Assembly: GCA_963752875.1 (NCBI GenBank)
Contig: CAVWAH010000011.1
Span: forward strand, 121,761-185,760
DNA: 64,000 nucleotides
Source: an uncultured Gammaproteobacteria bacterium
GTDB taxonomy: Bacteria > Pseudomonadota > Gammaproteobacteria > Steroidobacterales > Woeseiaceae
Reading direction: 5' to 3'
The notes under the pieces are model-generated. The model worked only from the letters and a program-made list of their open reading frames with translations, was not told where the DNA came from and searched no databases. Shown here one piece after another: positions 1 to 64,000 of this stretch. The translations under genes were made by a program, and so were the position numbers. Each line of letters starts with the position of its first letter. The first letter of the stretch is position 1.

Positions 1-1982
1 TAGAACCCGTCTTCCACGTGGCAGCCTTCGCAGTTGTTCAGGTGTCCAGGATAGACAAAGTCGAACGTGTGCGCTGTGCCACCAGAAGGGAAGCGGAAGC
101 CACAGGCCTCATACGGTTCCTTCGTGAAGTCGGCTGCGTGCAGGGCATGAATCATGACCTTCATATCGATAGTGTTGTCGTCAGCGGTACCGAGATCAGT
201 AATGCAAGGTTCGCCACGTCGATTGATGTCCGTGGCGTTCGGCGCGTGGCACGTTACGCAGACTTCAATGCTGTCCGTGCGGTTATTGCCATGCATCGAC
301 AGTTGCTGATGACAGTCTTGGCACTTTTCGATCGCTACAGCATTGCGACGAGGTGTCGCCGTGCCGGCGCCGATCTTCGCGTAGGCGACGATGTTGGTCA
401 CAGCGATTCTCTCAATCGAACCACCAATATCGACGGCTGGATGTCCGTCCATCGTGACAGCAAGCGAATCACCGGCATTGGACGGAACCTGGACAGGCGA
501 GGTCACGCGGAACACACCGCCACCAACCGGTTGCGGATTGCCGCCGCTGCACGGTATGGCGCTTATTGAGATGCCAAGTCCGGGGTTAGTGCCAGTACCG
601 TTGTTGTGATAATCCGCCGTATCCCATGCGATTCCTACTGCAAGTCTTGCAGGACCACAATTGGTCCATTCAGGTGCGGTCAGGAGATCCCAAGGAACGC
701 CCGTGACCGGGTTGTTAACGCGGTAGTCGATAACCGGGTTGTCACCTACGTCGGTGTCTGTGATCGAAACGATTTCGAACTCAAACGCTCTTGCCGCGAT
801 CACTTCAGGAATCTCGTGCACAACCTCGACGGCGTATTGTCCGTTGAACGCCGAGGCATTCTCGCCATGGCAAACGACGCAGTCCGTGTCATCGAAGAAA
901 GTGAAGCCGCCGGGGTGCAGTGTTGCCGGATCGTTCTCGGAACCATCCCAGTCGATCCAGTCATGGCAGGCGCCGCAGGAGTCGCGATTCTGAACCGTGC
1001 GCCAGTTGCTGGCTTGCGGCAAGGAGGCGTCGGATTCCTGGTGGCAGGTCAAGCAGTTTCGAACATCCTGCGGGAATATGACGTTCGAGTAGTCATGCGT
1101 GGTGTTGTTATGCCCGACAATGAAGTAACCCTCGTCGAGGTTTATGCCGTAGTGGATCTTGTGGATCATTCGTTTCATGTCTACGGTGCCGCCCCAGGCC
1201 TCGTTGACCGTGTCGCCGTCAATGGAGTACGGGTTGTGGCAGGTCACGCAGTATTCGATATCGAAACGTGCATCCCCATGGAACTCGAGATTGTCGTGGC
1301 AGGCATTACAGGTCGCGTTGTTCGCGATGAGACGTGTATCGATCGGTGCTCCGCCTGCCGGGACAAAGTCGTACGGCGCGTTATTGGCAGGAATCGCAAC
1401 ACCAAGCACGTATACCGTCCGAATCTCGATACCCAGGCGATGTGTCTTGGTGCTGTCAAAGGCCGGACCGGCAGGGTAGGCCGTCAGGTCCTGCGCGAAC
1501 GTGTAGGTGTAGCTGCCGTCGCCGTTGTCCGTGAACGTTCCGGCGGCGCCGGACTCGGTGCTGGCCTGAGCATCAACAATGCCGGCACTGTCGCGAGTGA
1601 TGTAGGACTGCCATTCGCTGGATCCGCCATCCTGACCATTCGTCAACTGCGCCAGCGTGAAGCTGATCGTATTGGCGGGGAGGTCCCTGAGGCCGAAACC
1701 AAGGCCATCAGTCAGGACCATCGTTACAACAGGGGCGCCGCCGCCGGCCGGAACAGCAACGTTCTGGATCTCGACATTGATCTTCTCAGCTGACGTAACC
1801 GGAATCGCAGGACCTGTTGAGGTCCCCGGAGGTCCCGATGGGCCTGGTGTGCCGGGAGTTCCGTTTGAACCCGCAGGACCGGCAGGTCCGGCAGGCCCGG
1901 TTGAGCTATCGCATGCAAAGAGCAGGGCGCTGGCGAGCAGCAGTCCGGCCAATCGTGTATTGCGGCTGAATGATCGTCTCAT
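1..1982 (-). CDS. OmcA/MtrC-family multiheme (decaheme-type) c-type cytochrome lipoprotein; 3' end lies beyond window start
   Basis: Absent from the supplied ORF track because it has no stop in the window. Hand translation of the minus strand from ATG at 1982 gives MRRSFSRNTRLAGLLLASALLFAC/DSS (signal plus lipobox), then 9 G-X-Y triplets and a beta-rich segment. Heme motifs follow as CNACH, CVTCH, CLTCH, CGACH, CVVCH, a second non-heme segment, then CQDCH, CVTCH, CEGCH. Codon phase was checked at 1298 and 20, both in frame with 1982, and no stops were met. The five-heme / spacer domain / five-heme layout is that of OmcA/MtrC. Confidence 0.8.
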   Translation of the reverse strand, partial: MRRSFSRNTRLAGLLLASALLFACDSSTGPAGPAGPAGSNGTPGTPGPSGPPGTSTGPAIPVTSAEKINVEIQNVAVPAGGGAPVVTMVLTDGLGFGLRDLPANTISFTLAQLTNGQDGGSSEWQSYITRDSAGIVDAQASTESGAAGTFTDNGDGSYTYTFAQDLTAYPAGPAFDSTKTHRLGIEIRTVYVLGVAIPANNAPYDFVPAGGAPIDTRLIANNATCNACHDNLEFHGDARFDIEYCVTCHNPYSIDGDTVNEAWGGTVDMKRMIHKIHYGINLDEGYFIVGHNNTTHDYSNVIFPQDVRNCLTCHQESDASLPQASNWRTVQNRDSCGACHDWIDWDGSENDPATLHPGGFTFFDDTDCVVCHGENASAFNGQYAVEVVHEIPEVIAARAFEFEIVSITDTDVGDNPVIDYRVNNPVTGVPWDLLTAPEWTNCGPARLAVGIAWDTADYHNNGTGTNPGLGISISAIPCSGGNPQPVGGGVFRVTSPVQVPSNAGDSLAVTMDGHPAVDIGGSIERIAVTNIVAYAKIGAGTATPRRNAVAIEKCQDCHQQLSMHGNNRTDSIEVCVTCHAPNATDINRRGEPCITDLGTADDNTIDMKVMIHALHAADFTKEPYEACGFRFPSGGTAHTFDFVYPGHLNNCEGCHVEDGF

Positions 1983-2237
1983 GGTCATTCCCCTTAATGT
2001 TATTAGTGCCTGAACTAATGGAGTTGAATGGTGTGGTTCGAAACAGTTTTGCCTGAAACTTTTGTTTCCCGTTCATTGCGCATTCAGGAACGGTGGTTCT
2101 TAATGAACTTGTATGATGATTAGACCCAATCTTGAATCGCGAAATGTACCTATGGATTATCGGAATGTCGCGTGCAGACTTATATTACGATGTATGTACA
2201 ATAATTGCGGGTCCGACCGGGCCAATAGGAGAATGCA

Positions 2238-2846
2238 GTGAAACGCCAATTTATCTTTGTTTTTTCAGTACTTATGCTGGGTCTGCCCGGTATTGCCAGC
2301 GCTGACGTCAAGGCGATGATGCAAGATTGCAACGGCTGCCACGGCGACAACGGGGTCAGCCAATCGAGCGACGTTCCGACGATCGCTGGTCTGGCCGAGT
2401 TTGTCCACATCGATGCGCTCTTTATTTACCAGGATGAGGCACGTCCCTGCGCTGAATCGAAATATCGGCAAGGCGACACCAGTCGCGCAGCAACAACGAT
2501 GTGTGCGGTTGCCGCCGAGCTTGGCGAGGATGATATCGAAGCGCTCGCAGCGGCTTACGCCGCGCTGCCCTATGTCAAAGCCACTCAGGACTTTGATGCC
2601 GCTCTGGCCGCTACTGGCAAGGGCCTGCACGACGACCAATGCGATCGCTGCCATTCCGAAGCCGGCACGCTTGCTGACGACGAAGCCGGGATGCTGGGTG
2701 GCCAGCAGATGGGTTATCTGCGGAACATGTTCGCCCAATACATGGACGGCTCCCGTGAACAGCCGAAGAAAATGAAAGAGAAAATGGACGCGTTGTCCGC
2801 AGACGACGTAGAAGCACTGGTTCACTACTACGGTAGTGTGCAATGA
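2238..2846 (+). CDS. periplasmic diheme class-I cytochrome c (c4-like)
   Basis: GTG start 5 nt after AGGAGA. Signal peptide MKRQFIFVFSVLMLGLPGIASA. Two CXXCH motifs (CNGCH, CDRCH), one in each of two similar halves. Confidence 0.8.
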   Translation: MKRQFIFVFSVLMLGLPGIASADVKAMMQDCNGCHGDNGVSQSSDVPTIAGLAEFVHIDALFIYQDEARPCAESKYRQGDTSRAATTMCAVAAELGEDDIEALAAAYAALPYVKATQDFDAALAATGKGLHDDQCDRCHSEAGTLADDEAGMLGGQQMGYLRNMFAQYMDGSREQPKKMKEKMDALSADDVEALVHYYGSVQ

Positions 2847-3217
2847 GTCAGCCTGATGCCGCCGGTAGTGATACCGGCGGCATGTTTGCCGCGATAGATG
2901 CGAAAGATGGCGCGGCATTCGTTTCCTACCTGACCGAAGATTCCGTATTCCGTTTCGGCTCTGCACTTCCCGTGCAGGGCCGTGATGCTATTCAGGCTGC
3001 CGTTGATGGCTTCTTCGGGACGATCCTGGGCTCTGCGCATGAAATCGCCAATACGTTTCAGTGCGACGATACGGTTATCTGTGAAGGTGAGGTGACCTAT
3101 CACCGGCACGACGACTCAAAGGTCACATTGCCATTCACGGATGTCCTCGAGTACAGCGGTGATCTGATCTCCCACTACAAGATCTACATCGACATCGGTC
3201 CGTTGTACGCCGAGTAG
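2843..3217 (+). CDS. SnoaL/NTF2-like fold protein (function unknown)
   Basis: 124 aa. ATGA overlap with the upstream cytochrome gene. Size and pattern are typical of SnoaL-like/NTF2 family domains. No signal peptide is visible. Confidence 0.55.
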   Translation: MSQPDAAGSDTGGMFAAIDAKDGAAFVSYLTEDSVFRFGSALPVQGRDAIQAAVDGFFGTILGSAHEIANTFQCDDTVICEGEVTYHRHDDSKVTLPFTDVLEYSGDLISHYKIYIDIGPLYAE

Positions 3218-3324
3218 TGCTTCCTGAATAGAACGAGAGACCCCTCTCGGAAATCCCTGATAGCGAACAAGCGCTTATTGGCTTACTAAGACGCAAAGCG
3301 TCAGGTATCAGGGACTCAAAAACA

Positions 3325-6126
3325 ATGACACAGCCCACACGGCTTACTCGTATTTTATTGGCAGCTGCGGCGATCCTGTGGTTCGCGGGAAGCCCGGCTC
3401 TGGCCCAGGAAGATGAAAGGTGCCTGAAGTGTCACGACGATCCTGAGCTGACCAGCTACCGTGGAGACACGGAAATATCGGCCTATGTTACGGCTGCGAT
3501 GATCGCGGGATCTGTGCACTCCGGCGAGGCGTGCGTGGACTGCCACGGTGATCTCGCTGGAAGCAAACGCCGCAGGCACGCCGAAGACCTGGAGCCCGTC
3601 GAATGTGGCGAGTGCCACAGACGCCAGGCCAGAGCGCATGGCAACAGCCTGCACGGTGCCGCAGCTGCCGAGGGCGATCCAATGGCCCCGACCTGTGGCG
3701 ACTGCCACGGCAAGCACGACGTCCTGTCGTCCTCCAGCGCCAACGCGACAACCGCGGTGATGAATATCCCGGTGCTTTGCGGAAACTGCCACCGCGAGGG
3801 CGCTCCGGTATCGCGAACTCATGAGATTTCGCAGGAGAACATCCTCGAGAATTACTCGATGAGTATTCACGGTGAAGGTCTGTTCTCGCAGGGCCTCACC
3901 GTCACGGCTGTTTGCACCTCTTGCCACACCGCACATGACATCCTGCCGCATACCGATCCGAAATCGAGTATCCACGCCGACAATGTCGGCGAGACATGTA
4001 CCGCATGTCACGGCCTGATCGAAAACGTGCACCGCAAGGTCATCGAGGGCCATTTGTGGGCGGAAGATCCGGGCAAGATCCCTGCCTGTGTCGACTGCCA
4101 CGCCCCGCACAAGATTCGTAACGTATTTTACCCGGACGGCCTGGCCGACAAGGATTGCCTGAGCTGCCACAGTCAGCCTGACCTGTCGATGGAACGTGGT
4201 GGCAACACCATCAGCCTGTACGTCGATGAAGAAGCCTACGAAAACTCGAAGCATACAGACACTTCTTGTGCCCAATGCCACACGGACGTGACCGTCGCCG
4301 AAGAACGTGCGTGTTCAACAATACAGACGCAGGTAGATTGCAGTATTTGCCATGCTGAGCAGGTGTTGGAGTACGGCGGCAGTACACACGGAACCCTACA
4401 TGCCGAAGAAGATCCGGATGCGCCTTCCTGTCAGGATTGTCACGCCAAGCACGCGACACTTGGCCAGGATTCGCCGGCGTCGCCGACCTATGCGCTCAAT
4501 GTTCCGACGCTCTGTGGAGACTGTCATCGCGTGGGCGAGCAGGCCGCCGGCCGGATAGAGGCGAAGGTCGGTGACATAGTCGGCAGCTATGAGGATAGCG
4601 TGCACGGCCGCGGATTGATTGAGAGCGGTCTTGTTGTAACAGCGACTTGCGCCGATTGCCACGGGGCACATAACGAACTTCCGCCGGACAGCCCGAACTC
4701 CAACATTAACCCGAATAATATCGCGGGTACCTGTGGTCAATGCCATCATGGCATTGAGGAGCAGTTCCGGGAGAGCGTTCACTGGACGGACGATCCGGTC
4801 GCTGATGAAAACAAACCCACCTGCGAAGACTGTCATTCCTCGCACACCATCATGCGTACCGAACAGATTGGATTCCGCGACCTGATGATGGAACAGTGTG
4901 GCCGTTGTCATGAGGACGAGACGGAGACATTTTTCGATACATTCCACGGCAAGGTTTCGCGCCTGGGTGGTGAGGGCGTCGCCAAGTGTTACGACTGCCA
5001 TGGAACTCACGGCATCGTTGCGCCAACGGATCCCAATTCGACGCTCAGTAGGGATAATGTCGTCGAGACCTGTGGGCAGTGCCACGAGGGCTCTCACCGG
5101 CAATTCGCGGGCTACCTGACACACGCGACGCATCACGATCGCGAAAAATACCCTTGGTTGTTCTGGTCGTTCTGGGGCATGACTGCGTTGCTGGTCGGTA
5201 CACTGTCATTTGCCTTGCTGCACTCGTTCGCCTGGGTGATCCGACTCGTGCTGAATCGTGAAGAGTGGCGAGCACACAAGGCGTTGAGCCAGAGCAGAGA
5301 CCAGAAATTCTATCGCCGTTTCAGCCGACTCCAACGCACCATGCATATCATAATGATGCTCAGCTTCTTCACGCTGGCGTTGACAGGCATGGCGTTGAAA
5401 TTCTCATACATGCCCTGGGCACAGGCGGTTTCCAATTTCCTGGGCGGATTTGACAGCATGGGCTTCCAGCACCGCGTTGGAGCGTTCGGCCTGCTGATTG
5501 TTTTCATTCTGCATACCTACGACATTGTCAGCTATAAGCGAAAGACGAAGCAGACCATGTGGCAGATCATTAACGGACCGGACTCGATTATTTTCAATGG
5601 CCGTGATCTCAAGGAGTTCATCCAGTCGATCAAGTGGTTCTTTGGCATGGGCGAGCGTCCCAACTACGGCCGCTACACCTACTGGGAGAAGTTCGATTAC
5701 TTCGCGGTCGGCTGGGGTATCATCATCATCGGTACGACCGGACTCGTACTCTGGTTCCCCGAAATCTTCACACGTATTGTGCCGGGCTGGGCAGTGAATG
5801 TGGCTACGATCATTCACAGTGACGAAGCGCTGCTTGCAGTGGGTTTCATCTTCTCGATTCACTTCTTTAACACCCACTTCCGGCCCGACAAGTTCCCGAT
5901 GGATCCCGTGATATTTACTGGGCGTTTGTCTGTCGATGAGCTGAAATACGACAAGCCTGGCGAATACGAAGAGCAGGTGGAATCCGGTGAGCTGGAGAAT
6001 AACCTCGTCAGAGCGTTCCCAAGGTTCAAAGACAAGGGCGTGAGGATATTTGGCATGCTGGCGCTGACCTTCGGTCTGGTGGTGCTGGGCCTGATTGTGT
6101 ACTCGATGCTGTTCGGCTACCGTTGA
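3325..6126 (+). CDS. 19-heme c-type cytochrome fused to a C-terminal b-type cytochrome membrane domain (CbcL-like architecture)
   Basis: Signal peptide ...AGSPALAQE. 19 CXXCH motifs counted in residues ~33-590. The C-terminal ~330 aa form multiple TM helices with conserved His (RTMHIIMM, FQHRVGA, FILHTYD, TIIHSDEA, SIHFFNTHF), as in FdnI/HydC-type diheme cytochrome b. Confidence 0.85.
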   Translation: MTQPTRLTRILLAAAAILWFAGSPALAQEDERCLKCHDDPELTSYRGDTEISAYVTAAMIAGSVHSGEACVDCHGDLAGSKRRRHAEDLEPVECGECHRRQARAHGNSLHGAAAAEGDPMAPTCGDCHGKHDVLSSSSANATTAVMNIPVLCGNCHREGAPVSRTHEISQENILENYSMSIHGEGLFSQGLTVTAVCTSCHTAHDILPHTDPKSSIHADNVGETCTACHGLIENVHRKVIEGHLWAEDPGKIPACVDCHAPHKIRNVFYPDGLADKDCLSCHSQPDLSMERGGNTISLYVDEEAYENSKHTDTSCAQCHTDVTVAEERACSTIQTQVDCSICHAEQVLEYGGSTHGTLHAEEDPDAPSCQDCHAKHATLGQDSPASPTYALNVPTLCGDCHRVGEQAAGRIEAKVGDIVGSYEDSVHGRGLIESGLVVTATCADCHGAHNELPPDSPNSNINPNNIAGTCGQCHHGIEEQFRESVHWTDDPVADENKPTCEDCHSSHTIMRTEQIGFRDLMMEQCGRCHEDETETFFDTFHGKVSRLGGEGVAKCYDCHGTHGIVAPTDPNSTLSRDNVVETCGQCHEGSHRQFAGYLTHATHHDREKYPWLFWSFWGMTALLVGTLSFALLHSFAWVIRLVLNREEWRAHKALSQSRDQKFYRRFSRLQRTMHIIMMLSFFTLALTGMALKFSYMPWAQAVSNFLGGFDSMGFQHRVGAFGLLIVFILHTYDIVSYKRKTKQTMWQIINGPDSIIFNGRDLKEFIQSIKWFFGMGERPNYGRYTYWEKFDYFAVGWGIIIIGTTGLVLWFPEIFTRIVPGWAVNVATIIHSDEALLAVGFIFSIHFFNTHFRPDKFPMDPVIFTGRLSVDELKYDKPGEYEEQVESGELENNLVRAFPRFKDKGVRIFGMLALTFGLVVLGLIVYSMLFGYR

Positions 6127-6183
6127 TCGCTGGTACCGGGTAGAGTTGGGTTTGTTGGATAGCGACCCCGGCTGCATGCCCAT

Positions 6184-7566
6184 GTGGCCAGGGTCTTTCA
6201 TCTTTGGCGTATTGGGGCAGGGCTTATGTTGGATTTAACCGGTCACTGGGTCGGCGCTACCGCCCTCCTGATATTTGTCCTGGCTTACCTGCTGGTCATC
6301 GTCGAGGAATTCACGCACCTCAGAAAGTCCAAGCCGGTAATCCTTGCTGCCGGCCTGATCTGGGCAATCATCGCCTATCAGTACGCTACTGCGTCCATTT
6401 CACATGCGACGGAGGAGGCCGTCCGACATTTCCTGACGGAGTTTGCCGAGCTGTTCCTCTTCCTGCTCACAGCGATGACCTACGTCAATGCGATGAGTGA
6501 GCGTCGCGTGTTCGCGGCGCTCCGGTCGTGGCTCGTAAACCATGAATTCAGCTACCGACAACTATTCTGGATTACCGGCATCCTCGCCTTTTTCCTCTCG
6601 CCCATAATTGACAACCTCACGACAGCACTGGTGATGTGTGCGGTATTGCTCGCAGTGGGAAAAGAGAGCCCGAAATTCGTCAGTATTGGTTGTGTCAATA
6701 TCGTCGTCGCGGCCAACGCAGGCGGAGCATTCAGTCCATTTGGGGACATCACGACATTGATGGTCTGGCAAAAGGGGACATTGGAATTCCAGACGTTCTT
6801 CGCACTGTTTGTTCCGTCAGTCGTCAACTACCTGGTGCCGGCAGTCGTCATGTCTTTGGCGGTGCCTAAAGCAAGCCCACAGGCGGAGACTGAGGTTGTC
6901 GAAATGCAGCGCGGTGCCAAGAGAATGATGTTTCTCTTCGGATGCACGATTGCAACGGCGGTCAGTTTTCACAACTTCCTTCACCTCCCACCATTTCTCG
7001 GCATGATGACGGGACTCGCCTATCTTCAGATCTTCGGCTACTACCTGCGAATCACACACACTGCTGAAATGGAAAATGGACCGATTCGTGGCCGACATGG
7101 AGAGATCACTGCGTTTGACAGCTTTCGAGAAATCGCGCGCGCCGAATGGGACACGCTGTTGTTCTTCTTCGGTGTGATCATGTGCGTTGGTGGCCTTGGG
7201 TTCATCGGCTACCTGGATCAATTGTCCGTTTACGCCTATTCGGAACTCGGCGCGACGGTTGCCAACATACTGGTTGGTATCGCATCCGCGATCGTGGACA
7301 ACATTCCGGTCATGGTAGCGGTACTGCAGATGTACCCCGAAATGGATGTTGCGCAATGGTTGCTGGTTACGCTAACAGCTGGCGTCGGCGGCAGCCTGCT
7401 TTCTATCGGTTCAGCCGCAGGTGTTGCCCTGATGGGTCAGGCGCGAGGTCAATACACCTTCTTTTCTCATCTGAAGTGGACGCCGGCGATTGCCGCCGGC
7501 TTCGCACTGAGTATCTGGGTGCATTTCCTGGTCAACAGCCATTACATCGGGGTGGCCCCGACGTAG
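6184..7566 (+). CDS. nhaD: Na+/H+ antiporter, NhaD/ArsB-type permease
   Basis: 460-aa polytopic membrane protein with the NhaD family pattern. The track start is GTG 6184; an in-frame ATG at 6226 (MLDLTGHW...) is an equally plausible start. Confidence 0.7.
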   Translation: MARVFHLWRIGAGLMLDLTGHWVGATALLIFVLAYLLVIVEEFTHLRKSKPVILAAGLIWAIIAYQYATASISHATEEAVRHFLTEFAELFLFLLTAMTYVNAMSERRVFAALRSWLVNHEFSYRQLFWITGILAFFLSPIIDNLTTALVMCAVLLAVGKESPKFVSIGCVNIVVAANAGGAFSPFGDITTLMVWQKGTLEFQTFFALFVPSVVNYLVPAVVMSLAVPKASPQAETEVVEMQRGAKRMMFLFGCTIATAVSFHNFLHLPPFLGMMTGLAYLQIFGYYLRITHTAEMENGPIRGRHGEITAFDSFREIARAEWDTLLFFFGVIMCVGGLGFIGYLDQLSVYAYSELGATVANILVGIASAIVDNIPVMVAVLQMYPEMDVAQWLLVTLTAGVGGSLLSIGSAAGVALMGQARGQYTFFSHLKWTPAIAAGFALSIWVHFLVNSHYIGVAPT

Positions 7567-7568
7567 GC

Positions 7569-7588
7569 CAGGCACCTTGCTGTGCCTG
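7569..7588. terminator. 7-bp stem hairpin between convergent genes
   Basis: caggcac (7569-7575), loop cttgct, gtgcctg (7582-7588). It fills the 24-nt gap between the nhaD stop and the stop of the minus-strand cytochrome gene. There is no room for a U-tract. Confidence 0.35.
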
Positions 7589-7590
7589 AC

Positions 7591-9462
7591 CTAGGTGTCT
7601 TCTTCGGGAGTCTCCTGATAGACAACCTCACCGCGTTCCTCTGCCCTTGAGAAAGGCGGCTTGCCGGTAAACCAGGTCGTATCCATCGGGTAGACCGCCG
7701 GGTCGAGCATAACGGAGTAGAAATGCCAGATGAGGATTGCAAGCGTCGCCAGGATTGCCTCGAGGAAATGCAGGACGGTAGCCGCCTCAGGAACCCATCC
7801 CGGGAGCCATGTCAGTGTAAGGTTCTCGAACCACAACACTAGTCCCGTCACCGCTGTGACGAACGTGCCCCACAACGCGGCCCAGTATTCGACCTTCTCA
7901 ACGTAGCCGACGCGCACCGGGGCCGGCGGATCGGAACGCAGCCCCAGGTTGTAGCTGGTCCGGTGGACAAACTCACTGAAATCGGCGGTCTTCGGCAGGA
8001 ACGATGCCATCTGACCCCGTGCGCGCGCGCTGATGGCGAGATGGCCGAAATGAATCAGGCAGGCTCCCATGAGACCCACTGCGGCGATACGGTGGACCAG
8101 ACCGCGAAACTCGTTGTCCCCGAACTGCAGTAATACAGCCCACCAGCTTTCCGGGTACTTCAATGCAAATCCCGTGTATACGAGCACGAAGAAACTGACG
8201 GCGGCCAAGGCGTGCACAAGCCGGAATGGTCGAGACATGCGTTCCTTGATCGAGCTTTGCTCGGGAGCCCGGCGCCGCCACAACGAATAGGTGCGCGTCT
8301 TTTTGACCAGGTCGAGCAGGTTGTGCAGCAGCATGCCGATGACGGTGACCCAAATCAGGGGAATGTAGATTTTCCTGATCCAGTAGGCGACGACGTTGGA
8401 GGTCTCGTCGGCAATCGTGTGTACAGGACCGATCGCAAACCGGGTTCCCGCTCCGGCATGGCATTGTCCGCAGGTCTCTGCCAGGTTATCTGTGTGGGTG
8501 TGTGAATCGGGGTCGGTCGACGGCAGAATGTTGTGCACGCCGTGGCAGCTTGCGCAATTGGCGACACGCTGTGAACCGCCGCGTGCGGCCAGTCCGTGGA
8601 AGCTCTCGCCATAGGACGGAACCTGGTCCACAGGCAGGCCGTATTTTTCGCTGAGCTTGAGGTCTGAGTGGCAGGGACCGCAAACCTGGATCGGGACGTT
8701 GCTGGCCGAAACGGGCGATCCTGGAGCCGCGATCGCTAAAATCCGATGCTCGCCATGACAATCTGTGCACACCGGTGATTCGTATACGCCGGCGGCCGCT
8801 GCCATCCCGTGAATGCTGCGACCGAACTGCCTGGTGATCTTACGGTGGCAATCCCCGCACGTGTCAGGCACGTTCATGCGATGAATAGAGGAGGTCGGGT
8901 CAGAGGCGGGCAACGGCGAGTGGGCCGAATGGCAGTCGCTGCAACCGGGTCCCGGATCATGATCGTGAACGGCTTGCGCGTGCACGCTGGCCGTGTAGGC
9001 CGCGATCGGGCGAATAGTCGCCACGTTTCGATCCGCCGGCGGTTCCTTACCATGACATGCGCCGCAAGTTTCACCTTGGGATAATGAAGAAACCGGGGAT
9101 GACTCATCGGTGTACGACGTCATGGTGTGGGTTTCGCCATGGCAATCCGCACAGGTCGGCAATATCGGGTCAGGGAATTTCTGCGGGCCGAGCTCGCCGT
9201 GCGCGCTAGTGGATTGCTCCTCGACTACATCATCGTGGCAGGATCCGCAGTCGACGGGATCGAGTCCGCGCCTGTGCCGGCGCTGGTCGGCACCGACATG
9301 GCAGTCGAGGCATTCCGTCGTGCCGTGGACCGTAAGCTCGAATTGCGCGAGGTCGGTTTCGTGGCAATCGAGGCAGGGATTTACCTGTTCGGTGTCGCTC
9401 GCTTGTAATGTGAGCGGCATACAGGCAAGGAGAAGGGTGAAGCTGGCGATGAACTTGTGCAC
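7591..9462 (-). CDS. 11-heme c-type cytochrome fused to a C-terminal b-type cytochrome membrane domain (CbcL-like architecture)
   Basis: Signal peptide MHKFIASFTLLLACMPLTLQA. 11 CXXCH motifs. The C-terminal TM domain carries conserved His (RLVHALAA, LVHRIAA, CLIHFGH, TVLHFLEA, LIWHFYS) and aligns by eye with the C-terminal domain of the 3325-6126 protein. Confidence 0.85.
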   Translation of the reverse strand: MHKFIASFTLLLACMPLTLQASDTEQVNPCLDCHETDLAQFELTVHGTTECLDCHVGADQRRHRRGLDPVDCGSCHDDVVEEQSTSAHGELGPQKFPDPILPTCADCHGETHTMTSYTDESSPVSSLSQGETCGACHGKEPPADRNVATIRPIAAYTASVHAQAVHDHDPGPGCSDCHSAHSPLPASDPTSSIHRMNVPDTCGDCHRKITRQFGRSIHGMAAAAGVYESPVCTDCHGEHRILAIAAPGSPVSASNVPIQVCGPCHSDLKLSEKYGLPVDQVPSYGESFHGLAARGGSQRVANCASCHGVHNILPSTDPDSHTHTDNLAETCGQCHAGAGTRFAIGPVHTIADETSNVVAYWIRKIYIPLIWVTVIGMLLHNLLDLVKKTRTYSLWRRRAPEQSSIKERMSRPFRLVHALAAVSFFVLVYTGFALKYPESWWAVLLQFGDNEFRGLVHRIAAVGLMGACLIHFGHLAISARARGQMASFLPKTADFSEFVHRTSYNLGLRSDPPAPVRVGYVEKVEYWAALWGTFVTAVTGLVLWFENLTLTWLPGWVPEAATVLHFLEAILATLAILIWHFYSVMLDPAVYPMDTTWFTGKPPFSRAEERGEVVYQETPEEDT

Positions 9463-9741
9463 TGAGATGCCCGGTGTTCCAGAATGTTCTGGCGTTAGGA
9501 ACGCTTGGCCATATTATGGGCCCCATTCGTCGATATCCCAACACCTTGAAACTGCGAGAAATACGGATTTCCGTGCTGCTCCTACGTAGTCTAATATCGC
9601 ACTCGCTACGACCAACTAAAATACTCTGAGTGTTGCTCAGTTGGGGACAATAAGAGCGTTCAAGCGAGAACTGACGGCAGACTTGCCAGGACAATAAATA
9701 TCAGGCATCCCCCGGTCATTGATCGGAACTTGAGGAACACC

Positions 9742-11148
9742 ATGATCAAGAACTTCTTTGCGTCAATTACTCATAACGCCATCAGCCTGGTTGGTACCGC
9801 AATCGCCGTGGCTACACTGGTACTTATGGCGAGCCTGTTCGGCATGGAAATTTGGGGCTTCGATGGCGGCCCATACCTGGGAATACTGACGTACCTGATT
9901 CTGCCGATGATTTTTGCCATTGGCTTGATTCTGATTCCGGTCGGCGCGGTTCTTTATCGCCGCAGGCTGCGACGCGTGCAGGGAGGAGAAGACACGCCTC
10001 TACTGCCAGTGTTCGACCTGAACATCCAATCGACACGCCGCTGGATGCTGATATTTGTCGCTGCGACGATGTTCAATATCGTCATTGTCGCGGGTGCGAC
10101 CTACAAGGGCGTACATGTCATGGAGTCCGTGGAATTTTGCGGTCTCGCCTGCCACTCGGTCATGGAGCCCGAGCACACAGCCCATGCAAGGTCGGCGCAT
10201 TCGCGGGTTGCGTGCGCCGATTGTCATATTGGCCCCGGTGCAGACTGGTTCGTTAAGTCCAAGCTGGATGGTGCGTGGCAGCTCATCTCTGTAGCCTTTG
10301 ATCTCTACCCGCGCCCGGTGCCCACGCCGCTGCATGATTTGCGCCCGGCACGGGAAACCTGCGAGCAATGCCATTGGCCGACGAAGTTTGTCGGTGACAG
10401 GCTCAAGGTGATTAATCACTTTGAAGATGACGAGGCGAGTACAGAATTAACGACGGCATTGCTGCTGAAGGTCGGGGGCTCCAGCGGAAGCAGTTCGCAC
10501 GGCATTCATTGGCATGTCGATCCGGATGTCAAGATTCGCTACCGGTCAGACGACACCCGTGAAGAAATCTACGAGGTGGAGTTTGCTCATGGCGACGATG
10601 AGGCGGTTATCTACTCAGACCGCAAGGCGCCGGAGGAAGGCGGCGTCTGGCGTTCGATGGACTGCGTCGATTGCCATAACCGGCCGTCGCATATCTATGA
10701 ATCGCCGGGACCTGCAATCGATGGGGCTATCAAGACCGGCCTGATCGATCGGTCACTGCCGTTCGTCAAACGCGAAAGCCTGCGCGTGATTAATGCCGAA
10801 TACGAATCTCACGAGGTGGCTCGAGAAGCGATCACTGCCGGGTTCACGGCTTTCTATGCCGACAACTACCCGGACATTGCAACCGAAAGTGGCGAGGAAA
10901 TTGACGCGGCGGCAAACGCGCTGGGCGACATCTTTTCGGTCAATGTCTTTCCGGGCATGAATGTCTGGTGGGATACCTATCCGAACCATATCGGACACGA
11001 ACAATCGGATGGGTGCTTCCGTTGCCACAGGCGCAGCATGCGAACAGCGGACAGGAAGCAGATCTCGGACGACTGCGACAATTGCCACGTCCTGCTTGCT
11101 GAAGAAGAGGAAAATCCAGACATCATGGCCGTGCTGAAACCAGAGTGA
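9742..11148 (+). CDS. membrane-anchored NapC/NirT-like multiheme cytochrome c (3 TM helices, 6 heme motifs; ImcH-like architecture)
   Basis: ATG 9742 follows GAGGAA (the track start is TTG 9730). Three N-terminal TM helices. Heme motifs are CGLACH (a CX3CH), CADCH, CEQCH, CVDCH, CFRCH and CDNCH. Confidence 0.75.
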   Translation: MIKNFFASITHNAISLVGTAIAVATLVLMASLFGMEIWGFDGGPYLGILTYLILPMIFAIGLILIPVGAVLYRRRLRRVQGGEDTPLLPVFDLNIQSTRRWMLIFVAATMFNIVIVAGATYKGVHVMESVEFCGLACHSVMEPEHTAHARSAHSRVACADCHIGPGADWFVKSKLDGAWQLISVAFDLYPRPVPTPLHDLRPARETCEQCHWPTKFVGDRLKVINHFEDDEASTELTTALLLKVGGSSGSSSHGIHWHVDPDVKIRYRSDDTREEIYEVEFAHGDDEAVIYSDRKAPEEGGVWRSMDCVDCHNRPSHIYESPGPAIDGAIKTGLIDRSLPFVKRESLRVINAEYESHEVAREAITAGFTAFYADNYPDIATESGEEIDAAANALGDIFSVNVFPGMNVWWDTYPNHIGHEQSDGCFRCHRRSMRTADRKQISDDCDNCHVLLAEEEENPDIMAVLKPE

Positions 11149-11897
11149 ATCAAATGCTTGCGAACCCCTCAAGGCGTCAGCTTATCAATGAGGTAGTTAG
11201 TGGTGGCACCGGACTGGTGTTGGCGCTATTTATGTGGGGGCACGTTGTGCTGGTCGGTTCGATCTTGACCGGCGAACGCGGCTTCGACTGGATGGCGACG
11301 ATGCTCGAGGACTATTTCATCGCCCAGCCAACGGTGATAGCGATTTTCTCTCTGTTCCTGGTGCATGCGGTATTTGCGGCGCGCAAGATTCCGTCGCAGC
11401 TTCAAGAACGCAAGCGTCTGGCCGAACTCGCTAAGGGACTCAGAAATTCGGGTCGGGAAAAAGTGGCAACGCGTACACCGTATTCGCCGTTCCGTCCGCA
11501 CCTCGAGTCGATGCTCTGGATCTGGCAGGTACGCACAGGCATGGTCATGCTGGTGCTGGGTAGCTTCCACCTTATTCTGCTCGCTCTCGATGTGTTCACC
11601 CCGCTGTTTGGTGACATGGCGGGCATCGAGTCGTCTACATCGATGGCACGTGTTGCCGCAGGTTTGTGGCTGCCGTACGCGATCCTGTTGCTGTGTGTCG
11701 AATTTCACGCCAGCGTCGGCTTGTATCGGCTCGCGATCAAATGGGGCGCCGATCTGTGGCTGTCGCGCAAGGTGATGCACCTGATCGAACAGATAATTTT
11801 CTGGACGATTCTGGTGATCGGTTCAATTACGTTGTTTGTACTCGCAGGCTGGATGGATCCACCGCTGGCCTTCCTGCTCGAAGGGGCCGGGTCATGA
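11145..11897 (+). CDS. frdC: fumarate reductase/succinate dehydrogenase diheme cytochrome b subunit, type B (5-TM, FrdC-like)
   Basis: 250 aa with 5 predicted TM helices and four TM histidines (MWGHVV, LVHAVF, SFHLIL, EFHASV), as in Wolinella/Geobacter-type FrdC. GTG 11145 overlaps the upstream TGA; the alternative start is ATG 11154. Confidence 0.75.
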   Translation: MNQMLANPSRRQLINEVVSGGTGLVLALFMWGHVVLVGSILTGERGFDWMATMLEDYFIAQPTVIAIFSLFLVHAVFAARKIPSQLQERKRLAELAKGLRNSGREKVATRTPYSPFRPHLESMLWIWQVRTGMVMLVLGSFHLILLALDVFTPLFGDMAGIESSTSMARVAAGLWLPYAILLLCVEFHASVGLYRLAIKWGADLWLSRKVMHLIEQIIFWTILVIGSITLFVLAGWMDPPLAFLLEGAGS

Positions 11898-13840
11898 TGC
11901 AAAAGCTCCTGACAACGGATGTACTGGTTATCGGCGGCGGGCTAGCCGGCGAACGTTGCGCGATAGAGGCGGCAGCAGCTGGCCAGGAAGCGTTGATCCT
12001 CTCACTGGTACCGCCGCGCCGCAGCCACAGTTGTGCAGCACAGGGCGGCATGCAGGCGGCGTTGGCGAATTGCGTCAAGGCAGAGGGCGATAGTCCGGAT
12101 GTCCATTTCCTCGACACGGTGCGTGGCTCCGACTGGGGTGCGGATCAGGAAGTCGCCAATATTTTCGCCGACAACGCGCCGGTCGCAGTGCGCGAACTCG
12201 CACATTTCGGTGTGCCATGGTCGCGCGTAAAGGGAGGCAAGAATCACTACTTCATCAAGGGCGAAGAGGTTGAGATAGACGAAGCGCTCGAGAACGATGG
12301 TCTGATTGGCCAGCGCGACTTCGGCGGCACTGCCAAGTGGCGAGCCTGTTACGCGGCGGCTGGTACCGGACACGCAGCGCTTTACGCAATCGACAGCGAA
12401 GTCGTGCGCCTTGGGATTACGGTACGAGACCGTACCGAAGCGGTTGCTCTGATTCACGATGGCAGTCGATGCGTGGGGGCGGTCGTCAGGGACCTTCGCA
12501 ATGGCTCACAGTTCGCTGTGATGGCCAAAGCGACCGTTATCGCTACAGGCGGATACGGTCGCATTTATGGCCAGTACACGAGTAATGCGACGATCAACGA
12601 AGGCACGGGAGCATCGATTGCTCTTGACACCGGCATCGTGCCGCTTGGCAACATGGAGGCCGTGCAATTTCACCCGACAACCCTGTCACCGAGCGGAATA
12701 CTGGTGACAGAAGGTTGCCGAGGTGACGGAGGTTATCTGCTCGACAAGAACATGAACCGATTCATGGTCGAAGCGGAACCCGAGAAACAGGAGCTGGCCA
12801 GCCGTGACGTTGTGTCGCGACACATGGTGCAATGTATGCGCGACGGCAACGGCGTCGAGTCACCGTATGGTCCGCATCTCTGGCTCGATATCCGGCATTT
12901 GGGTGAGGAACACCTGCGGACCAAGTTGCTGGAGGTTTGGGATATCTGTCGTGACTTTGTTGGACGCAACCCTGCCGAAGAACTGATACCGGTGCGACCG
13001 ACCCAACACTATTCAATGGGTGGAATACGCGTCAACAAGGATGGCCAGGCATACGGACTTGCGGGCCTGTTTGCCGTCGGCGAAGCGGCCTGCTGGGACA
13101 TGCACGGCTTCAATCGTCTTGGCGGCAACAGCCTGGCCGAAACGCTGGTTTCCGGACGCATCGTCGGTCGTCGTGTCGCGGAATATGCCACCGGGACGAC
13201 ACTGCGAGCCGACACAGGTGCCGCTTTTGATGCGCTCGAAGCTGCCGCAAATCGATCCCGGGATTGGCTGGTACGTACTGGCAATGGCCCCAGCGTCTAC
13301 GAGATTCGCGACAGAATGGGCGAGATCATGATGCACAAGGTCGGGATCTTCAGGAACGGTGACGAACTTGCCGAGGCTGTCACGGAACTCGGGCAGTTGC
13401 TGGACGACTGTGATAGTGCAGTGTTGCGCTGCAAAGACCCGGGTATGAACCCGGAGTTGTCCTTTGCGCTACGTCTCAAAGGCATGCTGCGCCTCGCGAT
13501 GACCGTCGCCAAAGGCGCGCAAGCCCGCACAGAAAGTCGCGGCGCACATTTCCGGATGGATTTCCCGCTTCGCAATGACCGTGAATGGCTCAATCGAACA
13601 CTGGTCCGTTGGGGAATCGATGATAGCGCACCCTCATTCAGTTACGAGCCCACTGGCATCATCGACCTGCCACCCGGTCATCGCGGATACGGTAGTGACG
13701 AGCGCATCGAGATGACGACATCGCTCGATGATTACAACGAAAATGTACTGGCTGAGCAGATTCGACATGGCCGCCTCGATAGTGTTGAGGAGATGGGCAG
13801 TCGATTGCGGCGCGGCGCAAGGAATGCAGAGGCAGGCTAG
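11894..13840 (+). CDS. frdA: fumarate reductase/succinate dehydrogenase flavoprotein subunit
   Basis: ATG 11894 overlaps the frdC TGA (ATGA). N-terminal DVLVIGGGLAGERCA dinucleotide fold, RSHSCAAQGG (covalent-FAD His) and QFHPT. The track ORF starting at 11666 is an upstream in-frame extension overlapping frdC. Confidence 0.9.
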   Translation: MMQKLLTTDVLVIGGGLAGERCAIEAAAAGQEALILSLVPPRRSHSCAAQGGMQAALANCVKAEGDSPDVHFLDTVRGSDWGADQEVANIFADNAPVAVRELAHFGVPWSRVKGGKNHYFIKGEEVEIDEALENDGLIGQRDFGGTAKWRACYAAAGTGHAALYAIDSEVVRLGITVRDRTEAVALIHDGSRCVGAVVRDLRNGSQFAVMAKATVIATGGYGRIYGQYTSNATINEGTGASIALDTGIVPLGNMEAVQFHPTTLSPSGILVTEGCRGDGGYLLDKNMNRFMVEAEPEKQELASRDVVSRHMVQCMRDGNGVESPYGPHLWLDIRHLGEEHLRTKLLEVWDICRDFVGRNPAEELIPVRPTQHYSMGGIRVNKDGQAYGLAGLFAVGEAACWDMHGFNRLGGNSLAETLVSGRIVGRRVAEYATGTTLRADTGAAFDALEAAANRSRDWLVRTGNGPSVYEIRDRMGEIMMHKVGIFRNGDELAEAVTELGQLLDDCDSAVLRCKDPGMNPELSFALRLKGMLRLAMTVAKGAQARTESRGAHFRMDFPLRNDREWLNRTLVRWGIDDSAPSFSYEPTGIIDLPPGHRGYGSDERIEMTTSLDDYNENVLAEQIRHGRLDSVEEMGSRLRRGARNAEAG

Positions 13841-13846
13841 GGAACT

Positions 13847-14590
13847 ATGAGCGAAACTACACGCCGACTACGGTTCGAAATCTTCCGGTATAACCCGGAG
13901 GACGAGAACAGTACGCCGCATACGGATGTCTTCGAGCTTGACGAGACGCCGTTCATGACGCTGTACATTGCACTCAACCAGATTCGTGAACGATTCGACC
14001 CGGGTTTGCAGTTTGATTTTGCATGTCGCTCGGCAATCTGCGGTTCCTGCGCGATGATGGTTAACGGGCGACCTGCGCTGGCGTGCCGGACGCTGACAAG
14101 CGACCTTACGGAAAAGATTCACCTCTATCCGCTGCCGGTCTTCAAGCTGATCGGTGATCTGTCCGTGGATACCGGGACCTGGTTCCGCGCGATGGTCGAA
14201 CGCACCGAAGCCTGGATACACGAGCGCTTGCCATTTGATCCCGATGCAACAGAAGACCGCATGAGCGACGACGTAGCCGCGGCAATTTACGAAAATGATC
14301 GTTGCATCGAGTGTGGCTGTTGTGTTGCGGCGTGTGGTGCAGCCAATATCGATTCTGAGTTCCTCGCCGGAGCCGGGTTAAATAGAATTGCCCGTTTCAT
14401 GCTCGATCCGCGCGATCAACGGACCGATGGTGACTGGTTCGAGGTTCTGGCTGGTGACGAGGGCGTCTTTGCCTGCATTGGCATGATGGCCTGTGAGGAT
14501 GTCTGTCCGAAGGAACTGCCGCTTCTCGACGTGTACGGATACCTGCGCCGAAAGTCATTCTCCGCGGGACTCTCAAGTAACAAGAAATAG
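13847..14590 (+). CDS. frdB: fumarate reductase/succinate dehydrogenase iron-sulfur subunit
   Basis: 2Fe-2S region CRSAICGSCAMMVNG...C and Cys clusters CIECGCCVAAC and CIGMMACEDVCP. Confidence 0.9.
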   Translation: MSETTRRLRFEIFRYNPEDENSTPHTDVFELDETPFMTLYIALNQIRERFDPGLQFDFACRSAICGSCAMMVNGRPALACRTLTSDLTEKIHLYPLPVFKLIGDLSVDTGTWFRAMVERTEAWIHERLPFDPDATEDRMSDDVAAAIYENDRCIECGCCVAACGAANIDSEFLAGAGLNRIARFMLDPRDQRTDGDWFEVLAGDEGVFACIGMMACEDVCPKELPLLDVYGYLRRKSFSAGLSSNKK

Positions 14591-14787
14591 ACTGAGCGCA
14601 AAGCTCACTTGGTTCTTGCCGTAGGTATCTTCGGCTAGTACGTATTTATGTCTATACGTCGCTACGGTTGTATTGAACGAGGTGAATCTTCGGCATAGTT
14701 CAGGCAACAACCAATATCAATAAAAAGTTCGCTGCTGAAGCCTAAATTAACCTTTCGAGTGTCAAGGGGGCACAGGGAGAGGTAACC

Positions 14788-15258
14788 ATGAAGCGGCACG
14801 TCCTGCACCCGTTATGGGTAGCAATCGGACTAGTGGGGCTGATATTCCTGGCCAGGAGTTTTCTGGTCCCGGACGACTTTGGCGTTCACGGCGACAGCTT
14901 CACCTACAATTATCATCGCCTCAGCAATATTCAGGAATGGCAAGATTTTCCCGTGAAGTACCGTGGGAAGGATTCCTGCACTGAATGCCACAAAGCCAAT
15001 GTCAGGAAGAACAGGCGATCTCCCCACAAACGCATCGAATGTGAGAGCTGCCATGGGCCGTCAGGTAACCATCCTGACGACGTGGAATACCTGCCGCTTA
15101 ACAAAGAACGAGCCCTCTGCCTGCGATGTCACGCATCTCTTGAGTATCCCGATGCGGCCAGATCCGACTTGCCTGCGATCCATGATCGGCGCCACAAACG
15201 CAAGCGCGAATGCGTTGAATGCCACAATCCACATGACCCAAGGGAGGATGTCGAATGA
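14788..15258 (+). CDS. membrane-anchored tetraheme cytochrome c
   Basis: GGAGAGG ribosome-binding site. N-terminal TM helix. Motifs CTECH, CESCH, CLRCH and CVECH in 156 aa. Confidence 0.8.
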   Translation: MKRHVLHPLWVAIGLVGLIFLARSFLVPDDFGVHGDSFTYNYHRLSNIQEWQDFPVKYRGKDSCTECHKANVRKNRRSPHKRIECESCHGPSGNHPDDVEYLPLNKERALCLRCHASLEYPDAARSDLPAIHDRRHKRKRECVECHNPHDPREDVE

Positions 15259-16025
15259 CTTGTTCTCGCAGGGATTTCCTGAAAGATGCCGTCGGTGGAA
15301 CGGTTGCATCCGTATTACCGCTGAGCGCATTTACATTCCTGACTACAGCCGAAGCCAAGGCGGCGATAGCTGACGCAAAAGTCAGGTGGGCGTTCCTTGT
15401 CGACACGAACAAGTGTGTCGGTTGCGGATTGTGCGTCGACGCATGTAAGAATGAAAATGAGATTCCGTATGACGCACCTGTCACCCGGACCTGGGTCGAA
15501 CGCTATGTAGTAACCAAAGACGGTCGAACGCTTGCAGATTCTCCCAAGGGTGGGAGAGACGGATTCACAACCGGCAATATTCGTGAGGAGGAGATTGATC
15601 CCGATAATGTCGCAAAGGCATTTTTCGTTCCAAAGCTCTGCAATCAATGCGACAACCCGGCCTGTGTGCAGGTGTGCCCTGTTGGCGCGACGTACCAGAC
15701 GCATGACGGGGTGGTCCTCGTGGACAGGGAATGGTGCATCGGCTGCGGCTACTGCATCATGGCTTGCCCCTATGGCGTCCGCTTCTTCCACCCGGAGCAC
15801 AGAGTCGCCGACAAATGCAATTTCTGCTACCACCGGATTACCAAGGGTCTTCAGCCTGCCTGTGTGCAGAGCTGCGCATTCGGCGCCCGCAGGTTGGCGA
15901 ACCTGAAGGACCCCGATGACCCGGTAACAAAGATCATAACGACCGAAAGAGTGGCGGTCCTCAAGGACGAGTACGGGACAAAGCCGCATGTCTTCTATCT
16001 TGGTCTCGATGCCAGCGTGAGGTGA
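15255..16025 (+). CDS. Tat-exported 4Fe-4S ferredoxin-type subunit (NrfC/PsrB/SirC-like)
   Basis: ATGA overlap with the upstream gene. Twin-arginine signal CSRRDFLK. Cys clusters CVGCGLCVDAC, CNQCDNPACVQVCP, CIGCGYCIMACP and CNFC...C. Confidence 0.85.
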   Translation: MTCSRRDFLKDAVGGTVASVLPLSAFTFLTTAEAKAAIADAKVRWAFLVDTNKCVGCGLCVDACKNENEIPYDAPVTRTWVERYVVTKDGRTLADSPKGGRDGFTTGNIREEEIDPDNVAKAFFVPKLCNQCDNPACVQVCPVGATYQTHDGVVLVDREWCIGCGYCIMACPYGVRFFHPEHRVADKCNFCYHRITKGLQPACVQSCAFGARRLANLKDPDDPVTKIITTERVAVLKDEYGTKPHVFYLGLDASVR

Positions 16026-16029
16026 TTTC

Positions 16030-17283
16030 ATGACCCCGGACATCATCGTGCACGGAGCTGAGTGGACAGTAAAAGAGCTGTTCGTCTACCCCAACGAATT
16101 CATCTACTGGAGCATCCAGATCGTCATGTATCCATACATGACAGGCCTGGTGGCCGGCGCGTTCGTACTGTCCTCTCTGTACCACGTATTCGGCCAGAAG
16201 GACCTCAAGGAAATAGCCCAGTTCTCACTGGTGTTTTCCCTGGCTCTGTTGCCAGTGGCTGCGCTGCCATTGTTGCTGCACCTGCAACAGCCGACGCGAG
16301 CCATGGAGCCGTTGTTGACGCCGCACTTCACGTCGGCAATCGCCGCATTCGGTATTGTTTTCACTGTGTACGGATTGATCGTCGTCAGCGAGATCTGGTT
16401 CGTCTATCGCGAGTACTTTGTGTATCAGCTTGAGACCCTGAAGGGCGTACCCGGGTTCTGGAACGCACAAAGGCGCATCGCCTACAGGGCACTGACTTTC
16501 GGCGCGCGTGATGTGAGCGCGGATGCGCTCAAGGTCGACCACAAGGCTGCGAAAATACTTGCGGGCATCGGCATTCCCGTGGCCTGTTTCCTGCATGGGT
16601 ACGCCGGGTTCATCTTCGGTTCTGTCAAGGCCAACGCGTTGTGGATGTCGCCACTGATGCCGGTCATTTTCATCATGTCAGCTATTGTTTCCGGCATCGC
16701 CCTTTGCATGCTGACCTATATCATAATAATGGAGTGGCAGGCATTTCGTCAGCGTCGGAAGAACGGGGCCGAGGCAGCCGGAGACATCAAAGGCGCCGAG
16801 AAGGAAGTAGTCGGCAGGGCCACTCGCTACCTGCTGGGATTCCTGATCGCTGCTATTAGCCTCGAACTTCTGGACCTGATCTTCCGCGGCTACACGGCAA
16901 TGAAGTCCTGGGATATTCTGCGCTCGGTAATGTACGGCAAGGATTTCATCAATATCTTCGTCCTTCAGTACGGACTCGGAAACCTTGTCCCGTTCGTATT
17001 GTTGATTCTGCCGCGCCTGACGATCAAACGCACTGTACTGGCGCTGCTGCTCGTACTGTTCGGCGTGTTTATGATGCGCTGGAACGTGGTTATCGGCGGC
17101 CAGGCATTTTCATTGTCGTTCTCGGGCTACATGCATTACCACATTCCCATCATCCCGCACAGCGTTGAAACCTTTAAGGAAGGGCTGTTCGGCGCATTGA
17201 CCGTGATGGCTACTCCGTTCGTGTTGTTCTGGTTTATCAACAAGTTCGTGCCGTCTCTGCGGAGGGATATCGGAGCCGCCTAG
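16030..17283 (+). CDS. NrfD/PsrC-family integral membrane quinone-interacting subunit
   Basis: 417-aa polytopic membrane protein directly after the FeS subunit, showing the NrfD family pattern. Confidence 0.85.
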   Translation: MTPDIIVHGAEWTVKELFVYPNEFIYWSIQIVMYPYMTGLVAGAFVLSSLYHVFGQKDLKEIAQFSLVFSLALLPVAALPLLLHLQQPTRAMEPLLTPHFTSAIAAFGIVFTVYGLIVVSEIWFVYREYFVYQLETLKGVPGFWNAQRRIAYRALTFGARDVSADALKVDHKAAKILAGIGIPVACFLHGYAGFIFGSVKANALWMSPLMPVIFIMSAIVSGIALCMLTYIIIMEWQAFRQRRKNGAEAAGDIKGAEKEVVGRATRYLLGFLIAAISLELLDLIFRGYTAMKSWDILRSVMYGKDFINIFVLQYGLGNLVPFVLLILPRLTIKRTVLALLLVLFGVFMMRWNVVIGGQAFSLSFSGYMHYHIPIIPHSVETFKEGLFGALTVMATPFVLFWFINKFVPSLRRDIGAA

Positions 17284-18971
17284 TGACTTCTACTCTCGCC
17301 GATCTTGAAAACCGGCTGGCGGCCGTTGAGCGACGCCTCGCCTCGCTTGAGGGCGGTGCTGATGAAGTGCGCCAGATCGAACGAGAGGCTGCGGCGCCCA
17401 GACTTGATGGTGGCTTCGCTACCAATGCGTCGACGCATGTCGGGCGGGTCCTCCTTATCTTTGGCGGAGCCTACTTGCTGCGCGCCATCACCGACTATGA
17501 GTTTGTTCCCAAGGCTGTTGGTCTGCTCATGGGTGCGATTTACGCTGTCTTCTGGTTGTTCATGTCATATCGCAAGGGCCGGTTGGAGTCGCAGCGCACC
17601 GATGCAGCGTTTTTTGGTGGAACATCCATCGTATTGACGCTTCCGCTACTCCACGAGGCGACGACGAAATTCGAATTGCTGTCCGGTGTGCAAGGCATCG
17701 TCCTGCTCCTGATCTACTGCACGCTGGTGATGATGGTAGCGATCGTACACAACCAGAAAGTCCTGGCCTGGATGGTCACGGCAGGTGGAATCGCTACAGC
17801 TACGGCATCTCTGGTTGCGTCGCACAATGCGGTATCTGTAGCGGCCTTCCTGCTCGTTCTTGGCGTCGGGTCACTTCTGGCTGAATACAGGCGGGAGTGG
17901 CTGGGGTTGCGCTGGCTCGGCGCAGCCGGTGCAAATCTTGGAGTACTAGCCATTGTTGCTCTGTCAAACAGCGATCGCTGGTCGATAGATCCCCGGCTGC
18001 CGTTCATTTTTGCCGTCGTATTGTTGGCGATATACCTGTCCAGCTTTACGTATCACTCGCACATTCGCGATCAGCTGTTAGGCTTTTTCGAGACCCTACA
18101 AGCTTTGATTGCTGTTGGAATCGTGATCGGTGCTGCGAGTATGGCGGTCCAGGGCGGTCAGCTGGGAATCGCAACCGCCGGCATGCTGAGCCTGGTGCTC
18201 GGCATCGGCGGCTATGCCCTGGCAACCACCAGGGGCACCCGTGAGCTGCGCTATCGCAACTTCTTCTATTACTCGACACTCGGCCTGATATTCGTCGTGG
18301 CAGGTACCGGATTGCTCCTGCCTCTGGTTTGGGCTGCCGTTGTCTGGGCTGCTATGGCTGTCATGATGGCCTGGTTTAGTGGTCGGAGTGGCTGGGTCAG
18401 CCTGAGTCTGCAATGTACGTTTCTCCTGTTGGCTGCGGGAATTGGCTGCGGATTGCTGGCCACTGGACTGAAGGCGCTGGCCGGCGACCCGGCCAATGGC
18501 TGGCCGGTGTTCATGTACTCGCACGTTGCCGTTGCCGTGGCGACTGTTGCATGCCTGTTCATTCCTGTGGCACAAAAATCGGAGCGCTGGGGTGTCCTCG
18601 CCGGACTGCCGCAGCTTGTTGTGCTGGCGTTGTCCGTCTGGGAGGTCGGTGGCCTGATCGTAGTCTACGGCTCGATCCTGCTTGCCGGCGCGGATGGGAC
18701 CGAGATAGACCGCGCCGTGCTTGCCGCGCTGCGCACGGCAGTATTGTCAACCGCGTCGGTGACGCTGGCCCTGTCGAGTCAGCACTGGCGCTGGCCGGAG
18801 GCGCGTTGGCTCGTTTACCCGGTACTGGTATTGGTGGGGATTAAGCTGTTCCTCGAGGACTTTCCCAACGGCCAGCCGGCCAGCCTGTTCGTGGCACTGG
18901 CATTCGTCGGGAGCGCATTGCTACTCGTTGCGCCAATATTGAAGCGTGACGATAATCCGCCCGGCACCTAG
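17283..18971 (+). CDS. large polytopic membrane protein with N-terminal coiled-coil (DUF2339-like)
   Basis: The GTG start shares one nucleotide with the nrfD-like TAG (TAGTG). N-terminus LADLENRLAAVERRLASLEG, followed by about 15 hydrophobic helices. The family assignment is from memory of the DUF2339 pattern. Confidence 0.55.
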   Translation: MTSTLADLENRLAAVERRLASLEGGADEVRQIEREAAAPRLDGGFATNASTHVGRVLLIFGGAYLLRAITDYEFVPKAVGLLMGAIYAVFWLFMSYRKGRLESQRTDAAFFGGTSIVLTLPLLHEATTKFELLSGVQGIVLLLIYCTLVMMVAIVHNQKVLAWMVTAGGIATATASLVASHNAVSVAAFLLVLGVGSLLAEYRREWLGLRWLGAAGANLGVLAIVALSNSDRWSIDPRLPFIFAVVLLAIYLSSFTYHSHIRDQLLGFFETLQALIAVGIVIGAASMAVQGGQLGIATAGMLSLVLGIGGYALATTRGTRELRYRNFFYYSTLGLIFVVAGTGLLLPLVWAAVVWAAMAVMMAWFSGRSGWVSLSLQCTFLLLAAGIGCGLLATGLKALAGDPANGWPVFMYSHVAVAVATVACLFIPVAQKSERWGVLAGLPQLVVLALSVWEVGGLIVVYGSILLAGADGTEIDRAVLAALRTAVLSTASVTLALSSQHWRWPEARWLVYPVLVLVGIKLFLEDFPNGQPASLFVALAFVGSALLLVAPILKRDDNPPGT

Positions 18972-19372
18972 CTCGTAGAGAGAACCTCAAGTGCGCGTAG
19001 CACGTCGCGACGACTGATCTGACCGACAAGCCGGTTGTTATCGGTGACAGGGAAACGCCGGTAGCCCTTGTCGATGAATATCTGTGCCAGATCGACGATG
19101 CTCATCTCGGCATTAACCGTTTTCACGCCTTCCGACATGTAGTCACGGACGGGGCCGCCGTAGGCGCTGTGATATCCCGCCTGTAGTGCGACCTTCAAGC
19201 AGTCGAGTTCCGACAGCATACCGACCAGGTTGCCTTCGTCATCGACGACGGGCGCACCTGCGATGCGATTCTTAACGAGCACGTGCACTGCATCGAGCAC
19301 CGGGGTATCGGGCTTAAAGGTAACGAGCGTCTTGGCCATGTAGTCTTTTACGAGACAGGACTTGATATTCAT
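18968..19372 (-). CDS. CBS-domain pair protein
   Basis: Likely start MNIKSCLVKDYM at 19372 (ATGA overlap with nqrM); the track start at 19429 is an extension. Two CBS repeats (IAGAPVVDDEGNLVGMLS; RRFPVTDNNRLVGQISRRDVL). Confidence 0.8.
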   Translation of the reverse strand: MNIKSCLVKDYMAKTLVTFKPDTPVLDAVHVLVKNRIAGAPVVDDEGNLVGMLSELDCLKVALQAGYHSAYGGPVRDYMSEGVKTVNAEMSIVDLAQIFIDKGYRRFPVTDNNRLVGQISRRDVLRALEVLSTS

Positions 19373-19569
19373 GTTGCTTCTCCGTCCGCGCCTTTGCGCT
19401 TCTTGCGGCAGTTGCCTTTGCCGCTGCATAGTTCACAGCCACCCCCATTGAGGCCGCCGCAGCTGCCACTGATCGCTTTGCGTCCGTTCATGACACCAAC
19501 ACTCATGCCCGTAATCACGAGCAGGATGATGATGAAGCTAAACAACAGGGTGGTCATGATCATATTCAT
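19369..19569 (-). CDS. nqrM: (Na+)-NQR maturation protein NqrM (DUF539)
   Basis: 66 aa: one TM helix, then GSCGG...C..C...C and a basic tail. Positioned directly downstream of apbE in the nqr operon. Confidence 0.75.
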   Translation of the reverse strand: MNMIMTTLLFSFIIILLVITGMSVGVMNGRKAISGSCGGLNGGGCELCSGKGNCRKKRKGADGEAT

Positions 19570-20585
19570 TGTGTCATCAGTCTATCGAATTCCGGTGTCG
19601 AAATTTCATGTATGTCCGTCTTGTTACGCACGAGGAAGTATCCGGCGATGTCGAGCTTTCTCGCCAGGGCAGGACCGGCCTCGGGGCCAAGCACGAGCAG
19701 GGCAGTCGCCATCGCGTCAGCGTAGGCGGCCGATGGATCAACAACGGTCACGGCCGCGAGGTCGTGCGTAACTGGCCGTCCGGTACGCGCATCAATCGTG
19801 TGCGAGTAATTGTTGTCGTCATGCGTGAAATAGTTGCGGTAGTCGCCGGAGGTTGCAACGCTCGTATCCGTTACTCGCAAAACGGCATGCGGCACGCGCT
19901 TTGACGTCGACGGAGCCTCAATCGCGATCGCCCATTTGCGGCTTTCGCTATTGATTCCCTTGACGCGAATTTCGCCACCAATTTCTACGAGGTAGTTAAC
20001 GATACCGCGAGCGTCCAGCAGTTCGGCGAGCTGGTCGACGGCGTAGCCCTTGGCCCAGCCCGACAGGTCGACATACAAGTCAGGGACGTCCTTGCGCACC
20101 AGGCGCTCGTTGCAATCGGCTTCCAACATGTCGAAGCCGACCCTGTGCTGTGCTGCCGCAATATCGGCGGCAGACGGCGGTTCAACGATCTGGCCATCGG
20201 GCCCGAAGCCCCACAGATTGACGAGCGGCCCTATCGTCAGGTCGAAGGCTCCGTCAGTTGTCTTGCTGATATCCAGCGAGCTTTCGAGCAGTTCACAAAA
20301 CGCTGCCGATACGGGTATCCAGTCTATGGAATAGTCCACGTTAAAAGCGGCGAGTTCAGAATCGTCCCGCCAGGTTGAAGCCAGCAGGTCGACTGTCTGC
20401 AGTGCCGCGACGAGCTCGCTCTCGAGCGCATCCGTAGCAACCGCGTCCGTCGGCTCGACCAGCACGACCTTGAATGTCGTACCCATTGCCGAGCCCGTCA
20501 ATTCCAGTTGCGGCAGTCGAGCGTCGCCACAGGCACCGAGCGCCAGTGCGGGCAACAACAGCAGGAGTTGACGGAGACGCATCAA
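19566..20585 (-). CDS. apbE: FAD:protein FMN transferase ApbE (lipoprotein)
   Basis: Lipobox LALGAC, ApbE family pattern, and the position immediately after nqrF. Confidence 0.9.
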   Translation of the reverse strand: MMRLRQLLLLLPALALGACGDARLPQLELTGSAMGTTFKVVLVEPTDAVATDALESELVAALQTVDLLASTWRDDSELAAFNVDYSIDWIPVSAAFCELLESSLDISKTTDGAFDLTIGPLVNLWGFGPDGQIVEPPSAADIAAAQHRVGFDMLEADCNERLVRKDVPDLYVDLSGWAKGYAVDQLAELLDARGIVNYLVEIGGEIRVKGINSESRKWAIAIEAPSTSKRVPHAVLRVTDTSVATSGDYRNYFTHDDNNYSHTIDARTGRPVTHDLAAVTVVDPSAAYADAMATALLVLGPEAGPALARKLDIAGYFLVRNKTDIHEISTPEFDRLMTQ

Positions 20586-21830
20586 CTAGCCGCCGAAGTC
20601 ATCCAGCAGGATGTTCTCTTTCTGCACACCGAGACTGTCGAGCATCTTGATAACGGCCGTGTTCATCATCGGCGGTCCACAGAGGTAGTACTCGCAATCT
20701 TCGGGGGCCTTGTGCTTGGACAGATACTCGTCATACAGGACCTGGTGGATAAAACCTGTCAGGCCGTCCCAATTGTCCTCGGGCTGCGGCTCCGAAAGTG
20801 CCAGGTGCCAGACGAAGTTGTCATTTTTCTCCGCCAGCTCGTCAAACTCTTCGGCGTAGAACATCTCTTTGAGGCTGCGGGCGCCGTACCAGAATGACAT
20901 CTTGCGTGTACCGTGGCGCCGCTTCAATTGATCGAAGATGTGTGCGCGCATCGGCGCCATGCCGGCGCCGCCGCCAATGAAGACCATCTCGTTGTCTGTT
21001 TCCTTGGCAAAGAACTCGCCATATGGCCCTGAAATGACAGTGTGGTCACCCGGCTTCAGGTTGAAGATATAAGACGACATGATGCCCGGCGGTATCGAAT
21101 CGTCGGCGCCGGGTGGTGGCGTTGCGATGCGTACGCACAACTTGATCAAGGTTTTCTCGAGCGGGTAACTCGCCATCGAGTAGGCGCGCATGTCCGCTTT
21201 CTTTACGTGTGACTCGTAGCGCCACAAATCGTATTTGTCCCACTCGTCACGGAATCTCTCATCGATATCGAAGTCCGCGTACTTGAGATCGTGCGGTGGG
21301 CACTCGATCTGGATATAGCCGCCGGCTCTAAACTCCAGTTCCTCACCCTCCGGCAATGCGACGACCAGTTCCTTGATGAAACTCGAGACGTTGCGGTTCG
21401 AGATGACTTCGCAGTCGTAGCGCTTGACGCCGAATACTTCGTCGGCGACCTGGACTTCCATGTCCTGCTTCACCGCAACCTGGCAGGCGAGCCGGAAGTG
21501 ATCGGTAGCGTCCCGTTTGTTGATGACCGACGTTTCAGTCGGCAGGATAGCGCCGCCACCCGACAGTACACGCACGCGGCACTGTCCGCAGGTGCCGCCA
21601 CCGCCACAGGCCGAGGGCACGAACAGGTCGTTATCGGCAAGACTCTGCATGAGCTTGCCGCCAACGGGAATCGCGAGTTCGAGCTCGTCGTTGACGACGA
21701 CCTTGACGTTGCCCGTTGCAACCAGCTTGGAGCGAGCAGCCAGAATGACGAATGCGAGAATCAGGACGATTGCCGTGAAGAGGCAGACGCCCAGTAGTAC
21801 TTCCTGCAATACAGCAGAGTCGATGTTCAC
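20586..21830 (-). CDS. nqrF: Na+-translocating NADH:quinone oxidoreductase subunit F
   Basis: N-terminal TM helix, 2Fe-2S motif [10 protein letters not shown], and a FAD/NADH-binding domain. Confidence 0.95.
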
Positions 21831-21831
21831 G

Positions 21832-22434
21832 TTAGATCCCCGAAAAGCCCATGAAGCTCAGCGACATGAGGCCGACGATGATGAATGCGATGCCGAGTCC
21901 CTGCAGACCGTCAGGGACATCCGAATATTTGAGTTTCTCGCGAATGCCCGCGAGCGCGATCAGCGCTATCGCCCAGCCCGCGCCACTGCCGATGCCGTAG
22001 ACGACGGACTCGGGCAGGTTGTACTGGCGTTCGACCATGAACAACGTGCCGCCGAGAATGGCGCAGTTCACGGTGATGAGCGGCAGGAAAATGCCGAGCG
22101 CGTTGTACAGCTTCGGGAAGAAGCGATCGAGCGTCATCTCGAGTATCTGGACGAGCGCCGCAATTACGCCGATGTAGCTGACGAGCCCCAGGAAACTCAG
22201 GTCGACGTCAGGCAGGCCGGCCCAGGCCAGTGCTCCGTCCGAGAGCAGATACTTGAATATCAGGTGATTGACCGGAACGGTAATGACCTGGATCACAATG
22301 ACTGCGACACCGAGACCGATAGCCGTTTCAACGCGCTTGGATACCGCGAGGAACGTGCACATGCCGAGGAAGAAGGCGAGTGCGAGGTTCTCGACAAAGG
22401 CCGCTTTGACGAAGAGGCTTACATAGGCTTCCAT
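21832..22434 (-). CDS. nqrE: Na+-NQR subunit E
   Basis: 200-aa Rnf/Nqr-type polytopic protein in operon order. Confidence 0.95.
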
Positions 22435-23093
22435 CAGTAGACCTCCGTCCGGTGGACTTCATGAATCTGGTAGTCAGGTTTTTCGACCTGCTGTTTGCGC
22501 CAGGTACGAATGCCCCAGATCAACAGGCCAATGATGAAGAACGCGCTCGGCGGCAGCAGCATCAGGCCATTGGCCTCATACCAACCGCCGTTCGAGGTCA
22601 GCTCAAGCACCGGGAAACCCAGCAATGTGCCCGCGCCGAACAACTCGCGCAGTGTTGCTACAGCGATCAGGATGATGCTGTAACCGAGCCCGTTGCCGAG
22701 GCCATCGACAAAACTCATGACCACGCCATTCTTCATGGCGAAGGCCTCTGCACGACCCAGAACGATGCAGTTGGTGATGATCAACCCGACGAAGACTGAC
22801 AATTGCTTGCTGGTCTCGAACGCATAGGCTTTCAGGAGTTGATCAACCAGGATAACGAGCGACGCGATGATCGTCATATGGACGATGATCCGAATGTTGT
22901 TCGGGATCCGGTGACGTAGCGCGCTGATAGCCGCGCCGGCGAGCGCCGCGACACTGGTCAGTGCGACACACATCAGAAGGGCAGGCAGCAGGGACGTCGT
23001 AACCGCCAGCGCCGAGCAAATGCCCAGCATCTGCAGCGTGACCGGGTTGTTGTCGACCAGGGGGTCGATCAGTACTTTGCGTGCTTCACTCAT
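22434..23093 (-). CDS. nqrD: Na+-NQR subunit D
   Basis: 219-aa Rnf/Nqr-type polytopic protein in operon order. Confidence 0.95.
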
Positions 23094-23843
23094 TTAGCCA
23101 GCCTCACGGAAATTCTTCAGGTACGGGCCGAAACCGTGCGGTCCGGTCCAGTATCGGACCAGTCCGCTTACGCCATTGCCCGTCAGCGTCGCGCCGGACA
23201 TGCCATCAATCAGGTGCTGTGAATTCGGTGCGCCAGCGGGCACGGGGCCGCGTATAACGCGAATCTGTGGCTCATCCCCGCTGCCGTACACCTGCTTTCC
23301 TACCCAGAGGGCGCGCCATGGCTCCTTGTCGATCTGGTCGCCGAGGCCCGGTGTTTCGGCATGCGCGTAGAAGCGCAAACCCTTAATCGTGTTGCCGTCC
23401 GGTGCCACGGCCAGGTAGCCGAGCATCGTGGACCAGAGACCCTTGCCATAGACTGGCAGAATGATCTGTTCGAGGTTGTCGCCGTCTTTAACGAGATAGA
23501 CGGGCACGTATTGCGAGCGCTGCCCGATTCCCGCGACATCCAGGTCATCGGGAATGGCGACGGTGAGCTCCAGGTCGACGTCGTCGACGTAGTCGCCGGT
23601 TTCCAGGTCGACTGTGCGTGGTTCGATCGCTTCGAACAGGGCATTGATGTCACCGCCGGGCTCCATGAGACCCGCAACATCGAGAATGATCTGCTGCCGG
23701 AACCGTTCCTCGTTCTGCACTTGTATTGGCTTCAACACGATCGCGGCACTCGAGACGATGATCGAGCAAACCAGGCTGAGCCCGACTGCAATGATCAGCG
23801 TGTTGGAAATGCTGTCGCGGTCAAATTGTTTCTTGTCAGACAT
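23094..23843 (-). CDS. nqrC: Na+-NQR subunit C
   Basis: N-terminal TM helix and the FMN attachment motif SGATLT. Confidence 0.95.
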   Translation of the reverse strand: MSDKKQFDRDSISNTLIIAVGLSLVCSIIVSSAAIVLKPIQVQNEERFRQQIILDVAGLMEPGGDINALFEAIEPRTVDLETGDYVDDVDLELTVAIPDDLDVAGIGQRSQYVPVYLVKDGDNLEQIILPVYGKGLWSTMLGYLAVAPDGNTIKGLRFYAHAETPGLGDQIDKEPWRALWVGKQVYGSGDEPQIRVIRGPVPAGAPNSQHLIDGMSGATLTGNGVSGLVRYWTGPHGFGPYLKNFREAG

Positions 23844-25044
23844 TGCGTTTCAGCCTCCGTTTGACGTTTGCGCGCACGACAAAGTGATCGATGACGGGCG
23901 CAAACACGTTGGCAAACAGGATGGCGAGCATGATGCCCTCCGGGAACGCCGGGTTAACGACGCGTATCAACCAGGTCATAAAACCGATCAGGAAGCCGAA
24001 TACCCACTTGCCGGTATTCGTCTGGGCAGCGCTGACGGGATCGGTCGCCATAAAGACGGCGCCGAAGGCGAATCCGCCGAGCGTGACGTGCCAGTACCAG
24101 GGGATGGATATCATCGTGTTGCTGCTCTCGGGGTTGCCGAACAACAGCGTCGGTATGATCAGGCCGGCCAGGACCGCGACGATGATGCGCCACGACGCAA
24201 TACGCGTGAAGACGAGGATCACGGCGCCGATCAGGCAGGCAAGGGCTGACGTTTCACCGAACGAGCCTTGCATCTGGCCAACGAAGGACTGCATCCAGGT
24301 AATGCCCATGGCCGTGATTCCCTGCATGCCTTCGATAGCGCCAACACCCAGCGCTGTTGCGCCACTGAATCCGTCGACCGGGGTCCAGACAGCGTCACCG
24401 GATATCTGCGCCGGATAGGCAAAGTACAGGAATGCGCGTGCGACGAGTGCCGGGTTCAGGAAGTTCTTGCCGGTACCACCGAACACTTCCTTACCGATGA
24501 TGACGCCGAACGTGATGCCGACGGCAACCTGCCACAAGGGTATCGTTGCCGGGACGATCAGCGCGAACAGGAAACCGGTTACAAAGAAGCCTTCGTTAAC
24601 TTCGTGGTTGCGAATGCCCGAGAACAGGACCTCCCAGCCCAGGCCGACCACCATGGTGGTGACGTAGATAGGCAGGAAATACAGTGCGCCCTGGAGGAAA
24701 CAGTCATAGATGCTCGCAGGATCGTACCCGGCACCCAGGAGCGGCAGTACAGCACCACGCCAGCCTTCAATACCGACAAGGCCGAGGCTCTGCAGCGCCA
24801 CGTTTGCGTGGTAGCCGGTATTCCACATGCCGAACAATGCGGCGGGCGTGGCGGCGATCACGACGATGATCATGACGCGCTTCAGGTCGATCGCGTCGCG
24901 GACGTGCGGCGCGCTGCGGGTCAGGTCCGCCGGCGAGTAAAGAAATGTGTCGACGGCTTCGAACAGTGCATGAAAGCGTTCGAAACGGCCGCCCTGGGTG
25001 AACAGGGGCTCGAGGTTGTCGAGGTAGGAACGTAATTTCTTCAT
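23836..25044 (-). CDS. nqrB: Na+-NQR subunit B
   Basis: Polytopic protein with the FMN attachment motif FSGATALG. Confidence 0.95.
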   Translation of the reverse strand: MKKLRSYLDNLEPLFTQGGRFERFHALFEAVDTFLYSPADLTRSAPHVRDAIDLKRVMIIVVIAATPAALFGMWNTGYHANVALQSLGLVGIEGWRGAVLPLLGAGYDPASIYDCFLQGALYFLPIYVTTMVVGLGWEVLFSGIRNHEVNEGFFVTGFLFALIVPATIPLWQVAVGITFGVIIGKEVFGGTGKNFLNPALVARAFLYFAYPAQISGDAVWTPVDGFSGATALGVGAIEGMQGITAMGITWMQSFVGQMQGSFGETSALACLIGAVILVFTRIASWRIIVAVLAGLIIPTLLFGNPESSNTMISIPWYWHVTLGGFAFGAVFMATDPVSAAQTNTGKWVFGFLIGFMTWLIRVVNPAFPEGIMLAILFANVFAPVIDHFVVRANVKRRLKRNV

Positions 25045-26390
25045 CAGCCGTTCACCTCGATCTCGTGGAGGTTTTTCCTGAGATGCAGGCCATACTGGTA
25101 TTTGCCATTACAAACAAAAGAACAAAGGGCCAGGTCTTCCTCGTCCAGTTCGAGGCAACCGAGGTCCCGTGCATGGTCCGTGTCGCGAACGATCAGCGCT
25201 TTTAGCAGCGGCGTCGGCAGGACATCGAGAGGCATGACCTGCTCGAAACTGCCGATCGAAACCATGGCGCGGGCACTGCCGTTTTGCGACGTGGTCATGA
25301 GGTAGTCGCTGAGTCCGAGCAACCTGCCTGCAAATGCCCTGGCGGCGGAATACTTGCCGAATCCGGGCCGCAAGAACGAGAGGAACTCGCGCGGGTTGCC
25401 ATCCTGTAACACGGCCAGTTGCACGTCATAGCGACCGAGGTAAGCGGCCCAGCCGGCGGCGCGGTGGCCTCTGAGAACCGAGCCAGCCACGACGCGAACG
25501 TTGCCGCTTTTCGTTTCGCCCCTGATCAACTCGCCGGTGTTTGCACCCAGGCGGGTCACGATGAGGCGTGGATCATTCACCATGGGGCCCGCAAGAGAGA
25601 TGACCCTGTCAACGGGCAGGCGTCCACTCGTGAAGAGCTTGCCGATCGCGATGACATCCTGGTAGCCGATGTGCCAGACAATTTTTTGTTCGCTGACCGG
25701 ATCCAGGAAGTGGATGTGTGTACCGACGAGTCCGGCAGGATGTGGTCCCGAGAACTCTGCGTACCTGATCTGTTCGCCGTCCGGGCCGCTGATGTCCGAG
25801 CCAGCTGCCGAACAGACGTAGACCGGACCCTCTGTGAGCTTCGCCAGAAGCTGAATACCCTGCGCGAAAGCAACCTTGTCCCGTTCGATAATTATGGCGG
25901 GATCGGGTGCGAGTGGGTTGGTATCGGTGGCTGTTACGAAAATTGCACGCGGGCTGGTCTTGCGACCCGGAATCTTGCTAAACGGACGCGTTCGCAACGT
26001 CGTCCACAGGCCCGATTTCAACAGGTTCTTGCGGACCTTCTCGTCGCCGAGGTCTGCCAGTTCATTCGCGGAATATTGTGGAAACTCGACGGCATCGTCA
26101 CCGTCCAGCTCAATAACCACAGACTGTAGAATTCGCCGTTCACCCCGGTTGATCGCCTTGACCACGCCGCTTCCGGGCGAGGTGAACTTGACGCCTTTGT
26201 TTTCCTTGTCCTTGAAAAGCGGCTGCCCGAGCTTCACGCGTTCGCCTTCCTCGACGAGCATGCCTGGCTTCAGGTCGTGGGTGTCGGGGCCGAGCAGAGC
26301 AACTGATGTGACGTCGGCGCCGCGGGATATCTTCTGATCCGGTTTTCCGGACAAGGGAATATCAAGGCCTTTCTTAATTTTGATATGCAT
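25044..26390 (-). CDS. nqrA: Na+-NQR subunit A
   Basis: 448 aa with the NqrA pattern; first gene of the nqrABCDEF order. Confidence 0.95.
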   Translation of the reverse strand: MHIKIKKGLDIPLSGKPDQKISRGADVTSVALLGPDTHDLKPGMLVEEGERVKLGQPLFKDKENKGVKFTSPGSGVVKAINRGERRILQSVVIELDGDDAVEFPQYSANELADLGDEKVRKNLLKSGLWTTLRTRPFSKIPGRKTSPRAIFVTATDTNPLAPDPAIIIERDKVAFAQGIQLLAKLTEGPVYVCSAAGSDISGPDGEQIRYAEFSGPHPAGLVGTHIHFLDPVSEQKIVWHIGYQDVIAIGKLFTSGRLPVDRVISLAGPMVNDPRLIVTRLGANTGELIRGETKSGNVRVVAGSVLRGHRAAGWAAYLGRYDVQLAVLQDGNPREFLSFLRPGFGKYSAARAFAGRLLGLSDYLMTTSQNGSARAMVSIGSFEQVMPLDVLPTPLLKALIVRDTDHARDLGCLELDEEDLALCSFVCNGKYQYGLHLRKNLHEIEVNG

Positions 26391-26405
26391 AGGTTTGGTC
26401 GCAGA

Positions 26406-27386
26406 TTAGAACCACAGGGCGAACAGGGCACAGCCGGCCAGCCAGATACAGCCGATCGTATGAATACCCAGCGTCGCTTCAATCGATTTCGTCATTGTGT
26501 CGCGGTCTTCCATACCGCCACGAATTCCCGCCGCGGCCTTCCAGCCAAGCGCCAGCAGGCCGATCGGCACCACGGGTGCCAGCAACGGCAGCGCGCCTTG
26601 CACGGCAAGCCATGTGACAGCCACAGCGGCCACGACGTGAATGGCGAAATACAGGTTTGCAGTCGCGGGCAGCCCGAGCCTGACTGGCAGCGTGTTCTTG
26701 CCACAGGCGCCGTCCGCTTCGATATCCGGAACTTCATTGATCAGCAGGATAGCCGCTACCCAGGCGCTGACCGGGATCGCGAACAGGAATAGCGGCAGGT
26801 CGATAGCTGCACCCTGCAACCAGGCTGCACCCGAGACAGGCAGGATGCCGAACGCAATCGCGACGGCCGTTTCGCCAAGACCCAGGGTGGCGAGCTTGAC
26901 GGGGCCCAGCGAGTAAAGGACGCCGAGTCCGATACCGATGATGCCGAACGTAATAACGGTCGGGCCTCGTTCGACATACAGGGCCAGGCCAGCCAGGGTC
27001 GCTATGACAATGAGCGTAATGCCGAGCTGCGCCATGCTCCGCTGTGACAGGATGCCGGTCTGGATAAAGCGCGACCCGCCAGTATATGGGTAGATTCGCT
27101 GTTCGTTCTGCGGGTCCGTACCAATAGCATCGTCGCCAACGTCATTGAGCACATTGCCCGCGGCATGGACGCAAACAGTCGCGATCAGCGCGAGAACAAA
27201 GACGTAGACGTTAAAGCCGCCGGACGCCCAGGCGCCCCAGGCCGAGCCGACGACTACCGGCAGAATGGATGCCGGGAAGAATTTTGGTCGGGTGGCGTGG
27301 AATGAGCGTTTGAGGCGTTGTTTGAATGAGTCGCCGGCAAACTCCTCCGGCACCGGGTTTAACGGTCGTGCTGATTCTGAAGACAT
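26406..27386 (-). CDS. menA: UbiA-superfamily prenyltransferase, MenA-like (1,4-dihydroxy-2-naphthoate polyprenyltransferase family)
   Basis: By-eye alignment to E. coli MenA: TRPKFFP ~ LRPKTLP, NVLNDVGDDAIGTD ~ NLANDYGDAVKGSD, LGLGETAV ~ IGLGDISV, and DIEADGACGKNTLPVRLG ~ DINSDRENGKNTLVVRLG. The gene ends 15 nt upstream of nqrA. Confidence 0.65.
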   Translation of the reverse strand: MSSESARPLNPVPEEFAGDSFKQRLKRSFHATRPKFFPASILPVVVGSAWGAWASGGFNVYVFVLALIATVCVHAAGNVLNDVGDDAIGTDPQNEQRIYPYTGGSRFIQTGILSQRSMAQLGITLIVIATLAGLALYVERGPTVITFGIIGIGLGVLYSLGPVKLATLGLGETAVAIAFGILPVSGAAWLQGAAIDLPLFLFAIPVSAWVAAILLINEVPDIEADGACGKNTLPVRLGLPATANLYFAIHVVAAVAVTWLAVQGALPLLAPVVPIGLLALGWKAAAGIRGGMEDRDTMTKSIEATLGIHTIGCIWLAGCALFALWF

Positions 27387-27602
27387 GCCTGATCCTAAGC
27401 GGTACTGGCCGAGGTGAGCGCGGCCGGGCTGTTATTGCTGTGAACCTTTTATACCCGAATCTGCCTCTATATACATACGCGGTTTCCGATAACGGCGAGG
27501 GGGAGATTTCGCTAATCGAGACGCTGTACAATAGCCCGCCTTCGCTGGACTTGATTTCCACGAATTCGGCAATAAGAATTTTCAAATTTTGGGAAAAACA
27601 TC

Positions 27603-29780
27603 ATGAAAATCAGTAGGTTGATAGGCTTTAGCCTGATCGCGTTGATGCTTGGTGCCTGCGGCGGCGCAGACAATGGGGACGCCACTGACGAGGCGGCCGG
27701 CGCGGCTGCTGACGAAATCACGGTCAGCGATGCGGAACTTGCGGGTAATCCGTTCATGCAGGAATGGGATACGCCCTATGGTGTGCCGCCATTTGCGGAT
27801 ATCGAAAATGGCCACTACATGCCAGCGATCAAGAAAGCCATCCTGGAGATGCGAGCCGAAATCGCTGCAATCGCGGAGAACCCGGACGAGCCGACGTTCG
27901 AAAACACGATCGAGGCGATGGAAGCCGGCGGCAAACTGATCAGCAAGGTCGCGCGTACGTTTGGCAATATCACCGGGACGGAAACGAATGACGAGCTGCG
28001 TACACTCGAAACGCAGATTTATCCGATGCTGACGCGTGAGTCTGATGCGATCACGATGAACGATACGCTGTGGCAGCGCGTCAAAACCGTCTACGAGCAA
28101 AAAGACAGCCTGGGTCTCGATGAACAGCAGGCCCGCCTGCTGGAACTAACGCATCGTCAATTCGTGCGTTCGGGCGCGGCCCTGTCTCCAGAGGTCAAGG
28201 CGGCCATCTCCGAGATCAATGCCGAGCTTTCCGGTCTCACGACCAGGTTCGCTCAGAACCTCCTGGCGGCAACCAAGGGTTTCACGCTGGAGTTGACCGA
28301 GGAGTCGGAAGTCGCCGGCCTCAGCGATGATTTCAAGGGCGCTATCTGGAATGAAGAGAAGGGCGCCTGGGTTGTTGGTCTGAACCGCTCGTCGTACGAG
28401 ACTTTCATGGTGCAGTCGCTAAACCGGGACCTGCGCAAGAAGTTGTTCGACGGTTACCGTCTGCGCGCGTCCGAAGGTGATATCGACAACGGACCGACTG
28501 CGATCAAGGTTGCGCAGTTGCGTGCGAGGGCTGCCGAGCTCAAGGGCTACAAGTCGCATGCTCACTACCAGCTCGAAACCCGCATGGCCAAGACGCCACA
28601 AGCTGCCGAGGATTTCCTGTTGCGCGTCTGGCGCCCCGGCCTCAAAAAGGCGAAACAGGAACGCGCTGACATGCAGGCCATGATCGGTGACGAGTTCACG
28701 TTTGAGGGGCAAGACTGGTGGCACTACGCCGAGAAGATCCGCAAAGAGCGTTACGATCTTGATGAGAACGCGACCAAGCCGTATTTCAAACTGGAGAACG
28801 TTCGTGCCGGCGCGTTTGAAATGGCAAACCGCTTGTTTGGTGTGACGTTCGAGGAAGTGGACGTTGAGGGATGGAATCCGGTCGTCGTTTCATTTGATGT
28901 CAAAGACGCGGATGGCAACCACCTTGGCCTGTTCATGACCGATATGTACGCACGTGATTCGAAACGCGGCGGTGCATGGATGAGCTCCTACCGCAGCACG
29001 TCAAATATCGGCGGCGAATCAATTCGCCCGTTGATCACGAATAATCTCAACTTGCCGACGCCTCCGAAAGGTGATCCGACGTTGATGCGATTTTCCGATG
29101 TGGAGACGCTGTTCCACGAGTTTGGTCACGGCTTGCACGGGTTGATGACGAGGGTCAACTACCCCACGTTCGCAGGAACCAGCGGCGGTCCGCGCGACTA
29201 CACCGAGTTTCCGGCACAGATTCTCGAGCACTGGACCGGCGAGCCCGAAATGCTCGCGATCTATGCACGCCACTATGAATCCGGTGAAGTGATTCCGGCC
29301 GAGCTCGTAGAATCCATGCGCGTTGCTGGAAATCACAACAACGGTTTCGGCACCACGGAGTACATCGCCGCGTCCTTGCTGGACCTGCGTTGGCACATGC
29401 TGACGTCGGAAGAAGCCGCACAGGTTACTGATGCGCGTGCGTTTGAGCAGGAGGTTCTGAAAGGTTACGGCCTGATTCCCGAGATCGAGCCGCGTTACCG
29501 TTCACAGTACTTCAGCCATATCTTCGCGGGTGGTTATTCGGCCGGTTACTACGCGTATCTCTGGTCCGAGATTCTTGATGCCGATGGTTTTGCCGCATTC
29601 AAGCAGGCCGAGGACATCTTCGATCCGGAGACCGCGGCACGCCTCAAGAAGTGGGTTTACGAGTCAGGCGGATTGCGAGAGGCCGATGAGCTGTACCGCA
29701 ACTTCCGCGGGCAGGACCCGAGCATCGAGCCCCTGCTCGAAGGTCGCGGTTTTGCCATCGAGGAGTCCGGCGGTAACTAA
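27603..29780 (+). CDS. dcp: M3-family peptidyl-dipeptidase (Dcp-like) lipoprotein
   Basis: Lipobox LMLGAC, zinc motif HEFGHGLH, and the size and pattern of the M3A family. Confidence 0.85.
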   Translation: MKISRLIGFSLIALMLGACGGADNGDATDEAAGAAADEITVSDAELAGNPFMQEWDTPYGVPPFADIENGHYMPAIKKAILEMRAEIAAIAENPDEPTFENTIEAMEAGGKLISKVARTFGNITGTETNDELRTLETQIYPMLTRESDAITMNDTLWQRVKTVYEQKDSLGLDEQQARLLELTHRQFVRSGAALSPEVKAAISEINAELSGLTTRFAQNLLAATKGFTLELTEESEVAGLSDDFKGAIWNEEKGAWVVGLNRSSYETFMVQSLNRDLRKKLFDGYRLRASEGDIDNGPTAIKVAQLRARAAELKGYKSHAHYQLETRMAKTPQAAEDFLLRVWRPGLKKAKQERADMQAMIGDEFTFEGQDWWHYAEKIRKERYDLDENATKPYFKLENVRAGAFEMANRLFGVTFEEVDVEGWNPVVVSFDVKDADGNHLGLFMTDMYARDSKRGGAWMSSYRSTSNIGGESIRPLITNNLNLPTPPKGDPTLMRFSDVETLFHEFGHGLHGLMTRVNYPTFAGTSGGPRDYTEFPAQILEHWTGEPEMLAIYARHYESGEVIPAELVESMRVAGNHNNGFGTTEYIAASLLDLRWHMLTSEEAAQVTDARAFEQEVLKGYGLIPEIEPRYRSQYFSHIFAGGYSAGYYAYLWSEILDADGFAAFKQAEDIFDPETAARLKKWVYESGGLREADELYRNFRGQDPSIEPLLEGRGFAIEESGGN

Positions 29781-29792
29781 ACGGTGACAGAC

Positions 29793-29831
29793 GGTGACAG
29801 TTCCCCTAATAGGGTGACTGTCACCTTTTTT
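29793..29831 (+). terminator. rho-independent terminator after dcp
   Basis: ggtgacag (29793-29800) pairs with ctgtcacc (29818-25). An inner ccc/ggg pairing extends the stem. A run of six T follows. It is preceded by the tandem 10-mer acggtgacag x2. Confidence 0.6.
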
Positions 29832-30612
29832 AGACGATCAGTCGCGTTATGCCCCACCAGAGTCCGGCCAGGCTTATGAGCAGCGATCCGGGCCGCACGA
29901 TAAACGAGCGGTAGCGCAACACACCTTCCGGATCATTGAGCCAGCGCCGCAGCGCGAGGCCGAGCAGGGCGGCAACGAGAATGACCGAGAGCTGCCCGAT
30001 CTCGACGCCGACATTGAAGCCGATCAACGCACTCCAGAATTGTCCGGGCGGCAATCCCAGTTCTCCGAAGAACCCGGCAAATCCGAGTCCGTGGATCAAG
30101 CCGAAACCGAAGACAACAGCGGGCCGCCATTTCGTCATGTCTTTGAAAATGAGGTTTTCGATCGCGACGAACGCAATCGTGAACGCGATCAGTGGTTCGA
30201 CCACTGATGATGAGGGCGTGATGACGCCGCTCGCTGCCAGGGCAAGCGTGGCGGTGTGCGCCACCGTGAATGCGGAAATCTGCCAGACCAGTGCTTTGAG
30301 TCGCACCGACGCCAGGAAGATCGCGAGCACGAACAGGATATGGTCGGCGCCGTCGGGGAGAATGTGGCCCATGCCGATCGTTACGTATAGACCTACGGTT
30401 GAGAGGAAACTGCGTTCCTCGCCCGACTCGTCAAGTATCGGCAGGTAGTCGTCCTGACTGAGAGAACCGGTCGAGCTGTTCATCTCCGCGAGTGCCGCAC
30501 AGAGGGCAGGGTCCATGGAGTCCTGACCCGGGACACATAATTCGTCTTCGGGGTGACCGAATGCAACGCTGGCTACTAGTAGCAGCGCCGCGAATGTGAG
30601 CGTCCGTGACAT
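29830..30612 (-). CDS. HupE/UreJ-family membrane protein (putative Ni/Co uptake)
   Basis: Signal peptide, then ...GHILPDGADHILFVLAIF... and Gly-rich TM helices typical of HupE/UreJ-type proteins. Confidence 0.6.
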   Translation of the reverse strand: MSRTLTFAALLLVASVAFGHPEDELCVPGQDSMDPALCAALAEMNSSTGSLSQDDYLPILDESGEERSFLSTVGLYVTIGMGHILPDGADHILFVLAIFLASVRLKALVWQISAFTVAHTATLALAASGVITPSSSVVEPLIAFTIAFVAIENLIFKDMTKWRPAVVFGFGLIHGLGFAGFFGELGLPPGQFWSALIGFNVGVEIGQLSVILVAALLGLALRRWLNDPEGVLRYRSFIVRPGSLLISLAGLWWGITRLIV

Positions 30613-30678
30613 GGCGGGATTCTGACAGGAAAGTGGGGGGAAGTTCGAGCTACGACGACGGCTGAGGCTCGCCCTCGT

Positions 30679-31665
30679 TCAGTCGCCCGAGCCGACAGTT
30701 AGTACCACTTTACCCAACACTCGCCGTTCTGTGATGACGCGAAAGGCATCCGCGAAGTCATCCAGTGCAAAGGCCTGCGTAACGCGTGGTCGCAGCTTGC
30801 CGTCGGCAACCATGGCCTCCAGCTCCTGCATGTTGCGTAGCATTTCGTTCGTGTGCTTCGCTGCCCAGGGGCCCCACCAAACACCGACAATGCTGGCTTC
30901 CTTTAGCAGAGTGAGATTGATCGGCAGCCTCGGTATGTCACCGCTCGCAAAACCGACGACGAGGAAACGCCCGTGCCAGCCCGTCGCGCGTAGCGCCTGC
31001 TCGGAGAGATCACCGCCAACCGGGTCATACACCACGTCGACACCCTTGCCGCCGGTTAGCTCCTTGACAGTTTCCTTGAGAGGGCAGTCGTAGTAGTTGA
31101 TCGTCTCATCGGCACCGGCCTCTTTCGCGAACGCCAGTTTCTCATCTGTACTCGCAGCCGCGATGACTCTGGCTCCCATGGCCCTGGCAATCTCAACGGC
31201 CGTGTTGCCGACACCGCCGGCGGCGCCCAGGACCAGGACCGTTTCGCCGGGCTGCAGATTCGCGCCCTGCTTCAGTGCGTGATAACTCGTCCCGTACGCG
31301 ATCGAATATGCGGCGCCTTGTTCAAAGCTCAGGTTTGCAGGCAACGGGATTGCCATATTTTCCTCAACGACAGACTTCTCGGCGAATGCGCCGCCACGCA
31401 ATGCCCCGATAATCCGGTCGCCGACCGCGAATCGCGTGACGTCTTTGCCCACTGCCGTGACAATCCCTGCGGCCTCATTGCCAGGGATAAACGGTGTGGG
31501 CGTGCGAACCTGGTACTTGCCTGCGACGATCAGGGTGTCTGCGAAATTCAGGCCGGCCGCCTTGACGTCGAACACGATTTTCGAGTCTGCAGGGACCGGG
31601 TCATCCCACTCCTCGATAACAAGAGTCTCGGGCGGGCCGTATTCATTGCAGGTCAATGCGCGCAT
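30679..31665 (-). CDS. NADPH:quinone oxidoreductase / zinc-type alcohol dehydrogenase-like (MDR) family
   Basis: GroES-like N-terminal domain plus the Rossmann motif VLGAAGGVGNTAVEIA. Confidence 0.8.
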   Translation of the reverse strand: MRALTCNEYGPPETLVIEEWDDPVPADSKIVFDVKAAGLNFADTLIVAGKYQVRTPTPFIPGNEAAGIVTAVGKDVTRFAVGDRIIGALRGGAFAEKSVVEENMAIPLPANLSFEQGAAYSIAYGTSYHALKQGANLQPGETVLVLGAAGGVGNTAVEIARAMGARVIAAASTDEKLAFAKEAGADETINYYDCPLKETVKELTGGKGVDVVYDPVGGDLSEQALRATGWHGRFLVVGFASGDIPRLPINLTLLKEASIVGVWWGPWAAKHTNEMLRNMQELEAMVADGKLRPRVTQAFALDDFADAFRVITERRVLGKVVLTVGSGD

Positions 31666-31745
31666 GCCGGCAGTCTACACGGACAGCCACTTTAGGGCTC
31701 GCATGGTTTAGAATCCCCGGTCCGCAGCGTTCGACCGAGGTCTCC

Positions 31746-33629
31746 ATGCACCGCAAAATCCTGATTGCCATATTCACATTCCTGTTCATCACCGCATGTT
31801 CCAAAGAGACGGCGGAGGTTGATGACTACGACCCGGCACGTGACTACTTCACGTTCGCCAATACCGGCGCATTCGTCACCGATCACCTGGCGCTGGATCT
31901 GGACGTGGACTTCGAGGCGGAGGAGCTGCGGGGCTTTGCCATCTTGTCGATGCGCCGCCTGGATCCCGACGCAACCGAAATCGTGCTGGATACTCGTGAC
32001 CTGACGATTGCGAGCGCGGCCGTATTGACGACAGCAGGATCCGAGCCGGCTGAGTATCATTTTGGCGAACCTCACAAGACACTCGGTACGCCGCTGTTTA
32101 TCGCAGTGCCGACTGGCACGGGCGAGCAGTTCGACCTGGTTCTTGAATACAAGACAAGCCCTGAATCAACCGCGCTGCAATGGTTGCCACCCGAGCTGAC
32201 GGCGGGCGGTAAACACCCGATGGTGTTCTCACAGTCGCAGGCCGTGCACGCACGCAGTTGGGTACCGCTGCAGGATACGCCGGCACTTCGTATCACGTAC
32301 GAAGCCACTGTGCGCACGCCCGAATCGTTACTCGCCGTTATGAGCGCCAACAATGACCCGCTGACGCCACGCACCGGCGAATACCACTTTGACATGCCGC
32401 AACCGATTCCGTCGTACCTGCTCGCGATCGCGGTTGGCAATTTCTACTTTGCTCCGCTGGGCAAAGAAACGGGTATCTACACGGAGCCCGAACTACTCGA
32501 TGCATCGGTTTACGAGTTTGCCGACACACAGGCCATGCTCGAGTTGGCCGAGGAGAAATTCGGTCCTTACGACTGGGGCCGTTACGATCTGCTTGTCCTG
32601 CCGCCGAGCTTTCCATTTGGTGGCATGGAAAATCCGCGATTGTCCTTTATCACGCCGAGCTTGCTGGCTGGTGATCGCAGCCTTGTTTCCGTCATCGCAC
32701 ACGAGCTGGCGCATTCATGGTCGGGTAATCTCGTCACGAATGCGACCTGGCGAGATGGTTGGCTTAACGAGGGAATGACGAGCTACCTTGAGTCGCGGCT
32801 CATGGAAGTCATATACAACGTTAAGCGCGTTGATGAAGAGCGTGTCCTCATGTATCGCGAACTCCTTCTCGATCTCGAGAAGGTTCCCGAGAGGATGCAG
32901 GCACTGGCGCCGCGCCTCGACGACACGACGTCCGAGGACTTTCAGGGCGGCATCCACTACAGCAAGGGTCAGCTGTTCCTGGAATACCTTGAGAACGCGT
33001 TTGGTCGCGAAACGTTCGACGCGTTCCTTGAGTCCTATTTCCAGGAATTCGCGTTTGGCACTATAACGACAGAGGTGTTTCTCGATTACCTCGAACTCGA
33101 GCTACTGAGCCAGGAGGGGGCGCCCGTCTCAAGAGAACAGGTCGAGCAATGGACCTACGGCCCGGGTCTGCCAGACGGTGCGATAATTCCCGAGTCAGAG
33201 AATTTGAACATCGCCGCAGACCTCGCGAAGGCGTGGTCCGACGGAGAGACAGCGCTTGCGGAAATACCAGTCGCCGAGTGGAGTCCGCAGGCGACGATTC
33301 ACTTTATTAACAGCCTGCCGGCAGAGCTGTCACACGAGAAACTCGCCGAGCTTGATGCTGGCTGGAATCTCAGCGACACGCGGAATGCCGAGATCGGACG
33401 AACGTGGTTCGTCCAGGTCGCGACGCGTCGGTACACGGGTGCTTACGAACAACTCGAGGCGCATTTGAATCGCTACGGCAGGGGACGACTCATCGCGCCG
33501 GTTTACCGCGCATTAGCTGAGAACGGGGAAGATCTCGAATTGGCACGCGAGATGTTCGAGCGTGCTCGCGATGCCTACCATCCGATAACAGTCGGCTGGA
33601 TCGCGGGCGGGCTTGAAGAAGAGGACTAG
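31746..33629 (+). CDS. M1-family aminopeptidase (leukotriene A4 hydrolase-like) lipoprotein
   Basis: Likely start MHRKILIAIFTFLFITAC (lipobox) at 31746; the track start at 31656 overlaps the upstream divergent gene. Motifs GGMENP, HELAHSWSGN and a downstream E. Confidence 0.85.
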   Translation: MHRKILIAIFTFLFITACSKETAEVDDYDPARDYFTFANTGAFVTDHLALDLDVDFEAEELRGFAILSMRRLDPDATEIVLDTRDLTIASAAVLTTAGSEPAEYHFGEPHKTLGTPLFIAVPTGTGEQFDLVLEYKTSPESTALQWLPPELTAGGKHPMVFSQSQAVHARSWVPLQDTPALRITYEATVRTPESLLAVMSANNDPLTPRTGEYHFDMPQPIPSYLLAIAVGNFYFAPLGKETGIYTEPELLDASVYEFADTQAMLELAEEKFGPYDWGRYDLLVLPPSFPFGGMENPRLSFITPSLLAGDRSLVSVIAHELAHSWSGNLVTNATWRDGWLNEGMTSYLESRLMEVIYNVKRVDEERVLMYRELLLDLEKVPERMQALAPRLDDTTSEDFQGGIHYSKGQLFLEYLENAFGRETFDAFLESYFQEFAFGTITTEVFLDYLELELLSQEGAPVSREQVEQWTYGPGLPDGAIIPESENLNIAADLAKAWSDGETALAEIPVAEWSPQATIHFINSLPAELSHEKLAELDAGWNLSDTRNAEIGRTWFVQVATRRYTGAYEQLEAHLNRYGRGRLIAPVYRALAENGEDLELAREMFERARDAYHPITVGWIAGGLEEED

Positions 33630-33763
33630 TCGTTAGCCCAAATCGTGGCTCCACCGGGAGTGGTAGTATCGGGAGATGAAGACACTCCTCAATATAGTCG
33701 CGGCACTCTGTCTCGCGATGTATTTGGCAATTGATGAAGCCGTATCTCGATAAGGAGATGGCA

Positions 33764-35023
33764 ATGAAAAATCTGACTTTCCTGTTCCTGTTTCTTCCAG
33801 CCTTTTTGATCGCCGACGTTGTTGTGCCGGTCGACAAGGTTGAGAATAGCGTGAATATCCGTCTTGAAGCGGACACAACTTCGGACGTCGTGGGGGAACT
33901 GCGACGCGGCGATGCGTTATCGCTCGTGAATAGCGTTGATGGCTGGTACGAAGTGCAACTTGAAGGTGGTGCGACCGGGTATGTGAGCGCTGACTGGGCG
34001 CGCGTGGAAGCCGACCCTGTGGCTGAAGAGTCCGAACCCGTCGTTGAGGAAACGGTTGTCGAGGAATCTGTACAAGAAGAAATCGCGGTAGTCGTCGAAG
34101 AAGCGATCGAAGAAGCGATCGAAGAAGCGATCGAAGAAGTCGTCGAAGGGGATGTTGAGGAAATCACCAAGGCCGTTATCGACGAAGAAGTGGTCGTTGA
34201 GGAAGAAGTGGTCGTCGAGGAGGCGCCGGATCCCGAGCCTGTTGTCGAGGTCGAGGCTGTGGTCGAGGAACAAGTAGTCGTTGAGTCAGCACCGGAGCCC
34301 GACCCTGTACCTGCACCGCCACCCGCGGAGGCACAATTCGAACTCAAGGCCGCGCGTGATTTCGTGGTCAAGGTACGTAAAGAGGGAGAGCTTGAGCAGT
34401 CACAGATTTTCGATAACGGCAACATGGTCGGCATCGCGACGACCGACCCCAAGCAGCGACTCGAAGTTAACGGCAGCATCCAGATTCACGACCAGAACAG
34501 CAGCGTGGCGGGCCTGATGATCACGCAAGCGGATGGTGACACGGGGTACATCATGCACAATCGTGCGAGCACCCTGACGATCGGCGCCGGTTCGATCGAT
34601 CGCATCACCATCGATCGCGACGGCAATGTCGGTTTCGGAGTGTCACGGCCCGATCACCCATTGGAGATGGCCAGCGGCGCGTATGTGACGACTGGTGGGG
34701 TGTGGACGAACCGTTCATCCCGTGACAGCAAGCAGAATATAACCGTGCTGAACACAGATGAGGCGCTCGCAGCTGTGATGGACCTGGAGCCGGTGTTGTT
34801 CCGCTACAAGGCAGAGCAGGGTGAGGGCTATGTCGGCTTTATTGCCGAAGACGTGCCGGCATTGCTGGCAAGCAGCGACCGGAAGTCACTCAGCACGATG
34901 GACGTTGTCGCTGCGTTGACGAAGGTCGTGCAGGAGCAGCAGCGTCGCATCGATGAACTCGAGGCGAGATTTGAAGAGGAGCTAGCGGTCGACCTCGAGG
35001 AAGTGGCCGTCTCGCAGAAATGA
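33764..35023 (+). CDS. secreted SH3b - acidic E/V-rich repeat - tail-fibre-like protein with C-terminal Peptidase_S74 intramolecular chaperone domain
   Basis: ATG 33764 lies 6 nt after AAGGAG, followed by a signal peptide. SH3_3-like segment (SVNIRLEADTTSDVVGELRRGDALSLVNSVDGWYEVQL). About 110 aa are rich in E, V and P. The C-terminus SSRDSKQNITVL...YVGFIAEDVPALL...VVAALTKVVQEQQRRIDELEA matches the endosialidase-chaperone pattern. Confidence 0.7.
   Translation: MKNLTFLFLFLPAFLIADVVVPVDKVENSVNIRLEADTTSDVVGELRRGDALSLVNSVDGWYEVQLEGGATGYVSADWARVEADPVAEESEPVVEETVVEESVQEEIAVVVEEAIEEAIEEAIEEVVEGDVEEITKAVIDEEVVVEEEVVVEEAPDPEPVVEVEAVVEEQVVVESAPEPDPVPAPPPAEAQFELKAARDFVVKVRKEGELEQSQIFDNGNMVGIATTDPKQRLEVNGSIQIHDQNSSVAGLMITQADGDTGYIMHNRASTLTIGAGSIDRITIDRDGNVGFGVSRPDHPLEMASGAYVTTGGVWTNRSSRDSKQNITVLNTDEALAAVMDLEPVLFRYKAEQGEGYVGFIAEDVPALLASSDRKSLSTMDVVAALTKVVQEQQRRIDELEARFEEELAVDLEEVAVSQK
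34097..34144. repeat. in-frame 12-bp tandem repeat (gaagaagcgatc x3 plus one degenerate unit) encoding EEAI x3
   Basis: Read directly at 34097-34108, 34109-34120 and 34121-34132; the degenerate unit is gaagaagtcgtc at 34133-34144. Confidence 0.85.
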
Positions 35024-35740
35024 TTCTGTATTGCGGACAGCGATCTTGCTGCGCGTAAGGTAACGATGTGAGTTGTCGACGACGAGAAAATCGTTCATCC
35101 CGTCGACTTGGGTACTGGCCAGCGAGACTTTGCCATCATCGGAGTCGGGCAACATGGCGGATGCGAGTACGTTGATCGTGCCAGTGCCGGCGATCACGCC
35201 GAGCTCGAAATCAACAGGACCGAGACTTGACGGGATGCTGTCTGCGCTCGTGCCCAACTGATTGCCCGCCGGACCGCTTAACGCCTCGATACCCGGCCAG
35301 TTCTTCGTACGGTCGACGAGTTCACTGCCCTGGTTCGGTGGGCCCAGCATGACCACGCGGCCCAGGTCACCTATCGGGGCACGCTCGTTCTCGTACCGCA
35401 ACAGAATCCCACCGAGTGAGTGAGTGACGAAGTGCACCTTGTCGGCGCCGGTTTCACGACACGCACTGACGCCGAGGCTTATGGCGTTGGGCGCGAGTTC
35501 CTCGATCCTGCCGAGCTGCGAGGGATAGTCCACATTTGCCGTTGCATAACCCGCATCCTGTAGAGCTTCCGCCATCGGTCGCATGGCGCGCCAACTGCGG
35601 TTGAGGCCGTGCAGCAGTACGACGCATTCATTATTATCCGAGGCGGCAACGACACGGGTTTCCGGTTCCGTGACGCAGCCCACCAGCAGCGTGACGCCCA
35701 GTACGATTATGGATGTTATGGTTCGGCCGAGTCTTTTCAT
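34982..35740 (-). CDS. alpha/beta-hydrolase lipoprotein (lipase/esterase-like)
   Basis: Lipobox LLVGC, nucleophile elbow HSLGG, and size of about 250 aa. Its 3' end overlaps the convergent gene by 42 nt. Confidence 0.7.
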   Translation of the reverse strand: MKRLGRTITSIIVLGVTLLVGCVTEPETRVVAASDNNECVVLLHGLNRSWRAMRPMAEALQDAGYATANVDYPSQLGRIEELAPNAISLGVSACRETGADKVHFVTHSLGGILLRYENERAPIGDLGRVVMLGPPNQGSELVDRTKNWPGIEALSGPAGNQLGTSADSIPSSLGPVDFELGVIAGTGTINVLASAMLPDSDDGKVSLASTQVDGMNDFLVVDNSHRYLTRSKIAVRNTESFLRDGHFLEVDR

Positions 35741-35841
35741 GGGCCAATCATGCCTGAAAATCGAAGAACAATATAATGGGGCGTAAAGCTCGTGGTCTGT
35801 ACCTATCGCGCCCGAGCCGGCGACCAGCGTAAGCTAAATGG

Positions 35842-36549
35842 GTGACTGAAGCCCAGGTACTCTTGTATACCGCGGCATCGATCGCCATCTTGCACACGGT
35901 GCTCGGGCCGGACCATTACCTCATCTTCACGGCGATGGGTAAGGCACGCGGCTGGTCGCTCCCCAAAACGCTTCGGATCACGACCCTGTGCGGCCTTGGA
36001 CACGTGGCGAGCTCGATTGTCATTGGCGCTGCCGGCATCCTGCTCGGCGCGCAGCTCGCGACACTCGTCGAGATCGAGGGCGCGCGAGGCAACCTCGCCG
36101 GCTACGCGCTGCTCGCGTTCGGTCTCGTGTATTTCGCCTGGGGCCTGAAGAAGGCCGGTCGTGGGCGGGTGCACTCCCACGTGCACGTCCATGAAGGCGT
36201 CGTACACGACCATGAGCACGACCACCACACGGGTCACGCGCACGTGCATGAAAAAGGGGCCCGCAAAGCAGTCACGCCGTGGCTGATGTTCATCATCTTC
36301 GTGCTCGGCCCGTGCGAGGCACTGATCCCGCTGTTCATGTACCCGGCCGCGCAGCAGAACAGTGGGCTCGTGGTCGCTGTCGCCGTCGTATTTGGCCTCG
36401 TGACTCTCCTCACGATGCTGGCTTGTGTCGCCGTAACGACGATCGGCCTCGACAAACTCAAACTACCCTCGACCGGACGCTTCGCGCATGCTGTTACGGG
36501 CGCGTCCGTTGCGGTTTGCGGTGGCTTGATCAGCTTCCTCGGTTTGTAG
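35842..36549 (+). CDS. His-rich-loop metal (Ni/Co-type) transporter, NicO/RcnA/UreH-like
   Basis: Six hydrophobic helices, LGPDH in TM1, and the central loop HSHVHVHEGVVHDHEHDHHTGHAHVHE. Confidence 0.55.
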   Translation: MTEAQVLLYTAASIAILHTVLGPDHYLIFTAMGKARGWSLPKTLRITTLCGLGHVASSIVIGAAGILLGAQLATLVEIEGARGNLAGYALLAFGLVYFAWGLKKAGRGRVHSHVHVHEGVVHDHEHDHHTGHAHVHEKGARKAVTPWLMFIIFVLGPCEALIPLFMYPAAQQNSGLVVAVAVVFGLVTLLTMLACVAVTTIGLDKLKLPSTGRFAHAVTGASVAVCGGLISFLGL

Positions 36550-36628
36550 TGAACCGTTTCAAGATCCTTTTAGCAGTCCGGCGGCGGGAATGAAGCCGCA
36601 CAGCGGCTCGTCAGGCAGGGTTGCAGAG

Positions 36629-36656
36629 TTCAATGAACAGCATCTTTGCGTATAAT
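36629..36656 (+). promoter_or_regulatory. candidate sigma-70 promoter for oadGAB
   Basis: Perfect -10 TATAAT at 36651-36656. Weak -35 ttcaat at 36629-36634 with a 16-nt spacer. Lies 30 nt upstream of the oadG start. Confidence 0.3.
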
Positions 36657-36685
36657 CATCTGCTTGGCTTCCCGGCAGGACCGTA

Positions 36686-36895
36686 GTGCAAGCAACTCTT
36701 CTTGATCAAGGCGTATCGCTCATGCTGGTCGGCATGGGGACTGTATTCGTGTTCCTGACGTTGCTGGTCATAGCGATGTCCGTAATGGCCTGGGTCATCA
36801 GGCGCCTGACGACTGCCGCCGAGGACGGTGTCAGTGACGAAGAGGTCGCCGCGATAACGGCCGCGATCGCACAACACCGCAACAAGAATTCATAA
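36686..36895 (+). CDS. oadG: oxaloacetate decarboxylase gamma subunit
   Basis: 69 aa, single TM (LMLVGMGTVFVFLTLLVIAM), directly upstream of oadA. Confidence 0.8.
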   Translation: MQATLLDQGVSLMLVGMGTVFVFLTLLVIAMSVMAWVIRRLTTAAEDGVSDEEVAAITAAIAQHRNKNS

Positions 36896-36913
36896 ATCCA
36901 AGAAGTACTTATC

Positions 36914-38698
36914 ATGAGTAACAAGAAGCCTTTGGGTATCACAGAACTCGCCCTGCGAGATACTCACCAGAGCCTGCTCGCGACGCGCATGCGTATCGAC
37001 GACATGCTCCCGATCGCGGACAAACTCGACCGCGTCGGATTCTGGTCAATCGAATCGTGGGGCGGCGCGACGTTTGATGCCTGCATTCGTTATCTCGGCG
37101 AGGACCCGTGGGAGCGCATCCGTCGCCTCAAGGCGGCGATGCCCAACACGCCGCAGCAGATGTTGTTCCGCGGCCAGAATATTCTCGGCTATCGCCATTA
37201 CGCTGACGATCTGGTTCACAAGTTCGTCGAACGCTGCGCGGTCAACGGAGTGGACGTGTTCCGCATCTTTGATGCGCTGAACGACTTGAGAAATCTCGAG
37301 ACGGCGATCAAGGCGACGCTTGAGGTCGGCAAACATGCGCAGGGCACGATTTCCTACACGGTTAGCGATGTCCACACGATTGATCTCTGGGTAGATATGG
37401 GCAAACGCCTCGAGGACATGGGCGCGCACTCGATCTGCATCAAGGACATGGCCGGGTTGCTCCGTCCTTACACGGCATTCGAATTAGTCAGCCGGCTCAA
37501 AGAGGCTGTCGAGATTCCGATTCAGATGCATTGTCACGCGACGACGGGCCTGTCGACAGCGACGCTTGTTAAAGCCGTTGAGGCTGGTATCGACAATATC
37601 GATACCGCAGTTTCGTCAATGAGCATGACCTATGGCCACTCGCCGACCGAGGCGCTGGTGGCAATCATGGAAGGCACGGACCGGGATACCGGGCTCGATA
37701 TCATTCTGATCGAAGAGATCGCGGCGTATTTCAGGGAAGTCCGTAAGAAGTACGCGAAGTTTGAAGGCGCGCTCAGGGGTGTCGACTCGCGCATTCTGGT
37801 CGCCCAGGTTCCGGGCGGCATGCTGACTAATCTCGAGAACCAGCTGCGCGAGCAGAATGCCAGTGAGAAGCTGGATGAAGTGCTCGAAGAGATTCCACGT
37901 GTGCGCGAAGACCTTGGCACATTGCCGCTCGTGACACCGACCTCACAGATCGTGGGTACGCAGGCCGTGATTAATGTTTTGTCCGGCTCGCGCTATACGA
38001 ACATCACCAAGGAAACAGCAGGTGTGCTCAGGGGCGAATACGGTGCAACGCCTGCGCCGGTCAATGCCGAACTGCAGGCGCAAGTGTTGGAGGGCGCCGA
38101 TCCTGTTACTTGTCGTCCCGCTGATTTGCTCGAACCAGAGCTTGAGGCGCAAACCGCAGAACTGACTCGAATCGCGGGAGAGAAGGGCATTCGCCTCGCG
38201 GACGCAGTTGTAGACGACGTGTTGACCTACGCGCTGTTTCCGCAGATTGGTCTGATGTTCCTCGAGAATCGTGACAATCCCGATGCGTTCGAACCCGCAC
38301 CCTGGGATGAACCTGAAGCGCCGGCAGTAGCTCCCGCTGCTGCTTCCGCGGGTGGGGCAGGCGTTTACTCGGTCAAGGTCAACGGCAAGGAGTTCACGGT
38401 CGAAGTGGCCGAGAGTGGGCAGCTGGCGAGCGTTGCGCCTGCGCCCTCGGCGGCGCCGGCTGCGGACGCACCGGCTGCTGATGGTGGCGAACGGATCCCC
38501 GCGGTTCTCGCGGGCAATATTTTCAAAGTACAGGTTGCGCCAGGTGACCAGGTCAACAAGGGTGATCCACTCATCGTCGTTGAGGCGATGAAAATGGAAA
38601 CGGCAGTTGTATCGCCGAGATCCGGCACTGTGATCGATGTGTTCGTGCACGAGGGTGACGCAGTCGCCGTCGGCGACGCGCTCGTCGCGATAGGCTGA
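36914..38698 (+). CDS. oadA: oxaloacetate decarboxylase alpha subunit (carboxyltransferase plus biotinyl carrier domain)
   Basis: HMGL-like/pyruvate carboxyltransferase N-terminal domain, a Pro/Ala linker, and C-terminal biotinylation motif EAMKME. Confidence 0.9.
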
Positions 38699-38711
38699 GA
38701 CCGGCAGACTA

Positions 38712-39842
38712 ATGGACCTTATCGAGCAAATCTGGACCGGTTCCGGCATCTACCAGATAACCGGCGGGCAACTCGCCATGCTCGCTGTCTGCCTGTTGTT
38801 GCTCTATCTCGGTATCGTCAAGAAGTTCGAGCCGCTGTTGCTTGTGACGATCGGTTTTGGCGGCCTGCTCAGCAACATCCCGGGCGCGGGCGTAGCTGAG
38901 CCAGGCGGGCTCCTCTACCTTGCCTACGAAGTTGGCATCAAGTCCGGCGCTTTCCCACTGATCATCTTCATGGGTGTGGGAGCCCTGACGGACTTTGGGC
39001 CGCTGTTGGCCAATCCGCGGACTCTGTTCCTCGGTGCCGCAGCGCAGTTCGGAATTTTTGCCACCCTGCTCGGCGCCCTGGGTATGACACAGCTCGGCTG
39101 GATGGACTTCTCATTGCGAGAAGCCGCCGCGATCGGGATTATCGGCGGCGCGGACGGGCCGACGGCAATTTATGTGGCCGGGCAGCTGGCACCCAACCTG
39201 CTGGGCCCGATTGCGGTTGCCGCGTATTCGTACATGGCCCTCGTGCCACTGATTCAGCCGCCGATCATGAGAGCGCTGACGAGCAAGGCAGAACGCAGCA
39301 TTGAAATGGTGCAGTTGCGAAAAGTCTCCAGGACGGAGCGCATCATGTTCCCGCTGATGCTGTTGTTGCTCGTCGGGCTGTTGCTGCCGACGGCTGCTCC
39401 GCTGCTCGGTATGCTTGCGTTTGGCAACCTGATGCGCGAGTGCGGTGTTGTCGATCGCCTGTCGAACACCACTCAGAACGCACTCATCAATATTGTGACG
39501 ATATTTCTCGGGCTCGCGGTCGGTTCAAAGCTGAGCGCAGACGAGTTTCTGGTGGCGAGCACGCTCGGCATCCTGTTGCTTGGAATGGTCGCTTTTGCGA
39601 TCGGTACTGCAAGCGGTGTCATCATGGGCAAGATGCTCAACAAGGTATCAACGCAACCGATCAACCCGTTGATTGGCGCGGCGGGTGTATCGGCGGTCCC
39701 AATGGCAGCGCGCGTTGCCAACAAAGTCGGGCTCGAGGCCAATCCGCATAACATCCTGCTCATGCATGCCATGGGGCCGAATGTCGCCGGTGTCATAGGA
39801 TCTGCCGTTGCGGCAGGTATCATGATCATGTTCACGTCATAG
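38712..39842 (+). CDS. oadB: oxaloacetate decarboxylase beta subunit (Na+ pump)
   Basis: 376-aa polytopic protein with the OadB pattern, in gene order G-A-B. Confidence 0.9.
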
Positions 39843-39856
39843 CCACGGAAGTCTTT

Positions 39857-40708
39857 ATGCCTTCAATTTCCATCGTAATCCCTGCGAAGAACGAAGTCGG
39901 TGCTATTGGCAAGGTCGTCGCGGGAGCCGTCGAGAAATACCCTGACGCCGAAATAATTGTTGTTGATGACGGGTCGACAGATGACACGGCCAGCGTTGCT
40001 GAAGGTGCCGGGGCAAGGGTCTTGCGACACCCGGAGAGTCTCGGCAATGGCGCGGCAGTCAAGGCGGGAGTTCGGGCGGCGCAGGGTGACATTATCGCGA
40101 TGATGGATGGCGACGGTCAGCACGATGCTGGCGAGTTCGGTCCGTTGCTTGAGAAACTCGACGAAGGCTACGACATGATCATTGGTGCTCGCGATTCCGG
40201 GTCGCACGCCAACGTCGGTCGCCTGTATGCCAACGGGATCTACAACGTTGTGGCGTCGTGGTTGACCGGGCGACGGATTCCGGACCTGACGTCGGGCTTT
40301 CGCGTCGTTCGGGCGCAGCTTTTTAAGAAATTCCTGTACCTGTTGCCGAATGGATTCTCCTATCCTACGACGATCACGATGGCGTTCCTGCGCTCGGGAT
40401 ACCCGATCTGCTTTGAGCCTATTCCGGTCGCCAAACGTATTGGCAAAAGTCATATTCGTCCGATTCGGGACGGTCTGCGCTTCACGGTTATTATTTTCAA
40501 GATCGCGACGCTGTACTCACCGCTCAAGATATTCCTGCCGATCAGCGCGACGTTTTTCGCGGCCGGTGTCGGCTATTACTTCTATACTTACTTGACTGCT
40601 GGTCGTTTCACAAACATGAGCATGCTCGTGATCAGTGCATCGGTCATCATCTTCCTTATCGGATTGATCTCCGAGCAAATTACGGCATTGACCTACAGCA
40701 AGTCCTGA
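39857..40708 (+). CDS. GT2 polyprenyl-phosphate glycosyltransferase (DPM1/GtrB/ArnC-like) with C-terminal TM helices
   Basis: ISIVIPAKNE, VVDDGSTDDT and DGDGQHD motifs; two C-terminal TM helices. Confidence 0.85.
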   Translation: MPSISIVIPAKNEVGAIGKVVAGAVEKYPDAEIIVVDDGSTDDTASVAEGAGARVLRHPESLGNGAAVKAGVRAAQGDIIAMMDGDGQHDAGEFGPLLEKLDEGYDMIIGARDSGSHANVGRLYANGIYNVVASWLTGRRIPDLTSGFRVVRAQLFKKFLYLLPNGFSYPTTITMAFLRSGYPICFEPIPVAKRIGKSHIRPIRDGLRFTVIIFKIATLYSPLKIFLPISATFFAAGVGYYFYTYLTAGRFTNMSMLVISASVIIFLIGLISEQITALTYSKS

Positions 40709-40709
40709 T

Positions 40710-41303
40710 ATGCGGCAGTGCATCTTCGTCACCGGGACGCGTGCGCAACTGGGGAAGATCGCGCCCGTCTTGAAGCTGGCGGGAGAGCAAGGTCTTCGTC
40801 ATTCGGTCTGGTATACGGGCGAACAATACGAGCCCATCGAAGATCTCGTGGAGGAGAATGACCTGCGCTCGAGTGTTGTTCTCCCCGATGTCCTCGAGGG
40901 ACGATCCGTTGTCGGCAGGTCGTTGGTTTGGCTCCCGTCGACCGTATACCGCTGTTTTCACTATGTCAGCGGCGTGAAGGCCTGGACCGGGCGACGCCCC
41001 CTGGTTGTCGTGCACGGGGACACATTGTCGACCTGGCTGGGGGCCGTAGCCGGATCGTGGGGCGGGGGAGACATCGTACATCTGGTAGGTGAACTCAGTT
41101 TCAGGAAATGGTCCGATTCGTTCCCTGGGGGATTATTGAGGCGCCTGACGTTTCGCAAAACCCGTTACGCGCTTTGCCCGGATGACGACGCGGCGGGCCG
41201 CATGCAGAAATATCCAGGATGTATCGTTGTCAACACCTCCGATGCCTCCGGAACCCCGCCGTCTCGGACCACCGTCGAAGCACTCACGCGTTGGGCAAGT
41301 TGA
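40710..41303 (+). CDS. UDP-GlcNAc 2-epimerase-like N-terminal domain only (truncated/degenerate; possible gene remnant)
   Basis: IFVTGTRAQLGKIAPV ~ WecB VFGTRPEAIKMAPL. VVVHGDTLST ~ VLVHGDTTTT. HLVGELSF replaces HVEAGLRT. Only 197 aa, and no C-terminal domain ORF follows in the next 100 nt. Confidence 0.5.
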   Translation: MRQCIFVTGTRAQLGKIAPVLKLAGEQGLRHSVWYTGEQYEPIEDLVEENDLRSSVVLPDVLEGRSVVGRSLVWLPSTVYRCFHYVSGVKAWTGRRPLVVVHGDTLSTWLGAVAGSWGGGDIVHLVGELSFRKWSDSFPGGLLRRLTFRKTRYALCPDDDAAGRMQKYPGCIVVNTSDASGTPPSRTTVEALTRWAS

Positions 41304-41404
41304 GTTCGAACGATGTGAGTGGAGTTGTCGACTGCACACTGCATTTCCCAACAGGGTTTGGTTACTATGACCAAACTCCTGCAACCACAAGACACTGATG
41401 GTCA

Positions 41405-42472
41405 ATGAAGATACTGATTGATATCAATCACCCTGCACATGTGCATTTCTTCAGAAATCCGATCAAGCTCATGATTGATCGGGGCCATGAAGTCATGGTT
41501 ACGAGTCGTGACAAGGAAATGGCGATCGATTTACTCGAGGAACTCGGCATTCCAAACAGGAAGCTATCCTCTCTCGGGGGCGGAGGTCTGATTTCTCTCG
41601 GCAAGGAGCTTGTGCTTCGCAATTGGGCATTGCTCAAAGTTGTACGTGAATTTCGGCCCGACGCCATGTCTGCTATTGGCGGCACAAGCATCGCCCAGGT
41701 GGGGTTCCTTACTCGAACGCCATCCCTCGTCTTTTACGACACGGAAAACGCCAAACTCCAGAATTTAATCACGTACCCTTTCAGCAGCTGCGTTCTTGTG
41801 CCGCGCTGTTACGAGTCATGGTTACCCAGGAAACGGCACGTGCGCTACGCGGGCTACCACGAGCTCTCCTACCTGCACGCAGACTATTTTCAAGGCAATC
41901 TGGAGACTGCAAAATCGAATGGTCTGGAACACGGCAGAGATAACTACTTCATCAGAGTTGTTTCCTGGCAGGCCAATCACGATGTGGGGGAACGTGGCTG
42001 GACGCCCGATATTCTGTCCAGACTGATCAGCAAGCTCAGCCGGACAGGAAATGTAATCATCTCTTCGGAGCGAGAATTACCCGATGAGTTTGCGCCTTAC
42101 CTTTACAAAGGCAAAGTGTCCGATGTCCATCACGTACTTGCATTCTGCAGGCTGTTCATCGGGGAGAGTGCCACGATGGCGTCCGAGTGCGCGGTGATGG
42201 GCGTTCCCGCTATTTACGCAGCCGAAACTGCTCGCGGCTACACTAACGAACAGGAAGAACGATACGGCCTTGTTAAGAACATTTCAGCGATCGAAGACCG
42301 CCTGATACTGCAAGCAGTTGACGATATGCTCTCCCTTGACGAAAGTACTCTGAAAGCAAAGCACTTAATACTCCTTGAGGAGACGATAGACGTAGCTAAA
42401 TTCGTCGCTGATTCAATCATCAATTATCCACAGGTACTGCATCAGTACCGACGATCTGAAGAAGCAGCGTAA
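41405..42472 (+). CDS. DUF354-family protein (GT-B/epimerase-like fold, function unknown)
   Basis: N-terminus MKILIDINHPAHVHFFRNPIKLMIDRGHEVMVTSRDKE matches the DUF354 signature as I remember it. Confidence 0.65.
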   Translation: MKILIDINHPAHVHFFRNPIKLMIDRGHEVMVTSRDKEMAIDLLEELGIPNRKLSSLGGGGLISLGKELVLRNWALLKVVREFRPDAMSAIGGTSIAQVGFLTRTPSLVFYDTENAKLQNLITYPFSSCVLVPRCYESWLPRKRHVRYAGYHELSYLHADYFQGNLETAKSNGLEHGRDNYFIRVVSWQANHDVGERGWTPDILSRLISKLSRTGNVIISSERELPDEFAPYLYKGKVSDVHHVLAFCRLFIGESATMASECAVMGVPAIYAAETARGYTNEQEERYGLVKNISAIEDRLILQAVDDMLSLDESTLKAKHLILLEETIDVAKFVADSIINYPQVLHQYRRSEEAA

Positions 42473-42475
42473 TCC

Positions 42476-44332
42476 ATGTGCGGAATTACTGGCTGGTTTT
42501 CAGAACATGCGCTCGAGTCGGGTGCTGAAGATCGATTGCGAAAAATGATGCTGGCGATCAGTCACCGTGGACCCGATGCTGATGGACAGTATTGCAGTCG
42601 CCATGCAGCGCTCGGTCATACGCGATTGTCCATTATTGACCTCGACTCGGGTCAACAGCCCATGACCAGCACAACCGGAAACACGACAATTGTTTTCAAT
42701 GGGGAAATATACAATTACGAATCGCTCCGGGCCGATTGCGAAAGTGACGGTTATCGTTTTGCGAGCCACTCGGACACCGAAGTAATACTCGCCCTGTTCG
42801 AGACGCGTGGCATTCACGCAATGAGCAGGCTCAGGGGAATGTATGCGTTTTCGTTGTGGGATCAGCAAAAAAACGAGGGCTGGCTGGTACGCGATCCGCT
42901 TGGCATAAAGCCGTTGTTCCACTGTCAGGATGACCGCGGGCGCCTGATATTTTCTTCGGAAGCAAAATCGATATTCGCATCGGGCTTCTGCAATCCGACC
43001 CTTGATTCCGGATCGCTCCATCTCTTGATGAACTTTCGATACCTGCCAGGAGGACATTCCCTGTTCGAAGGCATCGAACAACTGCCGGCGGGTCACGCGC
43101 TGTGCTGGAAGCAGGACGGCAGCGTGCATTTGACGCCCATTCCTCGGGAAAGTGCCGGGGATGTGCATGACACGCTGCTCGTAATTAAAGAATCCGTTCA
43201 GCATCATATGGTCTCCGATGTAGAAGTGGGGGCCTACCTGTCTGGCGGCGTTGACTCGGCGACAGTCGTGGCTCTGGCGCGAGAGCACCCTGGCGCCCCC
43301 ATGCGAACCTTTACGCTGGATGTTGGTGACGACCCAAGCGAGAGTCGTCACGCCGCCAGAACGGCAGAAATTCTGGGCGTCAGGAATCAACTGGGAACAA
43401 GCCACACCGACATCGCTTCATCTCTCAAGAAAGTTCTCTGGCACCTGGAAGTGCCAAAGATCAATGCCTACCAGATTTTTGAGCTGGCAGGTTTTGCCTC
43501 GCAGCACGTGAAGGTTTGTCTATCCGGACTGGGCGGAGATGAGCTGTTTCTGGGTTACAACGCGCACGGTATTATGAACAAGGCGCGTAGGGCGGCACAG
43601 GTCTTGCCAACAGCTGTGTCTGAAAGTGCCGGCAATCTGCTGTCAAGGCTACTGCGGAGCACCAGCTCTGCGCCCTGGAGCGAGAGAGAGCGTGCGTCGC
43701 TGATGCTGCAGTCGCTGGGCAACTGGCCGCGCGTTTATGGCCTGCTCAGGAATGTCTGGGATAGCCCTTCCCTGAGACAGCAAATCTATGGCCCGCGCCT
43801 GCTCGACCAGAAACTGCCAAATGCGTTCGACTACATCGACAGTCATTGGCCTCACCACCCGGATCCCGTCATGGCAATGGCGGAATTCGAAAGAAGTGAA
43901 AAAATGGTCAACGACATGCTCTGGCAAGAAGACCGTCTCAGTATGGCGCACGGTCTGGAGGTTCGGGTTCCATTCGTGGACAAGGAACTATTTGGACATG
44001 CGAGCACGCTGGACCGTGAAACGCTGATGCCTCACGGCCAATTGAAGGGCCACCTGAGGCGTGCTGTCGGTCCACTACTGTCGCCGGAAATTCTGCAACG
44101 TCCGAAGAGCGGATTCCAGGTGGATGCTGCGACATTCTACAAACAACATTTGCAGCCATTGGCAAAAGAGGTCTTGTCACCGGAAAGACTGCGTGATGCT
44201 GGTCTGTTCAATCCCGACTTCGTACGGAAGATTGAGGGCCTGCCGGCGCGAAAATGTTTCCGTTGGCACTTTTTCGTGCTCTACATGATGTTGATGACGC
44301 ACCTATGGATGGAAGTATTCGACACCCGATGA
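42476..44332 (+). CDS. asparagine synthase (glutamine-hydrolysing) family amidotransferase
   Basis: N-terminal MCGI nucleophile, class-II GATase domain, and the SGGVDS PP-loop. Confidence 0.9.
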   Translation: MCGITGWFSEHALESGAEDRLRKMMLAISHRGPDADGQYCSRHAALGHTRLSIIDLDSGQQPMTSTTGNTTIVFNGEIYNYESLRADCESDGYRFASHSDTEVILALFETRGIHAMSRLRGMYAFSLWDQQKNEGWLVRDPLGIKPLFHCQDDRGRLIFSSEAKSIFASGFCNPTLDSGSLHLLMNFRYLPGGHSLFEGIEQLPAGHALCWKQDGSVHLTPIPRESAGDVHDTLLVIKESVQHHMVSDVEVGAYLSGGVDSATVVALAREHPGAPMRTFTLDVGDDPSESRHAARTAEILGVRNQLGTSHTDIASSLKKVLWHLEVPKINAYQIFELAGFASQHVKVCLSGLGGDELFLGYNAHGIMNKARRAAQVLPTAVSESAGNLLSRLLRSTSSAPWSERERASLMLQSLGNWPRVYGLLRNVWDSPSLRQQIYGPRLLDQKLPNAFDYIDSHWPHHPDPVMAMAEFERSEKMVNDMLWQEDRLSMAHGLEVRVPFVDKELFGHASTLDRETLMPHGQLKGHLRRAVGPLLSPEILQRPKSGFQVDAATFYKQHLQPLAKEVLSPERLRDAGLFNPDFVRKIEGLPARKCFRWHFFVLYMMLMTHLWMEVFDTR

Positions 44333-45534
44333 AACCCGACAACGAATATTCTGACGACAATGTTCGCGATGTTCTGCGGCAAACGCTCCTCTGGAGCAAG
44401 AAGCAGGGCATGAAGGGCTACAACAAGCACGATGCTCTCAATAGCCCCATTCTTCGAACGCTGTTGGGCTGGCACAAGTGGCCCAGGATTGTAGCTATAC
44501 AGGGTGTTATGCGTTTTCCCATCAATCTGCGTCCGTTGCTGCTGGTGCCCAAGGTATATAACCCCAAAGGCCTGTCGCTTTTTGTCAGCAGCTACCTGGA
44601 CCTGTATACCCAGGAGGGCGATGCGCATCATCTCGAAGAAGCGCAGAATCTGTTGCAGCTCCTCATGGATAACCGCTCAGAAGGAAACTGGAGCGGCGAC
44701 TGTTGGGGTTACGCCTATCCCTGGCAGGACATGGGCTTTTTCGCCCCCGCCAATACCCCCAACGCTGTCGTTAGCTGTTTTGTTGCCGAAAGTTTCCTGC
44801 ACGCGTACCGGATTACTGCCGACGAGAAATATCTGGATGTTGTTGGTAGCACGATCCTGTTTCTGCTGAAAGACCTGCCGGTACTGAAGGATACGGATAC
44901 CGAACTCTGTGTCGGCTACATGCCGGTGGCGATGAGTATGCGCGTTATGGACGTGAGTATTTTGATCGCAGCGGTGGTGTTGCAGTACGCAAGTCTCAAA
45001 AATGACAATGAAATGAAGGTGATAGGAGAGAAGCTGCTAACTTACGTCCTGAATCAGCAGACTGCATATGGTGCCTGGTTCTATACCGATCCGCCCGAGG
45101 ATTCCCTGATACGGCACGACAACTACCACACGGGTTTCATCCTGGATGCGATCTGGCGGTGCATGGCCGCGACGGGAAACCGGAGCAGCGAGGAGAGCTA
45201 CTTCAGAGGACTGGAATTCTATGCGACAAAGCACTTTCGCTCGGATGGTGCACCCCGCTGGATGAGCGACAGGGAGTTTCCACACGATATTCATGGCGCT
45301 GCTCAGGGGATTATCACTTTCAGCCGGCATTCTGACCTCTATCCGGGCCTGGCTGAGAAAATTGCGAACTGGGCCACAGACATTATGTATACCAAGCAGG
45401 GAAGATTCTATTATCAGCAGACTCGCTGGTACCGGAAGCGTTTTACCTTGCTCAGATGGTGCAATGGCTGGATGGTACGGGCACTGGCTTGCCTACAACT
45501 CGAACGCAAGAAATCAAAAGGTTCACATGTCTAA
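44329..45534 (+). CDS. conserved hypothetical protein (all-alpha, possibly alpha/alpha-toroid enzyme) of polysaccharide-type clusters
   Basis: ATG 44329 overlaps the upstream TGA (ATGA); the track start at 44254 is an extension. No motif was recognised with certainty. Confidence 0.5.
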   Translation: MKPDNEYSDDNVRDVLRQTLLWSKKQGMKGYNKHDALNSPILRTLLGWHKWPRIVAIQGVMRFPINLRPLLLVPKVYNPKGLSLFVSSYLDLYTQEGDAHHLEEAQNLLQLLMDNRSEGNWSGDCWGYAYPWQDMGFFAPANTPNAVVSCFVAESFLHAYRITADEKYLDVVGSTILFLLKDLPVLKDTDTELCVGYMPVAMSMRVMDVSILIAAVVLQYASLKNDNEMKVIGEKLLTYVLNQQTAYGAWFYTDPPEDSLIRHDNYHTGFILDAIWRCMAATGNRSSEESYFRGLEFYATKHFRSDGAPRWMSDREFPHDIHGAAQGIITFSRHSDLYPGLAEKIANWATDIMYTKQGRFYYQQTRWYRKRFTLLRWCNGWMVRALACLQLERKKSKGSHV

Positions 45535-46624
45535 ATATCACTTCCTCAAGAACGAGGCCTATCGGGCACTTGCCTCGCCGCTCAGCGGTGGACGGGCAGC
45601 CATTGACATCAAGCCTACAATTGCGACGGTCTACATAACCAAGTTCTGCAACTCGCGTTGCACGATGTGCGACTTCTGGCAGGCCGACAGGGATCCGAGC
45701 GAGCTGACCGCCGAACAATGGGGTGTCATTTTTTCCAGGCTGAAAGCGTTTGGCGTGGAGTATGTTGGCGTCAATGCGTCGGGTGAGCTATTTACTCGAA
45801 GGGACGCGTATCAGATCCTCCAGCACATCAGTGATCTTGGTATGAGCTTTGGCGTCAACTCGAATGCCACGTTATTCACATCATCCAAAGCCAAGAAGCT
45901 GGCCGCCCTCGGCCCGAAAGCGGTCACGATTGGGCTCGAAGGTGTCGGCAATGAGATGTACCTGGCGACCCGCGGACTAAAGAATGGCTTCAACAAGATT
46001 ACGAGAAGTATCGACAACCTCAGGAAAGCAGGCATAACGAATATCGGTGTCGGCACGGTGTTGATGCGCGAGAATGTCGATCACTGGGTGAAACTGGCCG
46101 AGTGGGCGCGAGACACGGGTATCCACGGCGTGCGCTTCACCGCTCAGCACGACAGCTATTTCAACCCTATTTCCGATCCGAAAATGTCCTCCTACGCAGA
46201 TCCCGAATTCGTGGCCAAGGTGGAAAGCGAAATTGAGAAGCTGATTGAGTTCAAGAAACGCTACGGCGTTGTGAGAAACTCGGATCAGTACTTGCGACAA
46301 GTCGGCGACTTCTACAAAGATCAGATGAGCTACTTCCCACAACCTTGCGTCCAGGGCGGCAATCGCATCGAGCTCGACGTTTTTGGAAACGTGACATTGT
46401 GTTCTTTTGTGACTGAGTCGCTGGGGAATCTGCTGCTGGAAGATATGGACGCAATCTGGAATTCCGAGAAGCACCGCAAGGCCAGGGAGGACGCGTTCAC
46501 AGGCGAATGCCCGAGATGCTATCTGTCCTGCTATGCGGAGGAGAACCTGCGACTGTCACCTGGAGGTTTTCTGCCCACTATGGGGAATTCGCTATCTCGC
46601 TGGAAACGGCTGGTAGTTGATTAG
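45527..46624 (+). CDS. radical SAM protein with C-terminal SPASM/twitch-like Cys cluster
   Basis: Start MSKYHFLKNE at 45527 (8-nt overlap with the upstream gene). CNSRCTMC (CX3CX2C). C-terminal Cys pattern PCVQGG...LC...GECPRCYLSC. Confidence 0.85.
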   Translation: MSKYHFLKNEAYRALASPLSGGRAAIDIKPTIATVYITKFCNSRCTMCDFWQADRDPSELTAEQWGVIFSRLKAFGVEYVGVNASGELFTRRDAYQILQHISDLGMSFGVNSNATLFTSSKAKKLAALGPKAVTIGLEGVGNEMYLATRGLKNGFNKITRSIDNLRKAGITNIGVGTVLMRENVDHWVKLAEWARDTGIHGVRFTAQHDSYFNPISDPKMSSYADPEFVAKVESEIEKLIEFKKRYGVVRNSDQYLRQVGDFYKDQMSYFPQPCVQGGNRIELDVFGNVTLCSFVTESLGNLLLEDMDAIWNSEKHRKAREDAFTGECPRCYLSCYAEENLRLSPGGFLPTMGNSLSRWKRLVVD

Positions 46625-46626
46625 CC

Positions 46627-47520
46627 ATGAATAAGGCACCGGTCTCCAAAGACGAATACGACGAGTCATGGATCGAGTCGGCGTGGGGTAGCAAGCGAAA
46701 CGACGATCTGCTGTCCGGCGGCGAGCTCGCTGTTCGCCCCAGGATGGAAAGAGCCCTGTCTTTATCCAATCTCGAACCCGGCTTGTCAGTGCTTGATATC
46801 GCATGTGGGCGCGGAGAGTTTCCATTGCTGGCCTGCACCATGGGCGCACACGCTGTCGGTGTCGACTTCTCGGATGCTTCTATCAAATTTGCCAGGGAGC
46901 TGAAAGGAAGCCGCAGCAATCAGGACAAAGGCTCCCTGGAGTTTGTTCAGGCCGATGCCTGCGATCTACCTTTTGATGATGGCACGTTCGACAGAATCAC
47001 AATGCTCGACATTATTGAGCATCTCGTACCGGAGCAACTGGAGCAGATGTTCCTCGAGGTCAAGCGCCTGCTTAAGCCAGATGGCTTCGCGGTGATTCAT
47101 ACGCTGCCGAATCGCTGGGTATACGATTATACGTTTCCGTTGCTGCACCGTATCTCAAAGAAGTTCCCCGCAGATCCTCGCGGTCCAATTGACAGTGTCA
47201 TCCACGTTAATGAGCAGGACTTACCGACATTGAAGCGGATGTTTCGCCGTTGTGGGCTCAACAGTTCGATCTGGCTGGAACAGCATATGGCCGCGCAGGC
47301 TCGATGGAATTCGAGTAATGACGAGTACGGAGATAATCGGGATACGGTTTATCCCATGCTCGCGGGAGCAAGCGGCCGATTGCTGGAACTGGCTAGCCTG
47401 ACTCCGGCCAAGCTGTTGCTTAGCAACGATATTTTCGGAACTGTCTGGAATGGCCGGAAACCAGAAAGAGCCACGCGAAGACTGGCCCTCACGGAGCGAC
47501 TAGCGACTGTTTTTTCTTGA
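46627..47520 (+). CDS. class I SAM-dependent methyltransferase
   Basis: Motif I VLDIACGRGEF, with DACDLPFDDGTFD downstream. Confidence 0.85.
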   Translation: MNKAPVSKDEYDESWIESAWGSKRNDDLLSGGELAVRPRMERALSLSNLEPGLSVLDIACGRGEFPLLACTMGAHAVGVDFSDASIKFARELKGSRSNQDKGSLEFVQADACDLPFDDGTFDRITMLDIIEHLVPEQLEQMFLEVKRLLKPDGFAVIHTLPNRWVYDYTFPLLHRISKKFPADPRGPIDSVIHVNEQDLPTLKRMFRRCGLNSSIWLEQHMAAQARWNSSNDEYGDNRDTVYPMLAGASGRLLELASLTPAKLLLSNDIFGTVWNGRKPERATRRLALTERLATVFS

Positions 47521-48450
47521 GAACAGGAGAATCAGCAGTGACGGTGCCCAGGCAATAATCAATACAGTCAACCTGAGAACCAGATACGACGATAACACCA
47601 GCTCTTCGCCGAGTCCCAAGATCGAAAACAGCAGAATACCGGCGACTTCGACTGTGCCCAAGCCATTGAAACTCACCGGTATGTAGGCCACCAACGAACT
47701 GACCGCGACCAGTAATACTACTTCCAGCCATGGAGGATCCTGAGCTCCACCCGCCTGGAAAACGTACCAGTAAGCGGTACCTATCAGGAGGATCTTTAAC
47801 GTTGTGCCGACGAGGTTGATTCCTACCAACCATGGTTTTCCGCTGACAAAGGTCGCGAGGTCCCGAAAGCTCGTACGGACCTTTCCCAGCCATGCAGATT
47901 CTCTCGCAGCATGTAGCAGGACATTCCTGACGAGATACAGGACGATGGCGGCAATCGTCAATACCGCGGCCGCGGTCCAGACAATCGTGCCGGTCTCTAT
48001 CTCGATTTCTTCCGAGAATCGCAGCAGCGCAATTCCCGCCAACAACGCCATGACCAGGAAGCTGATGGATTTGTCGAGTACGGCGCGGGCCATGATTTTC
48101 GACCACTCTACACCGGCTCGCTTCATCAGGTAGGTCAGGCTCGCAACGTCACCTACCTGCCCGGGAACGACAAGCCCCAATGCCCATGAGAACCAATAGA
48201 AAGAGATGAACCTGCCAAAAGACACGGTGGAGTCGATTGCTACCACCAGGTATGCGTTAAAGCCACCTAACAGCGTTGCGATGACGATACATAGGGCACC
48301 GTACAACAAATACTCGGAATTCAGGTGGGTCAGGTGGGAAAGGAGGACTTCACCGTCGACCGAGAAAATCAGAACTGCGATTATCGTGAGACCCGCGACA
48401 ACGCGGAGAATCTTGCTGTGGGTTACGTTTCCGGCGTGATTACGAATCAA
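47500..48450 (-). CDS. flippase-like / LPG_synthase_TM (UPF0104) family membrane protein
   Basis: 316-aa polytopic protein with a TTG start, showing the pattern of the lysylphosphatidylglycerol-synthase TM-region family. Confidence 0.65.
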   Translation of the reverse strand: MIRNHAGNVTHSKILRVVAGLTIIAVLIFSVDGEVLLSHLTHLNSEYLLYGALCIVIATLLGGFNAYLVVAIDSTVSFGRFISFYWFSWALGLVVPGQVGDVASLTYLMKRAGVEWSKIMARAVLDKSISFLVMALLAGIALLRFSEEIEIETGTIVWTAAAVLTIAAIVLYLVRNVLLHAARESAWLGKVRTSFRDLATFVSGKPWLVGINLVGTTLKILLIGTAYWYVFQAGGAQDPPWLEVVLLVAVSSLVAYIPVSFNGLGTVEVAGILLFSILGLGEELVLSSYLVLRLTVLIIAWAPSLLILLFSRKNSR

Positions 48451-48535
48451 TCGACTTGATCACTCTCATCGGATTCCCGGCGACAAAGACACCCTCCGGA
48501 ACATCTTCATATTGCGACGAGTCGGACACAGCTAG
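48440..48535 (-). pseudogene. C-terminal remnant of a hexapeptide-repeat (LbH) O-acetyltransferase
   Basis: The minus-strand frame reads ...VSDSSQYEDVPEGVFVAGNPMRVIKSIDS*, a typical acetyltransferase C-terminus. There is no start codon and no upstream body, because the frame closes at a TAA near 48570 inside the neighbouring gene. Confidence 0.4.
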
Positions 48536-49332
48536 CCCCGTTTCTTCTTGATGGCAGACTCGTCCGGCTTAGTCGCGACCAGCCAGACGCCGGCACCGAA
48601 CTTGGGCCTCGAATGACTCCCTAGCCAGGAAAAGAAATTTAGAACCGGAAATAGCAGGGCGTAAATAATACGGTTCTTTTCTTCAGCTCCCGAAATCCAA
48701 TAGGAGATGTTGTTCGTGAGATTCTCCAGGAAGCCGTAACTGAATCCTCTATTGTCTACCACGAAGCCCGCTTGCTCCACTCTCTCGACGAGTTGCGCCA
48801 TATGGTAGCCGGGTCGTACGTGTCCGGGGACGTCGAAATTCGTCTGCCATGCCAGGACTGGCCATCGGCGATAGAAGTGCGGTACATGCACAACCAAGGC
48901 TCCTGACGTTTCGAGGGATTCAAAAAAGTTCTGCAATACCAATCGATCATCCAGGACATGCTCAAGATTGTCTACGGAGACAATCAGATCATAGAGGTCG
49001 GTGCTGCTGTACTTGGTCAGGTCGGCGTCGATAAAGTTACAGTTGTTGAAGCCCGCCTTTTTGGAAATCTCGCGATTAGCTTTCTGCGCGATTGGATCGG
49101 CATCAACCGCATCGACCTCTGCAGTTGGAAATCGACTCGATAGAAATCGAGTAATGACGCCGCGGCCGCAACCTGCGTCCAGAATACGAGAAGCACTGTC
49201 AGGCAGGATTTGTCTTAGACGACGAACCCGAATTCGCAACCCGACGATTGGCACACCCAGCAGACGGCAATACAACCTGCCAAGAAAGTCGAGTCGGGAA
49301 TCAAAATACAGTTCACTTCCTGGCATGCTCAT
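48532..49332 (-). CDS. class I SAM-dependent methyltransferase
   Basis: Motif I ILDAGCGRGV, 266 aa. Confidence 0.85.
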   Translation of the reverse strand: MSMPGSELYFDSRLDFLGRLYCRLLGVPIVGLRIRVRRLRQILPDSASRILDAGCGRGVITRFLSSRFPTAEVDAVDADPIAQKANREISKKAGFNNCNFIDADLTKYSSTDLYDLIVSVDNLEHVLDDRLVLQNFFESLETSGALVVHVPHFYRRWPVLAWQTNFDVPGHVRPGYHMAQLVERVEQAGFVVDNRGFSYGFLENLTNNISYWISGAEEKNRIIYALLFPVLNFFSWLGSHSRPKFGAGVWLVATKPDESAIKKKRG

Positions 49333-49413
49333 AGAGTGATTTCAGTTTGTCGGAATTCGAATACGTCGGTGCTCCAGCATAGCGAAAACACGGTATAACA
49401 CAAGGTATGGAGT

Positions 49414-50820
49414 CTAGCTCTTGAAATGATCCTCGAGCACCTGCGCAACGCAGCAGGTCAGGCGTTTGCCTGTTTCGATGTGCAGGAATTCATTCGGTCC
49501 GTGTGCATTCGACTTCGGACCCAACAGACCCGTGATCAGGAATTGTGCTTTGGGGAAACGTTCGCCCAGCATGCCCATGAACGGAATCGTGCCACCTGTA
49601 CCCATGTACATCGACGGCTTGCCAAAAAACGCACTAGATGCCTTCTGCATGGATGCTTCGAGCCACTGTGCGATCGCCGGGGCATTCCAGCCAGCCATGC
49701 TGGAATCGGCATCGAACTCGACCTTGGCCAGCGGCGGCCTATCGGCTTCGAGTACTTCCTTGACCGCTACTGCAGCGTCTTCTGCGTTGACGGTTGGTGG
49801 CAGGCGGAAAGATAGTTTCAACACGGTGTAAGGCAAGAGCACATTGCCGGCGTTGATGAGTTCAGGTATTCCTTCCTGACCGGTAACGGCCAGCGTCGGA
49901 CGCCAGGTGTTGTTGAGCAAAAGTTCGGTGTGCGACTCACTGGGCTTCGGATCACTGACAGCCCAGGGGAATTTTTCGTAAACGAGATCCTGCAGCGTTT
50001 CGGCCGCCAGTTTCGCCTGCTCGAGGCGCTGCTCGGGAATGTCTGCGTGCAAAGCCTTCGTTTTGATCTGGCCGCTGTCTTCGTCCTCGACGCGACTGAT
50101 CAGCTGTCGCGCTGTTCGGAAGCTCGAGGGCACCACGCCACTCGCCGATCCCGAATGTACGCCTTCAGTAAGGACATCCACACGTAGCGTGCCAGTCAGG
50201 TTTCCGCGCAACGATGTCGTGCACCAGAGCTGGTCGTAGTTGCCACACTCGGCATCGAGACAAACGACGAGATCCGGTGAGCCAATTCGGTCTTCGAGCA
50301 GGTCAATGTAGTAGGGCAGGTCAAAGCTGCCGCTTTCCTCGCAGCCTTCGACGAGCACGACGCAATGCGCGTGCGGAATGCCTTGCTCCTGCAGCGCCCG
50401 GATTGCTGTCAGCGAACCGAACGTTGCGTAACCGTCGTCGGCACCACCGCGACCATAGAGTTTGCCGTCCTTGATAACAGGCGTCCACGGGTCGAGGTCC
50501 TCATCCCAACCGCTGAACTCGGGCTGCTTGTCGTAGTGACCGTAGAGCAGTACGACCTCATCGGATTGCCCCGGGATGTCAATGAACAGCAAAGGCGTGC
50601 GACCTTCAATTCGGACGATCTCGACCGTCATGTCCTTGATGGGCTGTGTCTTGCACCAGGCTTCGAGCATCTCCACAGCAGTTTCCATGTGGCCGTGTGC
50701 TTCCCAGTCGGGGTCAAAATGTGGCGACTTGTTCGGGACTTTGATGTACTCGGCGATCTCGGGAATGATCGAGTCATCCCACATTTTGCTGACAAAATCA
50801 GCGGCTTGTTTGTTATCCAT
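49414..50820 (-). CDS. M20-family metallopeptidase (dipeptidase-like)
   Basis: LYGHYDKQP, GRGGADDG and EGCEESGS motifs of the M20 family. Confidence 0.85.
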   Translation of the reverse strand: MDNKQAADFVSKMWDDSIIPEIAEYIKVPNKSPHFDPDWEAHGHMETAVEMLEAWCKTQPIKDMTVEIVRIEGRTPLLFIDIPGQSDEVVLLYGHYDKQPEFSGWDEDLDPWTPVIKDGKLYGRGGADDGYATFGSLTAIRALQEQGIPHAHCVVLVEGCEESGSFDLPYYIDLLEDRIGSPDLVVCLDAECGNYDQLWCTTSLRGNLTGTLRVDVLTEGVHSGSASGVVPSSFRTARQLISRVEDEDSGQIKTKALHADIPEQRLEQAKLAAETLQDLVYEKFPWAVSDPKPSESHTELLLNNTWRPTLAVTGQEGIPELINAGNVLLPYTVLKLSFRLPPTVNAEDAAVAVKEVLEADRPPLAKVEFDADSSMAGWNAPAIAQWLEASMQKASSAFFGKPSMYMGTGGTIPFMGMLGERFPKAQFLITGLLGPKSNAHGPNEFLHIETGKRLTCCVAQVLEDHFKS

Positions 50821-50829
50821 ATGCGTGTC

Positions 50830-51681
50830 TTATTTTCCGGTCAGGGAACGAATGAGTGTGCGTGTCATGCGTTCGGTTGTGATGAAAACCCAATTGTACT
50901 GATCGTGATACGGGGCGAGTGGGTTGGCTGCCACAATCTGTTCTGCATCCATGCCCTTGTCTATAAGAGCTTTCACCAGAGCCTCGGCATCGCCTAGCAT
51001 TGCGAGGTCCTGCTCTAGTCCCGCGCGCGTCCCAACCGGGCCGTGTCCCGAGATGAATTTCGTCTCTTCATCCGACATATCGATGAGCTTTTGCATCGCT
51101 GCTTTGTATCCCGCGACCGAGCCGCCACTGTCGAGATCGATGTACGGGAATCTCCCCCGAAAGACGATGTCACCTGGTGCGATGACGTTGGCTTCACGGA
51201 ATAGAATTGCCGCATCCCCATCCGTGTGAGCGGCGGGCACATGAAAGACATAGGCTTCCTGACCGTTGACGTGAAACGTCACCTCATCGGAAAACGTAAT
51301 AACCGGCAGGGCGCCCGGGCCGGTATTAAGCTCGGGGTCGTCATGCATGCGTTTCCTGATGTTGTCGTGCGCAACGATAATCGCGCCGGAGTCGGCTAGC
51401 GTCTCATTGGCACCGACGTGGTCGCCGTGCACATGCGTATTGATCACGAAGTCGACGGGTCGACCGGCGAGTTCCTCTGCCTTGGCAACGACCCGGTCGC
51501 CACTCTGTCGCAGCGAGTCGTCGATCATCACGACGTATTCGTCTCCGACGAGCAGGCCAACGCTCCCGACGGTGTGCAGCATGTAGATGCCATCGGCAAC
51601 TTCAGTGTGTTCGATCGGCGCAGGGGCTTCCTGGGCAAACGCCATGGGTGCGAGCAACAACAGTACGGCCAATTTTCTCAT
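50830..51681 (-). CDS. periplasmic MBL-fold metallohydrolase
   Basis: Signal peptide and THVHGDH metal motif. Confidence 0.8.
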   Translation of the reverse strand: MRKLAVLLLLAPMAFAQEAPAPIEHTEVADGIYMLHTVGSVGLLVGDEYVVMIDDSLRQSGDRVVAKAEELAGRPVDFVINTHVHGDHVGANETLADSGAIIVAHDNIRKRMHDDPELNTGPGALPVITFSDEVTFHVNGQEAYVFHVPAAHTDGDAAILFREANVIAPGDIVFRGRFPYIDLDSGGSVAGYKAAMQKLIDMSDEETKFISGHGPVGTRAGLEQDLAMLGDAEALVKALIDKGMDAEQIVAANPLAPYHDQYNWVFITTERMTRTLIRSLTGK

Positions 51682-51731
51682 CTATGTCTCCGGGCGGGTC
51701 GTTCGGGGCAGCGATTGTACCCCGGATTTCG

Positions 51732-53231
51732 CTATTGGCGCCCCGGGAACGAGAACTGCGCTTTCTCGCGAACACCACCTGATGGCCAGCGCTGCGTGAT
51801 GGTCTTGCGGCGCGTGTAAAAACGCACGCTGTCCGGGCCGTAGGCGTACAAGTCGCCGAACAGGGACCGCTTCCAGCCACCAAAGCTGTGATAGGCCACA
51901 GGAACCGGCAATGGCACGTTGATACCAACCATGCCGACCCTGATGTTGTCGGCGAAGTAGCGGGCAGCTTCGCCGTCACGTGTGAAGATGCAGGTACCGT
52001 TGCCGTACTCGTGATCGTCGATCAACTGCATGGCTCGCTCTTCAGATTCGGCGCGCACGACGCACAATACAGGTCCGAAGATCTCTTCCTGGTAAATACG
52101 CATGTCGGCGGTGACATTGTCGAACAGGCAGGGACCCAGGAAAAACCCGTCTTCGTGATCATTCACGACAAGATCGCGACCGTCTGCGACGAGATCAGCG
52201 CCTTCGTCGACACCAAGGTCGACATAGCCCTTAACTTTCTCGAAGTGCTCCTTCGTTACGAGAGGCCCCATGTGATTCGACGCATCAGTGCCGGGTCCGA
52301 CTTTTAGATCGTTGATCTCTGACTTGAGTTTCGCGACGACGGTGTCGGCTGTTTCATCGCCCACACAAACGGCGACCGCGATCGCCATGCAACGCTCGCC
52401 GCAGGAGCCGAACGCTGCACCCATGAGGGCGCTGACGGCATTATCGAGATCGGCATCGGGCATGACGATTGCGTGGTTTTTGGCACCACCCAGCGCCTGT
52501 ACTCGTTTGCCATTAGCCGTGCCCGTCGAGTAGATGTACTCGGCGATCGGTGTTGAGCCAACAAAGCTGATGGCCTGCACACGCTCATCGTTAAGCAGCG
52601 TATCAACGGCTTCCTTGTCGCCATTGACAAGATTGAACACGCCATCGGGCAGGCCGGCTTCCTTAAACAGGCGAGCTACGATCATCGGTGCAGTCGGATC
52701 CTTCTCCGACGGCTTCAACACGAATGTGTTGCCGCAGGCAATGGCCATCGGGTACATCCACATCGGCACCATCGCAGGGAAGTTGAACGGTGTGATACCG
52801 GCGACAACGCCAAGCGGCTGGAAGTCCGACCAGCTGTCGATGCCTGGACCGACATTGCGGGAGTACTCACCCTTGAGTAGCTCCGGAATCCCACAGGCGT
52901 AGTCGACAACTTCGACGCCGCGGCCAAACTCGCCCATGGCATCGTCGAATACCTTGCCGTGTTCGTCGGTGATTGCAGCAGCGATTTCGTCGGCGTGCTC
53001 CTCTAGCAGTTGCTTGAAGCGGAACATGACCCGTGCACGCTTTGCGGGTGGCGTGTCGCGCCACGCCGGGAATGCGGCTTCAGCTGCAGCGATAGCTTTC
53101 TCGACGGTTGCTTTCGATGCCATGGCGACGTGCCTTGTCAGCTCGCCTGTGGCCGGGTTGTAGACCGGGGCGGGGCGGTTGTCGTCGGCGACATCGACCC
53201 CGTTGATGAAGTGTCCGAGAGGTGTGCTCAT
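51732..53231 (-). CDS. mmsA: CoA-acylating methylmalonate-semialdehyde dehydrogenase
   Basis: 499-aa aldehyde dehydrogenase with MmsA-type motifs (ITPFNFPAMVPMWM, FVLKPSEKDP, GERCMA). Confidence 0.9.
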   Translation of the reverse strand: MSTPLGHFINGVDVADDNRPAPVYNPATGELTRHVAMASKATVEKAIAAAEAAFPAWRDTPPAKRARVMFRFKQLLEEHADEIAAAITDEHGKVFDDAMGEFGRGVEVVDYACGIPELLKGEYSRNVGPGIDSWSDFQPLGVVAGITPFNFPAMVPMWMYPMAIACGNTFVLKPSEKDPTAPMIVARLFKEAGLPDGVFNLVNGDKEAVDTLLNDERVQAISFVGSTPIAEYIYSTGTANGKRVQALGGAKNHAIVMPDADLDNAVSALMGAAFGSCGERCMAIAVAVCVGDETADTVVAKLKSEINDLKVGPGTDASNHMGPLVTKEHFEKVKGYVDLGVDEGADLVADGRDLVVNDHEDGFFLGPCLFDNVTADMRIYQEEIFGPVLCVVRAESEERAMQLIDDHEYGNGTCIFTRDGEAARYFADNIRVGMVGINVPLPVPVAYHSFGGWKRSLFGDLYAYGPDSVRFYTRRKTITQRWPSGGVREKAQFSFPGRQ

Positions 53232-54544
53232 TCGAGTGTATCCATTACGCGGCGGACGGCCTCGAATGACTGTGTCATTTCGTCGGGGTCCGAATTAAGG
53301 AAAGGTGAAAACTGCAGGGTGTCCATGCCGGCACGAATGACGACATTCTCATCCCAGAAACACTTCTTGTGGGCTTCTGCACCACGGGCACCCGGCGAAC
53401 CGTCACGCGGCGCCATTTCGATGGAGCCCATAAGGCCGAAGTTGCGCACGTCAATGACATGCTTATGGTCGGCGAAGGAGTGCAGAATATCTTCAAAGTG
53501 CGGCGCAAGTTCAGTGGCCTGCTGAAACGTCCCTTCTTCCTCGTACACGTCGAGCGCTGCGACACCGGCTGCAGCTGCAACTGGATGGCCCGAGTACGTG
53601 TAGCCGTGGAATATCTCGATCATGTGTTCCGGACCGTTCATGAACGCGTCGTAAATCTCATCGCGCACGAAGACGGCGCCCATAGGCACCACACCGTTGG
53701 TCAGGCCCTTGGCCGTCGTGATGATGTCCGGGGTGACGTCGAAGCGATGAGCGCCGAACGGTGTTCCAAGTCGACCGAATGCCGTAATGACCTCATCAAA
53801 GATCAGCAGGATGCCGTGCTTGTCACAAATTTCGCGAAGGCGCTGCAAGTAACCGGCCGGCGGTGGGATAACACCCGCAGAGCCGGCAACGGGCTCAACG
53901 ATTACGGCCGCGATGTTGCTGCCGTCATGCAGCGCGCAGAGGCGTTCGAGGTCCTCAGCGAGTTCGATCCCGTGCTTCGGCAGGCCACGCGAAAAGGCGT
54001 TGCGTTCAACGTCGAGCGTATGACGCAGGTGATCGACGCCTGGAATCAATGCGGCGCTGAATACCTTGCGGTTCGGCACGATGCCGCCAACCGACATGCC
54101 GCCGAAATTCACGCCGTGATAGCCCTTCTCGCGCCCGATCAGCCGCGTGCGATTGCCTTCGCCTTTTGCCCGGTGATAGCCGAGCGCTATCTTGAGCGCA
54201 GTATCGACCGACTCGGAACCCGAGTTCGTGAAGAAGCAGTGTGAGATGCCCTCGGGCGCGAGTGCTGTGGCGCGTTCGGCCAGTTCCAGTGCCTTGTTGT
54301 TGGTCACCTGGAACGTCATGCAGTAGTCGAGCGTTGCAACCTGCTTTTGCACAGCCTCGACAAGTTTTGGATGACAGTGGCCGATTCCCGACGTCCACAA
54401 GCCGGAAAACGTGTCGTACAGGCGCGTGCCGTTGTCGGTCGTGTACCAGTGGCCTGCGGCTCCGGTGATGACACGGGGTTTCTTGTTGAAGTCACGGTTG
54501 GCCGTGAACGGCAACCAATAGGCGTTTTCAACTGCGGCATTCAT
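53228..54544 (-). CDS. class-III aminotransferase (omega-amino acid/beta-alanine:pyruvate type)
   Basis: Class-III PLP fold (SGSESVDTA, DEVITAFGR, TTAKG). ATGA overlap with mmsA. Confidence 0.85.
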   Translation of the reverse strand: MNAAVENAYWLPFTANRDFNKKPRVITGAAGHWYTTDNGTRLYDTFSGLWTSGIGHCHPKLVEAVQKQVATLDYCMTFQVTNNKALELAERATALAPEGISHCFFTNSGSESVDTALKIALGYHRAKGEGNRTRLIGREKGYHGVNFGGMSVGGIVPNRKVFSAALIPGVDHLRHTLDVERNAFSRGLPKHGIELAEDLERLCALHDGSNIAAVIVEPVAGSAGVIPPPAGYLQRLREICDKHGILLIFDEVITAFGRLGTPFGAHRFDVTPDIITTAKGLTNGVVPMGAVFVRDEIYDAFMNGPEHMIEIFHGYTYSGHPVAAAAGVAALDVYEEEGTFQQATELAPHFEDILHSFADHKHVIDVRNFGLMGSIEMAPRDGSPGARGAEAHKKCFWDENVVIRAGMDTLQFSPFLNSDPDEMTQSFEAVRRVMDTLE

Positions 54545-54661
54545 GAATGCGCCTCCGGTAACAGGGCGGGGAACCGTGAGTGTACGCCTGGACCCTAATG
54601 TTAAACAATACGTTACGTATGGCTCTGTAACTTATTGATTGATATGGAACGGTGGGCGATA

Positions 54662-55246
54662 ATGTTTAGTAAGCTAAACAATCTTGAGGATTTTCCCGTG
54701 GACAAGGAAATTGGTGGTCGCCTGAAAGCCATACGCCGGCGACTGGACCTGTCGCAGCGGCAACTGGCGCGCCAATCGGGCGTCGCGAACGCGACGATCT
54801 CACAGGTCGAAGCGGGCAAACTCAACCCGACGGTCAGCATGCTCAAAAAGATCCTCGATGGTGTGCCTATGGGCCTCGCCGAGTTTTTTGCGGGCGACCT
54901 GCAGCCGCAGGATCGCCTGTTTTTTCGCGCTGATGAACTCGCCGAGATCGCCGACGGTGGCGTTTCCTACCGCCAGGTAGGCACCAATCTCGCGACGAAA
55001 TCGATTCAGTTACTCAAGGAGTGCTATCAGCCGGGCGCCGGCACCGGCAAGCACTCGATGACGCACGAGGGGGAGGAGTGCGGCATTATCCTCAAGGGAC
55101 GCCTGCGAGTGACAGTGGGCGATGACATCGCGACGCTAACGGCAGGCGATGCTTACTATTTCAAGAGCTCGCAACCGCACACGTTCGAAAATCCAGGGAG
55201 TGAACCCTGCGAATTGATTTCCGCCTGTACGCCACCGAGCTTCTAG
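54662..55246 (+). CDS. XRE-family HTH plus cupin domain transcriptional regulator
   Basis: HTH LSQRQLARQSGVANATISQVEAG and a C-terminal cupin (GEECGIILKGRL...AGDAYYF). Alternative starts are at 54635 and 54644. Divergent from the aminotransferase-mmsA operon. Confidence 0.8.
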   Translation: MFSKLNNLEDFPVDKEIGGRLKAIRRRLDLSQRQLARQSGVANATISQVEAGKLNPTVSMLKKILDGVPMGLAEFFAGDLQPQDRLFFRADELAEIADGGVSYRQVGTNLATKSIQLLKECYQPGAGTGKHSMTHEGEECGIILKGRLRVTVGDDIATLTAGDAYYFKSSQPHTFENPGSEPCELISACTPPSF

Positions 55247-55430
55247 GTCAGCAACATGAGTGTCTGCTTTTGAGTTTCGAGTCAGAAGACTCGGCTACTA
55301 GCAGCCAACCTCGCCCTAGACAACACTTCAACCTGATCATCGGCCGAGCTCTCGATGACAGTGCTATTGCTGACCAAATCGATTGAGTTGGTGGAGTCCC
55401 GGTCGGTTAGAATCCTGTTAGGTCAAATAG

Positions 55431-55455
55431 AAAAGGCCGCTTCAAGAGCGGCCTT
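55431..55455 (-). terminator. rho-independent terminator of the 56830->55476 operon
   Basis: 10-bp perfect stem aaaggccgct / agcggccttt with a 5-nt loop. On the minus-strand transcript it is followed by UUUUCUAUUU. Confidence 0.65.
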
Positions 55456-55475
55456 TAGTTAGCAAGTACGGTAAC

Positions 55476-56075
55476 TCATGGTCGCTGGCAGGTTATCACT
55501 ACCTCACCGTCCTTAAATTCTGTATGGCATCCACCTCCGCCAGAGCCGGAACCGCCATACCAGGCGCCGCCATCCCAACCGCCACCTCCACCTCCGCCAG
55601 AACCTCCGCCAGAAGCTCCGCCAGAAGCTCCGCCATCTGATTGGTATCCTGGTTCATTCGCATTTCCTACGGGCAATGTACCGGACATATCGTCATTGGT
55701 GAATTGGTAGTCAACGATTTCTCCGTTCTCGTAGATTACCCTGATTTGAATTATGAGACTCTCAACGAGTAGAGGATCTAAATCTCCGAAATCTAAATCC
55801 GGCACAATATATGAGTACTCGGCGTTCATGTCGATCGTGACGGTCAGTCCAGACGGGTCGGTAATCTGAAACCGATCCGCATCATCCACCGTCATCCAGG
55901 AATCTGGGCCCCAAACCTGGTTGTAGGCAAAATTCCTCGCGTCTTGAGGGAAGTCGGCAAGGGATCGACACGCTGCGCAGTAGATATTCGGCGTGTGTGG
56001 GTGGTCCTGTGCCTTCACATCAGTCGATAGAAGCAGGACGAAGAGTGCGGCAAGAATGTAGGAAGATAATCTCAT
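55476..56075 (-). CDS. secreted hypothetical protein with C-terminal poly-Gly/Ser tract
   Basis: Signal peptide ...STDVKAQD. Tail GGASGGASGGGSGGGGGGGWDGGAWYGGSGSGGGGC...C. No family recognised. Confidence 0.5.
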   Translation of the reverse strand: MRLSSYILAALFVLLLSTDVKAQDHPHTPNIYCAACRSLADFPQDARNFAYNQVWGPDSWMTVDDADRFQITDPSGLTVTIDMNAEYSYIVPDLDFGDLDPLLVESLIIQIRVIYENGEIVDYQFTNDDMSGTLPVGNANEPGYQSDGGASGGASGGGSGGGGGGGWDGGAWYGGSGSGGGGCHTEFKDGEVVITCQRP

Positions 56076-56830
56076 GATGACGACGCCTCCTCAATGGAGC
56101 TCTCTCCGAAAACCTCTAGTTGCACTTTCTCTATGTATTCCAGGTTGAGTTGAACTCCGCGCTCAAGCTCCGCGAGGTCCGCTTCATCGAAGCCTGCTTC
56201 TCGAAGCTCTTCCACAATCCACTGCGTGCTGGTCTTCGAGCCAAGCGACTGCGCGGTCCTGGCCAAAACATAGTTGTTTGCAATCGCGTTCTTGGCTTCG
56301 AGAGTGTCGCCGCGCAGACTATATACGTGTGCAGAGAGCCACATCATGGGCTCAACGTTGTCCGGCTTGAGTGCAACCGCTCTTAGAAGATAGTGCCGAG
56401 ACTTCTCAAGATCCGCCTCCACCAGTCGCTTGCCGAGAACGCTGGCGGCCTGCCAGTCGTCAAATGCCATCACCTCGAGGGTTTCATTGCTAAGCTCCTC
56501 ATAAGCGCTAGTGCTTTCGTGTATAGGAACACAGGTAAATGCCTCGATAACGGTTCCGTTGCCGACATCGACGTACCGCCGCTCAACGTCGCAATTTCGG
56601 TCCTTGCGAACTTCAATGCCCATAACCGTTTCTGTGGTCGGGCTTCCTTCTACTGCAGTCAGGACGGTTTCTATTTCGGTGGCAGAGCGGGTGTTTAGCT
56701 GGACGTCAATTGCCGGGTCACCAGCGGATTTTCCACTGTCGACAAGGTTGTCCGGACCTTGGTAGAACCATAGTCCTAGCAAAGCAACGCCAATCCCACC
56801 AGACCCTAAAAATACAGACTTTTTATTCAT
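56072..56830 (-). CDS. membrane-anchored hypothetical protein
   Basis: N-terminal TM helix, helical C-terminal half, and ATGA overlap with the downstream gene. No family recognised. Confidence 0.5.
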   Translation of the reverse strand: MNKKSVFLGSGGIGVALLGLWFYQGPDNLVDSGKSAGDPAIDVQLNTRSATEIETVLTAVEGSPTTETVMGIEVRKDRNCDVERRYVDVGNGTVIEAFTCVPIHESTSAYEELSNETLEVMAFDDWQAASVLGKRLVEADLEKSRHYLLRAVALKPDNVEPMMWLSAHVYSLRGDTLEAKNAIANNYVLARTAQSLGSKTSTQWIVEELREAGFDEADLAELERGVQLNLEYIEKVQLEVFGESSIEEASSS

Positions 56831-56985
56831 TCAAGTTCCCTTCCTCTTTGTTTTAGTTTCGCCCACAACCTAAGCAGAGACTACCTAAAGTGCCAAAGAT
56901 GGTCCGTCTAATAATGGGTCAATAGTTCCAAATTCTTGAGGATCTACATTAGTCGGTCGTCCAAATATTCGATGTCGGGAACACG

Positions 56986-57237
56986 ATGATGATCAGTCTT
57001 GCGTACATCGCAATGTGGCTTTCAGTGACCATTTGGGCCGCGTGGTTCGTGTCGCGCCGAGTCTCTGATCGTCGTACAAGATTCGCTTACTATTTGCTGA
57101 TATGGCTGGTTCCGGTCGTTGGAGCGGCAGCCGCGATACTGATAATTGGATTTGGCGGCGATAGGAAGTCAACGAGCTCTGCCAATCGTCTGTTTGACTC
57201 GGTCGTAGAGTCTAGCAAGAAGAAACAAGACCGATAG
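56986..57237 (+). CDS. small two-TM membrane protein (PLDc_N-like)
   Basis: 83 aa with two hydrophobic helices; LLIWLVPVVGAAAAILIIG resembles the PLD-nuclease N-terminal domain pattern. Confidence 0.4.
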   Translation: MMISLAYIAMWLSVTIWAAWFVSRRVSDRRTRFAYYLLIWLVPVVGAAAAILIIGFGGDRKSTSSANRLFDSVVESSKKKQDR

Positions 57238-57273
57238 TCTGCGAAATTTACTTGCCGAAAGTGACGCTTACGG

Positions 57274-57465
57274 CTAATCCCACAGATCGCTGAATCGTCC
57301 AGGCGCAAGCTCGGTGTAGCGAGCGGTGTGTTGGATGGTTCGTGTATCGATATTCTTGTTGGCTAGATAGTACCCGCAAGCATGTCTCAACATGTGCGGA
57401 TGAATTCGCAATTTCGCAACAATGTTTTCTCCCGCGCGTTTCACTATCGTCGCGACAGCGGCTAG
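57274..57465 (-). pseudogene. C-terminal fragment of a FimB/FimE-like tyrosine recombinase
   Basis: The minus frame reads LAAVATIVKRAGENIVAKLRIHPHMLRHACGYYLANKNIDTRTIQHTARYTELAPGRFSDLWD*. The HxxR and RY-type catalytic region is present. The block equivalent to DYLGHRNIR is missing, and there is no N-terminal body. Confidence 0.55.
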
Positions 57466-58396
57466 CTAATGCAAATAGATCGGTGGTCGCGGCTCTTTGA
57501 GCACTCTTTCCGCAACGCTCAACAATCCTCCCGCGGGAGGATTGTCGTACGGGTTGGAAATTTCAACGGTTTCAGTGTCCATCATGTCCTGCGGAACGTA
57601 TCCGCACTCGGGAACTGCGATCCCATCTGGCCTCCTGAAGTACCAGCGATCCAGGAAGTCTTTCTCGATCCGGAATCCACCTTCATGCACCAGCGTGTGA
57701 TGCTTGGTACAGAGTAGCATCAGGTTATCCAGAGAAGTCTCGCCCCCGCTGGACCAGTGCTCAACATGGTGACTGTGCAGAAAGCGATGATTGTTGCAGC
57801 CAGGGAACTGGCAGCAGCTACTGTCTCGCGCGCGCAATGCTCTCTCGATTGCCTTCGGAATGACACGTGACTTGCGACCGATGCTGAGTGGCTCTCCGTT
57901 CTCGTCTTCAGTCAGGACCACGGCCTTTCCATCGCAGCACAGACGCTTCACAGCTTCGATCGGTAAGGCTGCGCGGCCTTCCTTGCCCGCAAGGGCTGAC
58001 TGGTCGACGTGGATTCCGTGACGTCATCATCGCGCGCCTTGTCGAGCGCCTTCTCGACCAGCCTCCCGCGTCCAATGGCAATTCGATCGTCACCGTGATC
58101 ATGCCGCGCTGGTGATTGCGGCCGATCCGCAATGAGCGGTTCGCCCACGCGCGGGCCGCGATATCAACGGAATCGGAGAACCAAAGCGCAACTCACGACA
58201 GCGTTCGGCCACGGTCGTCGAAGTGTGCCGCAAAGCAATCTCGACCAGGTCTTCCTCATCGCCGGTTCGCGACTCGCGTCATCTCCTTTACCTTGGAATA
58301 CGATAGCTCGCCAGTCGCAAAGACGGCCCAGACAGCAGGTAGTTTCTTCAATGCATGTGCCACGCGAACCTCGATCGGGATCAGGTCGGCGTTCAT
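57466..58396 (-). pseudogene. frameshifted DUF222/HNH endonuclease (13E12-repeat-like) gene
   Basis: The intact 3' part (57466-57951) carries HNH motifs CCQFPGC...HSHHVEHW...NLMLLCTKHHTLVHEGG. The upstream DUF222-like part (MNADLIPIEVRVAHALKKLPAVWAVFATGELSYSKVKEMTRVA... from ATG 58396) can only be followed by switching frame at least three times. Confidence 0.6.
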
Positions 58397-58421
58397 GGCG
58401 TCTTTCCAGTGGGAAAAAGAA

Positions 58422-58441
58422 TACTGTTATTATATACAGTA
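58422..58441. promoter_or_regulatory. LexA (SOS) box
   Basis: TACTGTTATTATATACAGTA fits the gammaproteobacterial TACTG(TA)5CAGTA consensus (CTGT-N8-ACAG). It lies 26 nt upstream of the DUF222/HNH start on the minus strand and 57 nt upstream of the 58498 start on the plus strand. In minus orientation the box contains a TATAAT. Confidence 0.6.
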
Positions 58442-58497
58442 TTTAACTTAAAATCACTTAAATAACAGTCATTTAATACGTGTGGTAAACTCAGCGC

Positions 58498-61140
58498 ATG
58501 AACCGAATCGCTGTTCCGTTCATTTGCCTGGCGCTTGGGCTCGCCGGTACCAGTAACGCGGACACGTACGTCGTGTCGTTCGCGGATATCCGCGATGCAA
58601 TCGACAACAGTGACGTACCACCGGACCAGGCCATCAGCGCCTATCTTGCGCGTACCCTTCGTGACGAACTTGATGACCTTGGTTTTGATTTCGAGCAGGG
58701 CGGTTTGCTTGGCGAGGTCCCCGTCGATGAAGTCACCGAGATCATTGATACGAATTGTCCGATTCCGTCGCCTTACGAAGTGCATACCGATGCAACGACG
58801 GCGGCGGTAACAATTGACGAGGGCTCGAGTTTCACGATCGGTCTGGATTCCCTGCAGTCGATAACGCTCAACGCGAATCTCACCGGCGTGGTTACGAGTA
58901 CTACCACGGCCTGGGTGCGCTGGGGTCAGAATATTCCATTCGGATCTGACTGCGCCAGGTACGATACGGATCACGGTTGGATCTCCGTTACGGTGCCGTT
59001 CTCCCTCGACTTGACGGTTGACTTGCAGCTGACGCCGACCTATGAAGCGCAGCAGGTCGCGATTGTTGTCGACAAGTCAGCAACTGTGAATGGCGACTTC
59101 GCTATCAATGGCGCATCAATTGACTATGACTTTGGTTCGGTATCGCTGACAGAAGTCGTCCTCCGTTTTGTGGAAGATAGCCTGGTCGACGAGATCGAGC
59201 TGAAGGGTGAACAGACAGTTGCCGACCTGCTCACGGAATTGTCCTATCGGCTCGACGGCTTTGACGAAAACGGAAATCCGGACCCGACAATCGAGCCGTT
59301 CAACGCCCCTACGACCTTCGCGCTGGACATGAGCGAGGAAGACACGGCGTTTGTACGAGGCGTACTGGACACACTGGGCTTACCGGATATTGTAATTTCA
59401 ATGCTGGGCACCCGGGGCATAGACATTCTGCTGGACCTGGTGGTGCTGCCGCCGGACGAGCGCGACCGCTACCTGGCTGCGTTGGGTGCCGAGGTGGGCT
59501 GCGAGGCACTGTTCACTACCTACAGGACCGTATTGGAGCGCAACCCGGTCTACCATATGGATAACGGCAGCTGCGTCGCGTCGCCTGTCACCGGACCACC
59601 GCGTGGTCCGTACTACACAGATGCATCGTGCGTGGACGAGGTCGCATTCTCGCCGTCCGACGAAACGATGTTCTGCCAGGCCCTGTTCGGTGATGCAGCG
59701 GAGACGCTGCTTGGTAATCCAGCTGCCTGGCAGGCCGTGGGCAACCAGCCGAACGATGTGCTGCCGTCGTTTGAGAGCCTGCCGTGGACCACCGTGCCTT
59801 CGACGGAGCTTGATCTTGGAACGGTGACGCTGGTGGACAACATGCTGCCGTACATGAAACAGCTTCGCTACAAGGTTGTTGATGGCGTAGCACGCGGCAC
59901 CGGTGTGTGTGAACTCGAAATGCGCGTCTACAAAAATGACATCACCGCGACCGGTCTCAAGCCATTGATTGCGCTGCACGGCGGCACCTGGAAGCACAGG
60001 GGATCATCGTTTCTTGGGCTCGAGGCGGGCGTGTCACAGTTCACTGAGCGCGGCTTCATCGTATTCGCACCGTTCTACCGGCTGGTGACTACGGGTGACG
60101 GCAACGATGAGTGCAACGGCGCGAGCTGGCGGGAAATCACAGCCGATGTTGAGTCTGCGCTGGATTGGGTGCGGGCAAACGGTGCCGCGTTCGGTGCGAC
60201 GACCGACAAGGTCAATGTCTTCGGCCAGTCCGCCGGTGGCCACCTCGCGGCGTGGCTCGCAGCTCACAGACCCGATGATGTACAAAAGGCGCTCGTCTTC
60301 TATGCACCACTGGATATTCTGGACTTCCTGTCTGATGCCCAGCTGGCCGGGAGCGGCCTCGAGGACTTCCGTGACTTCGCCATGCGGGCGATTGCTACGC
60401 TGTTCGGCGCAAGGCAGGGCGATGCCGAACTCAAATTGGACACCATCGATTTCGGCGGAGTCACAACGGGTTCTCTGGCTGACAACTGGGCCACGCTGAT
60501 ACCGGGCAGTGCATTCGATCTCAGCAGCATCGCGTTGAACGACGTACCGGTTTACCTGGACCGCTGTGCAGGAATAACGGGTATCGACCTCGCGACGGTG
60601 AATCTGGCAATGCCACCCATGGAACTGCTGAATTGCCTCAAAGAAGATTTGCGGGATTTCCTGATCGACAACTCGTTCAACGACAAACTGGCGGGCGAGG
60701 ACGTTCCCGTATTCGCCGTGCACGGCTCCGCCGATACGTTGGTGCCGCACTCCCAGGCCGTTGACCTTTGCGCCGCAATCGATGACACGGTCTATTCGAG
60801 CGACGTTGTGGACAATGAAACCGTGTACTCGTGTGGCGTCTCGAGCGAGGTGCGCATCGTAAAGGACGCCGAGCATATGCTCGATCTTGGATTCTGTGTC
60901 GAGCCAATCTGTCCTTCTGGCGTGGATCCCGGACCTGTACGTACCGCAGCAAGGAGTGCCATTCTCGCTGCCTATGATTGGCTGGCGAATGATCCGGTCT
61001 TGCCGCCAGCCCCGCCACCACCGGTAGCCGGACCACCTCCGTCATCCGGCGGTGGTGGTGCAATCAATCTGTTTGTCCTGATGTCGCTGATCTGGCTGCG
61101 CGCCAGTCTTGCCGCCCGGTGGCGACCCGGACGCAGGTAG
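58498..61140 (+). CDS. large secreted protein: unknown ~470-aa N-terminal region, alpha/beta-hydrolase (esterase/lipase) domain, GlyGly-CTERM-like sorting tail
   Basis: Signal peptide ...LAGTSNA. LHGGTW oxyanion-type motif, GQSAGG nucleophile elbow, HGSADTLVP, DAEHML. Tail PPAPPPPVAGPPPSSGGGGAINLFVLMSLIWLRASLAARWRPGRR. Confidence 0.7.
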   Translation: MNRIAVPFICLALGLAGTSNADTYVVSFADIRDAIDNSDVPPDQAISAYLARTLRDELDDLGFDFEQGGLLGEVPVDEVTEIIDTNCPIPSPYEVHTDATTAAVTIDEGSSFTIGLDSLQSITLNANLTGVVTSTTTAWVRWGQNIPFGSDCARYDTDHGWISVTVPFSLDLTVDLQLTPTYEAQQVAIVVDKSATVNGDFAINGASIDYDFGSVSLTEVVLRFVEDSLVDEIELKGEQTVADLLTELSYRLDGFDENGNPDPTIEPFNAPTTFALDMSEEDTAFVRGVLDTLGLPDIVISMLGTRGIDILLDLVVLPPDERDRYLAALGAEVGCEALFTTYRTVLERNPVYHMDNGSCVASPVTGPPRGPYYTDASCVDEVAFSPSDETMFCQALFGDAAETLLGNPAAWQAVGNQPNDVLPSFESLPWTTVPSTELDLGTVTLVDNMLPYMKQLRYKVVDGVARGTGVCELEMRVYKNDITATGLKPLIALHGGTWKHRGSSFLGLEAGVSQFTERGFIVFAPFYRLVTTGDGNDECNGASWREITADVESALDWVRANGAAFGATTDKVNVFGQSAGGHLAAWLAAHRPDDVQKALVFYAPLDILDFLSDAQLAGSGLEDFRDFAMRAIATLFGARQGDAELKLDTIDFGGVTTGSLADNWATLIPGSAFDLSSIALNDVPVYLDRCAGITGIDLATVNLAMPPMELLNCLKEDLRDFLIDNSFNDKLAGEDVPVFAVHGSADTLVPHSQAVDLCAAIDDTVYSSDVVDNETVYSCGVSSEVRIVKDAEHMLDLGFCVEPICPSGVDPGPVRTAARSAILAAYDWLANDPVLPPAPPPPVAGPPPSSGGGGAINLFVLMSLIWLRASLAARWRPGRR

Positions 61141-61258
61141 TTCCAAACTGAGTTTGGGTCCACCATGAAGATGGTAGATACGTGATCTGTGGCTGGTAAT
61201 ATGCTGCCGATTGGTGGCAAAGTAGCGCTCCTGCAAACCCTCTTGAGTTGAGCAACCG

Positions 61259-62251
61259 ATGAAGCCTTTCGGCACTGAGTTTTGCGATCACATCGCGATC
61301 GCACGATACGCCGACGGCGCCTGGAGCGTACCGTCGATAGAACCCCTGGCACCATTGCCAATGCACCCGGCCGCCCATGTTTTCCACTATTCGAGCACCT
61401 GCTTTGAGGGCTTCAAGGCCTATCGTTGGGAAGACGGTAAGGGTCGCATTTTCCGCTTGCATGACCACGTCGCGCGCATGCAGCGCAGCGCTGAGTCCCT
61501 GCACCTGCCGATACCTGACGCGGATCTTCTGGCTGGCATGGTGGTCGATGTTGTACACAAAAACGTTGCCGCCATACCTGAGCCCCCGGCGTCGCTTTAC
61601 CTGCGCCCGACGCTCATCGGTACTCTCGAAAACATCGGTGCGGCGGCAGCCCCATCGCATGAGGCCACTCTGTTCGTGCTTTGCTCCCCGGTCGGCGATT
61701 ATTTCGCTGGCGGTTCAGCGGCGCTGACACTGCTTGTCGAGGACAAGAAAGCACGCACTACGGAGCAACTCGGTAGCACCAAGACTGGCGGCAACTACGC
61801 CGCCGCGTTGGGCCCCACGCTCGACGCGAAAGAAAAGTATGGAGCTGACCAGGTACTGTTCTGCCCGCACGGCGACGTTCAGGAAACTGGCGCCGCTAAC
61901 TTCCTGCTGATCAGCGATGACGAGATCATTACCAAGCCGCTGGATACAACGTTCCTGCACGGTATGACGCGCGATTCTATTCTGAAACTGGGCGCCGAAC
62001 TGGGCTACACGATCAGTGAACGCCAGTTCACGGTTACCGAGTTGCTCGAGAAGGTATCGACGTACGAGGCGTGCCTGTCAGGAACGGCAGCAACGTTGTC
62101 ACCTGTCGGTATGCTGGTCTACAACGGTGAAGAGACCCAGGTACGCGATGGCCGGCCGGGACCGAATCGCAAGAAGCTGCAAACCGCATTGCAGAATATC
62201 CAGTACGGACTTGCCACCGATACGCACGGCTGGTTAACAGAAGTCGGGTAA
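61259..62251 (+). CDS. ilvE: branched-chain amino acid aminotransferase (class IV)
   Basis: 330 aa; FEGFKAYR, YLRP, TKTGGNY and GMTRDS motifs. Confidence 0.9.
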   Translation: MKPFGTEFCDHIAIARYADGAWSVPSIEPLAPLPMHPAAHVFHYSSTCFEGFKAYRWEDGKGRIFRLHDHVARMQRSAESLHLPIPDADLLAGMVVDVVHKNVAAIPEPPASLYLRPTLIGTLENIGAAAAPSHEATLFVLCSPVGDYFAGGSAALTLLVEDKKARTTEQLGSTKTGGNYAAALGPTLDAKEKYGADQVLFCPHGDVQETGAANFLLISDDEIITKPLDTTFLHGMTRDSILKLGAELGYTISERQFTVTELLEKVSTYEACLSGTAATLSPVGMLVYNGEETQVRDGRPGPNRKKLQTALQNIQYGLATDTHGWLTEVG

Positions 62252-62294
62252 TCGGTCTCTGGTTAACTACCGGCCGACGCCCCGGTATAGGTAG

Positions 62295-62537
62295 CCGAAC
62301 ACGCCTCGCGAGTTCTTTCGGTTGCGCGTAATTCTATCTTTGTGCCAGCTCGGCTATGGATTCGGCTACCTATCCCGAGCCGCCAGCCTGTGTTGGCCTC
62401 GCGATCCTGGCCGCACGTTATGGTATCGGGGCAGTGCGGAGAGCATCCCCGAATCCATAGCCGAGCTGGCACAGTGAATAAACTACGTGGCAGCAACAGA
62501 ACTCGCGAGGCGTGTTCGGGGATGCTCTCCGTGCTGC
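62295..62537. repeat. nested inverted-repeat (REP/MITE-like) element in the convergent ilvE/hemN intergenic region
   Basis: A perfect 22-bp inverted repeat: 62295-62316 vs 62498-62519. A perfect 25-bp inverted repeat: 62341-62365 vs 62449-62473. The 24-nt spacers between them are equal in length but unrelated in sequence. A third 23-bp inverted pair (2 mismatches): 62431-62453 vs 62515-62537. Confidence 0.85.
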
Positions 62538-62560
62538 ACCTCTACGCGAGACCCGGTTGG

Positions 62561-63940
62561 TCAGATCGCTTTTGAGAATCGGTTGTCGTTCTCTTCGAGA
62601 TCGATATACCGATCAAACGTCATTGCGATGTTCCGCAGCAATAGCCGGCCCCTCGGCGTGATTTCGATTCCGGCGTCGCTCAACACGATCAGGTCGTCTT
62701 TTTCAAGTACGTCGAGTTTCTTGATCTCAGCCGCGAAGTACTCACGAAAATCGATTCCGTGTTCGGTACCAAAATCATCGAATGACAGGCTGTCGTAGCA
62801 CATCAGGTCCTGGATGACCGCGGCTCTGATCAGGTCGTCGTCGTCAACCAGCAGGCCTTTCTTGATGGGCAGTTCACCACTTTCGATGATCTCCTCGTAT
62901 TCCATGGTGGTAATGGAATTCTGGGCGAACATGTTGCCGATGCCGCCGATGCCGCTGACGCCGAGCGAGACCAGGTCGCATTGGCGATGCGTCGAGTAAC
63001 CCTGGAAGTTTCTTTGTAGCGTGCCGTTTTGCCGCGCCAGTACGAGTTCGTCGTCAGGCAATGCGAAGTGGTCCATGCCGATGTAGATGAATCCCGCATC
63101 GCAAAGCTTGTCGATTGTATGGTGCAGCAGGTCCAGCCTGGTCTCAGGTGCAGGGATATCCTCGGCATTAATCATGCGCTGCCCTTTGAAACGTTGTGGC
63201 AGGTGCGCATAGTTATAGACGGCCAGCCTGTCGGGCTTCATCGCGATGACGATATCGAGCGTCTTGTCGAAACTCTCCACGCTTTGATGTGGCAGGCCGT
63301 AGATCAGGTCGAAGGAAATTGAACCGAAGCCGGATTCTCGCGCACTGTCCATGAGTGTCTGGACCTCTTCCGGCGACTGCGTGCGGTTTACGGCTTTCTG
63401 TACGCTCTCATCAAAATCCTGAATCCCCAGGCTGAGGCGGTTGAAGCCGAGGTCCCAAAGTTCGCGGATCCGCCCCGCGTCGACCGTGCGCGGATCAACT
63501 TCAATCGAAAACTCGCGCTCGTCGCTCTCGTCAAACGTGAACGAGGCGCGCAAGTGGTCCATGAGCGCGCCCAATTGTTCCTTGTCGAGATAGGTCGGGG
63601 TGCCACCGCCGAAGTGCAATTGCTCGATCTTGCGACTGCGGTCGAAGAGCTCTGACTGCATTTCGATTTCACGGTACAGCATCTCCATGTAGCGGGAGAC
63701 ACGCTCTTCGTTGCGCGTGACAATCTTGTTGCAGCCGCAGTAGTAACAGAGCGAATGACAAAACGGGATATGAATATAGAGCGACAGCGGTACGTCGCTG
63801 TCATTGCTTTCTTTCGCCTTGGCCCGGTAGTCGTCGGCTGTCAGTTCGTCATTGAACTGCAGCGCGGTCGGGTAGGAGGTGTAACGCGGCCCGCGACCGC
63901 CATAGCGGACGATAAGGTCCTGATCAAAACAAACCTGCAT
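62561..63940 (-). CDS. hemN: oxygen-independent coproporphyrinogen III oxidase (radical SAM)
   Basis: GPRYTSYPTA and CHSLCYYCGC motifs. ATG 63940 lies 5 nt after AGGAGA; the track start is TTG 63943. Confidence 0.9.
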   Translation of the reverse strand: MQVCFDQDLIVRYGGRGPRYTSYPTALQFNDELTADDYRAKAKESNDSDVPLSLYIHIPFCHSLCYYCGCNKIVTRNEERVSRYMEMLYREIEMQSELFDRSRKIEQLHFGGGTPTYLDKEQLGALMDHLRASFTFDESDEREFSIEVDPRTVDAGRIRELWDLGFNRLSLGIQDFDESVQKAVNRTQSPEEVQTLMDSARESGFGSISFDLIYGLPHQSVESFDKTLDIVIAMKPDRLAVYNYAHLPQRFKGQRMINAEDIPAPETRLDLLHHTIDKLCDAGFIYIGMDHFALPDDELVLARQNGTLQRNFQGYSTHRQCDLVSLGVSGIGGIGNMFAQNSITTMEYEEIIESGELPIKKGLLVDDDDLIRAAVIQDLMCYDSLSFDDFGTEHGIDFREYFAAEIKKLDVLEKDDLIVLSDAGIEITPRGRLLLRNIAMTFDRYIDLEENDNRFSKAI

Positions 63941-64000
63941 CAAACTCTCCTAAGCGCATGTACGAGGTACAGGGAGATGGTAAACAGCAACATGGCCACG
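63940..64000 (-). CDS. 3' end of an upstream membrane-protein gene (partial, unidentified)
   Basis: The minus frame reads ...VAMLLFTISLYLVHALRRV*, with a TGA overlapping the hemN ATG by 1 nt. Too short to identify. Confidence 0.25.
   Translation of the reverse strand, partial: VAMLLFTISLYLVHALRRV

Follow-up and report, generated by a model that had tools for sequence, protein, structure and literature searches.

A Woeseiaceae gene island linking an MtrC-type surface cytochrome to CbcL-family and ImcH-like cytochromes and a fumarate reductase

In Aeromonas and Vibrio, electrons are passed to MtrCAB by PdsA and NetBCD/CymA (PMC8805035). Geobacter uses ImcH, CbcL, and CbcBA, each for different acceptor potentials (PMC12307469), and when it respires Fe(III) its FrdCAB acts as succinate dehydrogenase (PMC9494351). 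CbcL homologs inside mtr and mto clusters (MtrH, MtoC) are already established; members of this family occur in Fe(II) oxidizers and are thought to work both ways, ImcH homologs are known solely from Fe(III) reducers, and a 2018 survey found no mtrAB or mtoAB adjacent to imcH (PMC6295460). Operons for fumarate reductase have been reported to adjoin mtrCAB in Betaproteobacteria (Baker et al. 2022, PMC8805035), and Desulfuromonas acetexigens is reported to have ImcH, CbcL, and CymA together with a full Mtr pathway. Benthic Woeseiaceae MAGs with mtrCAB were interpreted in 2025 as Fe reducers (PMC12175321). In the searchable literature, we found no description of imcH within an mtr-linked operon or joined in an operon to frdCAB.

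We analyzed 64,000 nucleotides of DNA (the window) from a Woeseiaceae bacterium, a marine gammaproteobacterium whose genome comes from marine sediment. Positions 1-18971 contain six cytochrome genes with 49 CxxCH motifs and one CX3CH, split 8+2+19+11+6+4, along with a type-B FrdCAB and a tetraheme/NrfC/NrfD set; a Na+-NQR and a menA-like gene adjoin. Among stop-to-stop ORFs 100 aa or longer, the first 19 kb holds 50 CxxCH per 14,351 aa and the remainder of the window 3 per 31,608 aa, a density more than 30-fold higher in the island and far beyond chance. Seven of the 10 same-strand junctions overlap or lie 6 nt or less apart (spacings in brackets, overlaps negative):

3..1988, minus strand: mtrC, OmcA/MtrC-family outer-surface decaheme lipoprotein, eight CxxCH visible, running past the window start
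2132..2160, plus strand: putative sigma70-like element, TTGAAT-N17-GATTAT, in the divergent mtrC/pdsA intergenic region, reading toward pdsA
2238..2846, plus strand: pdsA-like, periplasmic diheme cytochrome c with a signal peptide and two CxxCH
2843..3217, plus strand: snoaL, SnoaL_2 (NTF2-like) protein without a signal peptide, overlapping the pdsA stop codon (−4 nt)
3325..6126, plus strand: c19b, 933 aa, inner-membrane fusion of a c domain with 19 CxxCH to a C-terminal FdnI-type diheme-b domain (Ni_hydr_CYTB)
6184..7566, plus strand: nhaD, Na+/H+ antiporter (NF038006, 595 bits versus cutoff 80)
7591..9462, minus strand: c11b, 623 aa, inner-membrane 11-heme c domain (11 CxxCH) fused to diheme-b (Ni_hydr_CYTB)
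9742..11148, plus strand: imcH-like, inner-membrane six-heme NapC/NirT-type cytochrome, likely starting at ATG 9742 within an ORF open from TTG 9730
11145-11897, plus strand: frdC, diheme-b subunit (imcH/frdC, −4 nt)
11894-13840, plus strand: frdA (NF006383, 938 bits versus cutoff 663; frdC/frdA, −4 nt)
13847-14590, plus strand: frdB (NF010071, 366 bits versus cutoff 264; frdA/frdB, +6 nt)
14788-15258, plus strand: c4, TM-anchored tetraheme cytochrome c, four CxxCH
15255-16025, plus strand: NrfC-like, Tat-exported 4x[4Fe-4S] protein with Tat motif SRRDFLK (c4/nrfC, −4 nt)
16030-17283, plus strand: NrfD-like, quinone-site membrane subunit (nrfC/nrfD, +4 nt)
17283..18971, plus strand: DUF2339 protein, polytopic with ~16 TM helices (PF10101, 49.6 bits), overlapping the nrfD stop codon (−1 nt)
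18968..27386, minus strand: right flank, with a CBS-pair protein, apbE, nqrFEDCBA, and a menA-like prenyltransferase (Pfam, NCBIfam)
20586-26390, minus strand: nqrFEDCBA, Na+-NQR
26406-27386, minus strand: menA-like (TIGR00751, 128 bits versus cutoff 102)

The counts and gene calls of the preliminary description hold: about 50 c-heme motifs in six genes, mostly translationally coupled genes, an OmcA/MtrC-family first gene, two cytochromes fused to b-type membrane domains, a 3-TM NapC/NirT-like protein, a tetraheme/NrfC/NrfD set, a type-B FrdCAB, a menA-like/Na+-NQR neighbor, and a marine gammaproteobacterial background. It had left the SnoaL_2, NhaD, and DUF2339 genes unnamed.

Although its gene is incomplete, the MtrC product scores 401 bits against a cutoff of 209 for TIGR03507, carries Mtrc-MtrF_II-IV and OmcA-like_N domains (Pfam), and has MtrF (3pmq, E 1e-35) as its closest solved structure. 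Its N-terminus reads ...LLFAC DSS, the lipobox being followed by a collagen-like G-X-Y linker. Aligned with the MtrC of a related Woeseiaceae locus, L002 (757 aa, 10 hemes), it spans residues 1-661, placing the C-terminal ~96 aa and two heme motifs beyond the window start. As the window ends inside mtrC, mtrA and mtrB of this very genome would lie outside it, and are predicted from relatives. In L002 both genes directly follow mtrC (MtrA, TIGR03508, 280 bits; MtrB, TIGR03509, 389 bits), and tblastn with these proteins places them at the same position in L008, L009, L010, and L067. In L089 mtrA lies beside mtrC; L090 has mtrB and a tblastn mtrA match, with two short ORFs between them and mtrC. 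Where relatives carry mtrAB right at the point at which the window ends, their island proteins are 75-90% identical to those of the window. A porin-cytochrome partner, which the preliminary description had proposed to look for and whose absence it took as counting against it, therefore exists at the syntenic position in close relatives.

The diheme protein aligns over its full length to the NCBIfam PdsA model NF049874 (residues 10-202 versus 7-198 of 198), at 182 bits, under the strict cutoff of 330, and wherever a Woeseiaceae locus spans the junction, its gene adjoins mtrC. Because this gene is PdsA-like, the Mtr part belongs with the Aeromonas/Vibrio rather than the Shewanella kind; CymA, FccA, and CctA are all missing from the island. 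The sigma70-like element is the best-conserved block of the mtrC/pdsA spacer in an alignment of the window with 10 related Woeseiaceae contigs; a simple scan for promoters missed it, and no FNR/CRP-type sites above chance were found. The snoaL product (PF12680, E 1.5e-14) is retained in most Woeseiaceae loci and missing from L002 and L010.

By sequence, both c::b fusions appear to belong to the catalogued CbcL/MtrH/MtoC family. PF01292 matches c11b at 41.6 bits (cutoff 30.1) and c19b at 30.1 bits, exactly at the cutoff; c11b aligns to residues 278-867 of c19b (31.5% identity, E 1.7e-90), and the two share conserved TM histidines, six being invariant in c19b. The c19b protein contains an internal eight-heme repeat (residues 40-282 versus 285-529, 38% identity, E 3.5e-61), and its heme layout is that of MAF27600.1, a 19-heme protein already listed by Zhong & Shi 2018 (Table S2). 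Its modeled TM domain superposes on FdnI (1kqf_C) with a TM-score of 0.72, suggesting an FdnI-like fold for the fusion membrane domain. Between the two c::b genes, nhaD is present in L002, L004, L007, L008, L010, L015, L067, L089, and L093 and absent from L009, L011, and L012.

The 3-TM protein matches published ImcH homologs motif for motif and probably belongs to the ImcH family. It has three N-terminal TM helices, a CX3CH at 133, and CxxCH at 158, 207, 308, 425, and 445; the Anaeromyxobacter homolog, likewise 468 aa, has its motifs at 134, 158, 207, 309, 425, and 445, and PF03264 scores 41 bits versus a cutoff of 24.1. FrdC aligns to Wolinella 2bs2_C such that H33, H74, H142, and H188 correspond to the heme-b ligands H44, H93, H143, and H182, and E186 to E180, pointing to a Wolinella type-B, diheme-b, menaquinone-type fumarate reductase/succinate dehydrogenase. 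The imcH and frdC genes overlap by 4 nt in the window, L089, L093/94, and L092, and share a base in L002.

The order pdsA-(snoaL)-[c19b]-c11b-imcH-frdCAB constitutes one conserved operon-like block in Woeseiaceae, a new finding. In L009, L011, and L012, pdsA-snoaL-c19b-c11b-imcH-frdCAB are all co-directional with short gaps, and L090 has a Crp/Fnr-family regulator gene ahead of pdsA-snoaL-c::b-imcH-frdCAB. The families and architectures of the parts, mtrAB in relatives, and linkage at the operon level are established here. The c4-NrfCD unit occupies the same place in L010, L091, L092, and L093/94; a DUF2339 gene follows nrfD in L091, L092, L093, and L094 and lies between imcH and frdC in L012. 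NrfCD-DUF2339 is a variable add-on, also a new finding. The three c4-NrfCD assignments rest on Pfam and NCBIfam domains, and the closest match of the FeS subunit is PsrB (2vpw_B, E 8.5e-47). An identification of the set as NetBCD was rejected, the tetraheme protein having no match to the NetB model NF049875. L002, L009, L012, L067, L089, L091, and L092 have a matching right flank. Beyond Woeseiaceae, we considered 45 c19b loci flanked on either side by 5 kb or more, from other lineages and almost all from other phyla: 31 contain a second c::b fusion gene and 13 an ImcH-like gene. A newly found module, c19b with a second c::b fusion and often an ImcH-like gene, recurs across several phyla, and in a Thermoanaerobaculia MAG this set directly borders genes for an MtrA-like cytochrome and an outer-membrane barrel. 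All parts of the island come from known families; their conserved wiring is undescribed in the searchable literature.

The island most likely encodes the inner-membrane and periplasmic components of extracellular electron transfer (EET) respiration in Woeseiaceae, a menaquinol-fed Fe/Mn reduction with several quinol-oxidase "gears," whose outer-membrane half (mtrA, mtrB) probably lies just beyond the window start. Na+-NQR would reduce the menaquinone pool by NADH oxidation, as would FrdCAB by oxidizing succinate as a menaquinone-dependent succinate dehydrogenase. Menaquinol could then be oxidized by alternative modules: the ImcH-like cytochrome, the 11- and 19-heme CbcL-family fusions, and, where present, tetraheme-NrfCD. 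Electrons would pass to the PdsA-like periplasmic shuttle, or straight along the long heme domains, to MtrA inside MtrB, and on to surface decaheme MtrC and Mn(IV)/Fe(III) oxides. Quinol oxidases working in parallel may, as in Geobacter, serve acceptors differing in redox potential and energy yield; with fumarate available, FrdCAB could be the terminal reductase. For this scheme we infer the quinone species, partner contacts, potential tuning, and direction of electron flow. Counting against it, Fe(II) oxidizers also carry CbcL-family members (MtoC), a metaproteomic study reads Woeseiaceae EET on sulfide chimneys as electron uptake (PMC6850669), c19b can stand apart from the island, and FNR/CRP-type sites do not exceed chance.

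In the main rival reading, the same hardware would run mostly inward, with MtrCAB drawing electrons from reduced solids, Fe(II) and metal sulfides among them, and passing them through PdsA to c::b fusions acting, like MtoC, as quinone reductases; the quinol would be consumed by FrdCAB (fumarate), by reductases for oxygen or nitrate, or by reverse electron flow supporting CO2 fixation. We consider this unlikely, although the probably bidirectional CbcL/MtrH/MtoC homologs of Fe(II) oxidizers (PMC6295460) would suit it, and Meier et al. argued from metaproteomics that, on inactive sulfide chimneys, Woeseiaceae and relatives use EET to take up electrons (PMC6850669). Baker et al. suggested that Frd adjoining Mtr could support EET both ways, and a fumarate reductase sharing an operon with a quinone-coupled cytochrome fits an uptake-to-fumarate route. 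However, ImcH homologs are found in reducers only (PMC6295460), PdsA is characterized in reduction pathways (PMC8805035), and the described Mto oxidizer clusters (mtoA, mtoB, mtoC, mtoD) lack an MtrC-type surface cytochrome, which is present here and even duplicated in L090. Nor are Cyc2, RuBisCO, or sulfur-oxidation genes found among the annotated ORFs, an annotation whose family-library scans covered ~10 of the 28 large ORFs at 29.8-64 kb.

It is more doubtful still that the island merely co-locates separate anaerobic, menaquinone-dependent branches sharing only position and regulation with Mtr: fumarate respiration, an NrfCD module for some periplasmic reductase, and c::b fusions for soluble or humic acceptors. 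Such a collection agrees with the patchiness of c4-NrfCD-DUF2339, which only ~4 of 10 Woeseiaceae arrangements have here and which four unrelated genes separate from frdB in L093, and with the conservation of its NrfD, which far exceeds that of the cytochromes (identity of 83% or more throughout the best 120 matches). On one contig (L005/L014 versus L091), c19b lies alone at ~265 kb from the other island genes, so it is not obligatorily tied to Mtr; in other phyla, most c19b loci lack an Mtr-like gene within 10 kb, and only 5 of 72 have an MtrA-like one. Against this, co-expression with the Mtr shuttle is favored by the pdsA-to-frdB super-operon and by the imcH/frdC overlap, Pfam annotation of the island shows no gene for a periplasmic catalytic reductase (Nrf, Psr, Ttr, Sir, Dms), and Gemmatimonadota and one Eiseniibacteriota MAG again have c4-NrfCD immediately downstream of c19b-type genes.

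Menaquinol-fed metal reduction remains our preferred reading. The preliminary description overstated the case in calling the island an undescribed Shewanella/Geobacter hybrid: the Mtr side is of the Aeromonas/Vibrio kind (PdsA-like; without CymA, FccA, or CctA), and precedents exist in the MtrH/MtoC clusters, the listed 19-heme protein, betaproteobacterial frd, Woeseiaceae mtrCAB, and D. acetexigens. What stands is the placement of imcH in an mtr-linked operon with frdCAB, undescribed in the searchable literature.

The Mtr pathway of Aeromonas hydrophila and Vibrio natriegens likewise has a gammaproteobacterial host, mtrC(AB) beside a PdsA-type diheme shuttle gene, and, in the same region, a quinol module of the NrfCD type that includes a c-type cytochrome. 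Unlike that pathway, the island has a PdsA scoring under the NCBIfam cutoff (182 versus 330), a tetraheme subunit without a NetB-model match, no CymA, and three more inner-membrane cytochromes plus FrdCAB between pdsA and NrfCD. Geobacter sulfurreducens, compared by architecture rather than sequence alignment, shares the 3-TM, CX3CH-bearing NapC/NirT-type ImcH, the CbcL fusion of a multiheme c domain to an FdnI/HydC-type b domain, several quinol-oxidase modules in parallel within one organism, and type-B FrdCAB. Its ImcH has seven heme motifs, whereas the window protein has six, and its CbcL nine hemes versus 11 and 19; the window genes are clustered and tied to Mtr/PdsA instead of Ppc/Omc/Ext conduits. 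The mtr cluster of Rhodoferax ferrireducens (cymA, mtrH, mtrCAB) and the Mto clusters (mtoABCD) also place a CbcL-family fusion inside a porin-cytochrome gene cluster, but with one fusion rather than two paralogs, with CymA or MtoD in place of the ImcH-like protein and PdsA, and, in the 2018 survey, without imcH adjoining mtrAB/mtoAB. In the Group 4 betaproteobacterial mtrCAB clusters (Baker et al. 2022), a fumarate reductase operon travels with mtrCAB; it is named frdABCD there, in contrast to the three-subunit, diheme-b (type B) FrdCAB of the window, whose frdC is translationally coupled to the ImcH-like gene. D. acetexigens is reported to combine Geobacter-type inner-membrane cytochromes, with ImcH and CbcL adjacent, and a complete Mtr conduit in one organism, both expressed on electrodes, but it belongs to a different phylum, and the account consulted describes no single cluster of these modules with pdsA and frd.

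The cytochrome-rich island at positions 1-18971 contains the genes listed below. Translation of the open reading frames (ORFs) reproduced the distribution of haem motifs counted in the preliminary description (8 + 2 + 19 + 11 + 6 + 4, comprising 49 CxxCH and one CX3CH), and the density of CxxCH is more than 30 times that of the remaining 45 kb (50 in 14,351 versus 3 in 31,608 ORF residues). Every module named there, together with the nqr/menA-like flank, was recovered by Pfam and NCBIfam, and the translational coupling ascribed to the genes is seen at 7 of the 10 same-strand junctions, which overlap or are separated by at most 6 nt. Both the family identities of the parts and the linkage of their genes are shown by this analysis. 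We rejected the idea of a foreign genomic island, as the G+C content of the island (0.55-0.58) falls within the range of the other parts of the window (0.53-0.60) and mobile-element genes are absent.

Genes of the island (window coordinates, strand, product)
3-1988, minus: mtrC-like gene, 8 CxxCH visible, continuing past the window start
2238-2846, plus: dihaem cytochrome c gene (pdsA-like), 202 aa
2843-3217, plus: SnoaL_2 gene
3325-6126, plus: c19b, inner-membrane c::b fusion, 933 aa, 19 CxxCH
6184-7566, plus: NhaD
7591-9462, minus: c11b, inner-membrane c::b fusion, 623 aa, 11 CxxCH
9730/9742-11148, plus: NapC/NirT-like (ImcH-like) gene, 3 transmembrane (TM) helices, 5 CxxCH and CGLACH
11145-14590, plus: frdC, frdA, frdB
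14788-15258, plus: c4, TM-anchored tetrahaem cytochrome c
15255-16025, plus: NrfC-like gene
16030-17283, plus: NrfD-like gene
17283-18971, plus: DUF2339 protein

The partial MtrC at the window edge scores 401 bits against TIGR03507 (cut-off 209), matches the MtrC/MtrF domain II/IV model PF22113 (E 2.5e-37) and has MtrF (3pmq) as its closest solved structure. It aligns with residues 1-661 of the 757-aa MtrC of locus L002, a 75% identical orthologue with 10 haem motifs, so that about 96 residues and the last two motifs are cut off by the window end. In this relative (L002/L003), whose island proteins are 75-94% identical to those of the window, mtrB (705 aa), mtrA (318 aa, 10 haems) and mtrC are encoded by the minus strand and adjoin pdsA on its left. 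A tblastn map places mtrA and mtrB at the equivalent position in L008, L009, L010 and L067; mtrA is found at the locus edge in L089, and in L090 mtrB and two short ORFs come before mtrC. The refuting condition named in the preliminary description, a genome without any porin-cytochrome partner, is therefore not borne out in the lineage, in which relatives have mtrA and mtrB beside mtrC. The window MtrC carries a lipobox-like LLFAC, and directly after the lipobox Cys runs a collagen-like G-X-Y stretch (GPAGPAGPAGSNGTPGTPGPSGPPG...; 1865-1957, minus strand, residues ~11-41) that is also kept in the N-terminus of the 75% identical L002 protein. Such a stretch may link the haem domains to the lipid anchor as an extended tether.

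Members of the CbcL/MtrH/MtoC family are defined by an N-terminal multihaem c domain with 3-23 CxxCH, a multi-TM b-type domain and a length of 416-1034 aa (Zhong & Shi 2018, PMC6295460). By architecture, profiles and published tables, both c::b fusions fit this family: c19b has 19 motifs, 933 aa and ~6 TM helices, and c11b has 11 motifs, 623 aa and ~5 TM helices. Against PF01292, c11b scores 41.6 bits and c19b 30.1 bits, the latter exactly at the cut-off. Six TM-domain histidines (H633, H674, H716, H730, H831 and H846) do not vary between phyla and are also present in c11b. Residues 278-867 of c19b align with c11b at 31.5% identity, and an internal 8-haem repeat (residues 40-282 versus 285-529) is 38% identical. 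Judged from these alignments, c19b is a c11b-like protein with one extra copy of the 8-haem unit. An AlphaFold2 model of c19b has a mean pLDDT of 57, with the haem domain mostly below 50 and the TM part at ~70-77, so that only the membrane domain is usable and the haem domain is too poorly modeled to judge an extended-wire shape. The sole significant PDB match of the membrane model in Foldseek is to formate dehydrogenase-N, namely to its dihaem-b subunit FdnI (1kqf_C, target-normalised TM-score 0.72). Searched by sequence against solved structures, c11b gave only a weak match, to 3oue_A ("cytochrome c family protein"). The 19-motif layout of c19b recurs, at an offset of 18-20 residues, in a 951-aa Gemmatimonadetes protein already listed as a 19-haem CbcL/MtoC homologue (Zhong & Shi 2018 Table S2, PMC6295460).

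The assignment of the NapC/NirT-like gene to ImcH likewise draws on architecture, profiles and published tables. ImcH proteins have three N-terminal TM helices, an adjoining atypical CX3CH and then 5-9 CX2CH (Zhong & Shi 2018, PMC6295460). The window protein has predicted helices at ~13-31, 56-74 and 106-124, followed by CGLACH (residue 137 in the 472-aa numbering) and five CxxCH, and its NapC/NirT domain scores 41 bits against PF03264 (cut-off 24.1); a sequence search against solved structures returned no match. Counted from the ATG at 9742, its length is 468 aa and its motifs lie at 133, 158, 207, 308, 425 and 445. A homologue from Anaeromyxobacter (Table S3) also has 468 aa, with motifs at 134, 158, 207, 309, 425 and 445. 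Geobacter sulfurreducens ImcH (GSU3259) differs in that motifs at 132, 156, 205, 311, 428 and 448 are followed by a seventh at 486. The window protein has six motifs rather than these seven because it ends at 468, as in the six-motif subgroup.

The dihaem protein scores 182 bits against the PdsA model NF049874, covering 192 of 198 profile positions; because this lies below the cut-off of 330, we term it PdsA-like rather than PdsA. It has an N-terminal signal and CxxCH at residues 31 and 135, and its gene adjoins mtrC in the window and in the relatives that cover the junction. In the Mtr pathway of Aeromonas and Vibrio, PdsA serves as the periplasmic dihaem shuttle, and Baker et al. report that pdsA neighbours mtrCAB in these two genera as well as in most group-3 Gammaproteobacteria (PMC8805035). 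The spacer between mtrC and pdsA holds a conserved TTGAAT-N17-GATTAT at 2132-2160 (plus strand) and a downstream ATGTACAAT block at 2192-2202. Both elements are retained by most related Woeseiaceae contigs in the alignment and are candidates for a pdsA-operon promoter or operator. Generic promoter and terminator scans stayed at or below shuffle expectation, and FNR/CRP-type boxes (TTGAT-N4-ATCAA, at most 2 mismatches) numbered 28 against 22 ± 4 expected, none of them in divergent promoter regions. In L090, a Crp/Fnr-family regulator gene lies just upstream of pdsA. The gene at 2843-3217 (plus strand), which encodes a cytoplasmic-looking SnoaL/NTF2-fold protein, shows translational coupling with pdsA and is present in most of the Woeseiaceae islands. 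In L088, from an unrelated lineage, a SnoaL_3 gene (7341-7844) sits between the gene for a small cytochrome c and genes for c::b fusions.

The FrdCAB proteins constitute a Wolinella-type, type-B dihaem-b enzyme. FrdA and FrdB score 938 and 366 bits against equivalog models with cut-offs of 663 and 264; FrdC scores 114, below its cut-off of 187, and has five TM helices with the four haem-b His and the E-pathway Glu aligned to those of Wolinella 2bs2_C. Downstream, the c4-NrfCD set comprises three proteins: a cytochrome with a membrane anchor, an FeS protein that resembles PsrB, DsrO and TtrB and is exported by Tat, and a subunit of the NrfD type. The NrfC-like and NrfD-like proteins match PF13247 and PF03916, with TtrB, DsrO and NrfC as the best NCBIfam matches. 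PsrB (2vpw_B) is the best solved-structure match of the FeS subunit, and the NrfD-like protein had none by sequence search. No gene for a catalytic Mo subunit lies adjacent. Identity with NetBCD was rejected at the family level: the tetrahaem protein gives no match to the NetB model (NF049875, E<0.01), and the set is therefore a NetBCD analogue rather than a demonstrated member. The same model gives a weak match to the MtrA of L002. The c4-NrfCD-DUF2339 genes are a separate, variable unit. The window, L010, L091, L092 and L093/94 carry it between frd and nqr, with four unrelated genes separating it from frdB in L093; L002, L009, L067 and L089 lack it there. DUF2339 (~16 TM helices) recurs in the respiratory block, overlapping the nrfD stop in the window, L091 (11254-12939) and L093/94, following nrfD after a short gap in L092 and lying between imcH and frdC in L012 (16574-18244). 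This placement offers a lead to the function of an uncharacterised family.

With 90-odd related loci mapped by tblastn, the synteny check proposed in the preliminary description showed the stretch from pdsA to frd to be conserved in Woeseiaceae, with variable elements. For c19b, the ImcH-like protein and NrfD, the nearest homologues are those of Woeseiaceae MAGs from marine sediments. The consensus block, with variable elements in parentheses, has mtrBAC pointing left, then pdsA, (snoaL), (c19b), (nhaD), c11b and imcH pointing right; imcH is followed by (DUF2339), frdCAB and (c4, nrfC, nrfD and DUF2339, at times after other genes), and then by CBS, apbE and nqrFEDCBA pointing left. All genes from pdsA to frdB are co-directional with short gaps in L009, L011 and L012, and L090 has the regulator followed by pdsA-snoaL-c::b-imcH-frdCAB; in the window lineage, nhaD is inserted and c11b inverted. 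As imcH and frdC also overlap in several lineages, the PdsA-like shuttle, the quinol-oxidase candidates and FrdCAB are, on gene order, almost certainly co-expressed. We also considered whether some Woeseiaceae carry c19b without the rest and rejected this, since one contig has the pdsA-c11b-imcH-frd-NrfCD block ~265 kb from c19b. On this contig, CALZJH010000003.1, c19b stands alone beside an AraC-type regulator (L005/L014, 369-392 kb), and pdsA-c11b-imcH-frdCAB-c4-nrfCD lies at 85-106 kb (L091). Thus, c19b moves independently of the rest.

Full-length homologues of c19b (50-64% identity) are found in, among others, Acidobacteriota, Gemmatimonadota, Bacteroidota and Zixibacteria. Of the c19b loci beyond Woeseiaceae, 45 extend 5 kb or more to either side of the gene; 31 of these also encode a second c::b fusion, and 13 an ImcH-like protein. 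In a Thermoanaerobaculia MAG, the c::b/c::b/ImcH triad lies directly beside genes for an MtrA-like decahaem cytochrome and an outer-membrane barrel, and homologues of c4-nrfC-nrfD come after the c::b genes in Gemmatimonadota. Because the set is found across phyla, it is a recurring module and not a chance juxtaposition of toolkits.

Other features of the window were recorded alongside. Genes associated with Na+ recur (NhaD at 6184-7566, Na+-NQR with apbE at 20586-26390 and the Na+-translocating oxaloacetate decarboxylase OadA/OadB at 36914-39842). The segment 39857-50000 has a G+C content of 0.53-0.54 against ~0.58 and a family-2 glycosyltransferase gene at its start, and looks like a surface-polysaccharide cluster. 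An ORF at 33731-35023 (plus strand) joins a bacterial SH3 domain to an endosialidase-chaperone (Peptidase_S74) domain, a pairing that is, to our knowledge, unusual outside phage tail-fibre proteins. The ORF at 62561-63943 (minus strand) has a signature that would presumably fit anaerobic haem supply.

By analogy with Geobacter and Aeromonas/Vibrio, the island most likely provides an outward route from menaquinol to Mn(IV)/Fe(III) oxides. Electrons would leave menaquinol through the ImcH-like protein, c11b, c19b or c4-NrfCD and pass by way of the PdsA-like shuttle to MtrA/MtrB, MtrC and the mineral; menaquinol would be supplied by Na+-NQR and by FrdCAB running as succinate dehydrogenase. In Geobacter, ImcH, CbcL and CbcBA are used with acceptors of successively lower potential (PMC12307469) and FrdCAB closes the TCA cycle in Fe(III) respiration (PMC9494351), and PdsA feeds MtrCAB in Aeromonas and Vibrio (PMC8805035). 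For the window, we infer which quinone is used, which partners make contact, how the potentials are tuned and in which direction electrons flow. Direction is the point on which the main rival differs, for it has electrons flowing inward through the island from the oxidation of minerals or Fe(II). MtoC-type relatives are found in Fe(II) oxidisers (PMC6295460), electron uptake has been argued from metaproteomics of Woeseiaceae on sulfide chimneys (PMC6850669), and Frd beside Mtr could, as Baker et al. remark, serve both directions (PMC8805035). A weaker rival treats the modules as independent anaerobic branches sharing only a locus. The outward route remains the reading that we prefer.

Little is known of the anaerobic energy metabolism of Woeseiaceae, which are cosmopolitan and rank with the most abundant marine-sediment bacteria. 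Because its host family is so abundant, the island has ecological relevance, and its genes are testable candidates for coupling the quinone pool to minerals along the redox gradient in uncultured sediment bacteria. In the fullest reading, Woeseiaceae would have a conserved system of hard-wired, multi-gear electron exchange, with parallel quinol oxidases serving acceptors of different redox potential. An ImcH-like and two CbcL-like quinol oxidases would be inherited as one cross-phylum module and share a transcript with a PdsA shuttle and a succinate/fumarate enzyme of the menaquinone type; a membrane-anchored 19-haem protein would be long enough to act as a wire to MtrA across much of the periplasm; and the family would be a major guild in the sea floor, so far uncounted, that either respires Mn/Fe minerals or exchanges electrons with minerals in both directions. 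That all of this holds jointly seems to us rather unlikely.

The preliminary description took the combination of Shewanella-type and Geobacter-type parts for a system not yet described, and this stands only in part. Every island protein belongs to a known family, the mechanism is not a new one, and several of the pairings are published: mtr with pdsA and an NrfCD-type module in Aeromonas and mtr with frd in Betaproteobacteria (PMC8805035), and mtr with a CbcL homologue in Rhodoferax and in Mto clusters (PMC6295460). ImcH, CbcL and Mtr occur together in one genome in Desulfuromonas acetexigens. The claim holds for imcH within an mtr/pdsA-linked operon, for imcH-frdCAB coupling and for the cross-phylum c::b/c::b/ImcH module, of which we found no account in the searchable literature; imcH next to mtrAB/mtoAB was explicitly not observed in a 2018 survey (PMC6295460). 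For benthic Woeseiaceae MAGs, mtrCAB is all that published work records (PMC12175321), and our analysis adds candidates for what feeds this conduit. Relative to these known systems, the new elements are an ImcH-type gene that is operon-linked to both the PdsA/Mtr system and a type-B FrdCAB, and a c::b/c::b/ImcH set that recurs from Gammaproteobacteria to Acidobacteriota and Gemmatimonadota.

Follow-up and report, generated by a model that had tools for sequence, protein, structure and literature searches.

At the start of the window (the whole 64,000-nucleotide stretch of DNA analysed), a marine-sediment Woeseiaceae gammaproteobacterium encodes what is, judged from its sequence, the MtrC component of an outer-membrane electron conduit of the canonical MtrCAB type, joined to its lipid anchor by an unbroken collagen-like run of Gly-X-Y triplets. 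The reading we favour, and consider probable, is that this MtrC is a surface lipoprotein routed through a type II secretion system (T2SS) and carried on an extended Gly-X-Y spacer that is under selection. It is through MtrC-type cytochromes that cells make contact with minerals or electrodes, and how these proteins are held, oriented and left mobile at the surface bears on electron-transfer rates and on long-range conduction by colliding cytochromes. The Woeseiaceae are a globally abundant sediment family, and the same tether occurs on unrelated surface cytochromes and, in a reduced version, on the model proteins of Shewanella. The MtrC itself is ordinary; for a collagen-like spacer on the MtrC of a canonical porin–cytochrome operon we found no published description. 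A literature search for collagen-like tracts on MtrC or multiheme cytochromes returned unrelated matches only, and the words collagen, glycine, lipoprotein and N-terminal are all absent from Baker et al. 2022.

The gene lies on the minus strand at positions 1..1982 and, as the earlier note had proposed for a gene missing from the list of open reading frames, runs off the window: its frame is open from the window edge to an ATG at 1988 or 1982 and continues 289 nt past the edge (contig C11:121472-123748). The spacing of a ribosome-binding site, AAGGGG, 7 nt before ATG 1982, together with homologs that align from the same Met, makes this the likely start. Recovered from the contig, the full-length protein has 756-758 residues, depending on the ATG; the N-terminal 660 of 756 residues are encoded in the window, and the last 96, with hemes 9 and 10, fall outside it (C11:121472-121760, minus strand). 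Ten CXXCH motifs, 8 of them inside the window, form two blocks of five (residues 227, 247, 312, 338, 370 and 556, 577, 653, 696, 734 in 758-residue numbering), and the Cys and His of every motif are invariant among 68 orthologs. The proposed assignment to the OmcA/MtrC decaheme lipoproteins held up when the family profile TIGR03507 was searched, with 401.1 bits for the part in the window and 461.9 bits for the full-length protein against a cut-off of 209.3. Plus-strand open reading frames in 1-2013 gave no Pfam match; we therefore take them for shadow frames and reject them as genes.

The predicted fold agrees with the profile. An AF2 model of MtrC (pLDDT 79.5) has the domain order beta-barrel, pentaheme, beta-barrel, pentaheme, and the top 16 Foldseek matches to it are all OmcA, UndA, MtrC or MtrF (E 4e-28 to 8e-13); TM is 0.53-0.70 in the 15 of them that are full-length. 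On the minus strand of the window, domain I (1365..1781) is beta-rich and OmcA-like N-terminal, with PF22112 and PF22111 matches and AF2 strands at residues 70-208; domain II (792..1319; PF22113, 128.5 bits) carries the first five heme motifs; domain III (375..782) is again beta-rich, with AF2 strands at residues 403-538; and the start of domain IV (1..332), placed from the AF2 model and the motifs, carries CXXCH 556, 577 and 653, with 696 and 734 beyond the edge. Shewanella MtrC, MtrF, OmcA and UndA (PDB 4LM8, 6QYC, 3PMQ, 4LMH, 3UCP) share the TIGR03507 profile, ten CXXCH motifs, the four-domain fold and the lipobox, at 18-24% identity in structural alignment. The mtrCAB operon is common to Shewanella as well: mtrA (TIGR03508, 285 bits) and mtrB (TIGR03509, 407 bits) lie directly downstream of mtrC on the same strand, and the order mtrC-mtrA-mtrB is kept in every related locus with enough flank.

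Between membrane anchor and domain I the protein departs from the familiar pattern in length and composition. A predicted lipoprotein signal peptide, MRRSFSRNTRLAGLLLASALLFA (1914..1982, minus strand), has a basic n-region and a hydrophobic h-region and ends in the lipobox L-F-A-C (nt 1911-1922), which conforms to a PROSITE-like rule. The Cys predicted to be lipidated (TGC, 1913-1911) is Cys24 counted from ATG 1982 and Cys26 from ATG 1988, and C26 is invariant in 68 orthologs; the Asp that the earlier note placed at +2 is there, encoded by GAT at 1910-1908, so that the pair spans 1908..1913 on the minus strand. Its nine uninterrupted G-X-Y triplets, GPAGPAGPAGSNGTPGTPGPSGPPGTS, are likewise found at exactly the coordinates given, nt 1898-1818 (feature 1818..1898, minus strand). 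The rest of the tether, TGPAIPVTSAEK (1782..1817, minus strand), reaches to the first beta-strand of domain I, giving 43 residues from Cys to domain I. At +3 the protein has Ser where its relatives carry a Gly that opens a tenth triplet.

In the homolog survey that the earlier note suggested, the tract proved to be conserved in relatives, neither absent nor labile. Every one of the 106 lipobox-bearing close homologs carries 6-11 triplets (mode 10; 10 or 11 in 84), and 9-11 are retained in 101 of them at divergence down to 54% identity; in these tracts Pro fills 53% of X and 26% of Y positions. Tether length is 40.4 ± 2.0 residues across orthologs (range 36-43). Among 68 orthologs at 58-92% identity, G31, G34, G37, G49 and G52 never vary, and conservation is at least 90% for G28, G40, G46 and G55. 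Each Gly position uses the full set of four Gly codons across 76 orthologs, showing that selection on the protein keeps the Gly, and X/Y entropy reaches 2.6 bits. Next to mtrAB, the tract is kept in 77 of 78 named Woeseiaceae, Steroidobacteraceae and Lentisalinibacter loci; the single exception, L078, is an mtrAB-adjacent ortholog without it, so the tract is not indispensable. Of the cultured relatives, Lentisalinibacter salinarum X77, L. sediminis C23 and L. orientalis YNA5901 have this operon with a tether of 8 triplets. From these alignments we conclude that selection maintains the tether, with its set length and a Gly in every third position, and that it is not a throw-away linker.

The opposite reading, in which the tether is a low-complexity flexible linker whose period-3 Gly is a by-product of slippage in a 9-bp DNA repeat and has no structural role, is very improbable. 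Three GPA triplets do sit on a 9-bp tandem repeat (1869..1900; 3.6 copies, 86% match), but this covers only 3.6 of the nine units, with no DNA repeat under the rest; given this short extent and the codon diversity at every Gly position, slippage was rejected as the sole cause of the periodicity. AF2 renders residues 25-58 of a single-chain model as low-confidence coil (pLDDT < 50), as a flexible linker would have it, yet in 100,000 shuffles of the 34-residue tether none reached nine consecutive triplets (maximum 7). Tract length does vary family-wide, from 0 to 23 triplets, with at least 5 in about 65% of distant representatives and other Gly-, Pro- or acid-rich linkers in about 35%, which, like L078, suits an incidental linker; the 9-11 triplets of 101 out of 106 close homologs argue against one. 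Disordered N-terminal linkers of Gram-negative lipoproteins, for which El Rayes et al. reportedly proposed a role in sorting and reach (Nat Chem Biol, 2021), are a comparable low-complexity stretch between lipid and fold but are not known to have a fixed periodicity, whereas Gly in the present tract is under purifying selection.

A shorter form of the same feature occurs in Shewanella. The earlier note did not associate such a spacer with characterised MtrC or OmcA proteins, and this stands for the longer, Pro-rich form seen here but not for the periodicity: Gly recurs with period 3 after the Cys of Shewanella MtrC (C-G-GSD-GNN-GND-GSD-GGE) and MtrF (C-G-GSD-GDD-GSP-GEP-GKP), about 5 triplets each, so that the tether is best described as a lengthened, Pro-rich form of something the family already has. 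Its roughly 40 residues include 9-10 collagen-like triplets rich in Pro, against 5 Asp/Asn/Ser-rich triplets within about 22 residues in Shewanella. The combination of lipobox and G-X-Y tract is also conserved on unrelated lipoproteins, the octaheme cytochromes of the OTR family, with at least 6 triplets in 116 of 119; octaheme lipoproteins of this kind are among its bearers in the source genome. There, multiheme lipoproteins carry the module more often than the other lipoproteins do (3 of 4, versus 2 of 167; Fisher p = 5e-5), and the tracts of paralogous lipoproteins there span 5-9 triplets.

These features raise the question of what the periodicity is for. A polyproline-II chain alone needs no Gly at every third residue, so a single-chain spacer does not fully explain it. 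Uninterrupted Gly at every third residue is, on the other hand, the defining packing need of a true collagen triple helix, and it is precisely this that has been kept as X and Y changed. Three chains, each with its lipid anchor (all of them MtrC, or MtrC together with other G-X-Y lipoprotein cytochromes), might then zip from their membrane-aligned N-termini into a rigid stalk of about 8.6 nm that carries a three-cytochrome bundle, an arrangement we consider unlikely. The high Pro content of the tract is consistent with it, as are the 17-23 triplets of some OmcA/MtrC family members, a length typical of bacterial collagens, and the presence of the same module on several other lipoprotein cytochromes of the source genome. 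Low sediment temperatures would favour such a helix, and in the peptide-amphiphiles of Fields and Tirrell lipid tails reportedly stabilise short collagen peptides. There is a precedent in Burkholderia Bucl8, where an outer-membrane lipoprotein of a Gram-negative bacterium likewise bears uninterrupted Gly-X-Y, longer than here (mode 20 repeats versus 9-10 triplets), and CD showed its Pro-free (GAS)n tract to be a triple helix (PMC7682875).

Several observations weigh against a triple helix. Shewanella MtrCAB is a 1:1:1 complex (PMC8415449). Paralogous lipoproteins of the source genome differ in tract length, which disfavours mixed helices. Nine to ten triplets without Hyp make a short tract: (Pro-Pro-Gly)10, which is richer in Pro than the MtrC tract, already melts close to room temperature, while the cell-surface Gly-X-Y proteins Scl1/Scl2 of Streptococcus and BclA of Bacillus have tens of triplets. 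The tract scores 17.0 bits against Pfam Collagen (PF01391), below the gathering score of 27.2, and membership was rejected, with the proviso that it is shorter than the 20-triplet model. As a source of hydroxyproline, the sole 2OG-Fe(II) oxygenase found, a PF13640 protein (C5:81962-82234), lacks an export signal and is unlinked, so a prolyl hydroxylase has no support. In Bucl8, Scl1/Scl2 and BclA the tracts adjoin a trimeric barrel or trimerisation domain, whereas this one sits directly on the lipid anchor: we recognised no trimerisation or registration domain next to the tract in MtrC, and domain I follows directly. We infer that the lipid anchor could align the chains in place of a trimeriser. 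The broader version of this idea, in which lipid-nucleated mini-collagen helices on MtrC and other surface multiheme lipoproteins gather three cytochromes on each rigid stalk of about 9 nm into trimeric 'cytochrome bouquets', and in which the period-3 Gly tethers of Shewanella (MtrC, MtrF and OmcA), short as they are, would be a vestige, is more doubtful still; if true, bacterial collagen would gain a new role and the proteins of extracellular electron transfer a new form of organisation.

The second feature of the anchor is the residue after the Cys. In E. coli, Asp at lipoprotein position +2 is the Lol-avoidance (inner-membrane retention) signal, and that rule alone would keep the protein permanently in the inner membrane as a periplasmic-side decaheme and not a surface MtrC. 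We give this reading next to no credence. The mtrC-mtrA-mtrB operon is conserved in all related loci, and the +2 residue is not: it is S in 40, D in 39 and E in 23 of the 106 close homologs, and D, S, E, G, T and A are all present across the named loci. Inner-membrane lipoproteins of the source genome offer a benchmark of two proteins only, both lipidated RND membrane-fusion proteins, and these have Q and G at +2, not D. A T2SS is encoded as well, with GspD (559.8 bits), GspE (681.1 bits) and the lipoprotein-specific GspN (PF01203, 106.9 bits) above their cut-offs. NodT-type outer-membrane lipoproteins, sought as a further benchmark, gave nothing above cut-off in the metagenome-assembled genome (83% complete). 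Glu+2 was rejected as a sorting mark, its bearers including a YiaD-type OmpA-like outer-membrane lipoprotein and solute-binding proteins.

A subtler possibility, which we hold to be tentative and rather unlikely, is that Asp+2 does function in Lol avoidance, as it does in Klebsiella PulA, and holds MtrC in the inner membrane until T2SS extraction, by a route that differs from that of the Ser+2 orthologs. By a crude lipobox rule Asp+2 is rare, occurring in 6 of the 171 predicted lipoproteins of the source genome, and its other bearers (an S8 subtilase, an M19 dipeptidase, a GH17-like protein and an amidohydrolase) are degradative enzymes of the kind that a T2SS typically exports; LolC and LolE are present alongside the T2SS. 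PulA, too, has Asp at P2' (PMC12802150). This possibility nevertheless sits poorly with the spread of S and E at +2 among orthologs in the same operon context and with RND adaptors, expected in the inner membrane, that lack Asp+2, and retention signals differ outside Enterobacteriaceae (PMC12802150). Of the two alternatives that the earlier note offered for Asp+2, we thus favour the first, that the E. coli rule does not apply, on the strength of the S/D/E orthologs, the RND residues, the mtrAB context and GspD/E/N. Nothing points to the second, an anchoring different from that of Shewanella MtrC, which has Gly at +2; the tether is only longer. Asp+2 of this MtrC is therefore probably not inner-membrane retention, as far as sequence comparison can tell, and outside the enterobacteria caution is due before equating the two.

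The residues after the Cys fit a different sorting route. In A. baumannii, B. pseudomallei and S. oneidensis, the lipoproteins that depend on the T2SS have Gly/Ser/Asp/Asn-rich P2'-P8' motifs and need GspN, and in Klebsiella PulA, Acinetobacter InvL and Shewanella MtrC/OmcA, as here, the lipobox is followed by a Gly/Ser/Asp-rich stretch (PMC12802150). P2'-P8' reads D-S-S-T-G-P-A in this MtrC, in line with that motif, and D-G-S-T-G-P-A, S-G-D-T-G-P-A and E-G-D-D-G-A-A in orthologs; with GspD, GspE and GspN in the genome, the acidic, Gly-rich start fits the published surface-lipoprotein motif. That motif extends over P2'-P8' only, whereas the periodic tract here, on a protein for which T2SS dependence is predicted, covers about 30 residues. 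Shewanella MtrC is T2SS-secreted, and its lipid anchor is dispensable for MtrAB binding (PMC8415449).

In the sequence of events we favour, MtrC would undergo Sec export and heme attachment and then be lipidated on Cys24, after which the T2SS most likely carries it to the cell surface, the Asp/Ser/Gly-rich residues behind the Cys serving as a T2SS/GspN-type surface-lipoprotein sorting motif and not as an E. coli-style retention signal. The tether of about 40 residues, built around 9-10 Pro-rich Gly-X-Y triplets with protein-level selection on Gly spacing and length, is most likely an extended spacer of polyproline-II/collagen type; we infer a reach of roughly 8-10 nm. The low-confidence AF2 coil gives an extended or rigid form no backing. 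Such a spacer would leash MtrC to the outer leaflet and yet give it room to pass up through the LPS, to dock on MtrAB and to make contact with minerals or partner cytochromes. The proposal opens three points to test: whether extracellular electron transfer is tuned by the length and stiffness of the tether, whether short lipid-anchored collagen-like tracts trimerise, and whether post-Cys residues are a T2SS/GspN sorting code beyond the few pathogens studied.

The genes around mtrCAB suggest how electrons might enter the pathway. A scan of the intergenic region between mtrC and a divergent pdsA-like gene (1983..2237, containing the AAGGGG site) for sigma-70 consensus and terminators matched nothing. 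Beyond mtrB lies an FKBP gene, considered as a periplasmic foldase for the Pro-rich tether and rejected, its likely start (MTQAKSGDTV...) leaving no signal peptide; the protein is SlyD/FkpB-like and, with hypE and hypF as neighbours of its gene, more likely has to do with hydrogenase. On the plus strand, divergent from mtrC, follow a PdsA-like periplasmic diheme cytochrome (2238..2846; NF049874 PdsA, 182 bits, below the exception cut-off of 330) and a SnoaL-like gene (2843..3217; PF12680), both syntenic in most related loci, and then a 933-residue multiheme cytochrome fused to a cytochrome-b membrane domain (3325..6126; profile matches), syntenic in many. This cytochrome c/b fusion is the probable quinol-oxidising entry point of the pathway. 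MtrCAB here has the PdsA-like diheme protein and the long fusion as partners where Shewanella has CymA.

Window positions 1-1988 of the minus strand form a single open frame that continues past the window edge; as the window is C11:121761-185760 of a 38-contig metagenome-assembled genome (2.83 Mb, 83% complete), the remainder of this gene, mtrC, could be read from contig C11. The gene spans C11:121472-123748 and encodes 758 amino acids counted from the first ATG, with exactly ten CXXCH motifs, eight within the window. A ribosome-binding site (AAGGGG) lies 7 nt upstream of the second ATG, at window position 1982, and the alignment with homologs begins at that Met, indicating that 1982 is the likely true start, where an earlier note on this DNA had placed it. 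The OmcA/MtrC identity proposed there was confirmed with the family model (cut-off 209), on which the part inside the window scores 401 bits and the whole protein 462 bits, and the plus-strand ORFs opposite mtrC, which it had taken for antisense shadows, gave no family match in a family search. MtrC also matched Pfam models of MtrC/MtrF domain II/IV and of the OmcA N-terminal domain. Its AlphaFold2 model (68 homologs, pLDDT 79.5) has the domain order beta/pentaheme/beta/pentaheme, and all 16 significant PDB matches are OmcA, UndA, MtrC or MtrF.

Adjoining mtrC downstream on the same strand are genes for a decaheme of the DmsE/MtrA family, which scores 285 bits, and for a barrel of the MtrB/PioB type (407 bits). 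Divergent from mtrC lie genes for a diheme cytochrome resembling PdsA, for a SnoaL-like protein and for a 933-aa fusion of a multiheme cytochrome with a cytochrome-b membrane domain (3325-6126, plus strand), the last syntenic in many related loci. We compared 80 loci from named genomes, nearly all of them MAGs of Woeseiaceae or Steroidobacteraceae, with three cultured Lentisalinibacter species in addition: the order mtrC-mtrA-mtrB held in every locus with sufficient flank, and the divergent pdsA cluster was present in most. The family, the operon and its occurrence in Woeseiaceae are already known, mtrCAB of benthic Woeseiaceae having been published (PMC12175321). A crude lipobox rule also flags MtrA (L001:14516-15472, minus strand, in own-locus numbering; …LVAIAC/TGVVVAQAADEE), but this call is probably spurious, since an ordinary site for signal peptidase I following AQA is likelier. 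An FKBP-type PPIase gene 3' of mtrB (L001:11826-12362, minus strand; C11:117826-118362), nearby in many related loci, was considered as an Mtr accessory and rejected; with no signal peptide encoded from its likely start, and with hypE and hypF as neighbours, it is probably SlyD-like and hydrogenase-related instead.

The MtrC lipobox, L-F-A-C, has its Cys codon at 1913-1911, followed by Asp at +2 (1910-1908) and, at 1898-1818 exactly as the earlier note had described, nine consecutive triplets (GPA GPA GPA GSN GTP GTP GPS GPP GTS), a run that arose in 0 of 100,000 shuffles of the tether. A homolog survey found the run retained rather than absent or variable among relatives: all 106 close homologs with an intact lipobox (of the 120 best, 54-92% identity) carry 6-11 triplets (10 in 69, 9 in 17 and 11 in 15), beginning one residue past the Cys in 100 of them. 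The window protein has nine rather than ten because Ser replaces the Gly found at +3 in at least 90% of relatives. Of 78 intact N-termini from the named loci, 77 have the tract. The exception, L078 (CAVOFV010000008.1, match 7001-9669), is a gammaproteobacterial ortholog beside mtrA and mtrB whose tether reads SPDDRDAGAAAPGSGSGPSIPPVG, and offers a natural comparison case. Gly positions are invariant or almost so across 68 orthologs, and at each of them GGC, GGA, GGT and GGG are all used (76 orthologs) with X and Y varying freely, which indicates selection on the protein; a 9-bp DNA repeat underlies just the first 3.6 units. The segment linking the Cys with the first domain I strand averages 40.4 residues (s.d. 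2.0, range 36-43). On this evidence the tract is genuine, under selection and widely distributed.

Among the best 150 of 2,536 representative matches to the wider OmcA/MtrC family (34-61% identity), 126 have a lipobox; 82 of these carry at least five triplets beside the Cys, 53 at least eight and six 18-23, the remaining linkers being poly-Gly, Pro-rich or acidic. Shewanella MtrC (C-G-GSD-GNN-GND-GSD-GGE) and MtrF (C-G-GSD-GDD-GSP-GEP-GKP) begin with the same Gly periodicity (PDB SEQRES), so the spacer is less foreign to characterised proteins than had been claimed. No description of a collagen-like MtrC tether was found in the searchable literature. New here are the porin-linked setting of the tether, its tight length control, codon-level evidence of selection on its Gly residues, the connection with the short tethers of Shewanella, the occurrence of this module on OTR-type cytochromes as well, and the interpretation of Asp+2 against a type II secretion (T2SS) sorting motif.

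By its sequence MtrC is a lipoprotein of an mtrCAB operon, with a selected tether of fixed length in which every third residue is Gly; the genome encodes a T2SS that includes GspN. By analogy with Shewanella (PMC8415449), the T2SS would carry MtrC to the outer leaflet, where the tether would serve as an extended spacer. A 30-residue span computes to ~8.6 nm as a collagen helix and ~9.3 nm as polyproline II. Gly at each third position is characteristic of triple-helix packing, and the example of Bucl8, an outer-membrane lipoprotein, shows that a G-X-Y tract can adopt this structure even when Pro-free, so the tract may be a collagen triple helix; however, 9-10 triplets without hydroxyproline are short for one, MtrC lacks a trimerisation domain and the stoichiometry of MtrCAB is 1:1:1. 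Single-chain AlphaFold2 rendered the tract as low-confidence coil. The genome's only PF13640 2OG-Fe(II) oxygenase (C5:81962-82234, minus strand, 54.6 bits) lacks an export signal and lies apart from every G-X-Y gene. The Shewanella lipid anchor is dispensable for MtrAB docking and is thought to hold MtrC to two-dimensional diffusion (PMC8415449), and MtrC and OmcA diffuse on the cell surface (PMC9171617); a tether of twice the Shewanella length would extend the leashed cytochrome's reach, or raise it through thicker LPS or capsule.

Position +2 varies: among close homologs it is S in 40, D in 39 and E in 23, and among distant ones S, G, A or E. Asp+2 is rare in the genome (6 of 171 lipoprotein candidates), and its carriers besides MtrC are degradative enzymes (an S8 subtilase, an M19 dipeptidase, a GH17-like protein and an amidohydrolase; C14:22098-24038, C20:150353-151501, C11:14053-15141 and C5:20348-21394), and T2SS commonly exports cargo of this type, a hint that in this organism Asp+2 may label lipoproteins that are secreted or displayed on the surface. 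The genome's two lipidated membrane-fusion proteins of RND systems, expected in the inner membrane, have Q and G at +2, and Glu+2 carriers include a YiaD-type outer-membrane lipoprotein; LolC, LolE, GspD, GspE and GspN are all encoded. According to a 2025 study (PMC12802150), surface lipoproteins that depend on the T2SS require GspN and have motifs rich in Gly/Ser or Asn/Asp at P2'-P8'; in S. oneidensis and B. pseudomallei the motif is a Gly/Asp hybrid. The study also notes that retention signals vary between species. The starts of MtrC and its orthologs (C-D-S-S-T-G, C-D-G-S-T-G, C-S-G-D-T-G, C-E-G-D-D-G) match this description. Given the variable +2, the RND adaptors, the GspN-containing T2SS and the motif fit, we read Asp+2 as probably one acceptable residue within a surface-sorting stretch; in PulA, Asp at P2' blocks capture by Lol (PMC12802150), and similar avoidance is possible in the Asp-bearing clade.

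A six-frame scan of the genome returned five further ORFs in which an acidic or Thr residue and a period-3 Gly tract come after a lipobox. Three octaheme cytochromes (one OTR-family/PF11783, two with CarboxypepD_reg domains) and a DUF7151/DUF4397 protein (C11:88469-90142(-), C21:118333-120114(+), C38:52286-54757(-) and C1:51789-53414(+)) have Glu or Thr after the lipobox, then 5-8 mainly Pro-poor triplets of G-A-D type. The fifth is the N-terminus of a second OmcA/MtrC-like gene (C21:115664-117967(+), 108 bits on TIGR03507), which has a lipobox, 9 triplets and an extra CXXCH at its start. An in-frame stop (TAA, 116180) and apparent frameshifting break this gene, which marks it as a pseudogene or as the product of an assembly error. 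At least five triplets occur in 3 of 4 multiheme versus 2 of 167 other lipoprotein candidates (p = 5e-5), the fourth multiheme being MtrA, with its probably ordinary signal peptide. Among 120 OTR-family octaheme homologs, 119 have a lipobox and 116 at least six triplets (mode 8), chiefly G-A-D with Pro at only 6% of Y positions; the tract is Pro-poor yet kept, so what is constant across families is Gly periodicity beside the lipid, not proline. After the OTR tract comes a conserved CWDLNxNG...DC loop, Cys-bracketed and Asp/Asn-rich (CWDLNNNGxGDPxEDINGDGVVDVYDC; 115 of 119 OTR-type lipoproteins among homologs P0274-P0393), which looks like a calcium-binding loop and could act as a register or cap for the tract. 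The loop also occurs in several distant MtrC-family representatives and in the genome's own C11:88469-90142 and C21:118333-120114.

Follow-up and report, generated by a model that had tools for sequence, protein, structure and literature searches.

[quoted passage not shown] All of its hemes are bis-His-ligated and its c-type domain passes electrons to soluble periplasmic PpcA (PMC9129911). In the literature CbcL is described as a menaquinol oxidase with a topology that implies release of protons into the cytoplasm. The genes for the related proteins MtrH (Rhodoferax ferrireducens) and MtoC (Dechloromonas, Gallionella) cluster with mtrAB/mtoAB (PMC6295460), and the gene described here is likewise linked to genes of this kind. 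Zhong and Shi (2018; PMC6295460) compiled a catalog of CbcL/MtrH/MtoC homologues in which lengths vary from 416 to 1034 aa and the number of CX2CH motifs from 3 to 23. No fewer than ten of its entries measure ~930 aa, have 19 hemes and space their motifs almost as the protein treated here does. Fusions of multiheme cytochromes c with an FdnI-like cytochrome b and up to 23 hemes have thus already been published, and the present finding extends rather than overturns existing knowledge. In the Mtr systems of Shewanella and of Aeromonas/Vibrio, electrons are conveyed from the quinol pool to the periplasm by CymA/NapC-NirT and NetBCD (PMC8805035). These share the position in the pathway but their membrane modules are unrelated and devoid of b-hemes: CymA-type proteins use one helix, their Q site being located at the periplasmic face, and the alternative is NrfCD, unlike the cytochrome b domain considered below.

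The window, i.e. the whole stretch of 64,000 nucleotides that was analyzed, stems from a probable marine-sediment Woeseiaceae bacterium. Few groups of bacteria are more common in marine sediments than Woeseiaceae. Judged by its sequence, the gene at the center of this study is a long 19-heme form of the CbcL/MtrH/MtoC family. It comprises the following parts:

3325..6126, + strand: gene for a 19-heme cytochrome c/cytochrome b fusion of 933 aa (ATG 3325, stop 6126)
3325..3408, + strand: Sec signal peptide ending in ...SPALA/QE, residues 1-28 (hydrophobic stretch 10-28, then ALA-Q)
3409..4155, + strand: heme module 1, residues 29-277, hemes 1-8; N-terminal copy of a duplicated eight-heme unit
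4156..4896, + strand: heme module 2, residues 278-524, hemes 9-16
4312..4314, + strand: codon for Cys330, the only Cys outside CXXCH and a candidate axial heme ligand
4897..5139, + strand: triheme segment next to the membrane, residues 525-605, hemes 17-19, with the invariant THATHHD at its end
5152..5253, + strand: extra helix TM0, residues 610-643 (hydropathy and AF2), with the chain running from periplasm to cytoplasm
5314..5880, + strand: FdnI/HydC-like four-helix cytochrome b core, residues 664-852 (TIGR01583 covers 664-850)
6022..6117, + strand: sixth, C-terminal helix TM5, residues 900-931 (hydropathy and AF2)

The protein features exactly 19 CXXCH motifs between residues 33 and 583, while 20,000 shuffles of the same residues yielded a mean of 0.09 and a maximum of three. 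CX3-4CH and CXXCK motifs were not detected in a motif scan of the 933 residues, and 38 of the 39 Cys residues are part of CXXCH, Cys330 being the sole exception. Pfam domains Cytochrome_C7, Cytochrom_c3_2, Paired_CXXCH_1 and Ni_hydr_CYTB are matched. The signal peptide is predicted to be cleaved after ALA. C-terminal to heme 19, hydropathy places six membrane helices at residues ~614-639, 675-693, 711-736, 793-811, 827-845 and 908-926, and the same six appear in the AF2 model (610-643, 668-692, 709-741, 786-810, 833-852 and 900-931). The original prediction of 19 CXXCH motifs plus a C-terminal membrane domain with conserved His in one 933-aa polypeptide is borne out by open reading frame, motif count and helices, and the same His residues are kept in relatives. 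The HMM search it proposed was run and retrieved both Paired_CXXCH_1 and Ni_hydr_CYTB, the latter with 30.1 bits exactly at the cut-off of 30.1 (PF01292).

That genes for a multiheme cytochrome and a cytochrome b could have been joined through a sequencing or assembly error has a practically negligible probability. Most of 120 cluster representatives with 60-100% identity are full length, with 19 motifs counted in 79 and 21 motifs in 22 of the 120, and a scan of species-representative genomes returned at least 596 confirmed stretches, the best 80 of which nearly all span residues ~1-933. Proteins of this long form occur widely, among others in Acidobacteriota, Gemmatimonadota, Bacteroidota and Verrucomicrobiota. 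Since full-length collinear relatives, encoded by the same continuous reading frame in independent assemblies and with conserved linker and TM0, occur across many phyla, a mis-joined reading frame is ruled out, and the concern that the gene might resolve into two was dismissed.

The heme domain has an internal repeat. The inter-motif distances 37, 24, 30, 28, 45, 28, 30 and 23 occur twice along the protein, and modules 1 and 2 share 39% identity over 238 aa (E 2e-52). An 11-heme paralogue encoded nearby aligns with residues 301-886 (32% identity, E 5e-88), with module 2 plus the triheme segment being the counterpart of its entire heme domain. On these sequence grounds, the 19 hemes are derived by tandem duplication that added an eight-heme module to an 11-heme core. 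Growth by whole modules is also evident elsewhere in the family, where besides 8+11 = 19 an 11+11 = 22 arrangement (P0155) and 21- and 23-heme forms occur. A PDB sequence search with the whole protein returned only weak c-heme matches (28pb_A; NrfB, 2ozy). TIGR03508 (MtrA/DmsE) reached 84.3 bits in four separate stretches, to be read against a cut-off of 192.2, and the likeness to MtrA/DmsE decahemes is limited to the module level. In the full-length AF2 model, pLDDT is below 50 across much of the heme domain and pTM is 0.42, and the model thus provides no evidence on shape or length; a Foldseek search with the modeled heme domain returned nothing significant.

Cys330 aligns with His85 of module 1 and with His63 of the 11-heme paralogue. 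A Cys is present at this position in 133 of 143 19-heme, 34 of 34 21-heme and 8 of 8 23-heme relatives, and a His occupies the equivalent position in 37 of 56 11-heme relatives. Therefore, one heme may be His/Cys-ligated via Cys330, which would replace a His conserved in the paralogous module. In the triheme segment, His600 of the THATHHD motif is found in all 89 diverse representatives. We found no prior report in the literature of the 8+11 duplication, the lone Cys330 or the conserved His633 of TM0.

The membrane domain resembles E. coli FdnI, the gamma subunit of formate dehydrogenase-N (1KQF chain C; HydC-HyaC, PF01292). A family profile built from 30 b-domains retrieved 1KQF_C from the PDB with E 2.1e-12 over FdnI residues 3-212, and 1kqf_C was also the sole significant Foldseek match of the AF2 model (E 2.6e-4, TM 0.71). 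Both proteins have the same four-helix fold and topology, and the four ligand His residues reside on helices 1, 2 and 4. His674, His716, His831 and His846 align with FdnI His18, His57, His155 and His169 in the profile alignment, so that the absence of b-heme ligands, named in the original prediction as a possible objection, is not what a proper alignment reveals. From the alignment, His716 and His831 are the predicted ligands of heme bP at the periplasmic side and His674 and His846 those of heme bC at the cytoplasmic side. These four residues are shared by all 109 family members and, at 50% clustering, by 86-89 of the 89 representatives. The loop charges agree with the FdnI topology, and the K/R-rich loop after TM0 agrees with the positive-inside rule.

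Identity to FdnI is only ~17%, and in contrast to FdnI, which docks an FeS subunit, the domain is fused to c-hemes and has one additional helix before and one after the core. TM0 with His633 has no FdnI counterpart. His633 equals the heme ligands in its degree of conservation (109 of 109 family members, 86 of 89 representatives). Further His residues are His730 and His851, the former being the second His on helix 2 and aligning with His100 of cytochrome b6 in a weak match. TM5 is shared by the 19-23-heme forms and missing in the 11-heme paralogue of this locus. TIGR01583 scored 33.1 bits versus a cut-off of 115.85 and TIGR02125 23.7 versus 121.5. Based on these sequence comparisons, the domain is a distant homologue of FdnI/HydC and not an orthologue of either. 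The automatic JGI name, FdnI of formate dehydrogenase, was rejected because scores stay below cut-off and catalytic subunits are absent; genes for a periplasmic FeS/molybdopterin or NiFe catalytic dimer do not adjoin the gene in the window or in the best 80 loci. Membership in the NapC/NirT/CymA group was likewise discarded, as the architecture differs and PF03264 (34 bits, no stretch passing) and TIGR02161 (18 bits) gave low scores.

Three hallmarks of the CbcL/MtrH/MtoC family are present, namely a secreted N-terminal part with multiple c-hemes (19 CXXCH preceded by a signal peptide), six C-terminal HydC/FdnI-like helices and conserved membrane His residues aligned with FdnI b-heme ligands. 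The family assignment was made via proxies, namely motif spacing and nine-heme CbcL-like proteins, and not through direct alignment of GSU0274, MtrH or MtoC. The b-domain matches nine-heme proteins of CbcL-like spacing with E values of 1e-56 to 1e-76 and 35-42% identity. A profile search with seven CbcL-like representatives returned 120 closer metagenomic proteins, with neither a Geobacter entry nor the GSU0274 motif vector among them. The original prediction named CbcL, with nine c-hemes on a HydC/FdnI-like b-domain, as the known analogue, and the literature agrees (bioRxiv 10.1101/2022.08.31.506072; PMC6295460). CbcL and the protein studied here share the N-terminal multiheme c part and the six-helix HydC/FdnI-like diheme b part, both are devoid of an FeS, flavin or molybdopterin partner, and for both quinol oxidation is proposed at the cytoplasmic face. 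They differ in size (9 hemes in 619 aa versus 19 hemes in 933 aa), in ligation (all bis-His in CbcL versus Cys330 in the long forms where the paralogous module has His) and in their partners, which are PpcA and Pcc/Omc-type conduits for CbcL and presumably a PdsA-like cytochrome and MtrCAB in our case.

The novelty implied at the outset has to be withdrawn, as the 19-heme architecture was already cataloged in 2018 (PMC6295460). In ten 19-heme homologues from Table S2 of that study, 15-16 of the 18 inter-motif distances are identical to those of our gene. These members, for example BAX79136.1 (Marinifilaceae SPP2, 932 aa), PLX00698.1, OIP92139.1 and MAF27600.1, comprise ~913-951 aa, have six predicted helices at matching positions and display no architectural difference. 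What differs is the lineage, probably Woeseiaceae here, and the neighborhood of mtrCAB, pdsA-like and imcH-like genes, which is not described for the 19-heme entries in PMC6295460. No paper naming both CbcL and Woeseiaceae was found in our literature search. The surroundings of the gene are as follows:

1..2156, - strand: OmcA/MtrC-family outer-surface decaheme lipoprotein, cut by the window edge (six-frame reading)
2238..2846, + strand: PdsA-like secreted diheme cytochrome c, first gene of the operon (Pfam Cytochrom_C, Cytochrome_CBB3)
2843..3217, + strand: SnoaL_2 (NTF2-like) protein without signal peptide (PF12680, 54.9 bits)
6184..7566, + strand: NhaD Na+/H+ antiporter, 57 nt downstream of the 19-heme gene (NF038006, 595 bits)
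7591..9462, - strand: 11-heme paralogue of 623 aa with 11 CXXCH and the same type of b-domain, five helices
9730..11148, + strand: ImcH-family inner-membrane cytochrome of 472 aa with three TM helices, one CX3CH and five CXXCH
14788-17283, within the window: tetraheme/NrfC/NrfD set, a candidate quinone-interacting module

The predicted operon with a diheme cytochrome c and an NTF2-like protein holds up: the SnoaL_2 gene overlaps the stop of the diheme cytochrome gene by 4 nt and 107 nt separate it from the 19-heme gene on the same strand. This order recurs in 7-9 related loci among the best 80 (diheme gene in nine, SnoaL gene in seven). The diheme cytochrome matches PdsA (NF049874) over residues 10-202 with 182 bits, below the cut-off of 330. 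The divergently transcribed mtrC gene is well supported (TIGR03507, 400.9 bits, cut-off 209). As the window edge cuts mtrC, linkage to mtrA and mtrB was read from syntenic relatives: in loci L002, L003, L004 and L061, mtrC is followed by a gene for a 10-heme MtrA-like protein and/or MtrB_PioB (PF11854, 476 bits). The 19-heme gene and the complete mtrC/pdsA-like/SnoaL set are present in seven gammaproteobacterial loci (L001-L004, L006, L009 and L061), and in L005 only the mtrC match is missing. The ImcH-like protein has the motif spacing of the ImcH homologues in Table S3 of PMC6295460, and its homologues adjoin the 19-heme gene in 16-25 loci among those listed. Genes frdCAB for fumarate reductase also reside near the 19-heme gene in the window. 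Promoter and terminator scans gave signals that did not exceed shuffled expectation, and Rfam matched nowhere in the window. Taken together, the neighborhood points to extracellular electron transfer.

It is nevertheless conceivable, if very unlikely, that the protein acts outside an Mtr pathway, as a general periplasmic electron hub or capacitor or as partner of another periplasmic redox enzyme, and that the proximity to mtrCAB in Woeseiaceae reflects hitch-hiking on an island. MtrC is nearby in only 8 of the best 80 of at least 596 stretches, and no other cytochrome with four or more hemes was found within 10 kb in 35 of 74 loci, so that not every locus is linked to an outer-membrane conduit; moreover, the lone Cys330 could mark a reactive His/Cys heme as in sulfur enzymes. 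Against this stand the informative neighbors, which are of the extracellular electron transfer type (MtrCAB, MtrC-domain proteins with 16 and 21 hemes, and what may be a porin; in other phyla the gene is surrounded by other large multiheme cytochromes), the retention of the gene set across the eight loci named above, L005 without mtrC, and the occurrence of mtrA and/or mtrB after mtrC in four of the eight.

We consider it probable that the 19-heme protein, as a member of the CbcL/MtrH/MtoC family, works in the inner membrane as a quinone/quinol:cytochrome c oxidoreductase, and a link between the quinone pool and the periplasm is its most likely function. At least three other candidate quinone-interacting modules are encoded in the window, namely the 11-heme paralogue, the ImcH-like protein and the tetraheme/NrfC/NrfD set. 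In the electron path that we propose, the position of the Q site, direction of flow, partners and heme occupancy are those that we infer. Quinol would be oxidized near the cytoplasmic-side heme bC (His674/His846), which equals FdnI in reverse, and electrons would traverse the membrane from bC to bP (His716/His831). From there they would reach the membrane-proximal c-heme (heme 19, beside THATHHD) and run outward along the 19 mostly bis-His c-hemes. At the distal N-terminal end, the PdsA-like diheme shuttle of the operon, MtrA of the neighboring MtrCAB or both could take them over, and Fe(III)/Mn(IV) or some other acceptor outside the cell would finally receive them. As argued for CbcL, proton release into the cytoplasm would leave little energy to be conserved.

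The chain would in principle be reversible, and electrons from Fe(II), a reduced mineral or a cathode could enter through the Mtr-type conduit and reduce quinone at the cytoplasmic face in a proton-motive redox loop like that of Fdh-N, a role proposed for MtoC in iron oxidizers. This direction appears rather unlikely to us, even though the b-domain is oriented and ligated as in FdnI, which natively reduces quinone with electrons from a periplasmic donor, and Woeseiaceae carry lithotrophic potential. However, the island encodes fumarate reductase and an OmcA/MtrC-type surface decaheme, the latter being typical of reducing Mtr systems and not of Mto clusters. While the family occurs in Fe(III) reducers and Fe(II) oxidizers and has no sequence feature that tells the direction (PMC6295460), the ImcH family, of which a gene is present, has been reported only from reducers (PMC6295460), and in a survey of Woeseiaceae, mtrCAB found in MAGs from sediment was interpreted as iron reduction (PMC12175321).

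With regard to the outer end of the proposed quinol-oxidizing chain, an extended 19-heme rod might reach MtrA with no diffusible carrier, module duplication having been selected for length. The family does lengthen via whole-module duplications, and the modules resemble the linear wires NrfB and MtrA/DmsE (TIGR03508, NrfB-like Pfam, PDB 2ozy). Twenty hemes cover ~185 angstrom in MtrCAB, and the periplasm measures ~200-250 angstrom. Still, this reading is improbable in our opinion. The operon also codes for a secreted PdsA-like shuttle, which is translationally linked and has been conserved together with the 19-heme gene, the shorter 11-heme paralogue is retained alongside, the AF2 heme domain is uninformative on shape, and CbcL relies on soluble PpcA (PMC9129911). 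The earlier suggestion that the periplasm might be wired without soluble carriers finds no support in these observations.

His633, His730 and Cys330 are left unexplained by a simple electron-wire model. We regard it as doubtful that the long subfamily (19, 21 or 23 hemes) goes beyond a lengthened CbcL and combines a mid-wire heme of very low potential at Cys330, where the second eight-heme module starts, serving as redox gate or as a site of reaction with sulfur species, with a third b-heme or quinol site at His633 (plus His730/His851) and an extended rod of 15-19 nm, which together would form a self-gated connection of the quinone pool with MtrA across the periplasm. If Cys330 truly is a heme ligand, a step of low potential would be built into the long wires. 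In any case, the long-form proteins can be viewed as natural heme wires lengthened through module duplication. The island mixes MtrCAB of the Shewanella type, a PdsA-like shuttle of the Aeromonas type and CbcL-like and ImcH-like membrane cytochromes of the Geobacter type. A complete, compact electron-export island of this kind would offer Woeseiaceae a concrete way of respiring metals or electrodes that can be put to the test.

Pairing of long and short family members is not restricted to this locus, as a short member (8-13 hemes) is encoded less than 10 kb from the long one in 41 of 74 loci and directly adjoins it in 28. In L003, L005 and L006 the nhaD gene is absent and the 11-heme gene directly follows the 19-heme gene. 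NhaD is probably a passenger, because only some members of the lineage have its gene between the two cytochrome paralogues.

The fusion of 19 CXXCH motifs and a membrane domain in one polypeptide, as put forward in the original prediction, is real and is encoded in a single reading frame (3325-6126, forward strand, 933 aa). The motifs number exactly 19, spread over residues 33-583, and take up 38 of the protein's 39 cysteines; 20,000 random permutations of the same residues yielded 0.09 motifs on average and three at most. The N-terminus carries a Sec-type signal (hydrophobic residues 10-28 followed by ALA-Q) and six hydrophobic helices follow the last heme. Loops rich in K/R come after helices 0, 2 and 4, which puts the heme domain on the periplasmic side and has the four-helix core begin and end on the cytoplasmic side. 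Among 5.8 billion protein clusters searched, 120 representatives with 60-100% identity came up, 79 of which contain 19 motifs and 22 contain 21, the remainder being truncated fragments. When one genome per species was scanned, at least 596 confirmed stretches matched the protein. The best 80 of these stem from MAGs of Woeseiaceae, Chromatiales and other Gammaproteobacteria at 73-85% identity and also from Acidobacteriota, Gemmatimonadota, Bacteroidota, Ignavibacteria, Zixibacteria, Verrucomicrobiota, Myxococcota and others at 50-64% identity, and nearly all of them cover residues about 1-933. Near full-length relatives in so many phyla, together with the 79 of 120 representatives bearing 19 motifs, establish that we are dealing with one gene and not with two ORFs. 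Relatives go by generic public names such as 'cytochrome b/b6 domain-containing protein', 'cytochrome c3 family protein' or 'cytochrome b subunit of formate dehydrogenase'. Judging by its best-scoring matches and the gene order it shares with them, the window most likely belongs to a Woeseiaceae-like gammaproteobacterium.

Curated models recognize the membrane domain at the borderline (PF01292, 30.1 bits, exactly its cut-off) or below it (TIGR01583 for FdnI, 33 bits vs a cut-off of 115.85). A profile that we built from 30 b-domains of 9- to 23-heme relatives (A2) matches Escherichia coli FdnI (1KQF chain C) with an E value of 2.1e-12 over FdnI residues 3-212. In this alignment, His674, His716, His831 and His846 fall on FdnI His18, His57, His155 and His169, which coordinate hemes bC and bP (1KQF). 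All 109 family members from loci among the matches listed carry the four histidines without exception, and of 89 representatives at the 50% clustering level, 86-89 have them. The refuting condition of the original prediction, a lack of b-heme ligands in a proper alignment, thus does not apply. The AlphaFold model reaches pLDDT 70-84 in the b-domain and has 1kqf_C as its sole significant PDB match (E 2.6e-4, TM 0.71). The domain is a distant homologue and not an orthologue of FdnI. FdnGH-like genes were not found beside the 19-heme gene in the neighbourhoods of related loci among the matches listed.

The original prediction had named CbcL as an analogue with nine c-hemes on a HydC/FdnI-like b-domain, in agreement with the published protein from Geobacter sulfurreducens, in which nine c-hemes are joined to a HydC/FdnI-like domain of six helices with two b-hemes (PMC6295460; bioRxiv 10.1101/2022.08.31.506072). 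Zhong & Shi (Front Microbiol 2018, PMC6295460) surveyed 138 'CbcL/MtrH/MtoC' homologues from 15 phyla, which measure 416-1034 aa, bear 3-23 CX2CH motifs and conserved histidines and in most cases have six helices, and noted that the genes often adjoin mtrAB/mtoAB. In their Table S2, at least ten proteins have 19 hemes (913-951 aa); the inter-motif distances of these equal those of the window's protein at 15-16 of 18 positions, and their helices lie at the same coordinates. The architecture is therefore already catalogued, among long forms (19, 21 or 23 hemes) so far uncharacterised, and the 19-heme protein is a Woeseiaceae-type orthologue of this long-form CbcL/MtrH/MtoC subfamily. An exhaustive HMMER search with the b-domain recovered 2391 clusters at the 50% level, 1508 of them at E<=1e-10; in the complete top matches, the heme number ranges from 0 to 22 and peaks at 9 and 11. 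Among them, proteins with nine hemes and CbcL-like spacing, which serve as stand-ins for CbcL itself (GSU0274), match at E 1e-56 to 1e-76.

The CXXCH spacing of the 19-heme protein repeats (37,24,30,28,45,28,30,23 / 37,24,30,28,45,28,30,25 / 30,28), and residues 30-264 share 39% identity with residues 275-515 (E 2e-52). A paralogue is encoded nearby:
7591-9462, reverse strand: 11-heme paralogue, 623 aa, 11 CXXCH and the same FdnI-like domain with five helices, the last one missing
It aligns with residues 301-886 of the 19-heme protein (32% identity, E 5e-88). Internal repeat and paralogue alignment taken together indicate that the 19 hemes consist of an extra eight-heme module and an 11-heme core. 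Forms with 21 and 23 hemes exist in Thermoanaerobaculia and other Acidobacteriota, the 23-heme genes residing in loci L052, L053, L062, L067 and L069, and the representative protein P0155 (1005 aa) has 22 hemes in an exact 11+11 repeat. These relatives confirm modular growth of the family. The heme modules weakly resemble NrfB- and MtrA/DmsE-type wires. The AlphaFold model of the apo heme domain is unreliable (pLDDT <50 over long stretches, pTM 0.42) and therefore says nothing on its shape.

Cys330 (codon 4312-4314), the sole non-motif cysteine, is invariant and sits nine residues ahead of heme motif 11. The equivalent position is occupied by the invariant His85 in module 1 (hemes 1-8) and by His63 in the 11-heme paralogue. 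Cysteine is found here in 133/143 19-heme, 34/34 21-heme and 8/8 23-heme relatives, and histidine in 37/56 11-heme relatives and the single 22-heme relative; by this distribution, Cys330 is a hallmark of the 19/21/23-heme subfamily. Module 2 (hemes 9-16) offers seven invariant non-motif histidines plus Cys330 for eight hemes, which suggests that one heme may be His/Cys-ligated through Cys330. Module 1 possesses nine such histidines, and spare histidines elsewhere could serve as ligand in place of Cys330. Further conserved histidines lie in the membrane part. His633 (5221-5223), on the extra helix, is kept as strongly as the canonical ligands (86/89 diverse representatives), while His851 occurs in 79/89 and His730 (5512-5514) in 62/89. 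FdnI has no counterpart of His633 or His730; cytochrome b6 His100 aligns with His730 in a weak match. It is conceivable that the three residues form a third heme site or a quinol pocket. Cys330 as a putative heme ligand and the extra membrane histidines are two conserved oddities that deserve a biochemical look.

The genes for a diheme cytochrome c and an NTF2-like protein, predicted to share an operon with the 19-heme gene, indeed both precede it on the same strand. The surroundings comprise:
1-2156, reverse strand: OmcA/MtrC-family decaheme lipoprotein (TIGR03507, 401 bits vs a cut-off of 209), cut by the window edge
2238-2846, forward strand: PdsA-like diheme cytochrome c (182 bits, below the PdsA model cut-off of 330), first operon gene
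2843-3217, forward strand: SnoaL_2/NTF2-like protein, 4-nt overlap with the diheme cytochrome gene
6184-7566, forward strand: NhaD antiporter, 57 nt downstream of the 19-heme gene, between both cytochrome paralogues
9730-11148, forward strand: ImcH-family inner-membrane cytochrome, 472 aa, three TM helices, CX3CH at residue 137 and five CXXCH
11145-14590, forward strand: frdCAB, with diheme cytochrome b subunit (PRK13553) and flavoprotein (PRK08626, 938 bits)
PdsA is the periplasmic diheme shuttle of the Aeromonas and Vibrio Mtr pathways (Baker et al. 2022, PMC8805035). The mtrC-family gene is divergent from the operon, with 81 nt between its start and the pdsA-like gene, and in the syntenic loci L002, L003, L004 and L061 genes for a 10-heme MtrA-like protein and an MtrB/PioB porin (PF11854, 476 bits) come next after mtrC. 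Directly behind its lipobox cysteine, the MtrC-family lipoprotein bears a collagen-like Gly-Pro-X linker (GPAGPAGPAGSNGTPGTPGPSGPPGT). The CXXCH motifs of the ImcH-like protein (residues 162, 211, 312, 429 and 449) are spaced as in the ImcH homologues of Geothrix and Geoalkalibacter (Table S3, PMC6295460). According to Zhong & Shi, imcH is never adjacent to mtrAB (PMC6295460); in the window, some 8 kb separate mtrC from the imcH-like gene, which is kept beside the 19-heme gene in 16-25 loci among the matches listed. The frdCAB genes follow directly downstream, syntenic in six loci among the matches listed. The complete order MtrC / PdsA-like / SnoaL / 19-heme / (NhaD) / 11-heme / ImcH-like / Frd is shared by eight related loci among the matches listed. 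In the window's lineage the 11-heme gene is inverted with nhaD in between; loci L003, L005 and L006 lack nhaD, and the 11-heme gene is directly next on the same strand. The occurrence of mtrCAB in sediment Woeseiaceae was noted in a 2025 survey (PMC12175321). No paper linking CbcL-type genes to Woeseiaceae was found in the literature searched, and Baker et al. 2022 (PMC8805035) do not mention CbcL-type genes. The region is an informative hybrid island for extracellular electron transfer (EET).

The best-supported role of the 19-heme protein would be that of a quinol:periplasmic-cytochrome oxidoreductase. Quinol would be oxidized close to heme bC, at a Q site on the cytoplasmic face; electrons would cross the membrane from bC to bP and would then pass through the chain of c-hemes to the PdsA-like shuttle, to MtrA or to both. 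In the case of CbcL, it has been argued in the literature that a like topology sets protons free in the cytoplasm and reduces growth yield. The CbcL c-domain, with bis-His ligation throughout, has an Eapp of -194 mV and reduces soluble PpcA (PMC9129911). Reverse flow with FdnI-like quinone reduction, as proposed for MtoC, is possible; the outward direction is suggested by a context that holds MtrC, ImcH-like and Frd proteins. The module duplication and the heme count would be compatible with the earlier idea that the chain wires the quinone pool across much of the periplasm without soluble carriers (20 hemes span about 185 angstrom in MtrCAB), but the conserved PdsA-like shuttle of the same operon and the retention of the 11-heme paralogue speak against it.

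Across phyla, a short paralogue with 8-13 hemes lies within 10 kb of the long one in 41/74 loci among the matches listed and is directly adjacent in 28/74. Such tandems hint at a functional pair or hetero-oligomer. In Gemmatimonadota, the pair is surrounded by cytochromes with MtrC-like domains and 8, 16 or 21 hemes. Immediately behind the 19-heme gene, and ahead of the gene for a 16-heme MtrC-domain cytochrome, a conserved protein of 488 aa is encoded that has a signal peptide but no Pfam match (12876-14339 in locus L020, with equivalents in 16 loci from Gemmatimonadota and others among the matches listed). This 488-aa protein is rich in Gly and aromatic residues, ends with a C-terminal Tyr and looks like an outer-membrane barrel; by these features it could be the porin, of a new type, in a porin-cytochrome conduit.

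Further modules are present in the window:
14788-18971, forward strand: tetraheme/NrfC/NrfD-like set
19566-21830, reverse strand: ApbE flavin transferase and NqrF (TIGR01941, 668 bits)
The former encodes a membrane-anchored tetraheme cytochrome (156 aa), a Tat-signal NrfC/TtrB/DsrO-like 4Fe-4S protein, an NrfD-like membrane protein and a 562-aa polytopic protein without a family match. The same set is present in loci L004, L037 and L038 and is another candidate quinone-interacting module (NetBCD/Nrf-like) of the island. ORFs on the reverse strand up to about 27386 probably constitute the rest of a Na+-NQR operon.
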